64,000 bases of DNA from Amoebophrya sp. A120 (taxonomy: Eukaryota; Protista; Dinoflagellata). Below the pieces are notes generated by a model. The model saw only the letters and a list, made by a program, of their open reading frames with translations, searched no databases and was not told where the DNA came from. Made by a program: the position numbers and the translations under genes. Location of the stretch: assembly GCA_905178155.1 (NCBI GenBank), contig CAJINV010000002.1, positions 8,203,224-8,267,223 of the forward strand, in the 5' to 3' direction. This document shows, piece by piece, positions 1 to 64,000 of this stretch. The first letter of the stretch is position 1. Each line of letters opens with the position of its first letter.

Positions 1-661
1 CTGTATACACGGGCATCAAGAACAAGAATCTTCCACCACCAAGCTCGGAAGATGAAAAGATGGAGCGTCGTCGCTTTGTTCCCATTGATTGTTCCCAAGT
101 GATTTTCAGTTGCGTGGCTTCTATTCTTCTATTGCTTCGCACTGACGAGGACGAGTGTGCTGAAGTCGTTGTGGCTCTCGAGGAGCACTGCGTTGTGCGC
201 CTGTAAAGACCACAGCAGCGTACAAATAAAGGACGAGTAGTCTGGCGCCGTGTCCTTGCCCCGGCTGGGTCCGCGTGCCGACGACCGGGCTGGATGCAAA
301 CAAGAGAAAGAGAAAGAGCGAGAGGAGCAGCTATAATTTTACTCAGTACTAGAGGCAGATAGATTTTAGACAAAAGTGAACGCTCTGTCTGCTGATCGAC
401 GATCAACAATTTGAACAGAACAACTGCTGTATTTAAATGTCGAGAAGCACAGAGTACTTACAGCTTGTCTGCGTGTTTTCAAGTAATTTATTGCGAGCGC
501 TTTTTCATACGGCCGTGTTGGTACAGCTTTTACAAATGTCTTAATGTGTCCTCGGACAACATCAAGAAAAAGAATCGCGGTGTCACGATAGCATTGACCC
601 CTCTCGGCGTCCGACCGTGAAAACAAGATTGCCTCGGATTCGTCGAAAAACAGAATCGAAG

Positions 662-3600
662 ATGCCGAAAATCGCCCTCACCCGCGAGGACGGTCTGAAT
701 GACCAACTCGAGCAGGCCGTTCGAGCGCACTACATGAAGCACGTGTCGGTGTTCGATGACCACATTTCGTATGAGGAGCTCCCGGGTGTCGAGCAGATCA
801 AGGGCCCGGACTTCCAGCGGCTGGCCCGGCTCTGGGATAAGGAAGAGTTCGACTGCTGCTGCCTGCTTGGGACGGAAGCGGCCAAGATCTACGTGGACCA
901 GTGCAAGCACTTCGACTACGCGAAGTTGGTGTGCGTGGGCAAGGGCACACTGGAAGTCTTGCAGAAGGAGAGGAGGAGCAGCAACGTGGTGACGCTGCCG
1001 GACAAGGCCACCGCCGACGGCACCGGGTTAGCGGACCACTTGCCCCTGGCAGTCGGCACCCGCCTGCTGCTGCTCTGTTCGGTGCAGCAGAAAGACGAAT
1101 GTACTTCTTATTCTTGAAGATGTGACGAGGTCCGATAGTTGCTTCGGAATATTATTCGGAGGACGAGCGCTATCTAGAGAGATCACTTTGTACTTCAGGG
1201 TGAGGAAGTGCAGCTTTTTGTTGATGCTGAATAACATAGAAAGGTGCCGTTCTACTTCGCAATCATTTGTTTACATCGTGAACAAGTAGAAGAGTTTACA
1301 CACACTACAGGCAAATCCACTTTAGAGCAGCGGGGTTTCGAGACCACGGTGTTTCAGGTGTATTCCACCCATATCAAATGCAAAAGTGTCTGGGTCTGGA
1401 AGAATAATGCTGTTTTTGCATGACACAGAAGGTCTGGCATGGAAGCTCCAGCATCACAGGTTTGGAGAAGCGTTCACAATGCCGAATCCGCATGACAAAC
1501 CCCTGACTTTTGTGACAGAAAGCGGGCAACTTTTGCTGCCTATGCATGAGAGATTTTTCTGTGTTCTGAAATGCGCATCACAAGTTTGCACTCTTCCAGA
1601 CCCAGACATTTTTGCATTTGATAACCCAGCCCCGCACGGAGCCCCCGACGACCTTCGACTTTTCGAAAGTGGACATCTGGACCTTCGGCAGCGCCTCGGC
1701 CGTGAAGGGCGTCGCGCAATGGAAGACGGCCAACGTGAAGGTCGCGATTTGCGTGAACCTGACCACCGCGAAAACGGCACAACAGCTGCTGCCCGCGAAA
1801 CTGGAGGACGGCAGCGAACTGAAGATCGAGTGTGCGGACAAATCCGGTGTGAAATCCTGGGCCGCGAAGGTGGTGGACTTCCTGAAAAATGGGCCGAGCA
1901 AAGAACAGAAGGACTTCGCGGCCGAGAAGGACAAAGAAGCAGCAGACCACCACCTCCCGGCGAAGAGTAGCGGAGCAGCGACGAGTAAAGCAAGCGCAAC
2001 GACGCCGAACAAAGAGAAGAAGGATATGGCATTCTCAAACATTTGTGTTGAATCATCGCTGTATTTTTACGCAGAATCTGAATCACTCTTCACTTCTAAC
2101 ACGAGGACCCTCCACACGATCCAACTGCTTCTATGCATGACAAGTTCTTGACGCGCTAGAGTAGAGCATGGAACGAATCCGCAATCTCAATCTGTAAAGC
2201 AAGACGCGCAATCGCAAAAATAAAAACCCTTTCACGACCTACTATTTTGCCGTGCGGTGCTTGCAATACAAAATCATGTGCCCTATGGGTCGCGTTTGTG
2301 GTTTCGGTCGGTTTAGCATTACAAAATCATGTAACAGCGATCAACGTAATTTTTGAGAACGTCATCAGCGATGTTCTACTCGCGGGAACAAGCTCCTCCT
2401 CCTCTTCGAGGCCGGGGACCGCGGGAGCCAGGGGGTATGAACTGCAAAAATATCGTACCCGTATAAATGCATTACAAATTTCCTCAGCGTGAGAACTGGA
2501 ATTTGTCATGCTTTTTTACTTTAAGGCCAAGATTTGTAATGCATAAAAGCAATTAGTACGAGTGCGATACTTTTGCAATTCATAGGGGTAGTCCCGGGAC
2601 GAAACGCGGGCAGTACGAGGACCCGCTGGCCGCGTTTTTGGCGTCGACCGGCAGTGGATCCTCAGCTTCGAAATCGAAGGCGGCATCTGCGGAGAAGAAA
2701 GTAGATCCCCTGGGGAACTTGACCTTCGGCGGCGAGAGCGCGTCCGCGAAGAAGAAATTGGTAAGCGCTGATCATGGCGCCGCTGCGACAGGAGCTGGCG
2801 TGGCGGAAGCAAAGCCGGCGACAACGAGTACTTCTACGCCCGGAGCAGGAAATAAAGCTACGGCTGCACTAGAAAGCGGCGCTCCTGAGATAACTTCTGC
2901 CGCAGCAAAAATACAAGACTCCACAACCGTGGGACTATCCACCGCTGGCGGAGAGGACATAAGCAGTAAAAAGCCATCGCTGGGGGCGGAAAAGCAGGCC
3001 ATTCCGGAAAAGCCGCCGGAGCAATCAGTTGCGGGGCAATTAGCCCAATCTTCTGGTGCAGCGGCTTCATCTTCACAACAGTTCTCCTTTTTCTTTCCTA
3101 CGGGTCCGAAGGCTGCAGCGCCCGTCGCAGCGGTGCCGGAGCAGATCGTGGAGGAAGCCATCGTGGATGACCGCAGTCGGGCAAGCACCAAGGAGCCTGC
3201 CGTGGAAGGTGGCAGAGGTGGAATCGCTGGGGGAACCACACCGGCGAAGGCAAAAAGCAAGGCGAAAGCTCCTGGCACGGCAGCGAGCTCCAGTACTGCA
3301 GCCGGACGAGCTGTTGCATCATCATCTTCGAGACCAGCTTCCGCGTCAACAAGGCCTTCCAGCAGTTCTGCGTCGAATCACGCCAGGAACCTCCAAACTG
3401 CGAACAAACAAGCAGGGGCGGCCAAGGCAAAGGCAGCGAGCACTACTCCACCTGCGTACAAGATGATTTCGAGCGAAACGATATCCTGAGTAAAAACGTC
3501 CCCACACCATAGTCAAGATGGGGATTTTGCAACGCAAACCTAGGAGTTTTGGGAGTCACGCATGACAAGTTTCAGTCCGTAAGGTAGTGCAAGTTAGCAA

Positions 3601-5299
3601 GGAAAGCCGCATCACAAATCGACCTGCTGATCCTGTTCACAGCATCACAAATTCCAAAACACGACTGGAAATGGTTCTCATGGGGATGCGCATCACAAAT
3701 GTCTTTGTCATTGCAAATCTGCATTACAACTCTGGTGTGGGTACGTTTTTACACAGGATAAACGAGCAGGACGGCAAACGTGAAAGACAAGTCGATAGCA
3801 GACCTGGCAGCCGGGAAAAACAAAGCTGCAACTACGTCGTCTTCCATATGGCGTTCTCAAGCGTTCCATTCTCAACTGTTACATGAATTTGTGATGCAAG
3901 AATAGGAGAAGCAAAAGAAGGGAGCTTGCACCTCTCGCATTACAAATTTGGCACAGATTTTAGTGCTGTTTAGCCCTTCTAAAATTTGTCATGCGAAGTA
4001 GCTTCATCGTATGGATGCTGATGCGCATTTTGCATGACAAATCATGTAACAGTTGAGAGTGTAACGTTTGAGAGCTCCATATTCCACCTCCGCGAAAGCC
4101 AGCCGGCCGCTCACTCCGGCCTCCGGGAAAGGAGCAAGAACGCGCGCGGCGCCATCGGCGACCGCTGCTAGCGGCTCCACCGGTGCTGGAAAAGCATCTT
4201 CGAGTGCAACTAGTACGGGCACAAGGAGTGCTGCCGGAGCGGGCGGCTCCGGGGCGGATCTGGGAGGAGGTTTGCCCCTACTACTGTTGTTGCAGAATAG
4301 AGAAATTAGAATTACGAAATGCGAAACCGAATTTCATGTACCTGTAGAAGTATGGTGATGGTGGCGTGCTGAGATGCAGATGCTATCTTTCTTTGAGTAA
4401 ACCTACCTACCTGTTATCAACACTATAAACTTATGAAAAATCGACACTTCCCCAGCTCAACAACATCACGCTGGAGCTGGAGGACCCGGTCACTCCGGTC
4501 CGACGTGGCAGGAAGTGAACCAGCTCTGGGAGGTGATTGGTAAATGGGAGTCGAGTTTTTCCGACCTCAAGAAGCTGCACGAAACGGAGGTTGGGGATTT
4601 GAAAAAGCAGCTGCAGCTTGCGTTGAGCGGCGACGGAGACTTTTTGGGTAGGAACATGAACGGCGACGAGCTCGGCAGCCCCAGTCGCGTGGACCGAGGT
4701 GGGCGGCTGCTAGAGAAAAGCGGCGCGGCTTTCGGAGCGTCCGTGCTGGACCAAAAGGCCGACGATGTGCTGGTGTCGAGCTCGTTTGCCACGTTGGACG
4801 CCGCGATATGAGAGTGCACATCTCTCCCTTTCCCTCATGTGTGACGCAACGCGCCAAACTCTTTTAAGCCTGTCTCTGCATGACAATTTCAGGAGGGCCA
4901 AACACAAACTGCACTCCAGTCCAGGCCTGGATTTGTCATGCAGAGGCTGCAGCATTTCCATGTGGATTTGCATTTTCGTTTTCCAGGCGCTATGTAAAAA
5001 TGGTAGAAATTATGCCCCCTCAAATGGGAGAGAGGGGAAGTTTGCTTCCATACGCGAAGGACGAGTACCAAAAACTTCGCCGGGAGTACGAGGAGTTCAG
5101 GAAAGCGAAGTTCGTGGAAATCGAGTTGCTGCACAACAAACTCGCGACCGGAGGTGGAGGCGTGGGTGGGATTGCTGGTACTAGTGCAACTACATCTTTG
5201 ATACCCACACAGCACGCGGCCGAAGTCGCGCAACTCCGAGCGGAAAACGCGCAGTTGGTGAAACAGGTAGAGTACTTCACACTCTATGCGACGGTCTGA
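662..5299 (+). CDS. hemD: Uroporphyrinogen-III synthase (HemD) domain plus a long low-complexity/coiled-coil tail; multi-exon, about 926 aa if it ends at 5299
   Basis: Motifs: IALTREDGLN, VCVGKGT, PDKATA, TLEQRGFETTVFQVYST, FGSASAV. Inferred exons: 662-1100, 1311-1371, 1629-2024, 2372-2435, 2590-3481, 3766-3846, 4087-4269, 4456-4806, 4986-5299. They total 2781 nt and join in frame. GT-AG introns at 1101-1310 and 4270-4455; the other six are TIR elements. The 3' end is uncertain (possible donor at 5267). Confidence 0.8.
1372..1623. mobile_element. Introner-like TIR element, family A (reverse orientation)
   Basis: 32-bp TIR tatcaaatgcaaaagtgtctgggtctggaaga / tcttccagacccagacatttttgcatttgata. 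TSD ACCCA at 1367-1371 and 1624-1628. Removal gives VYSTQPRTE in frame. Confidence 0.95.
2025..2366. mobile_element. Degenerate introner-like element, family B-like
   Basis: Ends tatggcattctcaaa ... tttgagaacgtcatc. Decayed TSD AAGGA/AGCGA. Internal gcatgacaag and gcattacaaa. Removal gives KKDVLLAG in frame. Confidence 0.7.
2436..2584. mobile_element. Introner-like TIR element, family C
   Basis: TIR tatgaactgcaaaaatatcgtacccgta / tacgagtgcgatacttttgcaattcata. TSD GGGGG/GGGGT. Removal gives ARGSPGTK in frame. Confidence 0.9.
3482..3760. mobile_element. Introner-like TIR element, family D
   Basis: TIR tatcctgagtaaaaacgtccccacacca / tggtgtgggtacgtttttacacaggata. TSD AACGA at 3477-3481 and 3761-3765. 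Removal gives SETSRTAN in frame. Confidence 0.95.
3847..4081. mobile_element. Introner-like TIR element, family B (235 bp)
   Basis: About 40-bp TIR tatggcgttctcaa...ctcaactgttacatga / tcatgtaacagttgag...ttgagagctccata. TSD TTCCA. Removal gives TSSSTSAK. Same length as, and similar to, 29403-29637. Confidence 0.95.
4807..4980. mobile_element. Strongly decayed introner-like element
   Basis: Starts tatgagagtgcacatc with a weak partner gatttgcattttcgtt. Internal tgcatgacaat ... atttgtcatgca. Removing 4807-4985 gives DAARRYVK in frame. TSD is no longer recognisable. Confidence 0.55.
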
Positions 5300-6047
5300 G
5301 AAACAAAGGCAGGAAAGAACGCGGAGAAGAACAAGGTGCCGCAGCGATGAGTAGTGGCTCTCGAAAGTCGTGCTGTCCTCTCTTCTTGTCTCCTCCACGC
5401 GTTGCTGTCTTTCGCGGTACATTATCATTGCGATGCACTCCTCATCGCTGCTCGAAAACTCATACACAGCGCTGAATAAAGCAACAAAAGCAAAAGAAAT
5501 GCCGGAGAGGTTTTGATACCTCTTTGGTCCGATGCTTTGCAACGCAGTAAGAGTTCGCTCTTGACATACAAAAATTTCTGATCACATAATTCATAACCGG
5601 AGCTGTTCTGAAGAAGGTGGAGCCAAGAACGTCGCAACGAGCTACATTCGGTCCTCCTACTAGTTCAGGAGAAGTTATTGTCAGTCGTTCGATTAACTGG
5701 TCAATCGCATGCTACCTTGCACAATACCAATACCACTTCGGTGTTTTTTATCGTGTTCGTATGGAGCAGAATCTGCAAGTCGCAAGTCGTTGATGCCCAA
5801 AATGCCACGAGACGCTAAAAGAAGCTCGTGACTTTGTGATTTTGACCCGACCAGGATCCATTCGGAAGTGATGGCAGAACGTATAAGTCTTACGTTGTAA
5901 CCGTGAAAAATTCTTGCCGCTTATTTTCGTGAGCCTCCGAAATTCCTTGTTATTTCCGGGTCATTCATAGAAAAACAGAAAGACAAAGAAAATAAACGAC
6001 AACCCAAACGACTCCAGACCCGGAAAAACTTTCGCTACTTATCTATC

Positions 6048-7898
6048 ATGTCCACTGCAACTACGGCGATTCGTAGCAAGCAGTGGCGCTCGTCTTTGCG
6101 CCGCACAACTGCAGCAGGACACCATACAACTTCGTCGCCTTTACCGAACCCGTGGAAGCTGAATGTCGATTTCAAGGTCGTGACCCGGGAATCCGGGGCG
6201 ACCCGAACCGACATCCCGATTTTTACCGCACGGAAAAACGCGATCGCAATGGAGAAGAGCGACGACCGCAACGAGGAAGTTCGGCGGGAGTTCGTGCCGG
6301 GCGCGCCCGGGGTCTTTCTGTTGTCAAATTTGTTGTCCGACCACGAGTGTGAGCAGCTGGTCGCGCTGTCCGAGCAGATGGGCTACTGCGAGGATGCGCC
6401 GGTGAGCTTGTCCCGGGAGATTCGGCAGAACGACAACTGCGTCTGGATCGCGGACCAGGAGAGCTTAAATCGCGTGATTTTCGACCGCTGCAAGCACTTA
6501 CTGCCAGAATACAGTGTGACGACAAGTGGGCCGGCGCGCGGTCCGCAGAAAGACGACCCAATGTGGAGAAGCCGAGAGTTTTACGGCGAAAATTCTAGTG
6601 CAAAGGAGCAAGCAGATCCCGATAATGAAGATGAGAACTACCTCGTCGAACCAAGCAAGAAACTGCTAAAGATCGGTCCGGTTACGGGGCTTAACCAACG
6701 CTGGCGACTTTATCGGTACAACACAAAGGACATTTTTCGGCCGCACACCGACGGCTCTTGGCCCGGGTCGGCGCTTTCGAGTGCAGACTTCGAGCGGGAT
6801 GACCAGACGCTGGTACAGGATTTTTACCATGGGCGACAGCATTCCCTGCTGACGTTTTTGATGTATTTGAACGACGACTGCGAGGGCGGAGAAACCACGT
6901 TCTACTACGACAGCAGCGACTCGTTGTACCGGGACGTTCTCCTGAACAGCAGTTCGCTTTCTCTTGCTTCTGGGATGACAATGCAAGAGGACCCAACTCT
7001 GAAGAGTTTGAACGAAGAGGAAGCAGAGCTTCAAGCTGAGCTGCAAGCGGAAGCCGCTGGTAGTAGTACAGCCGCAACTTCTACTTCTCTAGGGACTCCA
7101 AGCGCGGCCGGAAGTAGTGGGACAACCAGCACGTCCTCGCGGACAAAACTGGTGAGAATTTCGGTGAAGCCGAAAAAGGGCGCCGCGCTGGTTTTCTGGC
7201 ACGGGCAGCACCCGCTGTCACCGTTGCACGAGGGGTCGCGGGTGGAAACGGGGAGGAAGTACGTGATCCGGACAGACGTGCTGTACTCGACGGTGGGCGA
7301 CGGTTCCGCAGCAGCGATGAGCCATTGGCCGCAATTTTTCCAGAAGCACGGCCGCACGCAGTCCATCGCGGAGAAGGCCACGCGCGTCCTGCACGCGATC
7401 TCTTCCTCGCAGAAGGCGGTGGGAAACCAACCCCGGATCGGAAATTTGTCCGCTCCGGACTCGCGGATCAACCAGAGAGTCTGCCTGCTCCTCTTTCTCG
7501 ACGACGCGGAAATCGATCCCGCGGAGAAGCAACGCCTGGCGATGTTGGTTGCCGAATATTCGCAGCAATTTGCGGATGACGAGGAGGACGGGTCCTCGTC
7601 GTGTTCTTACCCGGTGTACTGTGCGGTCAGCAGTCAGGGGGCGGTTGGGCAGATACGAGAGTTGATCTCGTCGGGAAATAAAGACGATACAGGTAGTAGT
7701 GCAACAGCCACAAAAAGTGCTGATTCTTTACTCCGCTTTGCCCTGCTCGACATACCGAATGCGCGGTGCGGAATATGCACGACGAAAGAGCCATTTCAGT
7801 CCTGCCAGGAGTTGCAGAAGTGGCTCACTGACTGCAGAAACGCGTTCGAGACAGACGTGAACCGCACAGAACGTGTTGAGGTGCGAAAACTTCAATGA
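6048..7898 (+). CDS. 2OG-Fe(II) oxygenase, prolyl 4-hydroxylase-like, with a C-terminal extension
   Basis: Motifs: FRPHTDG (HxD), LTFLMYLNDDCEGGET, PKKGAALVF, PLHEG, GRKYVIRTDV. Confidence 0.9.
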   Translation: MSTATTAIRSKQWRSSLRRTTAAGHHTTSSPLPNPWKLNVDFKVVTRESGATRTDIPIFTARKNAIAMEKSDDRNEEVRREFVPGAPGVFLLSNLLSDHECEQLVALSEQMGYCEDAPVSLSREIRQNDNCVWIADQESLNRVIFDRCKHLLPEYSVTTSGPARGPQKDDPMWRSREFYGENSSAKEQADPDNEDENYLVEPSKKLLKIGPVTGLNQRWRLYRYNTKDIFRPHTDGSWPGSALSSADFERDDQTLVQDFYHGRQHSLLTFLMYLNDDCEGGETTFYYDSSDSLYRDVLLNSSSLSLASGMTMQEDPTLKSLNEEEAELQAELQAEAAGSSTAATSTSLGTPSAAGSSGTTSTSSRTKLVRISVKPKKGAALVFWHGQHPLSPLHEGSRVETGRKYVIRTDVLYSTVGDGSAAAMSHWPQFFQKHGRTQSIAEKATRVLHAISSSQKAVGNQPRIGNLSAPDSRINQRVCLLLFLDDAEIDPAEKQRLAMLVAEYSQQFADDEEDGSSSCSYPVYCAVSSQGAVGQIRELISSGNKDDTGSSATATKSADSLLRFALLDIPNARCGICTTKEPFQSCQELQKWLTDCRNAFETDVNRTERVEVRKLQ

Positions 7899-8357
7899 TA
7901 CAGGATCATGCGAGGAGCGTGGCTCCGGAAAAATTGCTTCGTTTCGACGAGGACCAAGGCATCTGCCTTTGTACTTAAGTATGTGTATGCCTCGTTGATG
8001 AGGTGCAAAAAATTCAGGATGATAAAAAGGCTTGCACTTCCAGTGATGTGTTCCACCAACGTTTTCCAAGTTCATACCTATGAACAGGCTTATTATTGCC
8101 TCCTGATCTTTGATCCGGATCCTGGCTGTGGCTGAGAGATCGATTTGTTTCTCCGAATTGATATTCTTCCGTTTGTGAGAGAGAGCGCAAAACCGGCTGC
8201 AACGCTCAGCGTCAGCCCGACAGAGGATCGTCCCGAGAGGCTCAACGCAGCACCATAGAGCCGCAGTTTTTCTTTCTGTTTCGCTAGCTACTTGAACAGA
8301 TTATGTTTCCACCTAGTATCCCGCAGAAGTCAAGAACAGCGTCGTGAGTGTCGAATT

Positions 8358-10814
8358 ATGACGAAGAACCCGTTTGCCGAGGTGGACCGGCTGCGGGACC
8401 AGGTTCTGGAGGCCCGGCAGCGCAAGGACGTTACACTGCTTGTGGACTCGCTGACCGACCGCGTGCCACCAGCTGTCGACGCGGTGTACCGGCATTTGGA
8501 AGGCTGCAAAAAGCGTATGAACACCAGCCACCTGCTGCTCGGGCAGCACCAGCAGCCCAGCCTGCATCTTCATCAAAGCGGGAAAAGTATTAACAAGTTT
8601 GGCGGCGGTGGTGCAACTTCGAGCTCGTCCTCGTCTGGATCAGCACCAGCAGGATTGTCTTCACCTTTCGTCTCTTCGCACGGCCAGTACGAACAGCCTG
8701 TGGATGTATCGACCATGAAGAGTTTGGATCTGGTACTGGAAAAGCTGGAGAGGGACATCCGGTTTTTGTTTCAGTTTTTGTTCGAGCAAAACCAATTCGC
8801 GCTCGATCAAGACCACGCGGCAAGCAGTGTAGTAGTAACTCCTTCTGGTGGACAACAAGAGCCACAGCATGTTCTTGCTTCAAGCTCTGGTGTAGTTTCT
8901 GGGTCTGGCTCTTCGAAAGCAGCTGCGAGGATTGGCTCCTCATCTAGGAGCTGCGGTGGGAATGATCATTCCGGGTCGTCTTTGTCTGCTGTGGCTGGTA
9001 CAGCAAATACCTATGCGGATTTCTCGCAGGATGTCCGCAGTTGGAAACAGAAGAATTTTGCTGTGCAACAAAATGCACCCTCTGGCGTTGCTTTTTCTGC
9101 TGGTACATCGCAAGCACCGCAGCAGCAATTCCACGGCCAGGTAGTGGACGATCACACGACGGCCGCGCAAAGTGCGTTTAATACTTCTCTAGCGCCGCAG
9201 AAGTTTCTGCTACTCAGGCATTTACAGTCGTACCGAGACAAAGTGCTCTCCGTGTTGCTGTATGCCAAGCTGTACGAGCAGGCGGTGTTGTTGTTTGACC
9301 TGAAGGTCGAGCAGCAGTGGGTCGACCCCGTCATGCACGGGTTGCAACAGAAAATCCTGTCCTACAAAAACAAGCACGGCGTCGTTTTAGACAAACTGAG
9401 GATCCGGTGTGACAACGCGGAGGGCGCTTCTGCTTCGGCATCTCCACCTTCTTCAGGGAGGAGCAACAATTCATCGTCCCTTCATATCAACATAGCTGCG
9501 GACTGTAGTGTGTCTCTTCCCTCATTCCTGCAGCATTGTGCGACTGCAGGAAATAATGCCGCCGGTAAAGATAACTTCAGCAGTGGGGCGATGTTCAGTT
9601 GTACTCCGGCTGCACGCGGCGGTGCCACAGCTTCAGGCGACATCTACGACGACGAGAATCATTCTGAGGAACATCATCCAGCAGAAGAAAGCTCCTTCGA
9701 GCTGCACACCGAAGACAAGAGTTTGAACGCAACGATGAACAGTACTGCTAAACTGGTGAACAACTACAGCAAAACAGAGATGAAACCGCAGATGATGAAC
9801 AAAATGAGAATTATGAATTCTTCGACAAAGCTCCCCGAGTTTCCTTCGTTTCTGGTGTCTCTTCTGAAGCAGTGCGCCTTACTGGACAAGAAGCTGCGCA
9901 CCGAGCATCTGGGCAACACCACCATGTCGTTCGATAGGCACACGAGCATCGCCGCCGCCGACCTGCGGAAGGAGGCGGCGTTTTTCTTCCAAAAGGCCGA
10001 AAAGTTGGAGCTGGAACTTCAGGACTTGAAGGCGCGAAGGCTCCTGGTCAATGGCGGAGGTGGAGCAGGAGCATCTCCGACCCGTGCTGGCGCGGTGTTA
10101 TTGAGTGGAATTGCAACGACGTCTGCATCAAGAAGTCCTCATGCTGGCAGTGGTACAACAAGAAATAACACTAACCAGACCACCCAACGAGGAGGCCGCT
10201 TCCAGCCGCTAAGTAATAGTGCAAAAGGTCTATCACAACCACCAAAAAATGATGAAATGCAAAGGGAGCTGCCTCTGCCCCCGGATACTGAAGGGCATCT
10301 TGGACGAGAATTGTCTTCTGGTTTCGATCATCTGCCGGATACTATGAACCAGGCGAGCACCAGGGAAAACAAATTCGCTGCTGCGATTGAGAAATCAGAA
10401 CTACAGCAGCAGATCGCGGACCTGCAGCAGAAAAACAACGAGCTGACCGTGAAAAGCAACAACTTCCGGCAAGCGAATGCGGTGCTGGAGGAGAAGGTGG
10501 ACTTCGTGTACCAGCTGAAGGACGCGATTGAGCACTCGCAAGGCAAACTGGACTCCATCTTGCAAGACACGTCGCTCCTGGCCAAGGTGTTTCGCAATTG
10601 CGTGGAGGAGAGCAAGGAACTGAAAAAGTGCCTGCTCGACCTGGAGGTGAAGTTTACGCAGTCGGAACAGGAAAAGTCGCGGCTGCAGGAAAAGAACCAC
10701 AAGCTGGAAGGCGACCTGGCTTACCAAAAAGCACTGCTGTTCCGCATCACGGCGGCGAAGCTTTCGGGAGACCAGCCGCAGGTGCGGGGTCGATGCAGCG
10801 AGCAGGGGTCGTAG
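8358..10814 (+). CDS. Hypothetical coiled-coil, low-complexity protein (3' end may be spliced)
   Basis: About 818-codon ORF with a heptad-rich C-terminus. Possible donor cag|gtgcgg near 10782. Confidence 0.7.
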   Translation: MTKNPFAEVDRLRDQVLEARQRKDVTLLVDSLTDRVPPAVDAVYRHLEGCKKRMNTSHLLLGQHQQPSLHLHQSGKSINKFGGGGATSSSSSSGSAPAGLSSPFVSSHGQYEQPVDVSTMKSLDLVLEKLERDIRFLFQFLFEQNQFALDQDHAASSVVVTPSGGQQEPQHVLASSSGVVSGSGSSKAAARIGSSSRSCGGNDHSGSSLSAVAGTANTYADFSQDVRSWKQKNFAVQQNAPSGVAFSAGTSQAPQQQFHGQVVDDHTTAAQSAFNTSLAPQKFLLLRHLQSYRDKVLSVLLYAKLYEQAVLLFDLKVEQQWVDPVMHGLQQKILSYKNKHGVVLDKLRIRCDNAEGASASASPPSSGRSNNSSSLHINIAADCSVSLPSFLQHCATAGNNAAGKDNFSSGAMFSCTPAARGGATASGDIYDDENHSEEHHPAEESSFELHTEDKSLNATMNSTAKLVNNYSKTEMKPQMMNKMRIMNSSTKLPEFPSFLVSLLKQCALLDKKLRTEHLGNTTMSFDRHTSIAAADLRKEAAFFFQKAEKLELELQDLKARRLLVNGGGGAGASPTRAGAVLLSGIATTSASRSPHAGSGTTRNNTNQTTQRGGRFQPLSNSAKGLSQPPKNDEMQRELPLPPDTEGHLGRELSSGFDHLPDTMNQASTRENKFAAAIEKSELQQQIADLQQKNNELTVKSNNFRQANAVLEEKVDFVYQLKDAIEHSQGKLDSILQDTSLLAKVFRNCVEESKELKKCLLDLEVKFTQSEQEKSRLQEKNHKLEGDLAYQKALLFRITAAKLSGDQPQVRGRCSEQGS

Positions 10815-12120
10815 CTAGGAGCTCACTTTTGACGACCACGGAGGGGTTCGTTGTGATCCACCGAACTCATCATCTCCAGCTTGTGCCTCATGCCGTTTTC
10901 CTTGCAAAAAGGGATGCAGCATGTGACTGGCAGGAGCGGTGTGTAAGTGCAAAACTTACCTGCAAGAAGTTGTTGAACCGGAGGTAAAAAACGCGATGAA
11001 AGTCAAGTACCTTCTAGATGTGTTTCTATGCATCAATTCCTGTTCTTTCAGTTGATGATTTTGCATCTGAAAACAAGCATAAAGTTTTTGCCTGAAGCGA
11101 CTTGAGGATTTCTGGTGGTGCAGTCGTGACAAAAGAAGCATAAAAAGCACCCTGAATGTCCTGTTCTTGATTATTACAAATAAAATCCACCTTGTTATTT
11201 ATTCGATCTCCAACGGTAGGGAAAGCTTCGGTGATTGAGCGAGGTTGTGGGATGCCTAAGTCCTCCGAAAAAAAAAAATTATCGAGTTCCAAAATTTCTG
11301 AAGTGCAGGATCCACATATCGAATTCGCCAGAAATTCCAATGCAAATCGGTTTTCACCACTTGGAAGTATAAGATCGAAGTCAGTTGATCGGTGGTGTTT
11401 TCATTGCTAGGGAGGCGCAATGATTGGTACCAGCAATGCCTTGCTTTCATGTGCTTGTAACCGATCTGGATCTTCATGTTGCAGCCAGGACCCTAATCAT
11501 ATAGAAACTTCCAACAGCAAAGGCACACAAATTTCAATTATTACGCTATCAAGCGCACAAAAAGCGAATCTTAACCCACTGAACAACAATTTTTGGAAGA
11601 ACAACTCCCTCGTTCTTTTTGAAAACATCAACCCCAACCTGTTATTTCATTGCATTGATTGCCACCAAAAGCCGACGTTCGTGCAATTTTTTGCTAGCTA
11701 ATTGTACTTGTCTTGTGATAAACATAAACCCTCAGACTCAAACTGAATTTGTTCAAGCAAGTACAACATCGCCCTTGTAGTTGCAAACCCAGAAACTTTC
11801 TGACAAGAAAGGTCGATCATTCTTGCTTTAGCTGCAAAGACAAAAAAGACCACAAGCCCATATTATTTGTCTGATCTGGTCCCGCCTAGAATTTGTTTTA
11901 TTTCGACCAGTTGCATACTAACTTACGAATTGTAGCATTTTTTTTAGGTGCGATATCTTTGGATTGCTCATAAGAATGAAAATGCAGAGAAGTCTCGGCT
12001 GCAACACTATCGTCGGCCGCCGCGCCGCGAGCCTTGCTCTCCTTGCGGTGTGGTCGTCCTCCGTGGAGGTGTGCGAGGGTGTGCTTAAGGCGCTTCAAAG
12101 AAGTGATAGGATTGTCGATG

Positions 12121-12464
12121 TGTTAGAAACCTAGACGCACGATAGTAACAACAGAGGTAAACGAGATGGGAACAAGCACTAGCAGTACTAAGTGACTACG
12201 AGTCACTGTGTGTTTGCTATCTGTTATCGACGCACTAGTATGGGTACTAGTCGCAACCTGCAGGGGTGTGATGAGATATCAAGAGGATGGACAATATGCA
12301 TGACAAACAGGATGGCTACGGCTAAGGAGGAGGATCATGGATTTCAGATCGCCGGTCTGTACAAGACCAAGAGATTTGACATCAGACCAGATTTACATCG
12401 TGATTTGCATCGCGCTGTGTTTCTGATCGTCACTAGGTCATTTGGTATTCCGATCTATCCAACA
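12121..12464 (-). repeat. 3' LTR (344 bp)
   Basis: tgttagaaac...tatccaaca, a direct repeat of 17627-17970. Confidence 0.95.
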
Positions 12465-15400
12465 CGATGGCAAATTGGACAAACTGCTGTCCCCGACCCG
12501 GCGAACCCCGCAATCTGCTTGGGAGGGTATTCTAAGCCGATTTCTCGAGTTGCTTTCAAGTAGGCCAAAATCCGTTTTGCTGCTTTCACCGCTTGGGGTG
12601 TCGGATTTACTACTTCTCTCGCAACACGCTGCACCGCGTAGACAATGTCTACCCTGCACATACAAGCGATATATTGCAGGCTACCCACGAGGCTTCGCAG
12701 TGGGAAACTCGTTTCTGGTGCAGAAGTATCAACTTCAGTAGTCTGAATTTCTGGCAATTGTCTTCCAGGAAGTACAGGCGTAGCAACTCCCCGACAATCA
12801 ACCATATTGAATTTCTTCAAAACTCTGTCAATGGCCTCTGCCATGTGGATCCTCATGGTCTTTTTCGATGCGTTGTATTCCAGAGTGGCCCCCAGGAGGT
12901 CGTAGACTTCGCAACCCTTTTCACCTGGTTTCGCTTTCGGCGGGATCACTTTTCCAGGAAATTTGTCCAAAATTTTCCCCATCTCTTTGCCGAGAATTTC
13001 TTCCGTGTCACCACTCATGACACAGTCATCCACGTACACGCTCAACGTAAGAACGCCTTTACGGAACAACCCCGGCTCCCGTTCACACATCTTCCAACCT
13101 AGTTCCTCCAAAGTCTTCCTGTAGGTATCGAACCAACGACGCGGGCTAATTCGAAGACCATAAAGAGACTTCAGTAGGCGCACGACATCACCTCTCGGAT
13201 CAGTGCTCCAGTGCTTCGGAAGACGCACGAAAACTCGCTCGTCACCTAAACTCGCACAAATGAACGCATTTGAAATGTCGAAAAATTTGATCCGTTTTCC
13301 ATTTGCAGCAGCGTCAACAAGTAGGGCTCTACTAGCTGCGTGCGAAATGGTAGGACTGTAAATTTCGCCACAGAGTTCTTTCGACTGTAAGTTTCCCAGT
13401 GCCACCAGCCGCGCTTTGTATGTTCCACATCTTTTCTTCGTGTAGATCACGCACGACGGCACAACTTCGTCGCCTTTTTGTGGTTTCTCGTCTACTGTCC
13501 AGCACTCTTTTGCTAAAAGTCTGAGTCGTTCAACATCGTCGGCCTCTATGTACTTCGGAGCATCAGGATCTCGAAGAATCTGCGCTCTGGTGAGTGACAC
13601 CACATGAGCAAAAACTTCTTCACCTTCTTCCTCAATGCGCTTGGCATGGTACTCGTCCAAGTCTCGACCAAAGTCAAAATCATCAGGCAACTGAAATACG
13701 TTTCCAGCTTCTGCTGCTTTTGGCTTAGGACCTGGCTTTTTGCTTCCCGGTTTGTTCTTTGAACCTTTCGGGCGACCCTTTTTGTTGTTGACAACGACTG
13801 CAGGCTTCGGCTTTTGCTTTCTTTTCTTCTTGACGACCTTGGGCTTTGGGCGGGCGGGAGGTTCGTCAAGCTCTTCCGCTTCGGGAGTAACTACCTCTTC
13901 CTCTGCTTGCGCAGCACTTTCCTCTTTGCCCCCTTCCACTGCTTTGCCCCCTTCCTCGACCTGCTGGTCTCCAGTAGCCCCATTGGGCCCCGAATCACCC
14001 TGGTCACGCGGAGCATCCTGATCGGGCTCATGACTTCCCGAGGGAGCCACCAACGGATCAGGCATGTTCGACGCACACAATTTGTCGGGTGCGGCAAAGG
14101 GTACAAAGGTGCCACGGTTCTTTTCGCGAAGATCGTCAATGTCGGCGATCGTACAAGATTCGTCAAACTTGCAGGATCTATTTTCGATCACAGTGAACTT
14201 CAACCCAACTTTCGTTCGTTTGTCGTCACGCCAAACACCCACTAAATAACAGGAATTTTTCGAATACCCCAAGAATACTCCACGTTCGTACCGAACATCG
14301 AGCGCACCTAAGTCCGTCGATTTCGTAACGTGTTTCCGAGCATAGCAAAGGACTCCGAATTTCTTGAAATATTTGAGCGAAGGCGCGCGATCGTGAACTT
14401 TTTCAAATGGACTCTTTTGCTCTTTCCGGGCTAACCGATTCCAAGTCCAGGCTATATACTTTGAACAATATGGCCAAAGACGAGGATCAACCCCGATCAT
14501 ATTCGCCCGCAAGGCATTTTTCGAAGTTTGGTTCCACCGTTCCACGACTCCATTACGTTGCGGCGTGAACGGCGCAGACGTAGTTGGCTCGATCGGAGGA
14601 CTCTGCTTCAAGCAAGACTTTCTCCAGTCACTTTTCTCGCCTCGAAAAGTAGGATCGTTATCGCTTCTCACCCGTTTGGGCTTTCCAACTTCTAAACACC
14701 ACTCACGCAGACCTTTCCACGCTTCATCCTTTTCCCGGTGAGGATAATTCTCTACCCAGCCATGGAATGTCTCCACCCCTGACAAAAGAAATTTCTCCCC
14801 ATCAAGACCCAAAGGATAACCGTAGGTATGATCCCAATCCACTTGATCTAGCCAAGCCTTTGGCTTACAGTGCTCCGGACGTTCTGACTTACACCCTTCT
14901 TGCCTCGACTTCGCTAAGTCACACAACGGACAGCGTCCATATTCAAGACCGTCAATATGAAAGTGCCCAAACCTTTCATGTTGTCGAAGACGATCGGCAC
15001 GAGTCAGATTCACAAATGCTGGCTCGGACCACGCGGCCCGGCTCTTTCCGTTTTGTAAATCGCCAGCCGTATCCAGCTCGCTCAAGCTGTGAAACGCAAA
15101 GTCTATTTGCGGCAAATTTGTTAAAGTGTCCCGGCGCATCGGAATTTTGAAACCTGTTTTCTTCTTTTGGAGGTAGAGCGCGTCTCTCCCCTCAAAAACT
15201 ACCCGGCAGTCATTTTCGTCGTTCAAAAGACTTACCGACACCAAAAACAACTTTTCGTCAGGATGGTATAGACCACCCATTAAACCTAAAGAGTTATGTT
15301 GGAAGTAACCACGGTAGGCGGGAGTGTCTAACGTTCGGTCGGCAACCGTTAACGTTACTGGATCATCCCAAAACACAATCTGAAAACAACTCAAGTCCCC

Positions 15401-16306
15401 TGTCATGTGGTGCGAGGCACCACTTTCAACAACTGCCGTTGTTTGAGTACCATCCGGGCGGATGGTAATCCCATGGGCGCTTTTCCCGTTTCCCTTCGAC
15501 AAAAGTGCAAATGTCAAAGACGAAACAGCGCCGGCGGACTTTTCGCCGTTTTGATCTGTTTGACCCTTTTCCCGCTCTTTTGACCAATCACCAAACCAGT
15601 CTTGTGCCTCCTGGTTTTCGTTTTTCTTGTCCCTGCCCTGGTGGTGACCATGCACCAAGACAGTGAAGCCCTTAGGAGTATCGGCAAAATCAAAAATTTG
15701 CTGATCTTTCACCCCGTTGCATGATTCCCCTACAAACTTGCACAAGTTAAAATAAGTCCAATCCATGCAGTTTCCTTCTGCTTTACGGGCGGAATCTGCC
15801 ACCTCGTAACTTTTGTTCTTTGCCATCTCATGCGGGTTCGCTTTTCTTTTTAAATTGCTGAGATCATACAAGCGCGAAACCCCATGCAGAATAGGCATTC
15901 TTTGTAATGAATTTTCGTTCTTTTCAGGTACTTTCACGTTCTTAACAGGAGCGGAATCAACTTCAAATTTTACATTGGAAATCTTACAAGTAGTGCCGGT
16001 TGATTCGTAAACAGGGCGGATAGATGCGTTTTTCATCATACATTTCGATACGTTTTCGTTGGAAATAGAGGCTGTTTCAAGTACACTGTGATTGGATATA
16101 GGTGCTGTTTCAAGACCATCAATTTTTGTTTCGAGTACTGTAGCATTGTAAATAGAGGGAGATTGTAGATTTTGAATGCATGTAACGTCACTACTTTGAC
16201 CAGAAGTAGAGCCTGTTTTAACAACATGAACATCATCAGCATCGGTTTTTCGACGTTTAGCAGCATGAGAAATTTGACAATTCTCATCGGAACCCGGCCA
16301 GCTTCG
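12455..16306 (-). CDS. pol: Copia pol (protease, integrase, RT), truncated before RNase H
   Basis: Protease VESGASHHM. Zn-binding HERFGH..CPLC. Integrase RSDN..PQRNGVVER. RT YKARLVALG, FDISNAF, LKSLYGL, YVDD, AAKRILAYLK. The frame is open from 16306 (translated by hand). Confidence 0.9.
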   Translation of the reverse strand, partial: RSWPGSDENCQISHAAKRRKTDADDVHVVKTGSTSGQSSDVTCIQNLQSPSIYNATVLETKIDGLETAPISNHSVLETASISNENVSKCMMKNASIRPVYESTGTTCKISNVKFEVDSAPVKNVKVPEKNENSLQRMPILHGVSRLYDLSNLKRKANPHEMAKNKSYEVADSARKAEGNCMDWTYFNLCKFVGESCNGVKDQQIFDFADTPKGFTVLVHGHHQGRDKKNENQEAQDWFGDWSKEREKGQTDQNGEKSAGAVSSLTFALLSKGNGKSAHGITIRPDGTQTTAVVESGASHHMTGDLSCFQIVFWDDPVTLTVADRTLDTPAYRGYFQHNSLGLMGGLYHPDEKLFLVSVSLLNDENDCRVVFEGRDALYLQKKKTGFKIPMRRDTLTNLPQIDFAFHSLSELDTAGDLQNGKSRAAWSEPAFVNLTRADRLRQHERFGHFHIDGLEYGRCPLCDLAKSRQEGCKSERPEHCKPKAWLDQVDWDHTYGYPLGLDGEKFLLSGVETFHGWVENYPHREKDEAWKGLREWCLEVGKPKRVRSDNDPTFRGEKSDWRKSCLKQSPPIEPTTSAPFTPQRNGVVERWNQTSKNALRANMIGVDPRLWPYCSKYIAWTWNRLARKEQKSPFEKVHDRAPSLKYFKKFGVLCYARKHVTKSTDLGALDVRYERGVFLGYSKNSCYLVGVWRDDKRTKVGLKFTVIENRSCKFDESCTIADIDDLREKNRGTFVPFAAPDKLCASNMPDPLVAPSGSHEPDQDAPRDQGDSGPNGATGDQQVEEGGKAVEGGKEESAAQAEEEVVTPEAEELDEPPARPKPKVVKKKRKQKPKPAVVVNNKKGRPKGSKNKPGSKKPGPKPKAAEAGNVFQLPDDFDFGRDLDEYHAKRIEEEGEEVFAHVVSLTRAQILRDPDAPKYIEADDVERLRLLAKECWTVDEKPQKGDEVVPSCVIYTKKRCGTYKARLVALGNLQSKELCGEIYSPTISHAASRALLVDAAANGKRIKFFDISNAFICASLGDERVFVRLPKHWSTDPRGDVVRLLKSLYGLRISPRRWFDTYRKTLEELGWKMCEREPGLFRKGVLTLSVYVDDCVMSGDTEEILGKEMGKILDKFPGKVIPPKAKPGEKGCEVYDLLGATLEYNASKKTMRIHMAEAIDRVLKKFNMVDCRGVATPVLPGRQLPEIQTTEVDTSAPETSFPLRSLVGSLQYIACMCRVDIVYAVQRVAREVVNPTPQAVKAAKRILAYLKATREIGLEYPPKQIAGFAGSGTAVCPICHRVG

Positions 16307-17389
16307 TCAGTTGGGACAATCCTTACGAACATGTCCAAGCTGCTTGCACTTGTGACGTTTGATCTTGGATTTGTCTCCGCCGCCGCCTTTTCCCTTCTGC
16401 TGGTCTCCCTTGCCTCCTTTTCCGCCGCCCTTGTTGTTCTTCTGGTTGTTGTTCTTGTACGGGTGCTGGTTCTTGTTGACCCAGCGGCCACCCTTCTTCC
16501 CCTTCTGTGCAACAACTTCAGCAGCGATCGCTTTGTGATCGGCCTGCGTCAAGTTGAGAGAAGCGGGCTTTGCGGTGTCCTCTTCGGTGCCCCCGTCTTT
16601 CAAGACGGATTCGTACTCCTCCGCCAACTTCAACAAATTATCATTGTCCGGCTTGTCCTGGATGACGTGCGGCATGATAAATGAATCGTAGGCGTTCCCG
16701 AGGTTGTAGAAGCATCCGAAAGTCATCAACTCGCTGCGGAAGACTTCACCGCCCAGCTCATCCCGAAAGATGTTTTGTTTCCGCTGAACGAACTCCCTTA
16801 CCGTTTGGTCTTTGTCTTTCCGGGTGGTTAGTAAATCCTTAAGCGACCGCATTCGAGCGAATTTGGTCCGCTTATCGAATTCCAACAACAACGCACCCCA
16901 AGCCGTACTGATGCAAACGACTGTCTTTTTCTTCACGACCTCCAGCGCGTCCCCAGTCAACGCCACGCACAAGCGAGCGAAGAACTGCGCACCGATGGCC
17001 CTCGTGTCGTCCTTCCATCCGTCAATAGAAGGCGTTTTCAAGAAGTTGTCGATCAGTGTCAAGATCCCCAACATCTGCAACAAGGCTTGCACCTTAAACC
17101 GCCAGTCCGACCATCCCTTCGGATTTCCGTCGTAAGGCGGAATAGAGTACTTTCCCACCTGGTTAGTGTCGACCATTGTGTTCAAAAGAAAACAATAATC
17201 GCGCTTAAATACAAATTCCCAATTTGTATCCCAATCGAGATTGTGGAAATAGTTTGCAAATTGTGGGTCGCTAAGGTCTTCAACGTTCCAACCTTTGGAG
17301 CCGTAACACTTCGCGCCTAAAATGCACAAGTCTCGACGCTTTCCAAGTTCTCTAGCTACGCAACTAGCACCAAAATGTCTGCGTGACAT
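16307..17389 (-). CDS. gag: Copia gag (probable start at 17176) with a C-terminal zinc knuckle
   Basis: YDGNPKGWSDWRFKVQALL at the N-terminus. Knuckle RHKCKQLGHVRKDC, with the first Cys replaced by Arg. Confidence 0.85.
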   Translation of the reverse strand: MSRRHFGASCVARELGKRRDLCILGAKCYGSKGWNVEDLSDPQFANYFHNLDWDTNWEFVFKRDYCFLLNTMVDTNQVGKYSIPPYDGNPKGWSDWRFKVQALLQMLGILTLIDNFLKTPSIDGWKDDTRAIGAQFFARLCVALTGDALEVVKKKTVVCISTAWGALLLEFDKRTKFARMRSLKDLLTTRKDKDQTVREFVQRKQNIFRDELGGEVFRSELMTFGCFYNLGNAYDSFIMPHVIQDKPDNDNLLKLAEEYESVLKDGGTEEDTAKPASLNLTQADHKAIAAEVVAQKGKKGGRWVNKNQHPYKNNNQKNNKGGGKGGKGDQQKGKGGGGDKSKIKRHKCKQLGHVRKDCPN

Positions 17390-17626
17390 TTAATTTCTTT
17401 TCTAAATTTTGCAGATAAACTTCTTAAAGTTGTGGGGGTGCGTTTTCAACAAATACGTTCAAATTTGTAATGCTAACTCTGAAATTGTACAAGTAAATCT
17501 TACAAGATGTAGTGGCTGTTTTTCAAATTTTCTACACAAGAAAATCAGTAAAAATTTGTAATGCAGGCGCAAGTTTTCTAAACAAGAAAACTAATAAATT
17601 TTGGCTGAATAAAGGTGCGACTAGAT

Positions 17627-17970
17627 TGTTAGAAACCTAGACGCACGATAGTAACAACAGAGGTAAACGAGATGGGAACAAGCACTAGCAGTACTAAGTG
17701 ACTACGAGTCACTGTGTGTTTACTATCTGTTATCGACGCACTAGTATGGGTACTAGTCGCAACCTGCAGGGGTGTGATGAGATATCAAGAGGATGGACAA
17801 TATGCATGACAAACAGGATGGCTACGGCTAAGGAGGAGGATCATGGATTTCAGATCGCCGGTCTGTACAAGACCAAGAGATTTGACATCAGACCAGATTT
17901 ACATCGTGATTTGCATCGCGCTGTGTTTCTGATCGTCACTAGGTCATTTGGTATTCCGATCTATCCAACA
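17627..17970 (-). repeat. 5' LTR (344 bp)
   Basis: Direct repeat of 12121-12464, followed by the TSD CGATG. Confidence 0.95.
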
Positions 17971-20900
17971 CGATGGCAAATTGGACAAACTGCTGTCCCC
18001 GACCCGGCGAACCCCGCAATCTGCTTGGGAGGGTGCTCCTGACAAGGCTAAGAGTGAGACCGGAAAACGTGTTCTTTTTGAGGATGAACAGATCAGCTGG
18101 GTTGAGGAACTCGACCGTCTGACTGATCCCGACAACCGGATGCCCGAAGGGAACGGTTGGACACCACAGCTCAGCAACTTTGTCAAGCAGCTCTTTCTCC
18201 ATTTGGTGAAAGACGTCGACATGAGCGACAGCGTAAAGCTGAAATTTCTCGATCGTAATTCAGAATTGCAGCGTACAATCGGGGAAGAAGGCGTCCTCAA
18301 CTCTTGGACAGTTCTCCGAGGAAAAGGACCCAGCTGCGAGAAGGTCGGCGCATGGGAGGAATTCCGCAGCGCTCTAGCAGAAGAGCTAGAGCTCCTGGAT
18401 ATTCCTCGGCGCTTGAGCAACGAGCCGCGAGACGAGAAGGCACGCGATAAGATGAACAAGGCACGCGACGAGATCAGTAAGGACATTTGGCACGTCAGGA
18501 CGGCCGTTATGAAACTTCACGCCGGGCCGCAGCCGGGACAGAAGAGCGAGCGAAAATTAAGTTATGCTCCCACAGCAGCGCGTCAAGGCACTGAAATCCA
18601 GAACCTGACTGCGCAGATCAGAGACGCACTTACCTACCTCGCTGATGCGCGCCAGAAGCTTGAAGACCACGTCAAGTTGTTAGTTCAGCTTCTGGGCCGC
18701 GATGGAGAGAAAGAGAGACGCGCACACCTGCAGTATGCGATGCAGAATGTTGAGAACGAACTCAAGGGTCTAGATACGATAGCAGAAGAAAAATTCCGCG
18801 CACCAAAAGGCAGTTTTCTCGCCTACGCGGAGACGCAATTCACGCGAAACAAACTGGATCCGGTGAGCCAGGTTCTCGAGGAGTGGTTGGAGCAGCACTT
18901 GAATGCCACGCTGGAGGCTCTTCTGAAGTTGACCGACGTGATCGACAATAGCGATACCGCGGAACGCTTCGTCCCCTTCACAAACACGTTGCTTGCACCG
19001 TGGGCGCCAGCAGCGCGGGTCGTTCATCCGGGACGTGCCGAGGGGCATCATGCCGAAGCGCCGAAATCGCAAATGACGTTGACGCGGAAGCCACAAGGTG
19101 CCGACGGGTTCTTTCCCAAGCTCGAACGCACCCAAGCGGTGCATTGGCCATCAGGCTCTGCTCCTGGCGCAGCAGACATGCAACGCAGAGATGCCACAAG
19201 GCGCAGTTCTTCGAGGGAGCGCAGCTCCTCGAGGAAGCGCAGCTCTTCGCCGGTTCTTCCGTGATCGCTCCCGCCAGGATTACTGAGCTGCAACATGCAC
19301 TCGTGTATAATAGCGGCCTCGCACTACGACCGACTTCGCGAATGCTGTAGAGATTGGTTCCATCTCTGATTTATTTTTTCAGTAGCCTGTTTTATTTGGT
19401 TTGACTTTGATTTTTTACCTTTCAGGGCACTTGCTTCAATTTATTACTTATATTGATCCCATTTGCTATTGCTTGTACGCCCGAGCCCGATGCACTAGCA
19501 ATGTGAGGCAAGATTTATTGCAAGAGGAGAAGAAAGTGAAAGGGAGGAGCGTCTGCCGTGGCTTTGGTCTTTGCAAAGACCACTAGCAGGCGCGAAAACG
19601 AGCGAGTGCGAACCAGAATGATTTCTGCACGGACTGCGGTGTTTGGTACCTACGCGTATACTTTTAGATACCGAATCGAAGTTCGTCTCGTCCCACTCGA
19701 TGCGGGACCCCAAGCTTATTTTCACCAGCCGAGTCGGAAATTAGAATTACCTTTTTTTACCACCCTAGCTCAACATGGGCAACAAAACGAGACCAGCGCG
19801 CTTACACTCAGCATTCATCAATTTTACGCACAGATGATCTATTCAACATCAACCTTTTTACGCGATTTTGTTCTGCGAATTATAATTATTGCCCCGGGAA
19901 ATAAAATCGTTGATGGACTCCACAACGTTCTTTTTTCTGCCAAGAATTGAGCTGATGAAGCGCTTTTTTCTTTGGACAAACTCACATATTCGCTTTGATG
20001 TTGTGCACGAGTAGTAAGAAAGTAATCGCGACCTGGAAACGCAAAAACCCCTAAAGAACTCTGTGGTCGTGCACCGGGCCGCTACAATCTATCTTCACAG
20101 CGTGCCGGTGATTTGGCGTTTTGGTAAAAGTGTGCCCACTTTAAGTTACTCACTTTTTTTGCCCGAGAAAACAGTACCCACCCGAAACTGTAACACCTGA
20201 AAACTCATGATCATAGATATCCGTCCAAGACCTCCGAGGAAAACCGCTTTTGCTTTGCAAGGACGGTATATTTCTCGGAAAAAAAACCAAAAAAACTTTT
20301 CTAGCAAGTAAGGAACCAACTCGAGGTTCTGCCTCCCCTTAAAACCAGACTTCGACGGATGAAAATGAAAGCGAGAAAGTCGCTGTTTCTGCGGTTTGGC
20401 TTCGACTTCGAGGAGTCCCGGACGAGTGGAGGTGTTCTACAATATACTTCACATGCCCAAGATTGTTCAACCTAAAAGAAAAACGCACAAGATCAACATC
20501 GGTCAGCAACACCAACGTCATCTCTCGAGGTCGGAACAAGCAATGGAGTGCAAGAAGAAAATTGTGTTGCAATGACGAGCAAGATCTAGTCGTTCTGGAG
20601 ATGGCAAAATGCTGCGAATATGTATACGGTCCGTGTGCTCCCTAGTTGTGTGAGCAGCCCTGGTTTGTACGGACCTTGAGACTGTTGACCAGTAAACAGT
20701 GGGTACAGAAAATTGAATAAATGTTTTCTATAGGAGAGCTATACGATGCTCCCGTCGATGATAAATTCCATAGTGGATGGATGCACCAGGACTACTTACT
20801 TACGGCGCTAGTGCCAGCAGATCTTTGTTGACGAGAACGACGCCTAGCTGTGGCGGCTGCTAAGATGAGAAATTGGCGTCTTATTATTTTCGCCAGAAGA

Positions 20901-22466
20901 GCAAGAGCAAGAGGAGATTTTCTGCAAATGTATAGGATAAAAACAATAACTCATTGTTCCTTACGATCTTCGACCAGCAGGATGAAAATACCCGAACAAG
21001 ATCTTGTTCCCTACGTTTGTTTGTCTTTACCCTACTAACCAGAAAGAAAATATCCCACAAATTAGTTGCTCATACCTACCTCCATACAATTCATACAAAT
21101 ATGAGTGAAGTCCTTCTCTGTAATGCCTGACATTGCCCTTCTATTAGTCTTCACATTAAATCATGCTGAAGAAAGACAAGGTCAAGTAGGATCCACACAA
21201 TTTTTATGTTGAGCTATGACGTGTCAGACGTCATTGAGGTCTTCAGTAGCGATGTGTAAAGTGGTCCAATATCTGAGTAAATGTAGTTTTCTCAGTAGAA
21301 ATACCTCGATGCCAATGATCTCACGAAGCAACCTTGGTTGAAATCATCAATCAACTTCCTTCCTTCAAAAATACAGTACACAGAGTGTAGCTGCACTTGC
21401 AACACAAGCACAGAAGTTTATAGTTTTATTCTACCCGCCCTATTTTTCCATCGGATCTGTGTATGATTTTTGTGATGCAGCATTGCAGCCGTGTATGTGA
21501 TGTCCATGAAATTCTGTGTAGATGAGTTATGCTTACATCCATTTTTCGCTTTTATAGCATGAAGATCTATTCTCATATGTATTGTAGAAATTTCCATCGC
21601 GCGGGTGCTCGTCCTGTTTAGTGTGTGAGCTGTTATATGTGTGGCAGTAATGAGTTTCAGTTTAATTAACCCAAAAAAACAACTACATATTGCCACTGTC
21701 TCTGTGTGGTAAAAAGACAAAAAGCGTTTCGAAGCGTCGGACTCCCGTGCTTGCACAAAGTTGCATCTACAAATCCAGCCGGCTTCGCAAAGCTCCTAGA
21801 GCTGCGCACTCAGTAAGCGAAGGTAGTAAGTCATAACAAGGTCTTATTTAGTGCGGCTGGTCTTTAGAAAAATTGCTTCTTTCTGTAGGAGCGACGGCCA
21901 CAGGAAGGTACTTATATGCCTTGCACGGTAGTAAGTACTTGATTTTCATTTTCAGGCTTGGCGTTCCCCTTGCATTTCATTGCACCCGACCGCACAGTAG
22001 AGCTAGAGCTGACAAAGGTTCTTAATATCAGGAACTGAAGATAGACGCTTCTTTGTTGACGAGACGACCAAAAGAGCACCGGGAAGAGCTCGTGGGCTTT
22101 CTGTCGGTGGCACCCATTCGGCTGCCCGACGAAGCAGAGGACAGAGTCGACGGTGACGCGACAATCACTGCAATTTGCTAGTACTTGTGACACCAGTACG
22201 TAGCAGCGTCGTAAGCAGAGCTTTGTTTTGTGCGAGCCTCTCGCTGTACTTGCGGTGCATAGACATACTACTTACTGGACTATCTTGGCACTTAAATAAG
22301 GAAACTACGACATACTCACACCTAGGAAAAAGCCGTCCTCAACAAGTTTCTCGAATTTTTTAAAGGCGGAGGAAAACCTACGGGAAGAACATAGCGCGAG
22401 CATAGTCATTCCAAGGCCTAGGCCCCAACGCCCATTAAATACAGTCACTTGGAAGAAGAACCGAGA

Positions 22467-25023
22467 ATGGATATTGATGATGCTGTGGGGTGGGAGCACT
22501 ACAAAGACGGAAAGTTCTGGCACCATGCGGTGGCGGGAGCGTCGGCTGGGGTGTGCGAGCACCTCATCATGTACCCCTTTGACACCATCAAGGTACTTTA
22601 GTACTTCGTTTATCTTTATAGAGCTACTTCTAGTCGTTGTCGTATGATATCAGCTTCAACGGCGTGTAAAAGATGACAAAAGAGAACACAAGCTTCCGAT
22701 TCGTGCCCGTGCCTCCTCCCAGAAATGTTTTGTGTTACCGACTGTCCCTGAAAGCTTGTAATTTCATTGTGTGCACAGAAACATTTACGGCACGAGGATG
22801 ATGTACGGAACGCAAGTGTAGTTTCATTCATAATCACAACAGACGAACCTTCAAGCGGAGCGACCAAAGCAATTTTCCTCTCCTTCGGGAGGAGGACCTC
22901 CGGGAGGACCGCCAGGATCATCCTGTGCCGCCGCCTGCCCGACTAAAATAAACCCTGGCACCAGCTCCTGCACATCAGCAACGAAAGCAGGGGCGGCGAC
23001 TTCCAGCAGCGCATCCTCGTCGTGTGCACCAGCAGCGGGGACCTCGTCCGCGTCAACGGCCAGCAGCCGAGTGAACTTCAATGCAACTACTACAGGAGCA
23101 GCAGGTAGTGGCGCAGCAGCGACTGCGCCGTCGTCCACGCTCTCTAGCACCATAACCCGCGGGAACTGCTCGCCCTTCATGACCAGTCTTCAGCAGCGCA
23201 CGGCGACCACAGGAATTATTCCCACCACCGCGGTCGCGAGCTCCAGCACCGCGGGAGGTACAAGAACAGGAGCTGCTCTTGGTGCCAACCCCGGGTCCCG
23301 GTCGGTGTACAGTAACACGTTTGCCGCGTTTCGCGCGATCAAGAATGAGGCCGGCTGGAGCGGCTTCTACCGCGGCGTGTCGGCGATGGCGCTGGGCTGC
23401 GTACCGGCGCACATCGGCTACTTCTGCGCCTACGAGACAGTCAAGGGCTTTGGGAGGAGTAGCAACAGTTCTAGGGACCAGACGAACAACGCAAGGAATT
23501 ACAGCAGCGCGGATAAAGATAACCCGGGTGGACATAAAGACCAACATCTTCCAAACGGCCAGAACAATAGTGCAAGTTCCTCTTCCCCCTACTCCCCCAC
23601 CGCATTTTTGGCCAGTAACCCCTGGCTGATTGGCATGGGCGCGGGCTGCGCCGCGAGCTTCGCGCACGATCTGATCCTAACCCCGCTCGACGTCGCGAAG
23701 CAGCGGATGCAGCTGCGGGCGGGGAGCCACACCCGGTCCTGCGCGGAGTGCGTGAAGCACGTCGTGAAGACCGAGGGCTATCTGGCGCTGTATCGGTCTT
23801 TCCCTGTCACGCTGTTCAGCAACGTCCCTTTTTCCGCCATTCTCGTAGGGTGCAACGAGCAGCTGAAGGAGCAGTTCGACGTGAACACCACCTGCCAGAT
23901 ATCACAAGGAAAAATCCCCCCTCCCCATATCAAACGGAAGTTTCTGATGCTGGATTTGCGTATACAAATCAGGTTTGTCTTGCAGTAGAGGACTGCAGGC
24001 CCCTGCCAAGCCTGAGTAGAGAGGTTTTGGCCTAGGCGCTTAGCATGAGAAACGTCTATGCTGTAGGCCCCACAGCATCACAAACCGCCTGCATAATGCG
24101 GCAGAGCCTGCGGAGTTGTCTTCTTGCAAGACAGACGTGATTTGTGGTGTCAAATCAGCAAGACAAATTTTCGGAAACATACCTTTTCGATATGGGGAGC
24201 GGGGATCTTTCCTCTCAATACCAGACGTGGGACGAGATGCAAACCAAACTGCCCATGTACTTTACGCTCGCCGGCGTCAGCAGCGGCGTGGCCGCCGTGT
24301 GCACCCAGCCCCTGGACGTGATAAAAACCAGGATCCAAACGCAAACCTGCCTGTTGAACAAAACCTCGGTAAGGTACCACGGCATCATCGACGCGGCGCG
24401 GACCATCTACGCGGAAGAGGGACTCAGGGCGTTCTTCAGGGTACAGTGTTACTTGCCTGCTTAAATACTACTTACACGATTTGAAAGCGTAGGAGTTCTG
24501 TTTAGCGTCGTCAGCACTTGACGTTTTCCTTGCGCATTTCTATGTGTCGTGTGTGCGTATTTGCAAGATAAAAGCGTATGAATAGTATATCGAAATAAAG
24601 ATAAAATCCTATTCTGAATTGTGAATGACAATGATTTGAAGATGTTTCTGAACCAAAACAGGGCTCCGCCGCTCGGGCGCTGGTCGTGATTCCCAGCTGC
24701 GCGATTTCATGGGCGAGTTACGAAACCATCAAGAGTTTTCTATCAAATATAAAAATGTCTGGGTCTGGAAGATTGCAACTTGTGATGCTGCGTCTGCATT
24801 ATGCAAAAATCTGTATTGCATGAACAGCAAAAGAGGTCTTTGGCCCCGGCGAGAGGGCATTTCTCATGCGGTATAGGCATCAGAAAGCCCTCACAAGATC
24901 TGTGATGCTAGGGCATGCATCGCAGACATCAGGAGTCATGCAAAATGTGCATGACAAACCTTGCATCCTTCCAGACCCAGACATTTTTACATTTGATACT
25001 TTCTCGTCCGCAACGACTTCTAA
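22467..25023 (+). CDS. Mitochondrial carrier, mitoferrin (Mrs3/4-like)
   Basis: Motifs: AGASAGVCEHLIMYPFDTIK, GCVPAHIGYF, AHDLILTPLDVAKQRMQL, QPLDVIKTRIQTQ, IPSCAISWASYE. Exons 22467-22592, 22843-23899, 24226-24440, 24662-24740, 25004-25023 (2 GT-AG introns and 2 TIR elements). Confidence 0.9.
23900..24220. mobile_element. Introner-like TIR element, family E
   Basis: TIR tatcacaaggaaaaatcccccctccccatatc / gatatggggagcggggatctttcctctcaata. TSD CCAGA. Removal gives TTCQTWDE. Confidence 0.92.
24741..24998. mobile_element. Introner-like TIR element, family A
   Basis: TIR tatcaaatataaaaatgtctgggtctggaag / cttccagacccagacatttttacatttgata. TSD TTTTC/CTTTC. Removal gives IKSFLVRNDF*. Confidence 0.93.
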
Positions 25024-27133
25024 CACGAAAGTAGCCGCTTGTTGCAGCAGCAGCTCCTGCCGGGCAGTTCTTCTTCGCATCTTGTTCTTCGCTCAGACCA
25101 TTTAATGCTCTTGTACTGCTAGCCGGTAGTACCCCCAGGCCCAATTCTTCTGCGGGCAATATTGTTCCTCTCGTTCTCTACAGCGCCGTTCACGACTTGG
25201 GACGGTAGTGGGTACCAGTAGGCTATTCACAATCTTCACGCCGATTGCGCACATAATTGAGAGTAAACCACACGGCACGAAGATGAAGCACAGCGACAAG
25301 AGGAAATCTACAAAAGAAGACTTCTATCCAGCCCTGTTCTTCCTCGACCGGGTCCGCCGGCAATTATATCGGAGATTACCGTATGTCCAAGTGCTGTAAC
25401 CACAAGAATCAGACCCGGCGTTGGCGAAGAGACGATCATCTTGATGTGTGATGAGTTTTTCATGATTGTAAACAAAAGTAGAATTAAGGATAGCGATAAG
25501 GACCACAAGAAGCACTGACATAGAAGACACACAAGTGTAGATGACTGCCGCGGGACCGTCGACTCCATTGACTGACATGACACGTTGACGTTGATGTCTT
25601 ATCGCCACATAGGACATTGCATTGTCATATCGACACGGGCTGCTTTTCCAAGTTTGAACTTCAAATCGACTTTGTTGTTGAGCATTTGAAGACCACGACG
25701 ATGTACTATAGATAGCATACTAAAGAGGCGAGTCCACTTTTCCCTGCTTCATTTGGAGGAACTATTTACTTTCGGGATTCCGGTTGTAAGAAGAACCAGA
25801 ACGCGAACACTTCATTCTCGGAGTTTGCACTGCACACTCACTTGTTGTGGCAAATTCTCTTGATCATGATACCCGGAAGTCAGAGTCAACATCATCTTTC
25901 AGCAAGAACTCTATACAGATACATTACGCAGCAACAGCATCAGAATTAGAAGTTACGTAAATTACAGCAGCTAAAAAGAGGAAAGAGCTTTAGCAGTGAA
26001 TCAGCAGCAACAGCAACAGCAGCAGATACTATCAGCATACCAGTGCGACGCGAAGACTACAAGAGCGACCGTAGTGGCGTGTAGCTCATCTTGTCGCTAG
26101 GATTAAGTCAGTTTGGAAATACCAGTACGGTTTTCCATTCGGATAGCTTCATGGTCCAGTTGTAAGAGGACAATTTGAAGAACCCCAGCCATCTAGGGTG
26201 TATCAGCGAGCGACTTCATTGTAGCGATCGAAGATTTATTCATTTTCAGCATAATGCCCCCGTTGACGACGTCCCATGCAATTTATTACGCGCGCAGAAT
26301 GCCATGGGACGAAGACGAACATCACGAACGTTTTAAACTACACCAATGCAAATAAGAAACAAAGATGCAATTGTTATTGTCGAAAACGAGAGGCAAAGGG
26401 CGGCAACTGAGTGATACGTTGCCCGCTTTTGCGAAGCGATAGCGAACTTCAGGCAGATTTCGTGTTGTTCGGATGGCATGAATATTATATTGATTAGGAT
26501 TTGATAAGAGTCCTGCAAGTAGTATGTGCAGGACGTGAGCGATGAACAAGTTCAAGTTTTTATGTGCAGATGTCGGTCTCCTGATCGTACTTATTCTATA
26601 GCTCCGTGGGTGGGAGGAGCCAGTTGGAGTATTTGATATCCCGGCTCAACCAGCCCCCGTGTGCGGTTTCGCATGCCCCCAAACGTACTTTAGATGAATG
26701 TGTTAAATTGCAGAGATTCTCAGCTGTTTTCACCGTCAGCGCTGTTGGATCTGTCCCCTCAATCAATGCAGCTGCACCACATAGCAAATTTCTCCCTTCG
26801 CAAGCCCCCAAGAAGTCAAGTAGTCGCACTACCATGATATCTCTTTCTCAGTCGTCATCTTCGCACGCGATGGTCTGTTTTTCCGTTGCAACAGCCATGA
26901 CGCGGTTACTTATCCTTACGCGCACTTGATTCTTGAAGTCAAGATAAAAAAGTTGTCTCGTGTTTGCCAAAAAATGAAAGCATTTCTTTGATTGATATCA
27001 GAGCTAAAAGCTGCGTTGTAGCTGCACTCATATTTATCTTTCTTGCGTGATGAACTCTTTTTTTTTCGGAACAGCATGATGTATATAATACCTTTGGATT
27101 ATACGTAATAGATCTTCGTTCTTGTCTCTCAAG

Positions 27134-30100
27134 ATGTTCCACCAGCCCGGCGCCCCACACTATGCGTCTTCGCCCCCCTTGGCGATCGAGCGTCTGTCCG
27201 GAAACCCGATTTTGGTTCGCTGCGCTCCACCGACGACCGCAGCTGTGCCAGAAGCAACCGCAAGTATCAATCCGTCCCAAAATGCCGACGCTGCCTACGA
27301 GTGTTTGAGTCCGGTGGAGCACCGGGTGAGGGCGGAGGAAGCGGCGGCAGACACGACCATTTCGGCGTCGCACCTGCAGAACCTGCAATCCATTACGCAG
27401 GAAAATTTCAGCAACTTCACGTTCGAGCCTGAGCAGCGGTTTCTGCCCAGTACTAGTTTTGGAACTACGGGAGGTTTTGAAAATTATGGTAGTGCCGACA
27501 ACTACTATGAAGGGCAGCTGGCGAACAACACCGTTTTCCTCGAGGAGCCCAACTCGTCCTCCCCGTCGGGTTCTACTTCCCGAACAGGCGTTACCACCAT
27601 CCGCAGATTGCGTCGCCGGCTCCGGGCGTTCCTCGCGAAGCAGGAGGCGTTTCGGCCGGTCCCAGACAAGGTTCTGGTGCTGATCCATGCACCCAAGGGG
27701 TTCGGCGGGGCGGGGAGTGGCCCGGAAGAGGACAGTTACATGGACGACAATTACTACCCGGAGGACGAGAACAACTTCAACGAGGACGACTTCGACGAGG
27801 ACATGCCCGATGCCTGCGATTCCAACGACCTTTCGCGCGAACAGTCCTCGCGCGCGGTCGACTTCCGAGCGATGTTTGGCCTCGGCGGAGAACAAGAAGA
27901 CCCGGCGGCTATTAACAACAAAAATGGCGCAGCAAGTGCAGGTCAAAAGCAAAACCAAAGCCACCGCGGGGGTGGTTCTACGTTTGTCTACGATCCGACG
28001 CCCCTGGGTTTCGACAACCAGACGACCAATGCGCGAGCAGTCGGAGCAGGACACGTGCATGGACAACCACCAATGAACCGAGTTCCACACCATAATCGGG
28101 GACCACAGCACCAAATACCCCCTTCGCAGCCCGGTCTTGGCCAGCCGCCGCAGTTACGGATGCGGGTTATTCCAAGGCAATACCACCAAGAGGTCTTTGC
28201 GAAAACGGCTATTTTGCTGGAGAACACGCAGCATATCGAGATCAACGTCATCAATAAAAAGTTTCTGTTTCCCAATTCCTTCGACCTTGTTTACGACACC
28301 AAGGAAGATGTTGTGTGGCTCACGGAAGAACAGGACGGGGACAGTTCACATCAGGACGACGCGCAGAATAAAGTTGATGATCGTGATCCTCAGGACCAGA
28401 CGGGCGAAGGTGCAGCTGTTGCCGAAGGCAAAGCAATAAATCCAGAACCTATCAAGGAACTTCCCATCCACGAGCTGCAGCTGGTTCTCCGGTCTTTTCC
28501 GGATCTGCACGTAAGAAAAATCTATCAAATGTAAAAATGTCTGGGTCTGGAAGAATCCAACTTGTCATGCTGATTTTGGATTGTAAAAAAATCTGTATTG
28601 CTTGAGCAGCAAAGAGAGTCCAAGTCTTGCTACAAGGAAAGAGCATTTGTCATGCGGTATAGGCATCAGGAAGCCCTCACAAAATCTGTGATGCTAGGGC
28701 ATGCATCACAGACATCAGGAGCCACGCAAAATGTGCATGACAAACCTGGCAATCTTCCAGACCCAGACATTTTTACATTTGATAAAATGGTCGAGCAGAT
28801 GAAGGACGTGATCGATATTGGTGGCAGACTGCAGTTACCAAGTGCAAATATGTCTGGGTCTGGAAAAATTGGAATCTGTATTGCCTGTCTTGCACTCCTA
28901 TAAAATCTGTATTGCGTGACCGACAAAAGCGCGAATTCTTCGTCATGCAAAAACGCTGTTTCTCATGCGCATTACACATGAGGAAGCGTCCTGATTTTTT
29001 GTCATGCTTGGCTGCTCCCAGGAGTATGCTCAGTCATCGCCACTTAGCATCACAAGTTTCCATACCCAAACATATTTGCATTTGATAGCAGTTGATCCGG
29101 CGAAAGTCGCATTCTGTCGCCGACTGGGAGTCGGCCATTTACCAAGCCAGCTTGGAGGAGTTGAACAGTGGTGAGTGGGTGATGCAAAATTTGGCGCACC
29201 TCGTTTCCCCCTCCTCTACCTCCGGGATGCTGGATAATTCTAGCGGTGCTGGTAAGGAAGTCGAACAGGAGCCAGACCGCGAGCGTAGCAGCGACGCTGC
29301 GCAGCCTTTCACGGACGCGCGGATCGTCCGTCTGGAGCAGAACAAGTCGGACGATCAGCACGGGCGGTTTCTGTCCTGCAACCCGAACCCGAAGTACCTG
29401 AATATGGCGTTCTCAACTGTTACATTCTCAACTGTTACATGAATTTGTGATGCAAGAAGAGCGAAAGTAAAAGGGCGGACCTTGCAACTCTAGCATCACA
29501 AGTTTTGCACAGATTTCCATCCTGTTTAGCCCTTCGGAGATTTGTCATGCGCAGCCGCTTGGTCGTGTGGTTGCTTATGGCAATTTTGCATGACAAATCA
29601 TGTAACAGTTGAGAATGTAACATTTGAGAACGCCATACTGAAGGGGCATTTTCCGAGCAATAAATCCGCGCTGCAGAACCACCCGATCTACAACGCAAAC
29701 ATGAACGCGACCTACATCAAGTCTCTGCAGGACCAGCAGAACAACAAGGAGCCGTCCTTGCTGATGGTGTTGCTGGACCTGATTTTCCGGTTGTACCAAA
29801 AGTACCACGCCGAGCCCATCACGGAGGAGTGGCGCGTGGCGCTGGACCGCCACATTGTGGAGTGCCAGTGCGTGATTCTGCTGTTGCTCGACACGCCCAT
29901 GTTTAAGGACCTGGGTTGTAATACCTCAAACAACCGAAACGGCGGGGCGGGAACAGCAACAGGGTCGTCGAACAACCAGAGGCCGGCCGCTCCGAAGACC
30001 GAGTCGCCACTGCACGAGCTCTTGCGTATGTACTACCTTTTCTCCCGGAGTACGAGCAACTTCCCCGGGTCTGAAAAGTACCGGAGTTTGCGGTATTTCG

Positions 30101-32607
30101 TGCCCCTGGCTGTGCGCGGCTCGCCGAGCAAGCCGCCGGAGCACGACCCGGCCGTCAGGCACTTGATTTTTCCCGGCCAGCCGCGCAATCAGGGACCGCG
30201 CGGCGCGCAGCCTGCTCCTACCCCGATGGAGCAGATCGGACTGCGGCTTGGGCTCCCCGGGTTGACCGCCGCGGCGGACGATGCAGGACAGGTGCAGGGA
30301 CCGGACGAATTATTTCCACGAGGGCTAGTACCCGAGGTCGAGGATGTTTCCTCTTCAAGTAGCGAAGAGCCGAACACAGCGGAACTGGTCGACCCGGAGC
30401 AGCGATACCTGAAATTTCACGAGAGGGTGGAGAGAAAGCAAACTAACTGGATTTTCGCCGCGTTTCAAGGAATTCTGCAGAACCCGGAGTGCAACGCGGT
30501 CGAGATGGTGAACCGCTTCGGGCAGACGCCGCTCTACATCGCGTACGAGATTTTCTGGGACGAGCACGCGAGCCTCGCGAACTCCGCTGCCCACGGCGCG
30601 GGTGGCATGGCAATGACCCCTTCAGGTATAGGAGCTGGCGCATCTTCAAATTACTCCCTCTACGCCATCGATGACTACGATAGGTACTTTTTCGCGGGAA
30701 TAACTTCCAGCGGCTCGCCGGATTCTAATCGTCACACAACATCTTCCACTTCTCAGCCGCGCGCGGCCGGAGAGGACCATGAAACTGTTGGTGATCCTTC
30801 TGCTACATTGGAAAATAACAGTGGGGCGATTTTTGACACACACGTCAACATCGAGATGTTTTACCAGATGTGGTTGAGACTGGTCGAAGATGTGGACTTT
30901 TTCAAGAAGCACCCTATGTCCACCTTTACCCGCACCCGCAGCTGCGACGCCGACAACCCGCGGAAGAAAATCCGCACCGGCGCCGACATGTTCCGCGCAC
31001 TGGTGCGGGACGGACGCGTGAAGTTTTTCGAGAAGGCTACGTTCCAGCTGATGGAGGTGCTGTACTGCCAGCTGGCCAATTCGCTGGAGCAACGCGACTG
31101 GTTGCGCTTGTTCAACGACTTGGTGATGACGCACGCGGCGACGGAGGAGATGCTGTACAGTGTCATGTCCTTGCCGGACTCCGATCGCGGAAACAACACT
31201 CTGCTCCAACTCCTCCTCCTCTCCCTCTCCGTCGAGTCCTTTACACCGCACGCGTGGCAGTCCAACACGTTGGCCGTCGACTACGGGAAGAACGTCGCCG
31301 TGTTTCGGACCAACAAGTACAAGGAAACGAATAAGGGAAAAAGTGTCGCTGAGATGGCGAAAACACCAGCACAGACGTCGTGGGCGATGAAAAGTACAGA
31401 TGGTACAGGGATCATAAGTAACGGAGGAGATGCAAATACCTCTGCCGTTGAAAGAACTGAAGACGAGCAGCTTGCGTTTACGGAGGCTGTCGTGTCGGAC
31501 GACGATTTTGCGCTACTGCTCCGTCGAAAGTACATTATTCAGAAAGACGAGGAACAGAGCATCGGCTTCTTCACCCGCGAGTCCGCGATTTCCTTCCTGG
31601 AGCAGCACCGAATGCTGCCGGAGACGCAGCGCTCCCTTTTGGACGACCACGACGGAGTATCGCTTTGCGAGTTGAAGGCGCGACTGTTGCTGGCTTTGTT
31701 TGACAGTCGGCCATTTGCAGCTGCAACTTGTGATGGAAATAACGAGTTTATTTCATCTGCAGCTTTCACATCCTCCACTACGGGACTTTCTAGTACTATC
31801 GTCGACAAAATCCATGTGGCTCGGAAGAACCGAGGAAAAACGGCGGAGTTATCTTCCTCGACTGGTGCAGCTGCAGCTTCTGATGCAGCCACACGGCGAC
31901 ACTCTTCCTCAAGGATCTTCGTTCGCTTGGGGTTCAGGCCGCAGGAATCGGCCGCCAACCCCGTTCTGTTCCCGTTGTGTGCGAAGGACGACGCGGCGGA
32001 GCTGCAGACCATTCTGGACATGGAAGCCGCGGCGCAGGAGAACGGTGAAAATTCGCCGACCAATTATACCGGCCACCAAAACTACCACGGTGCTGGCAAC
32101 AAGAACCCGGGAAAGCCGAAAGGCAAAGCCGTCAGCCAGGTGTTGGTGTCCCGCACTGCACTGCTTCTACGGCACAGGCTGTTGCCGGTCCTGGTGTGGA
32201 CGCTGAGGTCCGGCACAGCGAAGAAGAGCGACCATGCGGGTGGAAAGAACCAACTAGAACCACGACCAGGAGGAGGGTCTGAGGACGTGGAGATGATGGG
32301 TGGAAGTGCAACGGATGGGAATTACAAGGGGAGCGATGACGGTGGCTGCAGAAATATTTTCTGTTCGCCATCCGCGTCCGCCCCAATTGCACACCGGAAC
32401 GCGCGGGGGGAGAACTTGTTGCACTGTCTGTTGCAGCCGAAAAACTTCACGTTCCTGCATTACATGGTTTTGGACCGACATCTAGGGCACGCATTTTTGT
32501 CGTTGTTGTTTACAAAAACGCCAACCAGTTTGTGGTTCACACAGAACACGCAGGGAATTACGCCGTTTGCAATGTTGCTGCAATTTGTCGAGGAACAATT
32601 CTTGTGA
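27134..32607 (+). CDS. Large hypothetical protein (about 1569 aa) with ankyrin-like motifs, split by three TIR elements
   Basis: Exons 27134-28522, 28790-28835, 29093-29402 and 29643-32607 total 4710 nt in frame. Motifs: NRFGQTPLYIA, NARGENLLHCL, NTQGITPFAML. Confidence 0.8.
28523..28784. mobile_element. Introner-like TIR element, family A
   Basis: TIR tatcaaatgtaaaaatgtctgggtctggaaga and its exact inverse. TSD AAATC/AAATG. Interior similar to 24741-24998. Confidence 0.95.
28836..29087. mobile_element. Introner-like TIR element, family A variant
   Basis: TIR taccaagtgcaaatatgtctgggtctggaaa / tttccatacccaaacatatttgcatttgata. TSD GCAGT. Removal gives RLQLIRRK. Confidence 0.92.
29403..29637. 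mobile_element. Introner-like TIR element, family B (235 bp)
   Basis: TIR tatggcgttctcaactgttacattctcaactgttacatga / tcatgtaacagttgagaatgtaacatttgagaacgccata. TSD CTGAA. Removal gives KYLKGHFP. Confidence 0.96.
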
Positions 32608-35403
32608 AGATTTTGGGATGTTGTCGGGAAGATTAAAAGACAAAAAGGCTCTGCTGCTGAAAGAGAGCTAGTACTGTGTCAAGTATGATTGATTCTCTTA
32701 CTTTAGAAGTGCCTCCATATTATTGATAGACAGGGAAACGCGTTTATAGTTGTAGCCTCGAATCGCGATGAAGACATTCTTCTTGATCCTGAAAGTTTGT
32801 GGAAGTGTGAAGTAAAAAGAAGTATGTGATATTCTGTTTGAAGCTTCAAAGAGATCGCGAACAGGATCTACTTACACCAGCTGCACCGAAGGAAAATTTT
32901 CGCTGCTCCTGACCGCCACACCATAGATACGTGTAGGACATCGGGACGCACTGATGAAACGCGTTTGGATACTATGCGCACTTCTGTTCGATATCTAGCT
33001 CTGTGAGTCGTGCCTGCGCGTTTTTCTTTTGGGAAGACACGTAAAAAGTTTTGAGCTCGTTTTTCCGAATAGCTCGCGCGCCGCGTTCGCCGGGCCAGCG
33101 CCATCCGTTGCGGTCGGCCAACCTACGCACAAGGCCGCCGGCCTACAGGTACAGGCTGCAGCCAGGAGAGGGCCCAGCCCGAGCAAGTCGCGCGCGACGC
33201 GCTTCCCGTGATGATCTGCTTGATGGCGAAGCACGGAGATCCCACGATGCAGAAGCGCCTCGGTTTGTTGGTAAAGGGTGGCCATATCGAGCCGCCTGCT
33301 GGCATTCCGTCACGTATGAGAGTGGGAGCTGTGGCGTCGGCGATAACTTTCACGAGGAAAAGCCGCGCCCCCGCGTGCGCGCTGCACTGGCGCGGCTGCC
33401 ATGCCCGCAACATTGCCGCGCGGCGTCAGCCTATCTGTGGGCTCCCCGGATGGCTTTTGTGCGTAGCCTTGTAGATGCGAGCGTCAGCGCCGGGCCCCGC
33501 GGCGGCAAATTGGCCCGGAAGAGTGTGGCGGCTTCGCCGGCGGGGCGCGTTCCGATCCGGGGGGCTGGCGGGCCAGGTTTACGGCGCCGCCCGCCGCAAG
33601 GCGCCGCGCGCCTTCGCAGTGCATAGCCCTGCCCCGCCCCTGTTGCGCGATCGCCGGGGGGGCAAACACGCTACAAGACCCTGCAGGCCCCCCGTGCACG
33701 CCGCAGCTCTCTCTGCTGCAACAAGGCGGGGGGCTGCCTTTCCAGCCGGGCCCCCCTGGTGGTGCGTGGCGCCGAATGGGGAGGCATGAATGGCGGAGGC
33801 GGAGCCGGCGGGCTGGCCAGATCCATCGTGCGCGCGCCGGTGGAGGGTGGCGAGCAGTCCATAGGGGTTGGGGGCATGTTTTGGGGCGCTTTTTCCGCCC
33901 GCTTGGTCGGTGGTTTGCCGCTCGGCCCCCGGTGAGCGAGGCTGCCGGCCCTCCCGCAGAAGAGCAGCCCCCCCGGCGGCGGCGGCGGCGCAGGGGGCGG
34001 GCGTCGCGAGATCGTGGGGGGGCGGCGCGGGCGGCTGCCTGACGGTGGAAAATAGGCCCCGGCGGGTTTTGCGGCGGCGCCGCCCTGCCTCCCCCTGCGC
34101 CCCGGCGGGGCACGGGCGCCCGGTGGCGCGCGGCCCGGCGCCTTAGTCGTGTGGCCGTAGGTATTTCGCCGGTGTGGAGTGGGTGCGCGCATACTTCAGC
34201 AAGTGGCCCCGCATTCCCCGGCGGCCGGGCCATCCATGGCGCGCAGCTCCTCGCTGCCCAGGACTGCGCAGGCGGCCGCGCCCACATCGATCCTTCCACC
34301 ACATGAAAAGGTGTCCGCGGGCGGCAAGATTCTGGGAGGACAAAGACGCGCGAGAATTTCATCGCGGTGGGCAGCGCAGCAGCCTGCAGCGTCTACCCCC
34401 CCAAAGAGACCAGGGCTGTGTCGGCAGCTGTGCCATGGCCCGGGCTTTGAGCCGCCGGCGCTGATTTCGATCGAGCGACCGAGCCAGCGCCCCCGGCCGG
34501 GGGTGAGTGTGCTTGCGCGCGCCGGCCCCGCGCCCGTTGCCTGTTTATCTAATTGCAGCCTGGCGTGTTGTGTGGGGCGGTGGGGCTCTCTGCCCCGCGG
34601 GGCGGTTTCATACATATATCGCGCGCCTAAAGGCGCCCCACTGCCACCGCCTTTTTTTCATTCGTGCGCCGGCGTTCTCCCAGCGAGCGGCTGCGCACAC
34701 AGCCTGCCTGCGCGCGCTGCTTGATTCGGCGCGCATGCATCTTGCATTATGCAAAGTGGGAAGGGCGGCTGCGGGCAAGGGTGTGCGTGAGTGTGGCGAA
34801 GCTGCCCATTCCACAGTGTGTGCCCTTTCTTTGGTTTCGGCCTGGAGATGTCCAGAATGTATTGCGTTGTGGAGGGGGCGCATTGTTTTCACGCAACCCA
34901 GTGAGATAGACCCAGGCCGTCTAGCTTGGTTGAGCATGTGTATTTTCGCAGCTGGCGGCCTCGTGCATGAGTCTAAATGAAGCGACTCACTCAAATTCTC
35001 CGAGAAGCAAGTATGTTCTTTAGTTTTGTGGCCCTTGAGGATCCAGGGTGTCTTTTCTCTGAGGACCAGTTCGTAATGAGTGGCGAAAGGAGATATGCCC
35101 GCGGCAAAAAGAGCGCGATGCCAACGGCTAGTACAGCATCTACTCTAGAGCAGACTCCAGATTTCCTAGCTTTTTCTTAGTTCAAGGAGAGCAGTCCCCT
35201 ATGTCATGCGTGACAGAGACCACAGATACGTGGAAGTAGTATGCGAATCGCTTCTCGTTTCTTCCTGCAAGCAAAAGCGACAGCGGTGAGGAATGTAAGC
35301 GCCGGATTAGATTTCGAACTAGAAGTATTTTTAAAAACAACTATTAGCAAGTCGACTATGTGCTCAATTTGAAAACAATAAAACGTAGAGCAGCAGACAC
35401 ACA

Positions 35404-36750
35404 ATGTCGAAGACTACAGCTAATACCGCACGCTCATCAAAGTCGCAGGCGCGCAAAGCCATCGGAACGAAGCAGAAGCCTGCGACAAAGGCAGCTAGCC
35501 TGAAGCGGACGAGAAAAGGGACAAGTCATAAAACAGCCAGCAGCATGAGACAAATGGGAGCAAAAACAGTTGCTCTGGTGGGAAAGAAGAAGCATGTCGC
35601 GGCTACAAAAAGAGCGTCCGTCGTGTTGATAAAAAAGCCGCCACTGAAAATAAAAGGTTCCACCATGAAAATGGTTACGAAATTGAAAACAGCTGCTGCT
35701 ATGAAGAAACTCGCAACTACGACGAGCAGATCGTTGGCGCTACCACGACGCACGACGAAGTCCTCAGCCAAAACCACCAGCACTTCGTCCAGTTCCACGG
35801 CCGCTTCGAAGGCGAAAACCAAGACAGCTGCACGCACCGCACCCATTGCCATTCCACCTAACCAATCGACAACCACCACCACCGCCGAGGACTGCGGTTG
35901 GGCGGGGTTTTACTCCAATGCCACCTCTGCGCTGTACCAGGAGTACCATGACAAGGAGTGGGGCCGGCCGCGGCGGAACGGCATAGAGGATGATCCGATG
36001 TTGTTTGAGATGCTAGTCCTCGAGTTGTCCCAAGCCGGGCTCTCGTGGGCCACGATTCTGAACAAGCGGGAAGCGTATCGGAAGAGCAAGCTGGTGGACC
36101 TGGACTTTGTTTTAGAGAAGGTGCAGAGTAGTAGGAAAAAGGTTGGCGGTGCATCAACTTCGGCGAAAGCTAGTGCGAACAAGGCGCAAGAACACGCTAA
36201 GCTGTTCGACAGAGCCGTCGAGTACTTTCTAGCCCTTCCGGGCGAAAAGAATGACTCCATCGTGAGGAATCGCAAAAAAATCGAAGCGGCAATCTTCAAT
36301 GCGGGGAAGTTTAGGGAGATTCAGCAGCAGTACGGCTCGTTCTGCGATTTCATGTGGGCTCTGGTGGAAGAGCATGAGACCTCTTCTCGTCCAAGCAATA
36401 AAACCACCAGCGCTGCCCCCTTGGTGAAAATCAATAAGAGGGCAGAGTTGCTGGAGAACGTCAGGCAGAGGCAGCAGCCAAAGCCTTCTGACCTACCGGC
36501 ACCACGCGCTGCGGCTGGGGCGTGTAAAAATCCTATTATTTTGAAGAAAATGCCGGTTATCAACACCAGTTACAAAACGATGAAGGACATCCCGGCGAAG
36601 ACCTCTTTATCGGATTTCGTCGCGAAGGAGCTGACCAAAACGTGGGAAATGAAATTTCTCGGCACCACCACCGTTTACGCGTACTTGCAGGCGTGCGGTT
36701 TTGTCAACGACCACTTGCCCACCTGCTCCAAGTGGAAGGAGTGTTGCTGA
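35404..36750 (+). CDS. tag: DNA-3-methyladenine glycosylase I (Tag family) with a basic N-terminal extension
   Basis: Motifs: CGWA, YHDKEWGRP, LFEMLVLELSQAGLSWATILNKREAYR, IVRNRKKIEA, KFLGTTTVYAYLQACGFVNDHLPTC. Confidence 0.95.
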   Translation: MSKTTANTARSSKSQARKAIGTKQKPATKAASLKRTRKGTSHKTASSMRQMGAKTVALVGKKKHVAATKRASVVLIKKPPLKIKGSTMKMVTKLKTAAAMKKLATTTSRSLALPRRTTKSSAKTTSTSSSSTAASKAKTKTAARTAPIAIPPNQSTTTTTAEDCGWAGFYSNATSALYQEYHDKEWGRPRRNGIEDDPMLFEMLVLELSQAGLSWATILNKREAYRKSKLVDLDFVLEKVQSSRKKVGGASTSAKASANKAQEHAKLFDRAVEYFLALPGEKNDSIVRNRKKIEAAIFNAGKFREIQQQYGSFCDFMWALVEEHETSSRPSNKTTSAAPLVKINKRAELLENVRQRQQPKPSDLPAPRAAAGACKNPIILKKMPVINTSYKTMKDIPAKTSLSDFVAKELTKTWEMKFLGTTTVYAYLQACGFVNDHLPTCSKWKECC

Positions 36751-36909
36751 TTTCGATTTAGTTAGTAGCAAGAATGCTGCGATATAGCGATACCCATAGA
36801 TAACTCCGGTCATCTTGACAATTTTTTTCGAAAGCCGACGAATGTATGATTTGCTGTTAGATGGGACGTGCAGCGGTAAAAGTAATTGTAATATCTTTTC
36901 AGTCAACGG

Positions 36910-39900
36910 CAAACGAACTCGTGGCAGCGGGCAGCACCTTCCGCAAAAGGTTCCGGCACCGGTACACCTTTACTGGGACATTTGTGGGGGGGCGCGCGAA
37001 GCGTGAATACGATCATGTCTTCGTACGCTACAGAGATCGGGGTCTGTGCAGAGCATACCATGTTACCGACCAGACGCACAAGGAATCTGACCACAAACTG
37101 GTGACGATGCGGCTGGAAGGAAACGCGGCACGGGTTCCGCGCGCGAGGGAGCAGCTAGGCAAGCAACTGATCCGGCAGCAAGGCGAGGCGCTAAAGATAG
37201 AGGAGAAGTTGCAAGCCGTCTACACAGTGGACAAGCTGGAGAAAATAGCCGGTGGGGGGACCACACCAGCAACAGCAGTGGAAATTTGGGATGACTTCGA
37301 GCAAACCATGAAGCCACTGCTGCGGGAGCTGGAGGAGGAGTGGAAGAAGAACAAGACAGAAACGAGGAAAAAGCCCTGGATCGCAGACCGCACCTGGGAG
37401 ACCATCCAGATGCGGAAGAAGCTGAGGGAGAGCGGAAAACTCACGAAGCAGTGCGCGGGAAGGCTGCGCAGGCAGATCAACCGAGAGGTGCGGGAGGACA
37501 AGGAGCAGTGGCTTCGCGAGAAGCTGGAGCAGCTGAAGAAGGCGGATAGCAGTGGCAACGCAAGAACGGTATATGAAACAGTGCGGCAGATAGCGGGCCG
37601 CGCTCGGGCCAGGGCTCAGCAGAGCCTCCCGGGCGGGGAGGAGCCACACCTTGCGTTCTGGAAGAGCATCCTGGGCCAGGACCGACCAGACGCGGGGGAA
37701 GACCTGAAAGCGACGAAGGCGTGGAAGAAGTGCGAGCAACTCCTGTATGAGACCCCTCCCCGACCCGTGTGGACCACAGAAACAACAGGGGCCCCAACAG
37801 ACGGCGAAATCGACCAAGCGGCTAAGGAGCTGAAAAAAGGCAAAAGCCACGCCGGAGACTTCCCGGCCGAATTCTTCACCCACTCGGAGACCGCGCGCAA
37901 GGTTCTCCGCAGTGTGGTGCGGAAGATCTTTGAAGGGGAGGAAGTACCGCAGTCGTGGTTAGACGCGACAATTGCACTGTTGCACAAAAGCGGGCCACGA
38001 GCACAGCCGCAAAACTACCGCCCCGTGGCGCTCTTGCACTACGGGGAAAAATTAGTGTCCCTCCTGATACTAAAGCGGGTCCGCAAGTCCGCATACAGCT
38101 ACGTGAACAAGAAGCAAAAGGGGTCCATACAGGGGTTGAGTTGCCGCCACGCAGTCTTCCAGTTACTGCGAGACATGGAGACAGCCATCCGCAACGGCGA
38201 GACGCGAATCTATGACTTCATTGATTTTCAGAAGGCATATGATTCGCTCGACTGGGAGCGGCTCAATTCCGTCATCCGCTGGCAGGGATTCCCGCCAGAA
38301 CTTGCAGAGCTTGTCCGACGGATGTACCGCCGGGCGACTTTCTGCCTCAAGCTGGGACCGGGAAAACAAAGCAGCGCCGCCGAACAGCGGTCCGGGATAC
38401 GCCAGGGAAGCAGCCTATCGCCCCTCATTTTTATCCTCGTGTTAAATTTTGCGTTGTGCGCACTAGAGGAAACGATGACAGATGACGGGCTTTGGGTGGG
38501 ATGCAGAGTAGACCCAGCGTACCTGTCTTGGCTGGGGTTCGTGGATGACTTGGTGATCAGGTCAAATACGAAGGTGGAGGCGCAGCGCGTCCTCCTACAG
38601 CTGCAGGCAGCGTGCAGATTTGTGGGCCTGGAACTAAACGCGAAAAAAACGGAGGCGATGACGATAGGGCTGCCGCCGACGAAAAAGAACAACGAAGACG
38701 CCAAAAAGGAAAGAATCCGCACCGACGAGGCTAGCGGCGAGCGGTGGGGGTGGTCCATCGAGTGGGACGGGGTGGACCTCGTGCCACACCTGGCGGAAGC
38801 AGCACGACGCAAGCAGGCCGCGCTTCCGAAGGTGGGGAAAGTAACGCACTTAGTAGCCTGGGACGACGGAAAGTACAGCCTGTGCCTGTACAAGCGCACA
38901 GGCTGGGTGGAGCTGGACGGAAGGGAGACGCTGCGCTTTGTCCGCATGGGCAAAGTGCGATCTGTTTTGGAGGAAAAAAACATCCATGTGTGCCCAGTGT
39001 GCCAAGATGTCCTTCCGGACGAACGGGCACTACGGGGGCACATGGCAACGGGCTTCTGCAGAACGGCCATGACGGAGCGCGAAGAGAGACAGCTCCGGGT
39101 AGGCAGATACATAGAGGAAAAGGCCAAGGCACAGCGCGCCACAGTGCTTGTGCCGGCGGACCTAAAAACAGCAGATGGGAGCGAGATAAAAACAGTGCCT
39201 TCCTTCAAGTATTTGGGCACAGAAATAGCAAGCAACGCCAGCACCACCAAAGAAGTCGAAAGGCGGACGGGGATAGCAACAGCAACGACGCAGCAACTCC
39301 GAAAAATCTGGGCAGATAAAGGGCTCCCGCGGGAGCTGAAGGCGGAACTTTACACCTCGTTGCGCAGCTCGGTAGCGCTGTACAATAGTGAGTGTTGGGT
39401 CCCGCACGAGCACGACCTCAAGGTCTTGCGTAACTTCCAGATGCAGACACTGAAAACAGTGACGGGGGAGCGAAGGGAGTGGCAGCGGCAGCAGGAAAGG
39501 CAGGAGGAGCAGAACGCAGAGGGGGGGCCGGTAGACGAGGAAGCAGAATACACCAGCCGCATCGAGTTATGCAAAAGAGCAGGCATACTCGATATAGAGA
39601 CGATGCTACAGGAGAAGCGGGTAGCATGGGTTGCCCATGCATTCCGCGACACAACAGAAGCCTCAGGGTGGTGGATAGCAAACGAGATAAAGGCGAAAAC
39701 ACCATGGGGCAGGCTGGTGGAGCAAGACCTGCAGCACTTTGGCTTCGATGCCGCACAGATGGCGCAGCAGCCGCCAGACGCAGCGGCAGTGAAGGAAGCA
39801 ATGCGGCAAAAAAGAAAAGTGGACACGAGCAGAAGAAACAGGCCCAAGCAAACAAGGACAGCAACCGAGAAGACCGAGAAAATGCGCGAGGAGCAGCGCA

Positions 39901-40249
39901 AGAGAATACAGCAACAGCAAGAAGCGGAAAGGGGGCGAGCGGAACTAATTCAAACGATCAGCGGCAAGAGCTGGGTGCGTTTACCCGGCCAAAGACGGGA
40001 AGTCTGGCGTCTAGAAGAAAGCGACCAGGTGGTGTTTGAAGCAGACAGCACGGATTTTTGCGAAAACACAGGAAGAGAGATAGTGTATGTCTGCGGGGTC
40101 TCCTTTTACAAAGGCCAAGATAACACTTGGCACGCAGAGTGAGTGACTCTCCTGTCACTCCGCACACAGCAGTACTGGGTGCCCGTCCACTCATTAGAAT
40201 GAGAAAAGATAACGTTTATCCCGGACACGCACAAATATGATGATGATGA
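36910..40249 (+). mobile_element. 5'-truncated non-LTR retrotransposon (APE-RT, RTE-like)
   Basis: 12-bp TSD TTCAGTCAACGG at 36898-36909 and 40250-40261. (TGA)n tail. The ORF ending at 40142 has the end of an APE domain (YDHVF, SDHKLV) and RT motifs NYRPVALL, FIDFQKAYDS, GIRQGSSLSPLIF, FVDD, FKYLG. Confidence 0.95.
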
Positions 40250-40695
40250 TTCAGTCAACGGTTACGGTGGACAGTAAATTGTGGTTCTGGAGGGAACTAC
40301 GCATACGCTACAGGTACAGAAGGAAAAGCCGTCCCTGTAGTTGACGCACTTGTTCATGCTTTTTGCGAGAGTTCTCCTGCAGTGATTTTTCAGCGACAGC
40401 AGGTCAGGGAAGAGAGGCAAGTGTATTTGGAGGCGGAGACACGAGAGCCGAGAGTTTTGAATTTCTCAGGATGTGGACGAAATTCAGCTCCCGTCAGGCT
40501 TTTTCATTGTGGAAAGCAGCTTCGCTAAAGAATGGGCGTGATGCCAGCGCCGTCTGAGTAGAGGCCTTTCGACGTCTTCTCTGTGCCTGACATTTGTCTT
40601 TTCCATTAGTTGTTGAAAGCAGTTGCGTTTTTTGTCGAGAAAAGTTTTTGTTTTTCCATTGTGATTGTACCACTTACATATTCATCAAAACCAAA

Positions 40696-42263
40696 ATGAT
40701 GCAAATTTTCCTGAGGTCCGGAAGCGTATCAGCTCGACCGGGGACTGTCTACATCAGGTCGGGACCATTCAGAGGACTGCCGCTGGTCTCATCGACTGTT
40801 GAAAAAAGCTACGGAGTTGTTTTGCCGCGTTCCTCAAATAAACTGACTGCTGCGCAGCTACCAATTCCACAAGGAGCGCAGCACGGAACAAGTAGGCCAC
40901 ACAGCTCCACGACGGCGACAAGCAGCTCCTCATCTTCGTCCACTTCGGGCCGATCGGAATTTGATGACGATTTGTTGAACTTCGACAGGGACAGCCAAAA
41001 AAAGCAACGAAACCGCATACCATCTGTTTTCCGCTTTCTCGGCATGGAGGATAAAATTGGAGTGTTTGTTGAGAAAAGCAGGATGCTGTTCCCAGGGACG
41101 AGTGTTTTCACATCGCGAATTTTTCAAGTACTTGCATCGAGCAGAGGAAGTGCAGGAACTTCTACGTCTTCAACCTCCTCCGGTTTCACGGCCCTGCACC
41201 AAACCTCGGGGTCCCTCGATGCCAACAAAATCTTCGCGCGACGGTTGATCCTGTACGGTGGCGCGATTTGGGTTTTCTCCCTCGGCGCGCTATTTTTCAT
41301 GGTCCCGTTCTTCAAACTGATGTGCCAATCCGGGGGCGATAACGGGGCCGCGAACCGGAACTTCGTCGGCCACAAAACGTACAACCATCTGGAGAAGGCC
41401 GAAGACCCGGTTTGTGCAAACCGATTGGTGAAGGTGAACTTCAACGGCACCGTCGCGACCAACCTGGACTGGGAGTTCCAGCCGCAGCAGCATTCGCTCT
41501 ACGTCGCGGTGGGCGAAACCGCGTTGGCGTTTTTCCGGGCCAAAAACATCGGCACCGAGCCGGTCATCGGAACCTCCACTTACGCGATTTTTCCGCCAGA
41601 GTGCGGGTTGTTCTTCAACAAAATCCAGTGCTTCTGCTTCGACGAGCAGCTGGTGAACCCGGGCGAAGAGGTGGACTTGCCGATTTTGTTCTACATCGAC
41701 CCGGACTTCGCCTACGACAACCGCGTTGCCAAAGTGGAGGAGTGCGAGTTGAGCTATCTGTTCATGCCGAGCGAGTCGAAGGTGCCGACCGATTACGCGG
41801 AACTGCAGGAAATTATTACAATGAAAAATGCCCCCACCCCCCCCACTTGGGGGCATTTGTATTGCAAACCTTTCCAAATGAAACATTCGCCCTCTTGCAT
41901 CTATCAGCATCACAGATTTCCGATCGTGAATAGCAGAAATTTGCATTGCAAAAGATCCCAGCAAGACCGGCGCTTGTCATGCAAGCGATGCGACACACAC
42001 CGAGACTCTGCATCAGAAAGGTTCATACTCCTGTCATGTATGACAAAAAGTTTTCATTTGGAAACTTTGCATCACAACTTTTTGCAACTTTGGGGGTGGG
42101 GGCATTTTTCCTCGCGATAGAAATGCGGGAATTCCAGTTGGAAAAAATGAAGGCGCGGGAGGAGGAAATTGGGAGGCAAAACAAGGTGGTTCCGAAGACG
42201 CTGGGAAATTTAAACAGTTTGGAAGACATCAAAAATCATCCTGCGATTGCGGCAGCAATTTGA
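40696..42263 (+). CDS. COX11: Cytochrome c oxidase assembly protein COX11/CtaG
   Basis: TM helix ending VPFFKLMCQ, then WEFQPQQ, GETALAFF, FNKIQCFCFDEQ, LPILFYIDPDF. Exons 40696-41813 and 42125-42263. Confidence 0.95.
41814..42119. mobile_element. Introner-like TIR element, related to family E
   Basis: TIR tattacaatgaaaaatgcccccaccccc / gggggtgggggcatttttcctcgcgata. TSD GAAAT. Removal gives LQEMREFQ. Confidence 0.93.
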
Positions 42264-42972
42264 GGAAAGTCGGTGATTGGATGTTATTGAAAGAGGTGCG
42301 ATTTTTGTATAAGTAGTTGATGGCGCATGTAGGCGCGCGAGGCGCAGTTGTATCGACTGCAGAGTCGGCCGCGTGTCCAGTAGTGATTTTTGAGTTTGTG
42401 TGCAGAAGATGCACGTGGCCCCGTGCAAAAAGCGACTCGAGTCGAAGACATGATGTTGATGACCGGTGCTGTATGCGAAGGTGTCACTCTTGTTCCGTCG
42501 TTTTGCGACTGTCAGTCTCGTGTCACAGCACGTGCGTGCAATGAAAGTCGTGTGGTCAGCTGTACTCTTACGTCTCACTCCTCTCCCCACTAGCTAAGAC
42601 ATGGACAACTTATCTGCTTCGGGCGTCAGACTTCTGATACCGGGCACAGAGCTGCGTGTGAGATTTCTGAGCAGGAGGACCTAGCGCCTTTATTTCATGC
42701 TTTGTCTCTTTTTCTTCCAAACTGAAAGGGTTCGTAAAAAATTGGGGTGATTTTTTGTTGTCGTGGACAAGGAGACAAGTTTCTTTTGAAAAATAGCGCC
42801 AGCACTAGATTTGGAAGTCTGTGCCTCAGCAAAAACAAAGGCACTGTGGCTACAGCCTCGCAAAGGCTTGCTGAAGTTGAGTGGTCCTATTCTGTGGAAG
42901 TACTATCCGAGCTGCGAGTTCCGCCTCCTCATACATTACTCTGAATTAAAACACCGAACCAACATCGAAAAA

Positions 42973-43179
42973 ATGTCGCAAGCCTCCGGCTATTACCACC
43001 CGCACACCCAGCAGCAGCAGGACGAAAACGCCCAGCGCCAGGCAGTGATCGAAAAGATCATGGCGCTCCAGCAAAACCTTTCGGACGTGACGCTGAAGAT
43101 CGATGCTGCGAGGCAGGAGAACTTGCAGCTGAAAGAGGAAAACGATGTGCTGAAAGATTACGTGCAGCAGCTGGTATAG
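42973..43179 (+). CDS. Short coiled-coil protein (SCOC-like); may have a further exon
   Basis: IEKIMALQQNLSDVTLKIDAARQENLQLKEENDVLKDYVQQL resembles the SCOC pattern. Confidence 0.7.
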   Translation: MSQASGYYHPHTQQQQDENAQRQAVIEKIMALQQNLSDVTLKIDAARQENLQLKEENDVLKDYVQQLV

Positions 43180-46100
43180 TTTAAACTCGGCCGGTTCATT
43201 TTTTGCTCTGTTTTTTTTGTGCGCTTGAGAAACATTTCGACATGATGAAATACCAAACAACGAAAAAAAACAGGTTGCGTCTGTGGAGAGACCATCGGGG
43301 AGTGCGGGTTAGTGGCTCGATATTTGCTTCTTGCACTTACTTTTGACGATACCTTGCGGCTGACACTACAACTCATCTCCGACGGGGCGACGGTTTTTTC
43401 TAGTCCCCTTTCGAAGATACCGTGTACCAAAGCCAAAGCCGCGGGGTGCAGTTGGCGACGACTTCCTGAACGTCCAAGCGAGCTTTTTTGGTGGCGGAAG
43501 ACTCGAATTGCAGCAATTTGGTCGTCGAGCCTCCCGCACTGCGACGCGCCGCGTCACTTGGCGGGCAGCGGGTGATGAAGATATTTGACGAACACAGAAA
43601 GCAAAGGAAATTGCGGGAGTACTTGCGAATTGATAGTCCCACCTTCTGCTGCCGTCACCAGATAGCAGCATCCAATCCGTGTAAAGAAAATGATCTTGTA
43701 CGAGGACCCCTTCGGCGATGACAACCGCTTCCGCGTTCTCGAAGTGCTGGGCAGCGGTGCGGCCGAGCAATGTCGAAGATCAAGATGACGGGCGGAAGTT
43801 GTAGAAAGATTTGCACTGAATCTGAAACTGAATAACGAAGACTGCATTCACGGGCATTCGCCGCAGAGAAGACCCATCTTCACACCAATCGGCGTGTCGC
43901 AATAGGGGAAACATAGACGAGGGGTTTCTACTCGTATGAGGTGAGGATTGATGACCCGGCTCCGGGTCGTGGACCGGAAATTTTGAATTCTTTGTCCATT
44001 AAATTTTGTTGAGTTGGATAACAATTACATTCCGCAATAGACATAATATAACGAGAACGGAGCCAAGCGACTCCCTTTACTGTGTGCACGAATTCACATC
44101 GACTCCAGCATCCTGGATCGGAATCGCAGTCGAACTAAAAAAACGTTGGGCGTGTCTACATTGTAGACTCACCCCGGCAGTCGCTATGACTGTGTCAGCA
44201 AAAAGAAAAACACAGCCAACGAATATGTGTTCGCGTTTATCGTGGCGGGCGGTTCGTGTGCACGTTCACGGTTCCGCAGCCACCGCGGAGCATGTCTTCA
44301 CATGCGCGGCGTGAGTCACTATCATTTTTTTGTTAAGGAAGCACCGCGCACGCGCGCGCCGCATTGCTTGTGTGCGCAACCCATCCGGGAGCGCGCGAGG
44401 TCGCGCGCCACGATTTCCCCGCGTTCGCTGGTAACGTTTTGCCGCGCAGCGGCGCCGCTGCTTCATGCGCTGAAGACGCCCCGGCCCCGATTGCCCCGGG
44501 GTGCAGAGTTCGAGCGTCTGGCGCGTAAGCAAGCAGGGGGGGCCCCTGGGGTGATCGAAGGCGCCCGGCGACCGCGGTGGCGCGCCGCCCCTACGCTGCC
44601 GCCCGCGTGGGCGCCAAGGAAGCGAGGGACGCGCGCGGGCGCTTCATTCGAGCGGGGGCGAACGCCCGCTCGGACTTGGGGGATTCGGAAAACGAGTTGG
44701 CCACGCAACAGGCGGGCGCCGAGGCGGAAGCGGAGAACGTTGGCAGCGAGGCGGTAGGCGCGCCGGCGGCCTTATGCGGTCAAGCGGCCGGCCATTGTTG
44801 CGCCGGGGCCCGATAGGCGCGCGCTTCTTCTAATGTGGCGCGCGCGCCATGGCGCCGCTGGCCGGCCTCCCGCGTGCGCCTCGCTCGCTATGGGGGCGGC
44901 GGCTTCACGCAGTGCGTGTTGGGGGCGACAGCAAAAGCCCAACCATGCTGCGCGTAAATTCATTCGCGCAGCGCGCGCGAATTTAATCGCTTGGATTTCG
45001 AGGAGTCCAGCCGCGTGCCGGAGTCGTGGGGGGCGGCTGTAGTTTGGCCATCCTTATGCCATCGAGCCGGGAGCCAGGCAGCAGGTTGGCGTGCGAACTC
45101 GAAAAGTATGAGGGAGAGCCGCGGAAAGAGAAGGGCCGCGAGCCCCGTCCGCGTCCGAGGCCGTTCGGCCCGCGCCGGGTGCGCCAGCCGCGCAGTACCG
45201 AGCGAGCTGAAGGCCCCGCCGCTTTCTCCTGCGCCCGAGCCGGCGGGCGCGGGGTCGGGCGACTCCCACCGCGTCAGCGACTCCCACCACTGGGCGCTGG
45301 CGTTCTACCAGGACAGGCGAGCGCGGACGCTCTGGGCCGGGCCGGCCCTCGGGGGGGCCTCACGTGGTGCACAGTCGTACATTGAAAGTCACAGGCTCGC
45401 AAAAATTTCAATGGTGCGCGAGGAAATCCGTTCAAGCTGCATGTGTTTGGGTGTGCAGCAGGAGATGGACGACGTGCGTGCCTGCGCGCAGTGGGCCCCT
45501 TGCGCGGACGGCCGCGGGCATGCCCCCGGCCGGGCCCGGATCAATGGAGTTGTCAGCGCAATGCCGCGACGAAACTAACATCACGAAAGAGGAAGCAGGC
45601 AGCGGGGGCCCCCGGCGCTCTGGCGTGAAGGAATCAGCTCGGCGGTGGCTCTTGGGCAGTTGCCCGGCCGCCGCCCCTCAGGGCCCGGCCGCCGGCGCTT
45701 TTCTCTGTCAGTCCGCCCCCTCGGCCGGGGGGGTCGTTTTTCGTTCCTATCGTTTCTTTCAGCCCGGCGCCCCTTTCCGGCCGGCCCGCTGGCTGATCGA
45801 GTGTTCAACGAGTCCGGGCGTTCGAAGAGCTTCCTTCACTGTGTCGGCACTGGTGCCGGAGCAATGGAGACGACCCCTATGCGACTGGGTTTCGAGGCCG
45901 CTTATGCCACGGACAGATCCTTACTTACACGCGCAAGGGCCGAAGATACCAGGAGGCCACAGCGCTCGCTGATAATAGATCTTTCCGAACCCGCAGTGAG
46001 CGAGGCACCGATCAGAATGGAAGATACGCTGTCACGACGAAGCAGCTGGACGCCGACACGCACTCCGCGCCCTGCCGCCCCTTTCCTGTTCTCGAGGTCA

Positions 46101-46770
46101 GGTGGGCAGGCGGCCGGCCGGATGTGCTCGGTCGGTCGGTCGGTGGCCGGCCGCTCGCGCGCTCAATAGATTTCTTCGGTTGGCCGGTGTCCCCATATGA
46201 ATGCCGTAGGGCCCTTTGGGCAGGCCAGGGCCCGCCTGCGCAGCGCAGCCACAGGACGCTGGGGCGCACGCCTTTGCGCGTGCCAGTAAATAGGGGTCTG
46301 GCCGCGTTGCGCGCGGACACCGGCCAGAGGGCCGCTGTTGCTTCGTTAATTTACATGAAGATCCTGGAGGCTAATTCGATGTGCTCGCTTCCATATCGAA
46401 TATGAGGCGATGTCGGCGGCCGGTCGGTTGGTTGCGTGCTGGGCTCGCCCAATGCACGGGGAAGTCGCTCCCGGCCTTCGCTCCTAGCTCGCTCGGCGGC
46501 CCGTCCGTGCAGAACAGCTCGGTCGTGTGTTCATACATTCCATCCGCGCTCTGCCTGTGTTAATTTTTGAAGCCGGTCTTCCCGTTCGTCTTCGTTTCCT
46601 CTCGGATGCATCTCATGCTTACCTTTCCGATACCGTTACTTACCGATACCCGCCGATCGAGCTGTATTTTTATCGCCACGGCGACGGCCGTCAATCCTTT
46701 TTTTCAGATGCCCGCACTACTAACTTTTCCTCTTGCCCTTTTGTGAAGTTTTTCGTCTCAAGTAAGAAAG

Positions 46771-48476
46771 ATGGCCCCTGCTGCTCCTTCCAATTATGCC
46801 GGCGACCAGCAGCCGCTCCCGGAGAAGCTGCGGGAGATTCTTGGGGAGCATTGCCAAGTACAGCGCGTGAACAAGGACCGCAAAATTGTCGGCGCGGCCA
46901 GTCCGGAGGAGCTGGGGCAGTCCATGGAGAACGAGCAGCGTCGGAAATTTTGCGAAAATCAGCTGAGCCAACTGGGTAACGACTTTGACAAGGTGGTCCA
47001 GTGGGTAGAGGCGGTGAAGGCAAAAGCCAATGCTTTGTACTACAGCTCTCGCTACGAACCCGACCGTGTGCAAGAACACGAGCTTGTCTCCGATCCCGCC
47101 TCCGACGAGCAGGCAATTGCTCTTTGTTCGGCTCGTCCTGATGGGACGACTAGTCCAGCTGCGTGCCCGTCCACATCTACTTCCTGTGCAAGTGAAGATT
47201 TGTCCTGCGACCTTGCCAAGCTGAAAGAAGCCGCGTTGCTCTACTACGACTGCTTGTCCGGACTGGAAAAGTGTGCAAAAATTATCGTTGCGAAAGGACA
47301 ATACGATGAGGGAAGTAGCAGCTGCAGCAGCACAACAGAAACCGGAGGCCGAACTGAGAATGAAAAGACGAGAAACTCGTACCAGCAGCAGATACAACTG
47401 CCGATCACGGCCAACCTGGCTGCCTGTATGTTGGAAATGCGGCATTTTCGAGAGTGCATTCGTTTGTGCGACTTGGCACTGTCTGTACAGCCCGATCACG
47501 TGAAGGCGCTTGTCCGCCGAGGTATTGCCTACTACAAGCTACGGGAACCGGGGAAGGCAAAAGTATAGTACTAGACTGTTGCGGTTGATGGGGTTGGAAG
47601 CAACATGACAAAGGCAGGTTCGCGAATCTTTTGAGTAGCTGTCGCTTTGTGCCTGTTTGATGATGAAAAACTATCAATCCCACATTTAGCACAACTTGAA
47701 AAACAAAGGTAGATCTCATTCGCAGCCTCGAGTTGCTGGATATCATGGATGCCGCCACAGCTGGGGACACTGCTGGGACCGGCAGTGCCGCGGCGACAGC
47801 CGGCACTGCAGCTCTGTCAGCGACAACGACAGAGAATCTTCGCCGACGGGCAACTGTGTATTTGAACTGGGCGAGGAAGGCGTTGCAGGAGGATAAGGAG
47901 CGAACACGGAAAATGTTCAACCATCGGCTGTACGAAGAGATGCAGTCTTTGAACTATCAGGAATCGCAACAGAGTCGGTTGGTGAAAGACGGAAATGATC
48001 ATGTACGTGATGAAAATGTTGTACTGCAACAGGAACCGAAGTCGGCGCCGTCAGCTGGTGCTTCCAGTGCAGCCGCGAGGACCCTGTTAGAAGAAGAAGG
48101 CGCAGATGAAGTAGATGAACCACGGCCAAATAAAACGGAGAGCGCAGTAAAGAATGTGTGTAGTAAACAAGACAAAGAGGGGGCTGGCAACTATAGCAAT
48201 ACCGACGACGCAACTTCCCTTTCGACCACTACCCGAGCAAGACGGAAGGATATGTGCAGCACCAGTGATGGCGCGTCGGGTACGACATTTGAGAAAATCA
48301 CTATTCCGAAAGTAAAGAAGAAGAAGGAGCTGAGTTTTTACGCCGACAAGCCAGATGTGAAGATGAACCAGCTTTCCGACGAAGATATTGACCGATTGAT
48401 CAAGGAAGAATTGGAGGAAATCCGTTCCCGGACGTTTTTTCAACAGTGTTGTGGATGTAGGAGGCGGAGAAGCTGA
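46771..48476 (+). CDS. TPR-repeat protein, two exons
   Basis: KAKANALY, NLAACMLEM..CDLALSVQPDHVKALVRRGIAY. A GT-AG intron at 47563-47708 joins KAK|VDLIRSLEL. Confidence 0.8.
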
Positions 48477-48859
48477 CTCCAGTGCGCATAGGATGCCAGA
48501 ATGTGCTTCGTGATGTCCAAATAAGCGTAGTTTTGTCGCTATGGACTCTACGTGAGTGCTTTTGTTGTATGTGTGGAAAAACTCAATAGGATCAGACTGA
48601 TCATATGCAAGATGCCACTATTGATGAAGAACAAGAATTCTGTTGAGAAGGGGAAGGCTGATGTGCTCCTCATGTTTGAGTACGGCTGATTGTTATTGCT
48701 TAGAGTGTTCGAGTATCCGGCCACCAGCTACATTCTTAGTCTTCGCTACTTCTAAGTGCCTCGCGTCGACCCTTCTACTTTTTTGCGCTCACTGATAGTT
48801 GAATTGTTTCAAGGGTTGCAACAAACTATTGCTCGTCCTCGATCGAAAGCAGCATCATT

Positions 48860-49477
48860 ATGCAAGCGTTGGGCGTTGCAACCATTTCGCGCACACCTGT
48901 TGCCGATCGCTTTCTCTTCGCCCGCACCACACGGGCACTGGTTGCTCCACCGCCGCCTTCTGGTGTAATTCTATTTTCTGCAACCAGCTCCACATGCTCA
49001 ACTCGTTGCACCGTTCCAAGTCGGTCTCAGTTTCTGCCACACCACTGCTTCTCCACCGCAGCTTCAGCCGACGCCACTACTTTCGCGTCCAGTAGCTCTA
49101 CTAGCTCGGCAGGGGAGCAGCTGCCGCAGCAGAATCTCCCCAATAATCTCGTAACTCCTTCTAGTTTCTCGTTTCGCAGTACACTCTCAAAACGGGACCC
49201 GGTCCCCGCGCTCGAGAACAAGCGGAACAAAGCCGGACCGCCGTTCTACGTGAAGCGCACCTCGAGCGGGAATTTGCCCATTTATGTTTTCAAGAAGAAC
49301 AACAAAACGCTTGCGCTTACGGTGATTCGCAAGGTTCGCGGCGATATCAACGAGCTGAAAAAACAGCTGGAGGTGCTTTGTCGTACCCGAGTGAGGATAT
49401 CAGAATCGCAAGGACTAGAAATATTTGGCGACTGCAAGAACGTGATACGGAGCTACTTGGAAGGCTGCGGGTCGTGA
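48860..49477 (+). CDS. Mitochondrial ribosomal protein mL49 (Img2)
   Basis: FYVKRTSSGNLPIY...TVIRKVRGDINELKKQL...GLEIFGD, preceded by a Ser/Thr/Arg-rich presequence. Confidence 0.85.
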   Translation: MQALGVATISRTPVADRFLFARTTRALVAPPPPSGVILFSATSSTCSTRCTVPSRSQFLPHHCFSTAASADATTFASSSSTSSAGEQLPQQNLPNNLVTPSSFSFRSTLSKRDPVPALENKRNKAGPPFYVKRTSSGNLPIYVFKKNNKTLALTVIRKVRGDINELKKQLEVLCRTRVRISESQGLEIFGDCKNVIRSYLEGCGS

Positions 49478-50180
49478 AAAGTGATCGGGAAAAAAGTATA
49501 GAAGAAGCGGCACCTGCTACATTTTTTGTTTCTCTTTTTTGGATTAGAGTTCGTTGCTCGCTATCTGTAGTGCGCGAGACAGTCTGTGCTTCATTATCTT
49601 GTTCTTCCATTTGATTTCAAGCCGGGTAAAGCTACAGTTATTGGACACAGCTGAGCGCTCAGGCATGATGTATTGATTTCTCCGCGTACGCACCACGAGA
49701 AGTCGTTATCGACAGGAGAGCTGAGTGAGTACCCTCCCAGACGAGTTGTAAAGGAGCGAGATTATATTCAGTAAGAGAGACACGAGGCCAAAGCGAAGCG
49801 AGAGTTTGTGTTTGATCGAGAGTTCTCGTGATGTATTCCGACCGAGATTGAGTTTGAGAGCACCGAATGTAGTGTGCTTTCCTCGTGTTGTTTGATAACA
49901 TCGATAAATCTTTGATTTCGGGCCAAAGATGTCGAAGAGCAAGCTACTTCAAGTACTACTTTCAGGATCAGGAGATAGTTGGTTCATCAACTTACTTTTC
50001 ACAACAGAGGAAGAACGTAGCCTCAGGTTGCCCATTTCGAATTCGACATTTGCATGCGGATGTTGCGTCCCATTGTTTTACTAGTCTCGTGGTACGAAGA
50101 AGTTCAAGGTTGGTCGTGTCTAGCTTTTCTCGAGAGAAAATTCTAGTGTGCAATACAGAAACACACGACCCCAGCGCAGA

Positions 50181-52300
50181 ATGGAGTCGACGCGGCGCAC
50201 GGAAGGACGTCATGATGCTCTCTCGTCCTCGCCCACTGGCGGTACCGATCGAAGCAGTGAGACAGCTGTTTTAACTGGAACCAGCAGGAGCAGTTCCAGC
50301 AGAAATCTCCACTGGCGGGAAGAACAGAGGGACCACAACGTGGGCGAGAGAAGCAGGAGGTCTTTCCAGCCGGCATCGTGCCACCAGGTAGTACCGCAGC
50401 ATTGTGCAACTGACTGTTCCAAGGAAGAAGACCTTTTCTATGATGCGCACGAAGATTTTTCGAACGCGACGACCCCACCTGCGTCCTCCAGAACGAGGGG
50501 AATAAATCGGAGCAGCGAGGAAAGAAGCCGAAGCAGTAATAACTCTCACGACCACGGCACCAGCGGCTCCTACACGCCAGCAGAAGTAGCGCAAATTGAA
50601 CTAGCGACATGCGCGATTCTTGAGTCAACAGAAGAACGTCCTCTGCCGTGCTTCTGCAAAACAAGCTCAAAGCCGCGAAGACCCCGAAGAGCTGACGGCA
50701 AGACGAGCAACAGTTGTCACTTCTCTTCGCGTAGCGGGGGTAAAGCAACGAGAAGTCCAGCAAAAAAGTCGGAAGCAGGACAAAAGACAAACCGCACAAC
50801 TCGCTTCAGCCGGTTTTTCCTCGGAGCGTGCAGTTTGGCCGGGTCAGCGTACGCACTGTCCAACCAGTGTCGAGTGGAATTCGATAAGATGTACCTCGAG
50901 GACGTGCAGCGTACAGTTTCTTTTTTGATTTCGCTTCTAAATCGAAATCTCTCGCTCTCCTGTGATGAAGTGGACGGTTTTTTCTGTTGCATGCACGCAT
51001 CTATCGATCTCTCTGCGTTGAACAGCAACATCATACATAATAGCTTTTATCCACCACACAACAGATTTCATTTCCTGGAAACATTTTTGGACGTTTTGCG
51101 GGGTGAGACAGCAGAATCGGCTGGCGACGTGCTGCGACACAATCGACTTCGCGACCAAGCAGTCCAGCGGGTGCACAGACGCTTGTAAGGATTTATTTGC
51201 ACAGGATTTATTTTCACGCTGATATATGTGATTCTAATTTTGTTTAATGTCTCATTCACACTCACGCTGCTCTCATCATCGTTCGGTGCACGGCTGTGAT
51301 GTCGAGTGGCACGCAGCTTCGTGAGGGATACGTATAAACTTTGGGTTGAAAGAAAATGAAAATGATTGTAAGATTTAGTTGGTAATCTCCGTCTTCTTCA
51401 TGGCAGGGTCATGTACAACACACAGGTAAAACGACTTGCCTCTTCTCCGAGTACGAAAATTTTTGCGAGGGCGCAGCACCGGCAAGCACGCCCAGGATCG
51501 CGTGCACTGCAACGCGGCTGCCCTACAAGGTACAATACATTGCTGTTTCCGCACTAACAGAAGTGCAACTACGTACATTCTACGGCCAAGGATGTTAGTA
51601 GAACTATGCCAAACAGAGCAATTTCGATGAGATTGATTTCTTTGCTGCACTTCGTTCAACAATACTGCAAAAAAATACAGAGCGACATCGGGGAATTCCA
51701 ATCGGAGGAGACTTTCTGCATTCCCGAGTCGTGTAACACAGACGCGGATTTAGCTGGTATTGATTCCACTGGAAATTGGAATTGTTTGAAGTGGAAGTAG
51801 TAGTAGATGAAGTTAAAAATTCGATTTAGGTATTTGCTTCTATCAATGATGAGAGTTCGCGTGTTAGTTATAGTTTTGTTTGGGATAGAATACAAGCACA
51901 CGAATAAAAAGATCTAGATCAACATTTCGCCAGTGTCAATCTACAGTGTGGTAAGTATGTTGTGCCTCGAGAACGCATTATACGCTTTTTCTGAATGCCA
52001 GGTATTATGGAGCACTACTCCACCTCCGTGCAGGAGGACATTGACCCACTATATTCCACCGGAGAGTACACGGATGCGGTCATCACCTGCCCGTCCAACA
52101 CCCTGCAAACGGTTTTGATCGTGCTTGGCGTGATTTTCGGGGTGGCTAGTCTCGCTGGGCTGCTGTACTACCTGTGCCGGGTGCCGGCGCAGGCGCTGGA
52201 CACGGGCGTCAGCTCGAGGACGATTGCCCCCGAGAATGTGGTCTTCCGCTCCAAAGAGATCATGGACGCCGAGGGGCAAAACAAGGCGATTGGGATGTGA
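50181..52300 (+). CDS. Multi-exon hypothetical membrane protein (exon structure uncertain)
   Basis: Coding-like blocks at 50181-50900, about 51065-51170, 51426-51530, 51680-51756 and 52002-52300. The last contains the TM segment VLIVLGVIFGVASLAGLLYYLC. Confidence 0.5.
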
Positions 52301-53700
52301 TGCAATTCTATTATGTCTGAACAGAACTTTTTTGTCGTGCTGAGACTTCTGCAAGGGGGAAGGGAAAGTTATACATAGTTAGAGCTGCATCATTTACAGT
52401 CGTCGTCTCAGGAAGTGCTATGTATTTGTAGTTTAGTTTTTATCTTCGAAGGCGTAGGCTCACCAGGTCTTGATCTGCCCTTACTACACCTGATTATACT
52501 ATCATAATTTGCAAAACGTCATGAAGGTGAATATCGCTTCCGTGACCGAAGAATCGAATTTAGACAGAGATGAGTCAAGAAGTTAGTTGCGAACTTTGCT
52601 TGTACGCCCAGAAAGGATTAATTCGAACAATAGCTAGCCCGACTTTTTTGATAGCGCATTGCTTCGACAGAGAAACGCCAATAGTTGTAAAGAGCTTCTT
52701 ACACGAGCCTTGTTTTTGACTAAAGGAAAAATTGAAACTACACCGATGAAAAAAGAGGTCAATGGGGACCAGAATGATGAAAGAAACGAGATGAAACAGA
52801 TTTACTGAGCTACTTGCAACAGATGAAATACAAATGAGATAATGTTTTTCACTGTACCAACTTGTCGTTTTCTTATTTTACAAGGACTCCACAACTACAA
52901 CTGCAGTCAACGCAACTCAACTATGCAAATAGCTGCAAAGTCCGCCTTCCTTTGGCGTTCCATTGCGATAGGCTGCGCCCCGACATGTTGAACCTCACAG
53001 GTTTTTGAGAATTCAGGTGGAGCCACTGCTTACATCGATCTAGCTCAGGATCCAAGCTGCTAGCAATGTACGTACCGGGTGGGCAAGCTCTCCTCTATTT
53101 TCCTCTTACGACATGCGGCATTGGATCTGCCTTTGTGACCGCATGGATCAACATTACCGTCGCAGTTTCCACATCATACGGCCCGTGGTCTTCACCACGA
53201 AGATCATCCCCAAGATGCTACAGCTCTGATCCAAAGCTCTTGAAGAGCAGTGTACTTCGTATATGAAACGCTGTGGTGCAGCTACTGAAGGAGCGACTGG
53301 TTCTGTGGATCTTCAGGATCTGCCGACCACCATTGGTGGATGGCACAATAGCAGGTCTTTCGAACAGTAAGTGAGCGTGTAAACACGGTCGCCGTGTTGG
53401 CATACGCATACGCAGAAGAACTAGTAATAGGGACTTACTGGCATCTTCAAGACAGATAGGGTTGCATCGTCGTATTGATTCATAGTTTCCTCTGATTTCC
53501 GCCATCACGATTTTTCCACTGCTCCCTATTACCCCTTTCTATGTTCGGCTGTGTGTTTACTTTTAGACAAAACCCAAGATAGACCATTGATCACAAGTTT
53601 TTCGAACAGAAGATTTAAGTGAAGCTGCCCCTTGCTCTCTCCCCCCCAGATTCGGGTTTTTTTTCCAATGCCGTGCTTATCCTTTCCACACATGAAGCAG

Positions 53701-56700
53701 ATGGCCTTGTGTGGCCGAGTCGTCGCGTTTTTTTTTGCAGCAGCAGCTGGAGCTACCGAACCGGTTTTCGGAGCACAGCTACCGCAGCAAAATCCACAGG
53801 AGTCGTGGTCGCAGCGGCACTCCGTGCCGCTTCTGCGGGGCGCAGCTACGGAAGAACCATCTACACAGGGCAGCACGAGTGGAACTATTGAGGCGGCAGA
53901 AGAAGTGGTCGGAGCATCTACTCGCGAAAGAACGTCGAGCTCAGATCCTCGGCTGCTGCACTTTCGCGAGTGGCTCGACCTGGAGTTTCAATTTTACAAG
54001 TCGAAGTTGGACCAAGTGTCTCTCCCCGAGGGGGTGTACGAGCGGCTGAAGCACTTTTTTCGGAAAGACAGAAATGCTTTGCGACATGACGTCACGGTGA
54101 CGGAAGTTATTGCGCCCCTCAACGTCGACATCGAGAGACAGATCCGAAGTCGCGCGGACGGGAAGCACGCGATTCTGTGGCACAACGCACTTCCCCTGCG
54201 CGCTGAGTCATTTGCAGAGACGGGGCGAAAAGCTGCATGGGAGAAAAATGTAGTGAGCCGTAGTTTTCCACCCGCCGATGAAGAGGAACTTGCACTTGCC
54301 GAAGCGTCACCTCCCCAGAAATCTTGCGCAGAAGATAGTGACTTATTTTGTGATAGTACTAAAATGCCTCTTTTTCGATTTCAAAGCAGCAGAAGCAACG
54401 GCATTATGATCAAAGACGGGAGTCTGCTACCAGCGACGGAAACGCAGAATCTTTTTGGTCTCAACGACTGTTTTGAGGAACCGGGTGAAGTGAAGCACAG
54501 GTACGTAGGCGTGAAGGCCAGCCCGTTGCGGGTTCGGGACAGGGAGACGGGGGTCGTTTCGGAAAATTTCTCCGCTGCACAGTACGATTTGCTGATGCAC
54601 TTTCTGACGAGTGCGACTGAAAGAGATGTTGAAAAACATCGTTTTGAGCAAGATGAAGATTTTATTGACCAAAAACCACTTTTCGCAGTAGCCCCGCTGT
54701 CCGACCGCCTGCAGAAAACTGCGGCGGGCATGCAGTGGATCATACAAAGAACATATCCCAAAGAAAAAAGCCGACAGGTCAGAAAAAAAATAATTAAATA
54801 ATAATTGTTATTGTCAACAATAAAAGCAAAACAAAACAACAAAAAAAATTGCCGCCATACCATGCGGATTAGCTTCAGGACAGATCAGCAATCCGCGCGA
54901 ATCACGGTGGGACTGTTATTGTCAACAATAAAAGCAAAACAAAACAACAAGAATAAACTGCCGCCATACCATTCGGATTAGCTTCAGGACAGATCAGCAA
55001 CCCGCGCGAATCAGGGCGGGACGGCGATCGCCTGCTTTTTTTATTTTTGCGACGAATTTCGCCCATTCGCGCCATACCGTGCGGGCTGGGTTTCGTAGGG
55101 GGTTGCCGGGCTGGGTTTCGTAGGGGGTTGCCGGTTTCGCCAATCCGCACGGCACGGCGCCCGCAGTCGGTTTTGCGGCTTTTGCGGATTTCCTATGTTC
55201 GCGCCATAGCGTGCGGGCTGGCTTTCTGGCGAAGCTGCCGGCTTCGCGAATCCGCACGGCACGGCGGTCGCGGTTAGTTTTTTTAAATTTTGGCGAGTTT
55301 TTTTGTTTCGCGCCATACCGTGCGGGCTGGGCTTCGTACGGGGTTGCCGGTTTCGCCAATCCGCACGGCACGGCGTCCGCCGTCGGTTTTGCGACTTTTT
55401 GCAAATTTTTGCTGTTCGCGCCATAGCGTGCGGGCTGGCTTTCTGGCGAAGCTGCCGGCTTCGCAAATCCGCATGGCGCGGCGGCCGCGGTTAGTTTTGT
55501 GAATTTTGGCGATTTTTTTTCTTTCGCGCCCTACCGCGCGGGCTGGGCTTCGTAAGAGGTTGCCGGCTTCGCCAATCCGCACGGCACGGCGCCCGCAGTC
55601 GGTTTTGGGACTTTTGGCGAATTTCCTTTGTTCGCGCCATACCGTGCGGGCTGGCTTTCTGGCGAAGCTGCCGGCTTCGCGAATCCGCACGGCACGGCGG
55701 CCGCAATTAATTTTGTAAATTTTGTCGGGTTTTTTCCTTTCGCGCCATACCGTGCGGGCTGGCCTTCGGGCGAAGTTGCCGGCTTCGCGCATCCGCATGG
55801 AACGGCGGCCGCAATTAGTTTTGCGAATTTTGGCGAGTTTTTTGCCTTCACGCCATACCGTGCGGGCTGGCGGTCGCAAGAGGGTGCCGGCGTCGCGAAT
55901 CCGCACGGCACGGCGATCGCAATTATCGCTCCAAAATAGGAAGGCAGGAGCTTGGAAACCGTCGAAGATTTTGCCAGCTTTGCGAATGTTCCCGAATGTC
56001 CGGAGTCGCCGGATTCAGAGGCGGCGAGGCGTCAAACCCTCGCCAAGCTTTTCAACTTTTGGGAATGCCAAAAATGCGACCCCCTCCTCTATCTGCGGAA
56101 GCTGGCATACTTCAAGCAAATTGCTCCCGCTTCTGGTAATTTTTGCCGAGTTCGTCCGCGGATACTTTCGAATATTCGGAATCGCTTCAAAATAGGCAGG
56201 CAGGAGTTTGGAAACTGTCGAAGGTTTTGCCAGCTTTTCGAATATTCCCGAATATTCGGAATCGCCGGAATCAGAGGCGGCGAGACTTCAAATCCTTGCC
56301 AAGTTTTTCAACAATTGGGAACGCCAAAAATGCGACCCCCGCCTCTATCTGCGGAAACTGACATACTCAAAATAAATTACTTCCTCTTCTGGAAATTTTT
56401 GCCGAGTTCGTCCGCGGATACTTTCGAATATTCGGAATCGCTTCAAAATAGGCAGGCAGGAGTTTGGAAACTGTCGAAGGTTTTGCCAGCTTTTCGAATA
56501 TTCCCGAATATTCGGAATCGCCGGAATCAGAGGCGGCGAGACTTCAAATCCTTGCCAAGTTTTTCAACAATTGGGAACGCCAAAAATGCGACCCCCGCCT
56601 CTATCTGCGGAAACTGACATACTCAAAATAAATTACTTCCTCTTCTGGAAATTTTTGCCGAGTTCGTCCGCGGATACTTTCGAATATTCGGAATCGCTTC

Positions 56701-59700
56701 AAAATAGGCAGGCAGGAGTTTGGAAACTGTCGAAGGTTTTGCCAGCTTTTCGAATATTCCCGAATATTCGGAATCGCCGGAATCAGAGGCGGCGAGACTT
56801 CAAATCCTTGCCAAGTTTTTCAACAATTGGGAACGCCAAAAATGCGACCCCCGCCTCTATCTGCGGAAACTGACATACTCAAAATAAATTACTTCCTCTT
56901 CTGGAAATTTTTGCCGAGTTCGTCCGCGGATACTTTCGAATATTCGGAATCGCTTCAAAATAGGCAGGCAGGAGTTTGGAAACTGTCGAAGGTTTTGCCA
57001 GCTTTTCGAATATTCCCGAATATTCGGAATCGCCGGAATCAGAGGCGGCGAGACTTCAAATCCTTGCCAAGTTTTTCAACAATTGGGAACGCCAAAAATG
57101 CGACCCCCGCCTCTATCTGCGGAAACTGACATACTCAAAATAAATTACTTCCTCTTCTGGAAATTTTTGCCGAGTTCGTCCGCGGATACTTTCGAATATT
57201 CGGAATCGCTTCAAAATAGGCAGGCAGGAGTTTGGAAACTGTCGAAGGTTTTGCCAGCTTTTCGAATATTCCCGAATATTCGGAATCGCCGGAATCAGAG
57301 GCGGCGAGACTTCAAATCCTTGCCAAGTTTTTCAACAATTGGGAACGCCAAAAATGCGACCCCCGCCTCTATCTGCGGAAACTGACATACTCAAAATAAA
57401 TTACTTCCTCTTCTGGAAATTTTTGCCGAGTTCGTCCGCGGATACTTTCGAATATTCGGAATCGCTTCAAAATAGGCAGGCAGGAGTTTGGAAACTGTCG
57501 AAGGTTTTGCCAGCTTTTCGAATATTCCCGAATATTCGGAATCGCCGGAATCAGAGGCGGCGAGACTTCAAATCCTTGCCAAGTTTTTCAACAATTGGGA
57601 ACGCCAAAAATGCGACCCCCGCCTCTATCTGCGGAAACTGACATACTCAAAATAAATTACTTCCTCTTCTGGAAATTTTTGCCGAGTTCGTCCGCGGATA
57701 CTTTCGAATATTCGGAATCGCTTCAAAATAGGCAGGCAGGAGTTTGGAAACTGTCGAAGGTTTTGCCAGCTTTTCGAATATTCCCGAATATTCGGAATCG
57801 CCGGAATCAGAGGCGGCGAGACTTCAAATCCTTGCCAAGTTTTTCAACAATTGGGAACGCCAAAAATGCGACCCCCGCCTCTATCTGCGGAAACTGACAT
57901 ACTCAAAATAAATTACTTCCTCTTCTGGAAATTTTTGCCGAGTTCGTCCGCGGATACTTTCGAATATTCGGAATCGCTTCAAAATAGGCAGGCAGGAGTT
58001 TGGAAACTGTCGAAGGTTTTGCCAGCTTTTCGAATATTCCCGAATATTCGGAATCGCCGGAATCAGAGGCGGCGAGACTTCAAATCCTTGCCAAGTTTTT
58101 CAACAATTGGGAACGCCAAAAATGCGACCCCCGCCTCTATCTGCGGAAACTGACATACTCAAAATAAATTACTTCCTCTTCTGGAAATTTTTGCCGAGTT
58201 CGTCCGCGGATACTTTCGAATATTCGGAATCGCTTCAAAATAGGCAGGCAGGAGTTTGGAAACTGTCGAAGGTTTTGCCAGCTTTTCGAATATTCCCGAA
58301 TATTCGGAATCGCCGGAATCAGAGGCGGCGAGACTTCAAATCCTTGCCAAGTTTTTCAACAATTGGGAACGCCAAAAATGCGACCCCCGCCTCTATCTGC
58401 GGAAACTGACATACTCAAAATAAATTACTTCCTCTTCTGGAAATTTTTGCCGAGTTCGTCCGCGGATACTTTCGAATATTCGGAATCGCTTCAAAATAGG
58501 CAGGCAGGAGTTTGGAAACTGTCGAAGGTTTTGCCAGCTTTTCGAATATTCCCGAATATTCGGAATCGCCGGAATCAGAGGCGGCGAGACTTCAAATCCT
58601 TGCCAAGTTTTTCAACAATTGGGAACGCCAAAAATGCGACCCCCGCCTCTATCTGCGGAAACTGACATACTCAAAATAAATTACTTCCTCTTCTGGAAAT
58701 TTTTGCCGAGTTCGTCCGCGGATACTTTCGAATATTCGGAATCGCTTCAAAATAGGCAGGCAGGAGTTTGGAAACTGTCGAAGGTTTTGCCAGCTTTTCG
58801 AATATTCCCGAATATTCGGAATCGCCGGAATCAGAGGCGGCGAGACTTCAAATCCTTGCCAAGTTTTTCAACAATTGGGAATGCCAAAAATGCGACCCCC
58901 GCCTCTATCTGCGGAAACTGACATACTCAAAATAAATTACTTCCTCTTCTGGAAATTTTTGCCGAGTTCGTCCGCGGATACTTTCGAATATTCGGAATCG
59001 CTTCAAAATAGGCAGGCAGGAGTTTGGAAACTGTCGAAGGTTTTGCCAGCTTTTCGAATATTCCCGAATATTCGGAATCGCCGGAATCAGAGGCGGCGAG
59101 ACTTCAAATCCTTGCCAAGTTTTTCAACAATTGGGAATGCCAAAAATGCGACCCCCGCCTCTATCTGCGGAAACTGACATACTCAAAATAAATTACTTCC
59201 TCTGCTGGAAATTTTTGCCGAGTTCGTCCGCGGATACTGCCGAATATTCGGAATCGCTTCAAAATAGGCAGGCAGGAGTTTGGAAACTGTCGAAGGTTTT
59301 GCCAGCTTTTCGAATATTCTCGAATATTCGGAATCGCCGGAATCAGAGGCGGCGAGGCTTCAAATCCTTGCCAAGTTTTTCAACAATTGGGAGTGCCAAA
59401 AATGCGACCCCCGCCTCTATCTGCGGAAACTGACATACTTAAAATAAATTACTTCCTCTTCTGGAAATTTTTGCCGAGTTCGTCCGCGGATGCTTTCGAG
59501 TATTCGGAATCGCATCAAAATAGGCAGGCAGGAGTTTGGGAAGTGCCGAAGGTTTTGCCAGCTTTTCGAATATTCCGAATATTCTCGAATATTCGGAATC
59601 GCCGGAATCAGAGGCGGCGAGAATAGAAATCCTTGCCAGGTTTTTCAACGCTTGGGAATGCCAAAAGTGCGGCCCCCATCTCTATCTGCGGAAGCTGACA

Positions 59701-62607
59701 TACTTAAAATTAATATATTGCTTCGCCCTCTGGAAGTTTTGCCGAGTTCGTCCGCGGATACTTCCGAATATTCGGAATCGCCCGAATCAGAGGCGGCGAG
59801 GCTTCAAATCCTTGCCAAGTTTTTCAACGCTTGGGAATGCCAGAGATGGTATGGCGCGAAAAAAAAAACCCGCCAAAATTTACAAAACTAATTTCGGCCG
59901 CCGTGCCGCGCGGATTCGCGAAGCCGGCAGCTTCACCAGAAAGCCAGCCCACACGCTATGGCGCGAACAAAGAAAATCCGCCAAAAGTCGCAAAACCGAC
60001 TGCGGGCGCCGCGCCGTGCGGATTGACGAAGCCGGCAACCTCTTACGAAGCCCATGGCGCGAAAGGAAAAAACCCGCCAAAATTTACAAAACTAATTGCG
60101 GCCGCCGTGCCGTGCGGATTTGCGAAGCCGGCAGCTTCGCCAGAAAGCCAGCCCGCGCGGTATGGCGCGAGCAAAGGAAATTCGCCAAAAGTCGCAAAAC
60201 CGACTGCGGGCGCCGTGCCGTGCGGATTGGCGAGGCCGGCAACCTCTTACGAACCTGCACGGTAAAGCGCAAAGGGGAAAACTCGCGGAAATTTACAAAA
60301 ATAATTGCGGCCGCCGTGCCGTGCGGATTCGCGAAGCCGGCAGCGTCGCCAGAAAGCCAGCCCGCACGGTATGGCGCGAACATAGAAAATTCGCCAAAAG
60401 TCGCGAAACCACTTGCGGGCGCCTTGCCATGCGGTTTGGCGAATTCGGCAAACTCTTACGAAGCCCAGCCCGCACGGTATGACGCGGAACAAAAAAGCTC
60501 GCCAAAATTTGCAAAACTAATTGCGACAGCCGTGCCGTGCGGATTCGCGAAGCCGGCAGCTTCACCAGAAAGCCAGCCCGCACGCCATGGCGCGAACGTA
60601 AAAAATTTGCAAAAAATCGCGAGACCGACTGCGGGCGCCGTGCCGTGCGGATTGGCGAAACCGGCAACCCCTTACGAACCCCAGCCCGCACGGCATGGCG
60701 CGAATAAGCGAAATTCGCCACAAAAATGATTTAGGCGGGCGATCACCGTCCCACCGTGATTCGCGCGGATTGCTGATCTATCCTGAAGCTAATCCGCATG
60801 GTATGGCGGCAATTTTTTTTGTGGTTTTTTTTTGCTTTTATTGTTGACAATAACAGTTATTATTTAATTATTTTTTTTCTGACCTGTCGGCTTTTTTCTT
60901 TGGGATAGAACATTTATCGACGGCGACAACGAGGAAAACAAACTGTTGGACCAGAAGTTTCACACTGGATCGCTGTTGCTTCCGCCTGAAGTAGAAGAAA
61001 GCTACTACAAGCCTGAGTTCGCGGGCGGCGAGTATCCCGTCTTGGTTGCAAAAGCATTGAAACAGTACCTCTTTCGGAGTTTCGACGGTGATACACCAGC
61101 TACTGATACTTCCACTGCAGCAGCAGTTATGGAAGTAGAACAAGACGATCATTTATTTTTCCGTTCCCATTTCGGCGAATCTAGAGCCGCGGAAGAACGT
61201 GCTTTCACAGTGTCAGATACGATGGACGTCGACGAGGAATATCATCATGTCGACGGACTGCCATGGTCCCGCCCAGACGAAGTGGAGGAAGCTGATGCAG
61301 TACAGACGGCCACGCATTTCATGAGTGACGCGAGCAGCAAAAACGTACTGTACGGGACGAGTGAAATCGATGAAGACGAAGATAATTATTCCAATGCAGT
61401 AACAGATATCCTGCCCTCTACATCTTCCCCCCTTGCCGTCCACTACATTTTTCAGGAAAAGCACCGCTACCATCTGGCTGTGGACTGCTCTGGCGACGAG
61501 AAAGAGACGCTGTCATCCTGTCTTGCGGACAACTTCGAAGATCTAGGCAATATTAAATCCCGACACGAGGAGGTGGAAAGAACAAAGAGCGCGGACGAGA
61601 TTCTGAAGCAGCAGCAGCTCCAAGCATCTACTGCTTCAACTGAAAAAAACCTCCTGCTGTGCCCATTAGCCGCGCAAAGCGGAAAAATTTCCGTTCTGCA
61701 GTCGAAGTTCGCATTCACCTACGGGTCGCTTTTTGTCCTTGATATTGACGAAAATAAAGTGCCTGCTCCTGTTGCAGCTTTACCGGCCTACTCCGGGTTT
61801 TGCGGCTGCTTCGGGGACTGCTTCGCCGGCCTTGCGACGGCTTCGTCCAGCGGGGATTCGCTCGGGTGCGGCTGGCCTTCTTGGTTCGAATTGATGTCCT
61901 CTGGCGATACAACTGATTCTATGGTCAAAGAGTCGGAGAAAATAAGTCTTTCGCAGCAACAGGAGTTCTTCAAGCGCCAGCGCTCGGGAACCCACATTGT
62001 CTCGCTGGAAGAGGACGCGGCAATGTTTTATTGGATTTCTCGCGAAGAGTGGGAAAAAGAAAAAGACAGCGGAAAGCGCAACGGGAGCGGTTTAATAGAA
62101 ACAGGTAACGTTGCAGTTGCTTGTAAAAATGAACGCATCAGGCTGTCGAGGATTACTACTGGCGGGCAACGGCTGCGAGAAGAAGATGAGCGTCGAGCAG
62201 CTCCAATACCGAAATATTCTTGTACAAGCACTTCTCGTCCCACGACTACCACCTCCTTCGAGGAACAGACCAAAACCAGTGCGTTCTGGGAAGGAAAACT
62301 GAAATCTTTGAGCCCGTACGCTGTGGTTCCCTTGAATGAAGATAGCGATACCGGAAAAAAGACCTGGCCAAGACCACAAACGCTCGAGAAGCTTCGCACA
62401 CAAACACTGGCCCTCAAGTTGATGTCCTGCAACAATATTGAAACTCTGGACAACAGCAAGGTCGAATGCTTAACAGCTGGAACCGCTTCTACCACTGTGC
62501 TCAATTCTGTGAAAATTTTTTCCCGCGGTGGCTACGGCAGAGGCTTTTTTGATTCGCACGGGGACCGGTGGCTGGATGGCCGGATTGTAGTCCCGGACTT
62601 ACAATGA
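53701..62607 (+). CDS. Hypothetical, possibly secreted protein (about 915 aa) split by the 6.15-kb TIR element
   Basis: 53701-54753 and 60913-62607 join in frame (WIIQRT|FIDGDNEE). Hydrophobic N-terminus VVAFFFAAAAGA. Confidence 0.75.
54754..55925. repeat. Left arm: terminal IR plus tandem ~108-bp modules
   Basis: 108-bp duplication 54806-54913 / 54914-55022. The core cgccataccgtgcgggctgg recurs near 55069, 55200, 55309, 55417, 55525, 55633, 55741 and 55849. Confidence 0.9.
55926..59845. repeat. 256-bp tandem array, about 15 copies
   Basis: The unit anchor caaaataggcaggcagg recurs every 256 bp from 55932 to 59516. Central copies are identical and edge copies are diverged. Confidence 0.98.
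59846..60907. repeat. Right arm: inverted ~108-bp modules plus terminal IR
   Basis: About 9 copies of ccagcccgcacggtatggcgcg, the reverse complement of the left-arm core. Confidence 0.9.
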
Positions 62608-64000
62608 CCTTCGGAATTATTATATACAGAGGAAAGGCGGGTAGTAGAAAAAACGCCTTCGGCACAATTTTTGCAGAATAGTGGTTTTTCGTTTCATCTT
62701 CCAAGAACGATACGTGAGTGTTTTTGTTTCCGTCATCGGCAGTCGGTGGCTGCAAGGACGATCATGCGTTTTTTATATAGTTCTCGTGATATTTATCATA
62801 CATAAAAAAGATGACGACATATTTGGCGAGCCGATGGTGCTTTTGTGTAAAGAAAACGCTGACCTGATGTCGAATGATAGTTGGTACGTCCTCCACTGCG
62901 CGCTTGTTTATTCCCCCTCCGCCTTTATCGCACTCTGTGGGGCGCTGTTGCTCCAGTTTGTGGCCAGCTCGTAGATGGAGAAGTGTTAGAAGCACACAGA
63001 TTTACATGTCTACTATCAGCTCCACCATGCCCAGGACCTCGATTTTTAGTTTCAAATCAATACTTTAATATTAACACCCTTGAAGATGTTGATGGACGTC
63101 GAAACTACCTCTAATCAATGCCAATGCCAGGGAAGAACTAAGTGGGTCCGAAACGACCGACATGGTAGTCGAGGTGCGTATGCTCATGCACGCCATCAAA
63201 TTGAACTGCCTATGTATGAAGGACGAAGATCATGAATGTCATGTGATCTCTTATCGTGTTAGTACTTTTGTAGACAGTAGAAATACAAACATAGTTGCAG
63301 AGCTTGCCTGCAGCGGCCCGATCCACGTTTTAGATTTGCGATACATTGATCCGTCAGATATGAAGAAGAAGATCTATTTTCCGTTGCAACGACTTCGCCG
63401 AAGTCTAGACGAAGATCTGATGACCAGCTGCTACCTACTTCCGCACAGAGTAGCAGTCAAGTTGGGTAATTAGATGGTCAGACGTCTCCTGCCCCTAGCT
63501 GGTCCGAATTCTATTCTTGGTTCCCGTAGTCTTGGTTGTTGCATTTATTTGCGGATCTGAATCTTGCCTGCGGAAGCGCAATATTTTTTTGATAACAAAG
63601 TACTTACCATATGAATTGTAGAAATGATATCTTCATTTTGCTCCTTAAGGATAAAGGCCTGCTAAGATGTCGCGGGGTATGATCTAGTTGTCGCACGACT
63701 TGTACTTCTTCCGATACTAGCAAATGATACCTATTCGCGTAGAGCGACCTCGGCCTCCCTGAGACCGATAGGTACGTGCGGACTAATTTCTACTGCTGAC
63801 GGAACTTGATATAAAGGTAAAACCTCCACAATGTGCTCTTTTCAGTGCCGCTTTTCAAGAAAAGAAGAAGCTGCTTTCATCGATCTTTAAGGTTGAAGAT
63901 TACCACATAACATTGAGAACACGACAAACTCTAAATCTGTTTCATCGACGTTTTTTTTATTTTCCAAAGGACTACTAACAAAAGGTAAAGGACCACCACA

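Follow-up and report, generated by a model that had tools for sequence, protein, structure and literature searches.

Introner elements of the marine parasite Amoebophrya A120 with TAT-N7-AAA ends were reported by Farhat et al. in 2021 (PMC7789003). They comprise 1,954 families and 29,850 copies of about 240 nt, form a hairpin, have non-canonical ends, and carry direct repeats of 3-5 nt and an inverted repeat of TAT, 7 variable nt and at least 3 A. Their splice positions were termed variable, and the position of the border was left undefined. The same report showed that more than 60% of A120 introns are non-canonical and that A120 retains most proteins of the spliceosome together with U2, U4, U5 and U6; U1 was not detected, and no transposase for the introners was found. 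Gozashti et al. in 2025 (PMC12130899, supplement sd07) listed the A120 introner families mostly as 'TIR DNA, unknown', with family 38 given as 'Ginger, 5-bp TSD, TA/TA Termini' and family 25 having satellite-filled copies up to 5.6 kb. Automatic TSD calls in that supplement were 2 to 6 bp, and the origin of the splice sites was assigned differently family by family.

In this study, we analyzed a window of 64,000 nucleotides, meaning the whole stretch of DNA examined. Two public proteins labelled Amoebophrya sp. A120, P0121 and P0122, were 100% identical to the window, which identifies the host genome as A120. The window elements are the published A120 introner elements. The 2021 publication already covered this strain and this TAT motif, which makes our finding a rediscovery of a known system. 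What we add is modest: imperfect TSDs narrow the position of the cut, and TA..TA ends indicate an IS3EU/GingerRoot-like transposase instead of Transib.

Elements of the window and their common grammar

The initial annotation described 12 small elements, all in coding sequence. All 12 (149-342 bp) were found in reading frames, together with a 13th of 6,154 bp that has the same grammar and had been overlooked. They were designated E1 to E13, and all are given on the plus strand. The HemD-domain gene (662..5299, plus strand; 902 aa; PF02602), whose model is identical to P0122, contains E1 to E6 and canonical GT-AG introns at 1101-1310 and 4270-4455. E1 (1372-1623, 252 bp; 1367..1628 with TSDs, ACCCA on both sides) belongs to family 1 and sits in the conserved HemD domain; the other five are in the low-complexity tail. 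E2 (2025-2366, 342 bp; 2020..2371 with flanks) is degenerate, ends in ATC and is flanked by AAGGA and AGCGA (3/5 identity). E3 (2436-2584, 149 bp; 2431..2589 with flanks) lies between GGGGG and GGGGT. E4 (3482-3760, 279 bp; 3477..3765) has the TSD AACGA, E5 (3847-4081, 235 bp; 3842..4086) has TTCCA and is 83% identical to E11, and E6 (4807-5052, 246 bp; 4802..5057) has CGCGA and a weak TIR (11/20). The mitochondrial carrier gene (22467..25021, plus strand; 498 aa) contains E7 and E8 and canonical GT-AG introns at 22593-22842 and 24441-24661. E7 (23900-24220, 321 bp; 23895..24225; TSD CCAGA) has Pfam Mito_carr on both sides. E8 (24741-24998, 258 bp; 24736..25003; flanks TTTTC and CTTTC) is 86% identical to E9 (28523-28784, 262 bp; 28518..28789; flanks AAATC and AAATG). 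E10 (28836-29087, 252 bp; 28831..29092; TSD GCAGT) starts with TAC and is followed by E11 (29403-29637, 235 bp; 29398..29642; TSD CTGAA). E12 (41814-42119, 306 bp; 41809..42124; TSD GAAAT) is in the C-terminal tail of COX11, downstream of the conserved domain. Thus COX11 and HemD both carry elements as initially annotated, but a conserved domain is entered only by E1. E13 (54754-60907, 6,154 bp; 54749..60912; TSD GAACA) is foldback-like, with arms identical at 162 of 170 positions and an interior of 108/216-bp and 256-bp tandem arrays.

A scan under strict criteria (TA[TC]..[AG]TA, TIR at least 14/20, TSD at least 4/5, up to 400 bp) recovered 10 of the 12 small elements, and 25 Markov-shuffled windows gave 3 in total. 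TAT was the start in 12 of the 13 window elements, and AAA was present at positions 11-13 in 9. The logo of 212 related elements showed an A frequency of 0.86-0.93 at these positions, matching the TAT-N7-AAA motif. An exact 5-bp TSD was found in 9 of the 13 window elements and in 162 of the 212 related elements, with a 4/5 match in 24 more; an exact 6-bp repeat was found in none of the 212. These results indicate that the proposed grammar of TAT...ATA with a 5-bp TSD holds broadly, with exceptions at the start of E10, at the end of E2 and in the TSD copies of 4 of the 12 small elements, which are mismatched. The absence of a TSD consensus was borne out in the related loci: an A bias at TSD position 5 (8/13 in the window) was absent from 145 related TSDs. 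Elements in the related contigs were inserted in both orientations (52 vs 36 for the whole set, 24 vs 20 for family 1). Two elements were folded and gave strong hairpins (z of -7.0 and -4.0). An Rfam scan of the window returned nothing, and the family-1 TIR had no matches to viral contigs.

Relatives of 9 of the 13 window elements, up to 97% identical, were found in 136 related loci, and over E1, E3, E4 and E5 the DNA-run depth exceeded single copy by orders of magnitude. These loci have only element sequence in common with the window and so provided no empty orthologous site. Seven longer candidates (457-2,459 bp, one a duplicate) were also seen there, none of them similar to the Copia or LINE of the window; at least two, L039 and L068, are apparently separate elements paired by chance.

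The coding share of the window's non-repeat DNA was about 54% in a rough ORF tally, and against this background 13 of 13 elements in reading frames has a p of about 3e-4. Of 283 elements in related contigs, 23 were flanked by sequence with no coding signal. The claim that elements lie only in coding sequence is therefore true of the window and probably not absolute.

Precise removal from RNA with five extra bases

RNA evidence was taken from assembled contigs of two samples of one study, which drop rare forms and are possibly the same data behind the gene models. Spliced contigs skipped exactly the element plus 5 nt in 6 of the 13 elements by direct joins and in 3 by contig arithmetic; 1 more was supported from one side. 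The direct joins were 4801 to 5053 for E6 (X1 and X2), 23894 to 24221 for E7 (326 nt; X1-X3), 24736 to 25000 for E8 (263 nt; X1-X4), 28516 to 28784 for E9 (267 nt; X1-X3), 28830 to 29088 for E10 (257 nt; X1-X3) and 29397 to 29638 for E11 (240 nt; X1-X3). By arithmetic, X2 record 7 is compatible with removal of 1367-1623 (E1), and X1 record 3 fits element plus 5 for E4, with 268 nt between the pieces, and for E5. At E2, RNA pieces stop at 2022 in X1 and X2. E1 has the opposite orientation to E8 and E9, and all three were removed from RNA. The same contigs lacked the canonical GT-AG introns. The raw RNA run X8 gave no junction evidence: its only coverage was of one TIR fragment, with no gene reached.

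The removed length agreed with protein evidence. After removal of E1, orthologs aligned without an indel. Removal of E12 plus five bases gave a COX11 tail matching the ortholog P0001 without an indel in an alignment read by eye. The same rule reproduced P0122 across E3, E4 and E5, and P0121 joins across E13 exactly at this length. The initial annotation held that the frame is restored only when one TSD copy is also removed. This length is right; however, element plus 2 and element plus 8 leave the frames open too, as the frame sets the removed length modulo 3 only, and in COX11 element plus 4 yields a longer ORF than element plus 5. Among 283 related elements, element plus 5 was the best frame choice in 213. 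The removed length is thus element plus 5, fixed by RNA and orthologs.

We examined whether the joins could arise by means other than splicing. Reverse transcriptase classically switches templates where a hairpin is combined with direct repeats. The elements have both features, and the assignment of the runs to RNA is a guess. However, the 902-aa gene and others would be cut short if the elements were retained, the main contig has the joined form (depth 41-154), and E2 was joined despite 3/5 TSD identity. Excision at the DNA level, or empty alleles, would give the same joins, but E6 is retained unbroken in a DNA contig (X6 record 20). We regard both explanations as highly improbable.

The six sliding boundaries listed earlier for 1372-1623 were correct. 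None of the nine RNA-supported joins, six direct and three arithmetic, had GT-AG-type ends, and none of the registers permitted for the 12 small elements offers GT-AG, GC-AG, GA-AG or AT-AC ends; E13 has one AT-AC register. In related loci a canonical-type register was possible at 21 of 145 sites, compared to 19.7 at random sites, showing no selection for GT/AG. The initial annotation would have been contradicted by junctions at nearby GT/GC/GA-AG sites, altered codons or retention. None were seen in the contigs, in which rare forms are dropped, and precise non-canonical excision of an element with one TSD copy is upheld by RNA contigs and public gene models.

Position of the cut and the excision machinery

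Imperfect TSDs mark where the RNA is cut. The E8 mRNA retains the first base of the 5' TSD copy, which places the cut after TSD nt 1 or later. The E9 mRNA retains the fifth base of the 3' copy, which excludes a cut at the TIR edge (offset of 4 or less). At E2, only offsets 3-5 reproduce P0122, placing the cut after TSD nt 3, 4 or 5. The three constraints overlap at offsets 3-4. If one fixed register is used, these three imperfect TSDs confine the cut to 1-2 nt upstream of TAT and 4-3 nt downstream of ATA.

Alternatively, an ordinary spliceosome might use whichever register is locally best within each 5-bp duplication, which would render the choice harmless, as a perfect TSD gives the same mRNA from any register. 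Splice positions were called variable by Farhat et al. (PMC7789003). In our data, 22 of 39 TSD mismatches were synonymous, where 41% would be expected with one copy unconstrained (p about 0.035); this excess would suit use of both copies and is a weak hint that the cut may wobble. Against this, E8 and E9 each had a single form in all runs covering them (contigs only), three independent constraints meet at offsets 3-4, and GT-AG, GC-AG, GA-AG or AT-AC registers occur at about chance frequency. A variable register is therefore improbable. In related loci, too few TSD mismatches could be polarised to place the cut. In Table S4, T takes the second place in all nine leading A120 dinucleotide pairs, which fits a 1+4 register; this pattern was not counted as support, because an aligner preference could yield the same.

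We propose, with a probability of roughly 55%, that these A120 introners are exonic non-coding TIR elements removed from RNA with five extra bases by a modified spliceosome that reads the hairpin base, and that an integrase-type transposase encoded elsewhere moves them; both the spliceosome and the transposase are likely. First, a DDE transposase of the IS3EU/GingerRoot/Ginger2 kind would insert the element without site preference and in either orientation, making a 5-bp duplication. Second, folding predicts base pairing between the TIRs in the pre-mRNA, which would draw the element ends together; both orientations look alike because TAT..ATA is its own reverse complement. Third, the mature RNA lacks the element and 5 nt, and the pre-insertion coding sequence is restored. 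Fourth, assuming one register, cuts would fall 1 (or 2) nt before TAT and 4 (or 3) nt after ATA. With a 1+4 register, +2U and +3A of a donor-like N-TAT would come from the element, comparable to GTAC, which starts 3 of the 4 canonical introns in the window, and +1G and the 3' AG would no longer be read. Fifth, the putative catalyst would be a U2/U5/U6 core in which a hairpin-reading factor replaces U1. A modified spliceosome is our best guess for the excision machine.

The spliceosome normally requires a branch-point or polypyrimidine signal. No strand-biased signal of either type was found in 170 sense-oriented elements, which counts against a spliceosome. A shared GCAT[CGT]ACA motif gained no support as a branch point (sense-only 29, antisense-only 33; absent from E13). 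We also considered whether a non-spliceosomal, structure-reading endonuclease and a ligase cut with a fixed stagger at the hairpin base, as in the proposal for euglenid nonconventional introns or in tRNA-type splicing. The full strand symmetry, the lack of a branch-point or AG signal, the failure to detect U1 in A120 (PMC7789003) and the 6.15-kb foldback E13, which is annotated as removed equally precisely, all suit such an enzyme, as does a fixed-spacer geometry like the Euglena code 5'-N3CDG...CH'GN5-6|R (PMC12501133). On the other hand, canonical GT-AG introns are present in the same transcripts and the spliceosome core is kept in A120, the 1+4 register supplies +2U and +3A, and TIR-derived non-canonical introns of Fritillaria are reported to be spliceosomal in a review (PMC11282704). 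We hold this explanation tentatively, at clearly below even odds. It is more doubtful still that A120 has a second, non-spliceosomal machine that ignores boundary dinucleotides and takes a fixed stagger (1 nt 5', 4 nt 3') from the TAT/ATA hairpin base. Because its spacers would add up to the 5-bp TSD made by a single IS3EU/GingerRoot-like transposase, any cargo, in either orientation, would become a seamless intron at any site, over a cargo range of 149 bp to more than 6 kb.

These additions bear on how splicing works in a genome where U1 was not detected and more than 60% of introns are non-canonical. Mismatched copies of the target sequence record where the RNA is cut, and RNA reads already available could map that position genome-wide. 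A fixed 1+4 register, orientation independence and 6-kb tolerance would together define a substrate rule, separate the modified spliceosome from a nuclease and ligase, and explain the low-cost transposon invasion of exons.

The mobiliser and comparison with known systems

A Pfam scan of the two long internal ORFs of E13 gave no match, so this long copy, of the kind suggested as a source of a DDE ORF, yielded no transposase by Pfam. Nothing similar to the window's Copia pol was found in 411 kb of related loci. Transib termini are CAC..GTG. The elements share the 5-bp TSD with Transib but end in TAT..ATA, and Transib was rejected, as in the initial annotation. The ends also differ from the TGTNR of Ginger1 and Ginger2; the 5-bp TSD fits only Ginger2/TDD and not the 4-bp Ginger1. 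The TA..TA termini match IS3EU/GingerRoot, and the usual 6-bp TSD of that group was not found. A named group thus matches the termini, apart from TSD length, where the mobilising superfamily was previously considered not obvious. The mobiliser is likely an integrase-type transposase encoded elsewhere and, judging from the termini, putatively IS3EU/GingerRoot-like.

IS3EU/GingerRoot elements (PMC10045372, PMC2836005) are alike in TA..TA termini and TIRs, but their TSD is usually 6 bp. Their autonomous copies carry an integrase-like DDE transposase, and none was found in E13 or in the 411 kb of related loci. Ginger2/TDD (same sources) is alike in its TSD of 4-5 bp and its TIRs, and the Ginger ends TGTNR differ. 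Euglenid nonconventional introns (PMC12501133) are alike in paired ends, TSD-like repeats, fixed spacers and a longer 3' side; they differ in their CDG/CH'G motif, spacers of 3 and 5-6 nt, a purine at the exon start and an unrelated lineage. The window elements do not show this signature, as their paired motif is TAT/ATA and their spacers sum to 5. The non-canonical introns of Fritillaria borealis (reviewed in PMC11282704) are similarly MITE-derived and non-GT-AG with TIR and TSD, but have defined AG-AC/AG-AT ends and a target preference, whereas A120 has no boundary consensus. The satellite-filled copies of family 25 (PMC12130899; up to 5.6 kb) resemble E13, the window elements being set beside these families by description only. 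The closest system is that of the A120 introners (PMC7789003), which share the strain, the TAT inverted repeat, the hairpin, the non-canonical ends and the many families. The direct repeats reported there are 3-5 nt, whereas counting from TAT/ATA gives a uniform 5-bp TSD in the window, and two registers are left for the cut.

Elements of the window and their surroundings

Twelve small elements (E1-E12: 1372-1623, 2025-2366, 2436-2584, 3482-3760, 3847-4081, 4807-5052, 23900-24220, 24741-24998, 28523-28784, 28836-29087, 29403-29637, and 41814-42119) were located by scans of the window, so that all those claimed in the initial annotation were found. A strict filter (TA[TC]..[AG]TA ends, TIR of at least 14/20, TSD of at least 4/5, no longer than 400 bp) recovered 10 of the 12, compared to three hits from 25 Markov-shuffled windows taken together. 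E2 fell outside the filter because of an ATC end and a 3/5 duplication, and E6 because its TIR matched at only 11/20. When the length limit was raised to 10 kb, 14 hits were obtained against 0-4 per shuffle. One of these was a real thirteenth element, E13 (54754-60907; 6,154 bp, TIR 20/20, TSD GAACA); of the remaining three extra hits, one lay inside E13 and two weak ones were probably due to chance. In E13, 108/216-bp repeats form mirrored arms flanking 15 copies of a 256-bp unit with 97% identity. It is a foldback structure that carries an expanding satellite and lies within an annotated intron.

The scan also confirmed the six sliding boundaries listed for 1372-1623. GT-AG, GC-AG, GA-AG, and AT-AC were absent from every permitted register of E1-E12, and one AT-AC register was among those permitted for E13. 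The earlier observation is real, striking, and correctly described; the system was already known for strain A120.

The window also contains a Copia-type LTR retroelement on the minus strand (12121-18034), with 408-bp LTRs that are 99.8% identical. Its gag (16307-17389, minus) and its pol with RVT_2 (12455-16306, minus; the ORF extends into the LTR) share a frame with a lone TGA between them, which suggests stop readthrough. A non-LTR retroelement ORF with RVT_1 (36861-40142, plus; 1,093 aa) is apparently intact. Two GC-rich blocks (~33000-35150 and 44200-46400; 60-69% GC vs 51% for the window) hold overlapping ORFs in many frames, in which no gene was identified.

Removal of elements from RNA with one TSD copy

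P0121 and P0122, two public proteins labelled Amoebophrya sp. A120, matched the window with 100% identity; at these genes, the window thus either is A120 or cannot be told apart from it. Deletion of the element plus one 5-bp TSD copy (element+5) at each of the six sites in gene 1, a HemD-domain gene (662..5299) with E1-E6, reproduced P0122 exactly, and P0121 showed an exact join over E13+5. Since these gene models may share reads with the RNA contigs, they are not independent evidence. Two orthologs aligned through the E1 site with no indel. The COX11 gene carrying E12 has dinoflagellate and perkinsid relatives. It had been proposed that the frame is restored only when a TSD copy is also removed. 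The outcome of this proposal is correct: in gene 1, element+5 deletion gave 902 aa and element-only deletion a product truncated at 193 aa. However, frame alone is no proof, as +2 and +8 deletions were also open (908 and 896 aa), and the other host genes had the same modulo-3 ambiguity of removed length.

RNA contigs of runs X1-X4 (contigs only, two samples of one study, RNA library type presumed) were compared over 400-12000 and 22400-30400, which cover E1-E11. They were without GT-AG introns and are therefore mRNA-derived. In 22400-30400, the seven joints comprised two canonical ones and five at E7-E11, with skips of 326, 263, 267, 257, and 240 nt, every one equal to element+5. Among the matches listed for 400-12000, 4801 was joined to 5053 in X1 and X2, corresponding to E6+5. 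In record 7 of X2, 56 nt separated 1100 and 1624; this equals exon 1311-1366 and fits the loss of a GT-AG intron and E1+5. In record 3 of X1, 268 nt separated 3475 and 4454, which fits the loss of E4+5, E5+5, and the GT-AG intron 4270-4455. No RNA joint was found for E3 among these matches. In the DNA-type run X6, a single contig was uninterrupted across E6; removal is therefore not at the DNA level.

The RNA contig of the carrier gene with E7 and E8 (22467..25021), a putative mitoferrin gene, extended ~1.3 kb beyond the stop (25021-26370) and 1,431 nt ahead of 22400. These extensions would be long UTRs or merged neighbours, and the 3' part has no elements.

Related copies and the cut register

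Metagenome contigs were scanned with the end of family 1, the TIR family including E1, yielding at least 136 loci (411 kb), with full flanks for 80. All 80 loci listed were JACKZZ01 contigs. For 9 of the 13 elements in the window, the whole set of loci contained relatives, with identity up to 97%. From these loci, 212 strong-TIR TAT..ATA pairs were picked without a TSD filter. An exact 5-bp repeat was present in 162 and a 4/5 match in 24; an exact 4-bp repeat occurred once and an exact 6-bp repeat never. The lack of a TSD consensus held here as well: the composition of 145 perfect TSDs, from the 170 confidently oriented elements described below, was near background (lowest p 0.049 over five positions, uncorrected). 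A canonical-type register was available in 21 of 145 elements vs 19.7 at random sites, and crude clustering on the first 15 nt gave 18 groups.

A codon-position model with window genes as its training set (77 wrong-frame codons included) gave the element+5 frame as the best explanation for 213 of 283 elements in the loci listed. Stop-free coding flanks were found for 240/283 elements vs 176/400 random positions, figures that are not a genome-wide exon/intergenic count because the loci were selected around elements. Flanks of 23 elements were without coding signal; many of these seem to lie near exon edges, and a few may be non-coding. After 113 elements with weak or conflicting coding signal were dropped, 170 were confidently oriented. 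Orientation to the gene was 52 vs 36 among 88 assignable elements (p 0.11). Together with the RNA contigs of the window, these results show removal of element+5 from RNA, a 5-bp TSD, both orientations, and no boundary consensus.

The first TSD base fell at codon position 1/2/3 in 46/51/73 of the 170 oriented elements (p 0.026), a bias in phase. The flanking repeat was 8 bp at L039 3329-3608, 2 bp at L107 301-570, and 5 bp with a 3-nt offset at L002 2123-2341; in these three metagenome cases the frame stays as after removal of 5 bp, and they would probe the measuring rule. At L092 76-330 it was 4 or 7 bp. L027 1540-5626 holds nine elements within ~4 kb, several exons between them being only ~50-80 bp.

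Perfect duplications hide the cut position and imperfect ones expose it, so E2, E8, and E9 were informative. In RNA contigs, E8 mRNA retained base 1 of the 5' copy, placing the cut after position 1 or further on, and E9 mRNA retained base 5 of the 3' copy, placing it no later than directly after position 4. For E2, P0122 was reproduced only by cuts after positions 3, 4, or 5, and the RNA pieces among the matches listed stop at 2022, as these cuts predict. From these three elements, we infer that a single register, if one exists, would cut after position 3 or 4. The resulting intron would be N-TAT...ATA-NNNN or NN-TAT...ATA-NNN, with neither cut at the TIR edge. TSD mismatches were synonymous in 22/39, compared to 26% expected at random and ~41% with one copy free (p 0.035), which weakly suggests occasional use of both copies.

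Candidate mechanism and relation to known systems

Hairpins are predicted for the elements, and the proposed mechanism would add a fixed cut register and an integrase-type mobiliser. Transib ends carry the motif CAC..GTG. No transposase was found in the ORFs of E13 or in the 411 kb of loci listed. GCAT[CGT]ACA was present in 165 of the 170 oriented elements, at 12 per kb inside elements and 1.3 outside; it was symmetric relative to gene sense, and E13 was without it. This motif resembles a repeat for binding at the DNA level more than it does a branch site.

We favour a modified major spliceosome as the candidate catalyst (probability roughly 0.55), because canonical introns sit in the same transcripts, A120 is reported to have U2/U4/U5/U6, and a 1+4 register gives U at +2 and A at +3. 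A nuclease-ligase that reads structure would be a serious rival, to which we give distinctly lower odds.

No earlier account of a fixed register, of a test of orientation, or of the motif inside the elements was found in the available parts of PMC7789003, PMC12130899, PMC11282704, PMC12005148, PMC9860276, PMC2836005, PMC10045372, and PMC12501133; some of this could be shown in Farhat 2021 (Fig. 3, Figs S19-S25). As far as its available part goes, Farhat 2021 (PMC7789003) describes an A120 IR motif with a TAT start, seven variable bases, and then at least three A, with direct repeats of 3-5 nt and 29,850 copies; U1 was undetected, and the border position was left undefined. In the 41 of 58 A120 rows used from supplement sd07 of Gozashti 2025 (PMC12130899), family 38 is annotated 'Ginger, 5-bp TSD, TA/TA Termini'. 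IS3EU/GingerRoot elements are described with TA..TA ends and a TSD of usually 6 bp (PMC10045372, available part). The present results make small, testable additions to the open splicing mechanism of this already known A120 system.

Follow-up and report, generated by a model that had tools for sequence, protein, structure and literature searches.

The closest described counterparts of the elements analysed here are the introners of Amoebophrya sp. A120 reported by Farhat et al. 2021 (PMC7789003). These have an inverted repeat consisting of TAT, seven variable bases and at least three A, are flanked by direct repeats of 3-5 nt, and have a mean length of 240 nt; a hairpin was proposed for them, and the mechanism of removal was left open. 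In the 64-kb window (the whole stretch of DNA that was analysed), whose host proteins are 100% identical to Amoebophrya sp. A120 entries, the elements show every trait of these introners, i.e. they are RNA-supported non-GT-AG introns with a TAT-N7-AAA repeat and a direct repeat, and they belong to repeated families. They are introners in the sense of that study and, hence, already known. In its text and supplement text, figures aside, "orientation" is used of genes only, and "excision" is absent from the main text. Orientation independence, which we did not find in print, is added here along with the register of the cut within the duplication and an example of 6.1 kb.

The nonconventional introns of euglenids and diplonemids (PMC6221363, PMC11282704) are similar in having no conserved GT-AG, paired ends, duplication-like repeats and a probable MITE origin; their machinery is unsettled, and they are reported to leave as circles, not lariats. 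These introns display a weak pyrimidine/purine junction and CAG/CTG pairing at +4 to +6, whereas the A120 elements have TAT...ATA ends and a 5-bp duplication and are least paired at +4 to +7. No orientation test of euglenid or diplonemid introns was found in the literature searched. Spliceosomal introners with terminal inverted repeats (TIR) and a target-site duplication (TSD), as in Micromonas, Aureococcus, Symbiodiniaceae and Fritillaria (PMC9860276, PMC12130899), likewise have a MITE-like origin and leave the mRNA unchanged by insertion. They carry or co-opt fixed splice dinucleotides, however, whereas the A120 elements have no fixed dinucleotide in any register. The 2022 introner pipeline provided for copies in opposite orientation (PMC9860276, PMC12130899). 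Ciliate IESs are also transposon-derived and precisely removed, with TA-containing ends, but this occurs at the DNA level in the somatic nucleus, at bounds marked by TA repeats (bioRxiv 10.64898/2026.07.09.736142). The duplication of the A120 elements is five random bases with no TA repeat, and a genomic-type run retains the elements.

Family A elements measure 250-270 bp, end in 30-bp terminal inverted repeats (TAT...ATA) and are flanked by a target-site duplication of 5 bp. The host genes of its copies in the window are as follows:

662-5340, plus strand: host gene 1, HemD-like in its N-terminal domain; protein of 902 aa once two GT-AG introns and six elements are taken out
22834-25024 (start approximate), plus strand: host gene 2, mitochondrial carrier (Pfam E 8.5e-27), with a GT-AG intron at 24441-24661
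27134-32607, plus strand: host gene 3, no Pfam match, carrying A3, A4 and the element at 29403-29637

That all three genes lie on the plus strand, as the preliminary description had it, is confirmed by reading frames, plus-strand GT-AG introns (gene 1), orthologues and Pfam. The Pfam HEM4 match of gene 1 (E 0.0012) is under the curated cut-off, and the HemD-like assignment is backed by orthologues. These are continuous across the A1 site, and the HemD part downstream of A1 is conserved. The translation of gene 1 is identical to public entry P0001, and its plus-strand GT-AG introns are found in the same contig as the A1 joint. In gene 3, the long plus-strand frames fuse to a single open frame. 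In each of the three genes, a retained element brings a stop within 17 codons; hosts elsewhere include RNA polymerase II Rpb1 (L059).

The elements in the window are listed below with their duplications and, where given, the joints seen in transcript contigs; a strand is assigned to the family A copies:

1372-1623, minus strand: A1, family A, within the HemD domain of gene 1, reversed relative to A2-A4; duplication ACCCA at 1367-1371 and 1624-1628
24741-24998, plus strand: A2, family A, close to the 3' end of the mitochondrial carrier gene; duplication TTTTC/CTTTC
28523-28784, plus strand: A3, family A, within gene 3; duplication AAATC/AAATG
28836-29087, plus strand: A4, family A, starting with TAC, oriented like A2 and A3; duplication GCAGT
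2025-2366: other family, last base mutated; 3-of-5 duplication AAGGA/AGCGA; joint 2022 to 2370 (347 nt) in 4/4 runs
2436-2584: other family; duplication GGGGG/GGGGT; joint 2429 to 2584 in 3/4 runs
3482-3760: other family; duplication AACGA; joint 3475 to 3760 in 4/4 runs
3847-4081: other family; duplication TTCCA; joint 3841 to 4082 in 4/4 runs
4807-5052: other family, inverted repeat weak, with a predicted end pairing of about 0.3; exact joint 4801 to 5053 in 3/4 runs
23900-24220: other family; duplication CCAGA; predicted not to pair over its outer 7 bp in the transcript strand
29403-29637: other family; duplication CTGAA
54754-60907: 6154-bp element with TAT-N7-AAA ends and a 51-bp perfect inverted repeat; duplication GAACA

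The coordinates of A1, A2 and A3 are exact, each being bounded by TAT...ATA with inverted repeats of about 30 bp; A4 is a fourth member, overlooked previously. A search for inverted repeats with a duplication returned 13 rows in the real window, versus 1, 0 and 1 in three base-shuffled windows. Besides the four copies in the window, 139 were found in the other loci examined. A perfect 5-bp duplication flanks 125 of these 143 copies, as counted by a finder that favours good duplications, and an anchored re-count gave 17 mismatches in 540 site pairs. The duplication has no fixed letters across copies. Family A is short and non-coding, has inverted repeats and a duplication of fixed length, and shows no target or orientation bias; by these traits it is a non-autonomous TIR DNA transposon (MITE). 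Its interior carries a repeated TTTGT(C/G)ATGC motif. The longest copies (481-972 bp), inspected for an autonomous partner, have no open stretch above 118 aa. The Copia element at about 12.1-18.0 kb was rejected as such a partner, having direct LTRs and not family A-type ends. The end pattern of family A had no match in viral contigs, and Rfam gave no match within the 64-kb window.

The pattern TAT-N7-AAA at the ends is all that the families have in common. The elements at 3847-4081 and 29403-29637 belong to one family, in matching orientation. The interior of the 6154-bp element is made of tandem arrays and breaks a plus-strand reading frame; public gene model P0004 skips the element plus 5 nt. 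Its interior is wholly unlike that of the other elements, and the gene model leaves it out in the manner seen for them.

The preliminary description had proposed that A1 is inverted relative to A2 and A3, and the alignment bears this out. The reverse complement of A1 aligns end to end with both at 69% identity (blastn E 2e-24 and 4e-22). As the elements are partly self-complementary, 60 nt were trimmed from each end before orientation was scored, with 300 shuffles for each comparison. The A1 interior then gave z-scores of 9.2 reversed and 0.9 forward against A3, and 7.7 reversed and 2.4 forward against A2. A1 is truly reversed relative to A2 and A3.

A check set beforehand, that about half of the copies should lie in each orientation relative to the host strand, gave 42 one way and 35 the other (p=0.49, 95% CI 0.43-0.66); the count covers the 77 copies, out of 138, for which the host strand could be called. 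With loci alone, five margins gave 47:46, 39:34, 22:21, 16:15 and 8:5. Adjacent copies less than 1.5 kb apart, for which a strand call is not needed, were in the same orientation in 11 cases and opposite in 13; the closest pairs (at most 96% identical) were split 15 to 16. Mixed orientation is also seen in close subfamilies of family A and in 11 of 14 clusters of other families. The possibility that A1 belongs to a subfamily fixed in reverse was ruled out, its cluster comprising seven reversed and three forward copies. Both orientations may reportedly have been described already, by Huff et al. 2016, for a canonical introner family. Orientation independence shows that the polar interior carries no splice signal needed for removal.

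Removal from transcripts was followed in RNA contigs from one study and two samples; none of the runs listed is recorded as RNA, and the RNA-type assignment of runs X3-X6 is based on the absence of their GT-AG introns. The raw-read runs X9 and X10 contributed 8 and 7 reads, and excised RNA was not observed. The expected removal of a reversed copy was observed: A1 is lost in 3/4 runs through a joint from 1366 to 1624 (257 nt), which takes out the element and exactly one duplication. A1 is the one reversed family A copy with RNA proof, the other reversed copies being DNA loci from one assembly whose removal is inferred from frames. In the forward orientation, contig 10 of X6 has 295 letters between 23894 and 25000, precisely the sum predicted with A2 among the parts removed (295), and contig 13 of X6 has 357 letters between 28516 and 29638, precisely the sum predicted with A3 and A4 among them (357). 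All 11 elements covered are absent from spliced contigs, the skipped form being the main contig at each, weak stems included, and one bin inside an element has zero depth in 4/4 runs. U2-type spliceosomal introns have GT/GC...AG ends, whereas such a register, allowing any of six, was found in 0/11 RNA-proven elements and in 12/179 oriented elements.

Mismatched duplications allow the cut to be placed. The four that are informative all fit one register, with bases 1-3 derived from the upstream and base 5 from the downstream duplication; at 2436-2584, for example, the downstream fifth base is retained in the transcript. All four junctions fall within the longest shared stretch, as homology-guided joining would also predict. 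Codon effects at 33 mismatched duplications discriminated nothing about the register, the choice of frame being unreliable (it was wrong for A2).

In the arms, positions 4, 5, 6 and 7 are mismatched in 101, 84, 52 and 136 of 252 elements, while positions 1-3, 9 and 11-13 are conserved. Conservation of the terminal TAT does not exceed that of positions 16-28 (5/324 versus 23/1404, p=1). Base use over the first 16 positions of the 5' end is like that of the mirrored 3' end, and the 3' arm carries a short stretch of U at -11 to -14 in every case. Selection on RNA pairing left no sign in the ratio of G-U to A-C mismatches (133 to 139), a weak test for young elements. Pairing of the ends is predicted for 9/11 RNA-proven elements, weak outer bases being found in 23900-24220 and 4807-5052. 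Because positions 4-7 mismatch and two elements with weakly paired predicted ends are removed exactly, a strict ruler at the base of the stem is doubtful. The proposal that removal reads only the TIR stem and the TSD holds in part. Nothing polar from the interior is needed, given the 42:35 split, the exact loss of A1 and the 0/11 count for GT-AG; an identical TSD is dispensable, as a 3-of-5 duplication is removed exactly, and so is a perfect stem base, given mismatches at positions 4-7 in 52-136 of 252 elements.

With moderate confidence we suggest that these introners insert either way and are removed at the RNA level by means of their mirror-image ends, probably by a putative nuclease and ligase and not by GT-AG spliceosome chemistry. 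The two arms would pair, drawing the ends of the element together, and a putative protein would recognise TAT-N7-AAA at each end. Cleavage might follow base 3 or 4 of the upstream duplication and the corresponding base of the downstream one, whereupon the exons would be ligated. The polar interior with its TTTGT(C/G)ATGC repeats would likely serve transposition, not removal. More tentatively, A120 might possess a second, non-spliceosomal system of mRNA splicing that acts on tens of thousands of introns. Here a putative protein, possibly derived from a transposase, would recognise TAT-N7-AAA on the two strands of the RNA stem in much the way that a transposase recognises DNA ends. It would cleave within the duplication and join the exons irrespective of orientation, interior and length (150 bp to 6 kb).

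The outermost 30 nt of each end do not differ between the orientations, so the data also accommodate a spliceosome adapted to read those ends. This would be a modified U2-type spliceosome operating without U1, with signals located within the inverted repeats (5' end TAT...AAAA, 3' end UUUU...AUA) that are alike in both orientations; we regard it as rather unlikely. Orientation symmetry is expected here too, and the constant U run in the 3' arm would fit. Against this, the intron would begin and end within the duplication, whose letters are not fixed, and the families share no branch-like motif beyond TAT and AAA. Spliceosomal catalysis normally requires fixed terminal bases. A120 does keep U2, U4, U5, U6 and 83/89 spliceosomal proteins, U1 was not found, and a novel subunit was proposed by the same authors (PMC7789003). 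Non-canonical TIR/TSD introns of Fritillaria are reported to be removed by the spliceosome (PMC11282704), and they keep AG-AN ends (PMC7789003, PMC11282704).

Excision from DNA before transcription, by a transposase and microhomology repair as in ciliate IESs, is improbable. It would account for the position of the junctions within the longest shared stretch, for the lack of an RNA-pairing asymmetry, and for an end pattern that resembles a transposase footprint (1-3, 9 and 11-13 held, 4-7 variable). Run X1, however, is of genomic type, with a uniform depth of 42-52 and its GT-AG intron kept (it may be the source of the window itself and is of unspecified life stage), and its contigs extend out of unique flanking sequence into the ends of five elements other than A1, at a single-copy depth of 39-45, with no break at the duplication, among the 15 of 283 joints listed. 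In the RNA-type runs, element ends are found attached to other exons, and one contig lies within an element. We know of no separate germline and somatic nuclei in Amoebophrya. IES excision depends on these (bioRxiv 10.64898/2026.07.09.736142). Of the two routes offered in the preliminary description, hairpin-guided RNA cleavage and ligation or DNA excision, RNA-level removal by symmetric ends is thus the best reading, and the IES-type route is disfavoured by the elements kept in the genomic-type run.

Least probable are reverse-transcriptase template switches over the hairpin between short direct repeats, for which hairpin and repeat are the expected substrate and which can mimic non-canonical splicing (PMC2923612), all evidence here coming from cDNA-type contigs; a retained element would close the reading frame of each of the three genes within 17 codons, hosts include Rpb1, the HemD part beyond A1 is conserved, and the skipped form prevails at 11/11 elements, even those with weak stems, with zero depth in the interior bin in 4/4 runs.

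More than 60% of Amoebophrya introns lack GT-AG, and how these are removed was a question left open in 2021. The orientation independence counted here excludes that removal requires a signal in the polar interior, so that the search can be confined to some 30 bases at either end. It also provides a set for direct tests: near-identical copies in opposite orientation, duplications whose mismatches locate the cut, and elements that are very long or weakly paired. Should the chemistry be cleavage and ligation, it would be a genome-wide alternative to the spliceosome, parallel to the unsolved introns of euglenids. A second splicing system, if it exists, would render a whole transposon superfamily harmless within genes.

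Family A introners, which are non-autonomous, DNA-transposon-like introns, occur in this window in three genes. Copies A1, A2 and A3 were confirmed at the positions listed here; each has TAT...ATA ends, inverted repeats of about 30 bp and a 5-bp duplication at its flanks.

Family A copies with their target-site duplications, and GT-AG introns of gene 1
1372-1623, A1, in gene 1 (662-5340, +), reversed relative to A2, A3 and A4; duplication ACCCA/ACCCA
24741-24998, A2, in gene 2 (22834-25024, +); duplication TTTTC/CTTTC
28523-28784, A3, in gene 3 (27134-32607, +); duplication AAATC/AAATG
28836-29087, A4, fourth copy, in gene 3, oriented as A2 and A3
1101-1310, +, GT-AG intron, skipped in contig 19 of RNA-type run X6
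4270-4455, +, GT-AG intron, skipped in the same contig

A catalogue of structures combining terminal inverted repeats with a duplication has 13 rows for the real window, versus 1, 0 and 1 for three shuffled windows. The preliminary description had read the reverse complement of A1 as colinear with A2 and A3, and it does align with both over its full length (69%). The elements are self-complementary in part, A2 aligning with its reverse complement at 68%, and orientation was therefore tested on the interior, with 60 nt cut off each end and 300 shuffles per comparison. Here the reversed alignment of A1 scores z 9.2 with A3 and 7.7 with A2, and the forward one 0.9 and 2.4, respectively. The interior is polar: most of it carries the motif TTTGT(C/G)ATGC in forward sense, and the region near one end carries it reversed. 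This motif also recurs at regular spacing inside unrelated families, and is a candidate binding site for a transposase or other protein. The placement of gene 1 on the + strand also stood, because both GT-AG introns of contig 19, which spans A1, read on +.

Gene 1 encodes a HemD-like domain, with a Pfam match (E 0.0012) that does not reach the curated cut-off, and its exon 1 matches a 902-aa Amoebophrya sp. A120 entry at NCBI with 100% identity. Its two orthologues (78% and 68%; 3 matches among 355 candidates including the A120 entry) are unbroken across the A1 site. Beyond the HemD-like domain the protein continues as a long tail of low complexity and closes with a short conserved segment at the C terminus, as in the A25 orthologue. 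Gene 2 is a mitochondrial carrier by Pfam; gene 3 has no Pfam match. If retained, A1, A2 or A3 would bring an in-frame stop within 17 codons.

Removal was followed in contigs of four runs (X3-X6), guessed to be RNA, from two samples of one study. These lack GT-AG introns and therefore behave as spliced cDNA. In region 500-5500 the reversed copy is missing from the contigs: a junction from 1366 to 1624 skips A1 and one duplication (257 nt) in three of the four runs, X3 having no coverage there. Five further elements of gene 1 are skipped in the same way, and the gene 1 frame joined without introns and elements equals a public protein entry exactly. Contig-length arithmetic was used for 22500-32500, since the junction table there was filled by the genomic-type run. 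In X6 contig 10 the interval between 23894 and 25000 spans 295 letters, exactly the length predicted once a 221-nt GT-AG intron and every element with its 5 nt are taken out; in contig 13 the interval between 28516 and 29638 spans 357, again the exact prediction with every element and its 5 nt removed. The RNA-proven family A copies thus comprise one reversed (A1) and three forward (A2, A3, A4).

The cut register was read from four mismatched, RNA-covered duplications, those of A2 and A3 from the ends of contig pieces. The transcript keeps upstream base 1 at A2, upstream bases 1-3 at the element at 2025, and downstream base 5 at A3 and the element at 2436. All can be explained by a single cut at a fixed place, after base 3 or base 4. 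Homology-guided joining fits equally well, since each of the four junctions also falls within the longest shared stretch.

A metagenome scan with the end pattern yielded at least 146 loci, all DNA loci of a single assembly; at least 330 elements were found, at least 143 of them family A (including the four of the window). Copies in the loci listed reach 95-97% identity to those of the window, and the assembly is therefore from the same or a close species. Excluding five copies longer than 300 nt left 138, and polarity was clear in all 138 among the matches listed. Host strand was called by a codon-phase model (correct for 163 of 169 in cross-validation; at margins >8, 135 correct calls and no errors). 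Pfam matches, found in 8 of 38 loci tested, lay on the called strand in all eight; the call for L001:617 conflicts with both its neighbours, and the host strand of A2 was entered by hand from RNA and Pfam.

The roughly 50:50 ratio that the preliminary description named as support for symmetry was recovered: among the matches listed, 77 of 138 copies had a host-strand call, 42 oriented as A2/A3 and 35 as A1 (p=0.49). In the same matches, the loci alone gave 47:46, 39:34, 22:21, 16:15 and 8:5 at rising margins, and neighbouring copies, compared without any strand call, were 11 same and 13 opposite. Subfamilies of family A are mixed in orientation. Among the matches listed, the split is 24:16 in the cluster of A2 and A3, or 16:7 when the cluster is drawn more tightly, and 3:7 in the cluster of A1. 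Of the 31 most similar pairs in these matches, 15 share an orientation and 16 do not; the most similar of all (96% identity) is an opposite pair. Stem strength in these matches is alike by orientation (27.1 vs 27.0 of 30 pairs). Other families, represented by 95 oriented elements among the matches listed, show mixed orientation in 11 of 14 clusters, with 75 pairs in the same and 55 in opposite orientation.

We consider it very probable that removal acts on RNA and is blind to orientation. Cleavage and ligation outside GT-AG chemistry would be the somewhat favoured route; GT/GC..AG was found in any of six registers in none of the 11 RNA-proven elements. The preliminary description had reached a non-spliceosomal route from the two orientations. 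Both orientations are real, and the step is incomplete because the outermost 30 nt at each end look identical in both; symmetry is expected under a modified spliceosome reading the inverted repeats as well. The stronger argument for a non-spliceosomal route comes from the intron's terminal bases: the first and the last fall inside the duplication, in which no fixed letters were found. We take a modified spliceosome as possible, at a lower probability. Excision from DNA, similar to that of ciliate IESs, is disfavoured, and we judge it improbable. The genomic-type run X1 (uniform depth 42-52, GT-AG intron kept), which may be the window's own source, has contigs that enter the ends of five elements, A1 not among them, from unique flanking sequence with no break, at depth 39-45; no empty-site joint occurs among the 15 joints listed of 283. 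That the joints are a template-switch artefact is least probable of all.

The orientation result directs attention to the ends. Over the first 16 positions (181 oriented elements among the matches listed), base use at the 5' end approximates the mirrored 3' end. Conservation across families is limited to TAT, a G at position 9 and AAA at positions 11-13, with positions 1-2 imposed by the element finder. Arm mismatches at positions 4-7 number 101, 84, 52 and 136 of 252 elements among the matches listed. At these positions the left and right ends of many elements (e.g., L009:2814, L023:2805, L072:243) are of different types, which suggests that ends have been swapped between families. Mismatches of the G-U and A-C kinds are similar in number (133 vs 139), so there is no visible selection on RNA pairing. 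Of the 11 RNA-proven elements, nine have strongly paired ends in prediction, and two pair weakly at the outer bases. The ends look more like a short pattern read by a protein at each end, aided by the stem, than a perfect stem-base ruler.

Longer family A copies without long open frames were L059:3292-4263 (972 bp, within an RNA polymerase II Rpb1 gene region), L037:571-1051 (481 bp) and L038:2815-3445 (631 bp). The window also holds a 6154-bp element (54754-60907) with a 51-bp perfect inverted repeat, the TAT-N7-AAA pattern, a GAACA duplication and an interior of 108/216-bp and 256-bp tandem arrays. A 941-aa frame opens once this element and 5 nt are taken out, which is exactly what a public gene model skips. 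A further putative introner (41814-42119, GAAAT duplication) lies at the 3' end of a Cox11 gene. A Copia-type LTR retrotransposon (~12121-18030, - strand) has identical LTRs of at least 300 bp and one stop between gag and pol frames. The 1093-aa open frame at 36861-40142, with an RVT_1 reverse transcriptase domain, is likely a non-LTR retrotransposon.

The elements themselves are already known. In the portions cited here, PMC7789003 describes A120 introners with TAT-N7-AAA ends, hairpins and missing U1, and leaves the mechanism open; PMC11282704 interprets them as an adaptation of the spliceosome and gives an overview of Fritillaria and euglenids; PMC9860276 (opposite-orientation matches allowed) and PMC12130899 (diverse A120 families listed) cover introners broadly. 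Parts of related work were also drawn on (PMC6221363, PMC11453091, PMC12787238, PMC8469720, bioRxiv 10.64898/2026.07.09.736142, PMC2923612). No report of orientation independence in A120 introners was found in the literature searched, where it appears unreported; priority could be affected by subscription papers and supplementary figures. The result on orientation is real and valid across families, and it confines the open removal mechanism to symmetric ends.

What the first reader, a model, noticed from the sequence alone, without database searches (positions are those of the whole stretch)
1415..42080. Shared internal motif GCATNACAA, on both strands, in elements with unrelated TIRs
Seen: gcat[g/c/t]acaa or its inverse ttgt[c/g/a]atgc occurs in every small element, usually several times counting near-matches. 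Family D has it at 3560, 3609, 3642, 3690 and 3721. Family C has 3 copies in 149 bp, family B has 4, and it persists in the decayed 2025 and 4807 copies. It also appears in the Copia LTR (about 12298) and leader (about 17464, 17556). I did not see it in the giant element. Inference: a binding site for a common factor (transposase, chromatin protein or excision factor), conserved while the TIRs diverge.
Basis: seen in the sequence. Interest (0 to 1): 0.8.

Follow-up and report, generated by a model that had tools for sequence, protein, structure and literature searches.

The report
Phased DNA motif in introner transposons
Nearly all families of the small jumping elements that form unusual introns in the parasite Amoebophrya carry the same regularly spaced 9-base motif on either strand; it likely binds a protein that helps the elements spread rather than marking them for splicing, which gives a bait for finding their unknown mobilising machinery.

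Summary
In detail: 37 exact GCATNACAA (chance 2.4); 32 lie in 12 small elements, 4 in a Copia LTR/leader, none in the 6.2-kb giant. The window is Amoebophrya sp. A120-type DNA, and the elements are its introners (TAT termini, 5-bp duplication). All 12 are removed exactly in RNA-like contigs. In 627 kb of a second assembly with the same families, 390 of 421 motif-blind-called elements and 51 of 57 families carry the motif. It shows no strand bias to the mRNA and follows spacing rules: 31-33 nt head-to-tail, 48-49 diverging, 40-42 or 48-51 nt from the end. Motif bases vary fourfold less than spacers among copies, yet private mutations in the largest families hit them at the spacer rate. The motif-free giant is joined across in the annotated protein. 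Best reading (0.6): double-stranded binding sites that likely boost mobilisation, not a splice signal. The protein is unidentified; a host factor is slightly favoured because the motif is also the top 9-mer outside elements. One age clock shows slower decay in old copies, so a post-insertion role is not excluded. The TIRs are related, not unrelated. I found no description of the motif in the papers searched.

The parts
1372..1623 (.). Introner, TIR type A, duplication ACCCA; exact motifs 1490+, 1575+; in the HemD gene
   Evidence: removed in RNA-like contig and in P0022
2025..2366 (.). Decayed introner (B-like TIR), duplication 3 of 5 intact; exact motifs 2135+, 2316+
2436..2584 (.). Introner family C, 149 bp; motifs 2469+, 2503-, 2534-; in this family the outermost sites point inward
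3482..3760 (.). Introner family D; five motifs all on + (3560, 3609, 3642, 3690, 3721), spacings 49/33/48/31
3847..4081 (.). Introner family B; motifs 3889-, 3937+, 3986-, 4032+ (alternating, spacings 48/49/46)
4807..5052 (.). Decayed introner (TIR 30% off its family consensus); motifs 4878+, 4933-
12121..18044 (-). Copia retrotransposon; motif once per LTR (12298, 17804) and twice in the leader (17465, 17556)
21470..21478 (-). Single motif outside any recognised element
23900..24220 (.). Introner in the mitochondrial carrier gene; exact motif 24075+ and four near matches
   Evidence: joint 23894>24221 in 4 of 4 runs
24741..24998 (.). Introner, TIR type A; motifs 24780-, 24949+
   Evidence: joint 24736>25000
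28523..28784 (.). Introner, TIR type A; motifs 28562-, 28647-, 28735+
   Evidence: joint 28516>28784
28836..29087 (.). Introner, TIR type A; motifs 28999-, 29047+
   Evidence: joint 28830>29088
29403..29637 (.). Introner family B; motifs 29445-, 29493+, 29542-, 29588+
   Evidence: joint 29397>29638
41814..42119 (.). Introner in COX11; motifs 41974-, 42069+ and five near matches
   Evidence: joint 41808>42120
54754..60907 (.). Giant TAT-TIR element, perfect duplication GAACA, no exact motif (negative control); the annotated protein joins across it

Best explanation
W-GCAT-B-ACAA-R-T is an orientation-independent, regularly spaced internal motif of the Amoebophrya A120 introners, and it is likely an array of double-stranded-DNA binding sites for one protein that helps the elements be copied to new sites, not a signal for their splicing. 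Shown: the elements have TAT ends, an A-tract and a 5-bp duplication, insert without target or strand preference, and leave the RNA with exactly one duplication copy. Inferred: one integrase-type transposase acting in trans recognises the shared termini. A sequence-specific protein would bind the motifs cooperatively, three helical turns apart (31-33 nt) and at one of two phases from the end (40-42 or 48-51 nt), and would favour assembly of the transposition complex. Elements with good arrays would found the large families, while inserted copies lose sites close to neutrally. The sites would act as an enhancer rather than a strict requirement, since the giant moved without them. The protein is not identified; I lean 55:45 to a host DNA-binding factor over a domain of the transposase. 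Splicing likely reads the termini (N-TAY at the 5' end, like the GTAY of canonical introns here) and the TIR hairpin.
For: Breadth: 390 of 421 motif-blind-called elements, 51 of 57 families, and 1340 of 1410 hits inside elements. No strand bias: 355 sense against 403 antisense sites in 359 oriented elements (p=0.09); family orientation to the mRNA 156:158. Mirror symmetry: exact outward-pointing site 38-54 nt from the end at 373 of 826 ends, inward at 89; almost none in the first 39 nt. Phasing with one copy per family: 45 end-phased sites against null 9.0, 28 same-direction pairs at 31-33 against 5.5, 13 diverging pairs at 48-49 against 1.4; 0 of 5000 permutations reach these (families share ancestry, so the p-values are optimistic). 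Selection between copies: motif 4.6% against spacer 20% and N position 24%. Little selection after insertion: private substitutions in the five largest families 84 observed against 71 expected; duplication-decay clock ratio 0.73, CI 0.44-1.14; exact sites kept in 62% of coding-flanked (325 copies) against 69% of non-coding-flanked (38 copies) cases, p=0.2; copies with all sites broken are not depleted, 60 against 47. No covariation of N between inverted sites, so no sign of RNA pairing. An A120 family with TA/TA ends, 5-bp duplication and Copia-like ORFs is published (PMC12130899). Precedent for cooperative binding of subterminal motifs: PMC1636448 and PMC10368747 (abstracts).
Against: No binding was shown and no autonomous partner was found. 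The large candidates looked like chance pairings of small elements, and the 21 integrase relatives scanned carry Copia-type domains, with no context linking them to TAT ends. Farhat et al. report no transposase in A120. The giant has a perfect TIR and duplication but no motif. On a TIR-asymmetry clock the motif decays at only 0.60-0.67 of other conserved columns (CI 0.34-0.91 and 0.49-0.87). In the 25 most diverged copies 40% of sites are exact against 10% neutral. Over all 17 aligned families the singleton ratio is 0.73. The motif is the top-ranked gapped 9-mer in non-element non-coding DNA even after extra masking (41 against 10.1, rank 1 of 21,862) and occurs in introns with GT..AG ends and no clear TIR. 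Family size does not track motif number (rho 0.15, p=0.25). Family C has inward-pointing outer sites.
Confidence: 0.6

Rival explanations
1. A host protein bound to the motif on chromosomal DNA marks inserted elements and some ordinary introns for co-transcriptional removal or for a chromatin state, so the motif matters after insertion. Several redundant sites per element would hide the selection.
For: Slower decay in old copies (0.60-0.67; 40% against 10% exact in 25 copies). Both decayed window copies keep two exact sites. Only 2 of 595 copies lack any site within one mismatch. About tenfold excess in short non-coding gaps and candidate GT-AG introns (6 against 0.7 expected). Strand independence fits this reading too. 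U1 snRNA is reported missing (PMC7789003).
Against: Neutral singleton rate in the largest families. Equal retention in coding and non-coding insertions, and no depletion of copies with all sites broken. The motif-free giant is joined across in annotated P0021. Old copies come from older founder elements, which inflates the comparison columns.
Confidence: 0.17
2. The elements move through RNA using Copia reverse transcriptase and integrase, and the motif is a packaging or priming signal shared with the Copia leader.
For: 5-bp duplication and no target preference. Two sites in the Copia leader, both on its sense strand (0.017 expected, p=1.5e-4) and one per LTR. Families with one-directional arrays exist.
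Against: Mirror-symmetric, helically spaced placement. TIR architecture with TA rather than TG ends. A Copia variant contig has deletions at 17557 and 17564, at one leader site (table 4). The two leader sites may come from one local duplication.
Confidence: 0.1
3. The motif is a passive relic of one ancestral element, spread by internal duplication, with no function.
For: All families share termini and probably ancestry. Inserted copies lose sites near-neutrally.
Against: The eight fixed bases vary 4.6% while the central N varies 24% and spacers 20%. Spacing rules persist across families whose spacers do not align.
Confidence: 0.07
4. The motif is a branch point or splicing enhancer on the pre-mRNA (its UnAC core resembles the branch consensus, recalled), with inverted copies allowing either orientation.
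For: The last + copy lies 32-43 nt before the 3' end in 8 of the 12 window elements. A near match lies 38 nt before the AG of canonical intron 24441-24661.
Against: Antisense sites are as common, equally placed at the 5' end, and as well kept (singletons 2.2% sense against 1.7% antisense, p=0.17). 8 coding-inserted family D copies have no sense site within one mismatch, and 6 have no antisense one. 22 of 232 coding-inserted elements lack a sense site. Outside elements the antisense form is the commoner, 32:16.
Confidence: 0.04

Closest known systems
Amoebophrya A120 introner elements (Farhat et al. 2021, PMC7789003; Gozashti et al. 2025, PMC12130899)
   Same: Same elements: TAT start, A-tract, short direct repeats, non-canonical junctions, many families. 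Window proteins are 100% identical to proteins named Amoebophrya sp. A120.
   Different: In what I read, neither paper describes an internal motif: 0 hits for 'gcat' in the main text and for gcat/acaa/ttgt in the supplement text of PMC7789003; 0 for 'subterminal' in PMC12130899. Logos and alignments are pictures that I could not see.
Subterminal transposase-binding repeats: pogo-like Lemi1/Emigrant MITE (PMC1636448, abstract), hAT Hermes (PMC10368747, abstract), Ac/Ds (PMC3260210, search listing); CACTA TnpA sites (recalled)
   Same: Short repeats inside the TIRs, in both orientations, shared by otherwise dissimilar non-autonomous elements and spaced for cooperative binding.
   Different: A 9-11 base site that starts 32 or more bases in and runs through the interior. 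The same site occurs in an LTR retrotransposon and in host non-coding DNA. The carriers are spliced introns, and the binding protein is unknown.
IS3EU/GingerRoot and Ginger-type integrase-like DNA transposons (PMC10045372, passages)
   Same: TA..TA termini as in IS3EU/GingerRoot. A120 family 38 has TA/TA ends, a 5-bp duplication and Copia-like ORFs.
   Different: The duplication is 5 bp here and usually 6 bp there. No transposase was found to place these elements.
Host cofactors of transposition such as IHF or HMGB1, and host transcription-factor sites in LTRs (recalled, no call)
   Same: A host DNA-binding protein would be used by unrelated mobile elements.
   Different: Here a sequence-specific site repeated 2-7 times in most families; no such factor appeared for dinoflagellates in my searches.

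Membership tests
Amoebophrya A120 introner elements | TIR starting TAT with an A-tract about seven bases later | tested here: met
   Window elements; A in 71-87% at positions 11-15 over 57 families; B-type TIRs keep TAT but have a weaker A-tract
Amoebophrya A120 introner elements | Short direct repeat overlapping the exon/intron borders | tested here: met
   5-bp duplication, perfect in 396 of 552 full-length copies
Amoebophrya A120 introner elements | Removed from RNA at non-GT-AG junctions | tested here: met
   6 of 6 joints in 4 of 4 RNA-like runs; contig gaps of 515 and 616 nt match removal of the other 6. The runs are guessed to be RNA; they also skip two GT-AG introns
Amoebophrya A120 introner elements | Repeated, non-coding families | tested here: met
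   57 families among 413 elements under 700 bp, largest 85
Subterminal transposase-binding repeats (hAT/pogo/CACTA type) | Several short repeats inside the TIRs, both orientations, at set distances | tested here: met
Subterminal transposase-binding repeats (hAT/pogo/CACTA type) | Conserved in spreading lineages, decaying in inserted copies | tested here: inconclusive
   Met by singletons in large families and by the duplication clock; slower decay by the TIR-asymmetry clock
Subterminal transposase-binding repeats (hAT/pogo/CACTA type) | Bound by the element's own transposase | not testable with these tools
   No autonomous element found; needs a binding assay
Subterminal transposase-binding repeats (hAT/pogo/CACTA type) | Needed for transposition | tested here: inconclusive
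   The giant with perfect ends lacks the motif; 6 of 57 families, all single copies, lack an exact site
Spliceosomal branch point | On the sense strand only, near the 3' splice site | tested here: not met
   355 sense against 403 antisense, mirrored at the 5' end; coding-inserted copies without a sense site
Spliceosomal branch point | Kept by selection after insertion, sense copies more than antisense | tested here: not met
Spliceosomal branch point | Complementary to U2 snRNA | not testable with these tools
   The U2 alignment is a picture in the supplement; no Rfam hit in the window
IS3EU/GingerRoot | TA..TA termini | tested here: met
   definition from PMC10045372
IS3EU/GingerRoot | 6-bp target duplication | tested here: not met
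   5 bp
IS3EU/GingerRoot | IS3-like DDE transposase without HHCC | not tested
   No autonomous element available

The most novel reading that the evidence does not exclude
One host DNA-binding protein reads W-GCAT-B-ACAA-R-T arrays in TIR elements, in Copia LTR/leader DNA and in ordinary introns, and couples transposition to intron removal. It would be a DNA-level, strand-independent licence that lets tens of thousands of insertions both spread and be spliced in a cell reported to lack U1 snRNA.
Probability: 0.15. Interest if true: 0.88.

Novelty: new variant of a known kind. Interest (0 to 1): 0.58.

Why it matters
How Amoebophrya's roughly 30,000 A120 introners (PMC7789003) move without a reported transposase, and how they are spliced without GT-AG, are open questions. 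A single motif with spacing rules, shared by 51 of 57 families, argues for one mobilising system behind the many families. It also supplies a defined bait to isolate the protein and a signature to find autonomous partners and decayed copies. The tests separate the two problems: the motif behaves as a DNA-level spreading signal, while the splice information appears to sit at the termini (cut after duplication base 3 or 4; TAY tolerated at the mRNA 5' end only). If the binder is a host protein shared with Copia and ordinary introns, it would be a new link between transposition and intron definition.

Tried and rejected
Branch-point reading: my first idea, rejected on strand and conservation tests. 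RNA pairing between inverted motifs: no covariation at N. Family D folds (z -4.6), but its sites all point one way and cannot pair with each other. DNA-level excision: the DNA run X5 carries the element junctions at single-copy depth, and none of its 15 listed joints is a precise excision (136 further joints not shown). A strict 16-nt alternating lattice: suggested but only partly borne out, since converging pairs peak at 34. Automatic calling of GT-AG introns was noisy (it missed the window's verified introns; 47 of 55 strand-concordant), so intron densities are approximate. A search for residual TIRs around 22 outside motifs scored no better than controls. Viral collection: TIR pattern 0 hits; the motif-pair pattern gave 120 hits taken as chance and not used. 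No RNA joint was seen across the LINE. Splicing of the Copia was not tested, because only one LTR was in the laid stretch. No autonomous element found. The relation of the second assembly to the window's strain is unresolved (exact look-up blank; element nearest-neighbour identities alike). Earlier-findings look-ups were empty. A literature search for the bare motif gave 304 papers; the 20 listed are unrelated.
Full report
Observation. The motif is present as described: 37 exact matches against 2.36 expected, and 0 of 100 shuffles reach 37. Of these, 32 lie in 12 small elements, 4 in a Copia (one per LTR, two in the leader) and 1 elsewhere. The giant, the LINE and two GC-rich blocks have none.

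What the window is. Two searches returned proteins 100% identical to window exons and named Amoebophrya sp. A120. The elements match the introners of Farhat et al. (PMC7789003; I read the abstract, passages, sections 10, 16 and 36, and supplement part 2 of 5): TAT start, A-tract and short direct repeats. Here the repeat is a 5-bp duplication. Runs X1-X4 are only guessed to be RNA (2 samples, 1 study), but they skip two GT-AG introns. All four skip each of the 6 elements in 22350-42340 by element length plus 5. In the HemD gene, the gaps in one X4 contig (515 and 616 nt) equal the lengths predicted by removing the other six elements with one duplication each, using the canonical intron borders of P0022. 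The annotated protein P0022 joins the same way. Mismatched duplications place the cut after base 3 or 4 of the left copy. The DNA run X5 keeps the elements; its summed depth on one TIR (2.7 million against about 45) suggests many thousands of copies, though it is not a copy number.

Larger sample. The sample is therefore chosen by that TIR, and its relation to the window's strain is not established. Counts below include the window. A caller blind to the motif found 421 elements (1 false call in 380 kb of shuffled DNA), of which 390 have an exact site. The 413 elements under 700 bp form 57 families, 51 with an exact site. With profile models, 1340 of 1410 hits lie in elements. Transcript direction in these loci was inferred from a codon model, not from RNA; it was consistent within nearly every locus, and 368 of 419 elements could be oriented.

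Strand. There are 355 sense and 403 antisense sites, and families lie 156:158 to the mRNA. Family D, whose sites all point one way, sits in coding sequence both ways: 8 copies have no sense site within one mismatch and 6 have no antisense one. The giant, without the motif, restores a 941-codon frame when removed with one duplication, and the annotated protein P0021 reads across that junction. This is annotation, not reads, but the junction is non-canonical and so probably came from transcripts (inference). A strand-specific RNA signal is rejected.

Geometry. Sites almost never fall in the first 39 nt, and they peak, pointing outward, at 40-42 and 48-51 nt from the end. Outward sites occur at 373 of 826 ends and inward ones at 89. 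Same-direction pairs lie 31-33 apart, diverging pairs 48-49 (and 16), converging pairs 34. With one copy per family these exceed all 5000 permutations, with the caveat that families share ancestry. Three helical turns and two end phases about a turn apart suggest a protein array on duplex DNA (inference). Family C is an exception, with inward-pointing outer sites.

Selection. In the 17 families with 5 or more copies, motif columns differ from consensus in 4.6% of cells, spacers in 20% and the N position in 24%. Private substitutions in the five largest families show no protection (84 against 71), whereas the smaller families give 0.67 and all together 0.73, as do the TIRs; I read this as unsampled subfamilies. 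With duplication decay as a clock the motif erodes (2.9, 4.8, 9.3%), at 0.73 (0.44-1.14) of other conserved columns; 34 copies with 3 or more duplication mismatches were left out of that ratio and show less motif erosion, 5.7%. Coding and non-coding insertions keep sites equally, and fully broken copies are not depleted. Against pure neutrality, a TIR-asymmetry clock gives 0.60-0.67 with intervals below 1, and the 25 most diverged copies keep 40% of sites against 10% expected. Selection is thus strong among founder elements and weak or absent afterwards.

Outside the elements. The motif is the top-ranked gapped 9-mer in the remaining non-coding DNA: 47 against 10.5, and 41 against 10.1 after further masking. 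These sites avoid A at position 5 and have near-match neighbours 3.4 times as often as controls, often at 31-34 or 49-51 nt. Several sit in introns with GT..AG ends. They may be relics of old elements or host sites; I cannot separate the two. The Copia sites exceed chance (leader p=1.5e-4, LTR p=0.014) but lie far from the LTR ends, which fits a host factor better than integrase binding (inference). One leader site is disrupted in a Copia variant.

Mechanism. The best reading (0.6) is phased binding sites for one duplex-DNA-binding protein that boosts mobilisation in trans by an integrase-type transposase. Gozashti et al. (PMC12130899; passages and 41 of the 58 A120 rows of one dataset; files 13 and 14 not searched) list an A120 family with TA/TA ends, a 5-bp duplication and Copia-like ORFs, which is a candidate source. 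I found no autonomous element: the 21 relatives of the window's Copia integrase that I scanned, of 150 listed, carry Copia-type domains and have no usable context. The rivals are a post-insertion host role (0.17), RNA-mediated movement by Copia (0.10), a passive relic (0.07) and a branch point (0.04). Splicing more likely reads the termini: TIR positions 1-2 differ in 5 of 838 cells at the mRNA 5' end, position 3 varies there (16 of 416) more than at the 3' end (4 of 414, p=0.011), and there is no target-site or GT/AG preference.

Known and new. The elements are known introners. Subterminal repeats bound by transposases are a known kind (PMC1636448 and PMC10368747, abstracts only). The ends resemble IS3EU/GingerRoot but the duplication is 5 bp rather than 6 (PMC10045372, passages). 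I found no description of this motif in searches, in text look-ups of PMC7789003 and PMC12130899, or in passages of PMC9860276 and PMC11282704. Figures and picture-only supplements (logos, U2 alignments, element examples) could bear on this and were not visible, and subscription papers are not in the library.

Verdict. Real, general and apparently undescribed: a new variant of a known kind, with the binding protein open. Interest 0.58.

Noticed in passing
window 54754-60907: Foldback-like giant with TAT TIRs and a perfect 5-bp duplication: arrays of short repeats at both ends around a 256-bp tandem array. The annotated protein joins across it, so it appears to be a 6.2-kb non-canonical intron.
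   Followed up: partly
window 11976-19264: The Copia (12121-18044, minus strand) interrupts an ORF that is in frame if the element is removed, with no target duplication visible. Its pol ends in reverse transcriptase and runs into the LTR, with no RNase H seen. Whether it is spliced out is unknown.
   Followed up: partly
window 1101-1310, 22593-22842, 24441-24661 and loci L121-L260: Canonical introns seen here begin GTAY while introners begin N-TAT, with the cut after duplication base 3 or 4; TIR position 3 varies at the mRNA 5' end only. Both intron types may share a TAY signal at +2 to +4.
   Followed up: partly
L154:2395 and L177:702: Introns with GT starts whose borders show 4-of-5 duplications and ATA- or ATT-like ends, possibly old introners turning into canonical introns (read by eye).
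   Followed up: no
window 36861-40250: Intact 1093-codon LINE ORF with a GAT-repeat tail, no motif, not bridged by RNA-like contigs.
   Followed up: partly
window 33000-35000 and 44150-46700: GC-rich non-coding blocks (about 60-69% GC) without the motif; the first has no cover in runs X1-X4.
   Followed up: no
L170:1024-1097: Three exact motifs spaced 31 and 34 nt in a repeat not among the modelled families, next to sequence resembling the 3' tail of the window's LINE.
   Followed up: no
run X8 laid on window 1592-1623: 89 reads from another sample carry the type A TIR preceded by GCATGACAA in a different internal sequence, from what looks like one locus, with no cover of the genes.
   Followed up: no

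Follow-up and report, generated by a model that had tools for sequence, protein, structure and literature searches.

The interrupted gene and its surroundings

We analysed a 64,000-nucleotide stretch of the genome of Amoebophrya sp. A120, referred to here as the window, in which a protein-coding gene on the forward strand is interrupted by a large, repeat-rich insertion. The coding part of the first exon comprises 362 codons from the first in-frame ATG (53668..54753), where contigs of one sequencing run, X3, cover 53693-54276 and reach 54754. The second exon (60913..62607, forward strand) adds 564 codons and a stop, and corresponds to residues 131-694 of P0001, a public record whose source name describes it as an Amoebophrya sp. 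A120 protein. Cutting out the element together with one copy of the duplication that flanks it (6,159 nt) leaves a single open frame of 926 residues from the ATG at 53668. This is in line with a first-pass annotation of the locus, made by reading the sequence, which had counted 351 codons from an ATG at 53701 and 565 codons including the stop, fused without an intervening stop; the 5' count becomes 362 when taken from 53668.

The 3' half of the host protein has one homologue, P0001, among 7,993 scored candidates. Pfam searches returned no family in either host half or in P0001, and a structure atlas gave no feature match for the host protein (TM of at most 0.26 by query, for a model with a pLDDT of 0.25). 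In metagenome contigs, 83 pattern matches to this protein were found, none of which was confirmed, and these searches brought up no orthologue with an empty site. The host frame is open from 53623, and the public model begins at 54364; given the X3 contig at 53693-54276 and the open frame upstream, that model is probably shortened at its 5' end, by ~230 codons. The additional N-terminus contains a hydrophobic stretch that may be a candidate signal peptide.

Elsewhere in the window there are seven short elements, 149-321 bp in length, that have TAT...ATA ends and duplications of 4-5 bp, together with three variants. One of the seven, of 306 bp (41814-42119), lies in the Cox11 gene, and since the depth of another run, X1, is about 24,000 here as against 45, it appears to belong to a very high-copy family. 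The six further short TAT...ATA elements, likewise with 4-5-bp duplications, occupy 1372-1623, 2436-2584, 3482-3760, 3847-4081, 23900-24220 and 29403-29637, and four of them cluster within 3 kb. Relatives of the element at 1372 are found at 24741-24998, 28523-28784 and 28836-29087; two of these lack an exact flanking duplication, and one starts with TAC instead of TAT, 51 bp from its neighbour.

Retroelements are present as well. A Copia-type LTR retrotransposon on the reverse strand (12121-18034; 408-bp LTRs 99.8% identical, RVT_2 domain) has no target duplication within 3 bases of its aligned ends, and its LTRs lack TAT ends, so that it provides no link to a mobilising enzyme for the TAT...ATA elements. 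A 1,093-codon frame with an RVT_1 reverse transcriptase domain (36861-40142), likely a non-LTR retroelement, has an adenine glycosylase gene on one side and Cox11 on the other. Two stretches of high GC content (63-69%), 33000-35000 and 44200-46500, contain numerous overlapping frames; the one frame scanned there (45211-45969) matched no Pfam family, and an X3 contig maps to 45631-46296 within the second stretch. Rfam gave no matches across the whole window.

Architecture of the inserted element

The body of the element spans 54754-60907 (6,154 bp) and has TAT...ATA ends. It is flanked by two copies of a 5-bp target-site duplication, GAACA, at 54749..54753 and 60908..60912, so that the interval of 54749-60912 given in the first-pass annotation corresponds to the body plus both copies. 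If the element were retained in the message, an in-frame stop would be met at 54799-54801, 15 codons in. The two ends form a 51-bp terminal inverted repeat without mismatch, the left copy (54754..54804, forward strand) starting with TAT + 7 nt + AAA and the right copy (60857..60907, reverse strand) ending in ATA; over the first 100 bp there are 3 mismatches.

These termini cap arms of ~1.1 kb (about 54754-55924 and 59851-60907), in each of which a subterminal unit is accompanied by about eight modules of 108 bp. The 109-bp subterminal unit, which is duplicated in the left arm only (54806..55022, forward strand), is related to the modules at 52-65% identity. In the remainder of the left arm (55023..55924, forward strand) two types of module alternate with a period of 216 bp, and a 25-bp duplication at 55082-55134 is again confined to this arm. 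The right arm (59851..60856, reverse strand) repeats the module series in inverted orientation, two of its modules being shortened by small deletions. Modules of the same type are ~73-96% alike, both within an arm and between arms, and arm-versus-arm identity falls from 96.4% in the outermost 166 bp to 83.1% when 1,015 bp are aligned. Between the arms lies a tandem array of 15.0 copies of a 256-bp unit (55925..59781, forward strand). Among 14 full units that were measured, ten are identical, and the other four, the outer ones, are 88.7-99.6% alike; comparison of the unit with the arms gave nothing significant (best E 0.24). None of the 11 long frames scanned in the element reaches the Pfam cut-off, the three matches seen being at chance level (E 0.06-0.1). 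The element thus displays the features of the foldback class, namely long inverted arms with internal tandem modules and a non-coding middle, and the earlier description of TAT...ATA ends, a perfect 5-bp duplication, ~1.1-kb arms of 108-bp modules and a central 256-bp satellite without coding capacity is confirmed.

The end pattern is far beyond chance. When we searched for a TAT...ATA pair with an exact 5-bp duplication and terminal complementarity over 16 bases, the window contained 4 instances with at least 15 of 16 bases complementary, compared with 0 in 100 shuffles, and 8 with at least 11 of 16, compared with a shuffle mean of 0.13. One pair at the lower threshold (42611-47394, 11/16, 5-bp repeat) spans transcribed genes and was set aside as a chance match.

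Evidence for removal from RNA

The junction expected from removal of the element is already present in the public protein record: residues 1-130 of P0001 map to 54364-54753, and residue 131 onward maps from 60913. The gene models of Amoebophrya were built from aligned transcripts, ordinary predictors having failed on these genomes (PMC7789003). We then compared four of ten listed runs (X1, X3, X8 and X9) with positions 40500-54800. X3 places 25 contigs on this interval, which skip three GT..AG introns as well as the 306-bp short element with its duplication (41808/42120). It was from the skipped GT..AG introns, rather than from a database record, that X3 was classed as RNA-type, and these skips are what spliced RNA would show. 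Within Cox11, the segment missing from X3 is the element plus one duplication (311 nt), and its loss restores a C-terminal tail.

At the large element, one X3 contig carries a 200-letter loose end behind 54754. The 30 letters compared are identical to 60914-60943 and unique in the window; the loose end is therefore the exact predicted junction, joining 54754 to 60914. This amounts to one contig from one RNA-type run at a depth of about 3-4. The X3 data are contigs, from which rare forms are dropped, so that transcripts that retain the element or are mis-spliced cannot be counted; no X3 contig continues past the end of the compared stretch into the element. The P0001 gene model and X3 may not be independent, as the model was possibly built on related RNA data. 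Two raw-read RNA runs, X8 and X9, have no reads anywhere on the 14.3 kb and hence do not bear on the junction.

X1 differs in that its depth is even, at about 45, across genes and spacers, and one of its contigs (12,693 nt, 0 differences) runs from 42090 to 54782, crossing the left junction and stopping 29 bp into the element. X1 is DNA-type, and its contig enters the element rather than skipping it. An indirect match comes from word content: X3 and X4 each contain 0.40 of the sampled words of 53000-62900, which equals the fraction that the two coding halves make up (0.155 + 0.245), and X1 contains 0.77. Removal of the element from RNA is thus supported by one RNA-type contig and by a public protein model. 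The main prediction of the first-pass annotation, that transcripts would carry the exact junction, is borne out by both, and its alternative of a simple gene knockout is accordingly disfavoured.

The same product results from eight equivalent cuts (AG..AT, GA..TA, AA..AG, AC..GA, CA..AA, AT..AC, TA..CA and AT..AT), none of which reads GT/GC..AG; the junction is non-canonical, and no in-frame canonical alternative exists among GT or GC donors up to ~110 nt from the left end and AG acceptors up to 60 nt from the right end. On the forward strand, the right terminal repeat contains CTGAC at 60879-83, which we take to be a branch-like site, as well as a stretch of pyrimidines preceding the AG at 60907-08, so that in the AA..AG cut the motif lies 26 nt upstream of the AG. 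With this cut, which leaves a U2-like acceptor, sequence signals at the end may, besides the stem, help to define the 3' end. A ..AG cut is possible in three of the seven short elements tested and is therefore not a general rule. The AT..AC cut (54753-54758, 60911) begins with ATATCC, presumably resembling a U12-type donor, and as six of eight listed duplications end in A, most elements could start with AT; an AT..AC cut is possible in none of the seven.

We also predicted the fold of the whole 6.2-kb stretch as RNA, and obtained 939 arm-arm pairs beginning at the termini. In all six arm lengths tested, 50-51 of the 51 terminal nucleotides were predicted to be paired, and the predicted terminal 51-nt duplex has an energy of -75 kcal/mol as against -3.6 for separate local folds. 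During transcription, hairpins within modules could form before the arm duplex.

The junction might be explained in ways other than by pairing of the arms. Sequence signals, instead of the stem, could direct a relaxed spliceosome, using either AA..AG with CTGAC or AT..AC with ATATCC. Both pairs of ends do occur among the eight equivalent cuts, and CTGAC and a pyrimidine run stand 26 nt upstream of the AG, but such signals would sit inside the predicted stem, and they are not general, given that three of seven short elements allow ..AG and none AT..AC and yet the ends are shared. In addition, U11 and U12 are reported to be absent from A120, whose introns are described as having no common dinucleotide signature (PMC7789003), and we regard this explanation as unlikely. 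We hold it to be quite improbable that reverse transcriptase switched template across the stem at the direct repeats, with the gene being disrupted in the cell. Stems accompanied by direct repeats are known to give rise to spurious non-canonical introns (PMC4176328), and all of the evidence is of the cDNA type; however, an unspliced template should leave behind the unpaired 256-bp array, whereas the coding halves already account for the whole word share of X3 and X4, and none of the X3 contigs reaches into the element. A disrupted gene would also sit poorly with a 3' half that is free of stops for 564 codons, and with the same kind of removal restoring the C-terminus of Cox11.

The remaining alternatives concern DNA, and both seem to us very unlikely. 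The element could be missing from the DNA of the cells that supplied the RNA, through an empty allele or through programmed excision of the kind that removes ciliate IESs: X1 and X3 are different samples, and exact loss of the element with one duplication is how an empty site in DNA would look. Yet a single X1 contig crosses the left junction at even depth, X3 also skips ordinary introns, and, apart from a 2-base gap at 52309 at low depth, X3 has no single-base differences from the window outside the short element and thus looks like the window's own strain. As for the assembly, the array may be over-expanded or pieces may have been joined, the true intron being much shorter. That ten of 14 array units are identical, that X1 contains 0.77 of the words and that no element-spanning read was seen would be compatible with such an error, but both ends bear the matching duplication and repeat, the left junction lies within a DNA-type contig, and the arms differ by 4-17% with their module types in order, which neither a collapse nor a mirror error would yield; doubt is thereby limited to the copy number of the array.

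Relation to introners and a proposed mechanism

The known sequences closest to the element are the introners of A120 itself (Farhat et al. 2021, PMC7789003). Like them, it has TAT + 7 nt + AAA at both ends, inverted termini, direct repeats in a family where these measure 3-5 nt, a non-canonical junction and no transposase, and it resides in the same organism; the proposal in the first-pass annotation that large and small elements share one end rule therefore holds, and extends to this A120 motif. Two further proposals of that annotation, that one transposase class mobilises large and small elements alike and that the terminal stem by itself may define removal, are more conjectural. The element differs from the introners in its length of 6,154 bp, where the non-canonical introns of A120 average 240 nt and the catalogue has a range of 40-1000 bp, and in its modular inverted repeat of ~1.1 kb, where theirs measure 8-20 nt (PMC7789003). 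No internal similarity to the short elements of the window was detected at E <0.001. We therefore favour, as the best reading, that the element is a foldback-sized variant of the A120 introners that lies outside the catalogue of Farhat et al.

Long introners of A120 are, on the other hand, on record. In sd07.xlsx, a table from the supplement to Gozashti et al. 2025 (PMC12130899) of which we considered 56 of 58 A120 rows, with column heads that are partly legible, the automated entries for family 25 (4 introns) measure 1,474, 4,033 and 5,627 bp and show satellites together with a nearly full-length inverted repeat. This family is classed as Unknown, and its likeness to the element, drawn from the table entries, is tentative. 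On an equally tentative reading of the columns, family 86 has an entry of 1,619 bp with satellites, families 122 and 60 have entries of 6,806 bp and 4,491 bp, respectively, with satellites, and family 38 has one of about 810 bp with a 5-bp TSD and TA/TA termini. The host gene identifier is absent from supplementary file sd02 of the same study, and a search of papers outside subscription found none that connects foldback elements with introners. The novelty implied by the first-pass annotation was overstated, since the junction is already annotated and multi-kilobase, satellite-bearing A120 introners appear in a published table (PMC12130899).

In shape, the element resembles the foldback transposons Tetris, FB and Galileo, which are described as having long modular arms with internal tandem repeats, a module-related flanking domain and a non-coding middle without transposase (PMC4079207). 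Its array, in contrast to theirs, is central and does not significantly resemble the arms (best E 0.24), and exact removal from mRNA is not among the properties that the available text of PMC4079207 reports for Tetris, FB or Galileo. Moreover, Tetris makes duplications of 8-10 bp and is placed in Mutator (PMC4079207), and the 5-bp duplication argues that the element is not a foldback of the Mutator type. The Foldback label of the first-pass annotation is thus apt for the shape, and fails if taken to mean a Mutator-type family.

The nonconventional introns of euglenids also have non-canonical borders, paired ends and junction repeats, and reach lengths of up to 4.7-5.9 kb, with 5.9 kb recorded in Euglena (PMC11170887, PMC11282704). 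They belong to another lineage, however, with CAG/CTG end pairing and short terminal pairing as opposed to the kilobase arms seen here, and they leave as circles (PMC11170887, PMC11282704). Ginger2/TDD transposons offer a parallel in the size of the duplication, which is 5 bp for TDD-4 and TDD-5, and their terminal repeats of 50-180 bp compare with the 51 perfect base pairs of the element (PMC2836005); their TGTNR termini nonetheless differ from TAT, and the element has no integrase-like gene.

Taken together, these data are probably best explained by a non-autonomous DNA transposon of the A120 introner type that inserted into a coding exon and is cut from the pre-mRNA by means of its paired arms. 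Terminal repeats flanked by a 5-bp duplication suggest cut-and-paste insertion, as in TIR transposons. Insertion would then have been carried out by a transposase acting in trans through a 5-bp staggered cut. No transposase lies within the element, and no second full copy was found in the data examined; nor did Farhat et al. detect a transposase in A120 (PMC7789003). A Ginger-like, integrase-related enzyme is our best guess, and a guess it is, as family 38 is classed in sd07.xlsx as 'Ginger, 5-bp TSD, TA/TA termini' although the text describes it as without Ginger termini (PMC12130899). The terminus of the element has no matches in metagenome contigs. In X1, a bin containing 47 bp of the terminus has a depth of 134.7 compared with 44.7, which, by hand arithmetic and with the caveat that depth is no copy number, suggests some 20 further ends, either of sister copies or of short elements with the same end. 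Judging from the anatomy, a 108-bp module may have been duplicated in tandem to extend the arms, and amplification of the 256-bp unit may have enlarged the centre.

In the transcript, the arms of this introner-type element are predicted to anneal into a long duplex, with the array looped out between them and the two copies of the target sequence drawn close to each other. Removal of 6,159 nt then restores the frame, a step that can be seen in one RNA-type contig. In A120, Farhat et al. detected neither U1 snRNA nor a minor spliceosome, and they proposed hairpin-guided joining (PMC7789003). It seems reasonable to suggest that the U1-lacking spliceosome put forward for the short A120 introners is also the cutter here, in which case the size of the intron would be of little weight, and that this modified spliceosome would cut within the target copies once the stem has aligned them. 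A wider reading, that a paired terminal stem with a flanking duplication suffices for intron removal in A120 whatever the content and without GT-AG, strikes us as possible, although we stop somewhat short of calling it probable.

Amoebophrya splices its non-canonical introns without a detectable U1 snRNA, and the founding study covered introns of up to 1 kb (PMC7789003). Exact removal of 6 kb separates the hypotheses, in that recognition on the scale of a hairpin fails, while pairing of the ends or signals at the ends can explain it. The element also offers a large, trackable substrate, both for tracing what is excised, be it a lariat, a circle or a linear molecule, and for addressing the question of reverse-transcription artefacts. 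If the wider reading is correct, removal is accurate to the base and needs no GT-AG even for a 6-kb foldback whose duplex measures ~940 bp and whose satellite loop measures 3.9 kb, and elements of the same end class could insert into exons cheaply and expand freely. The finding suggests that exon insertions can be close to harmless in the A120 genome even when they are 20 times as large as usual, and this would let foldback arms and satellites grow inside genes.
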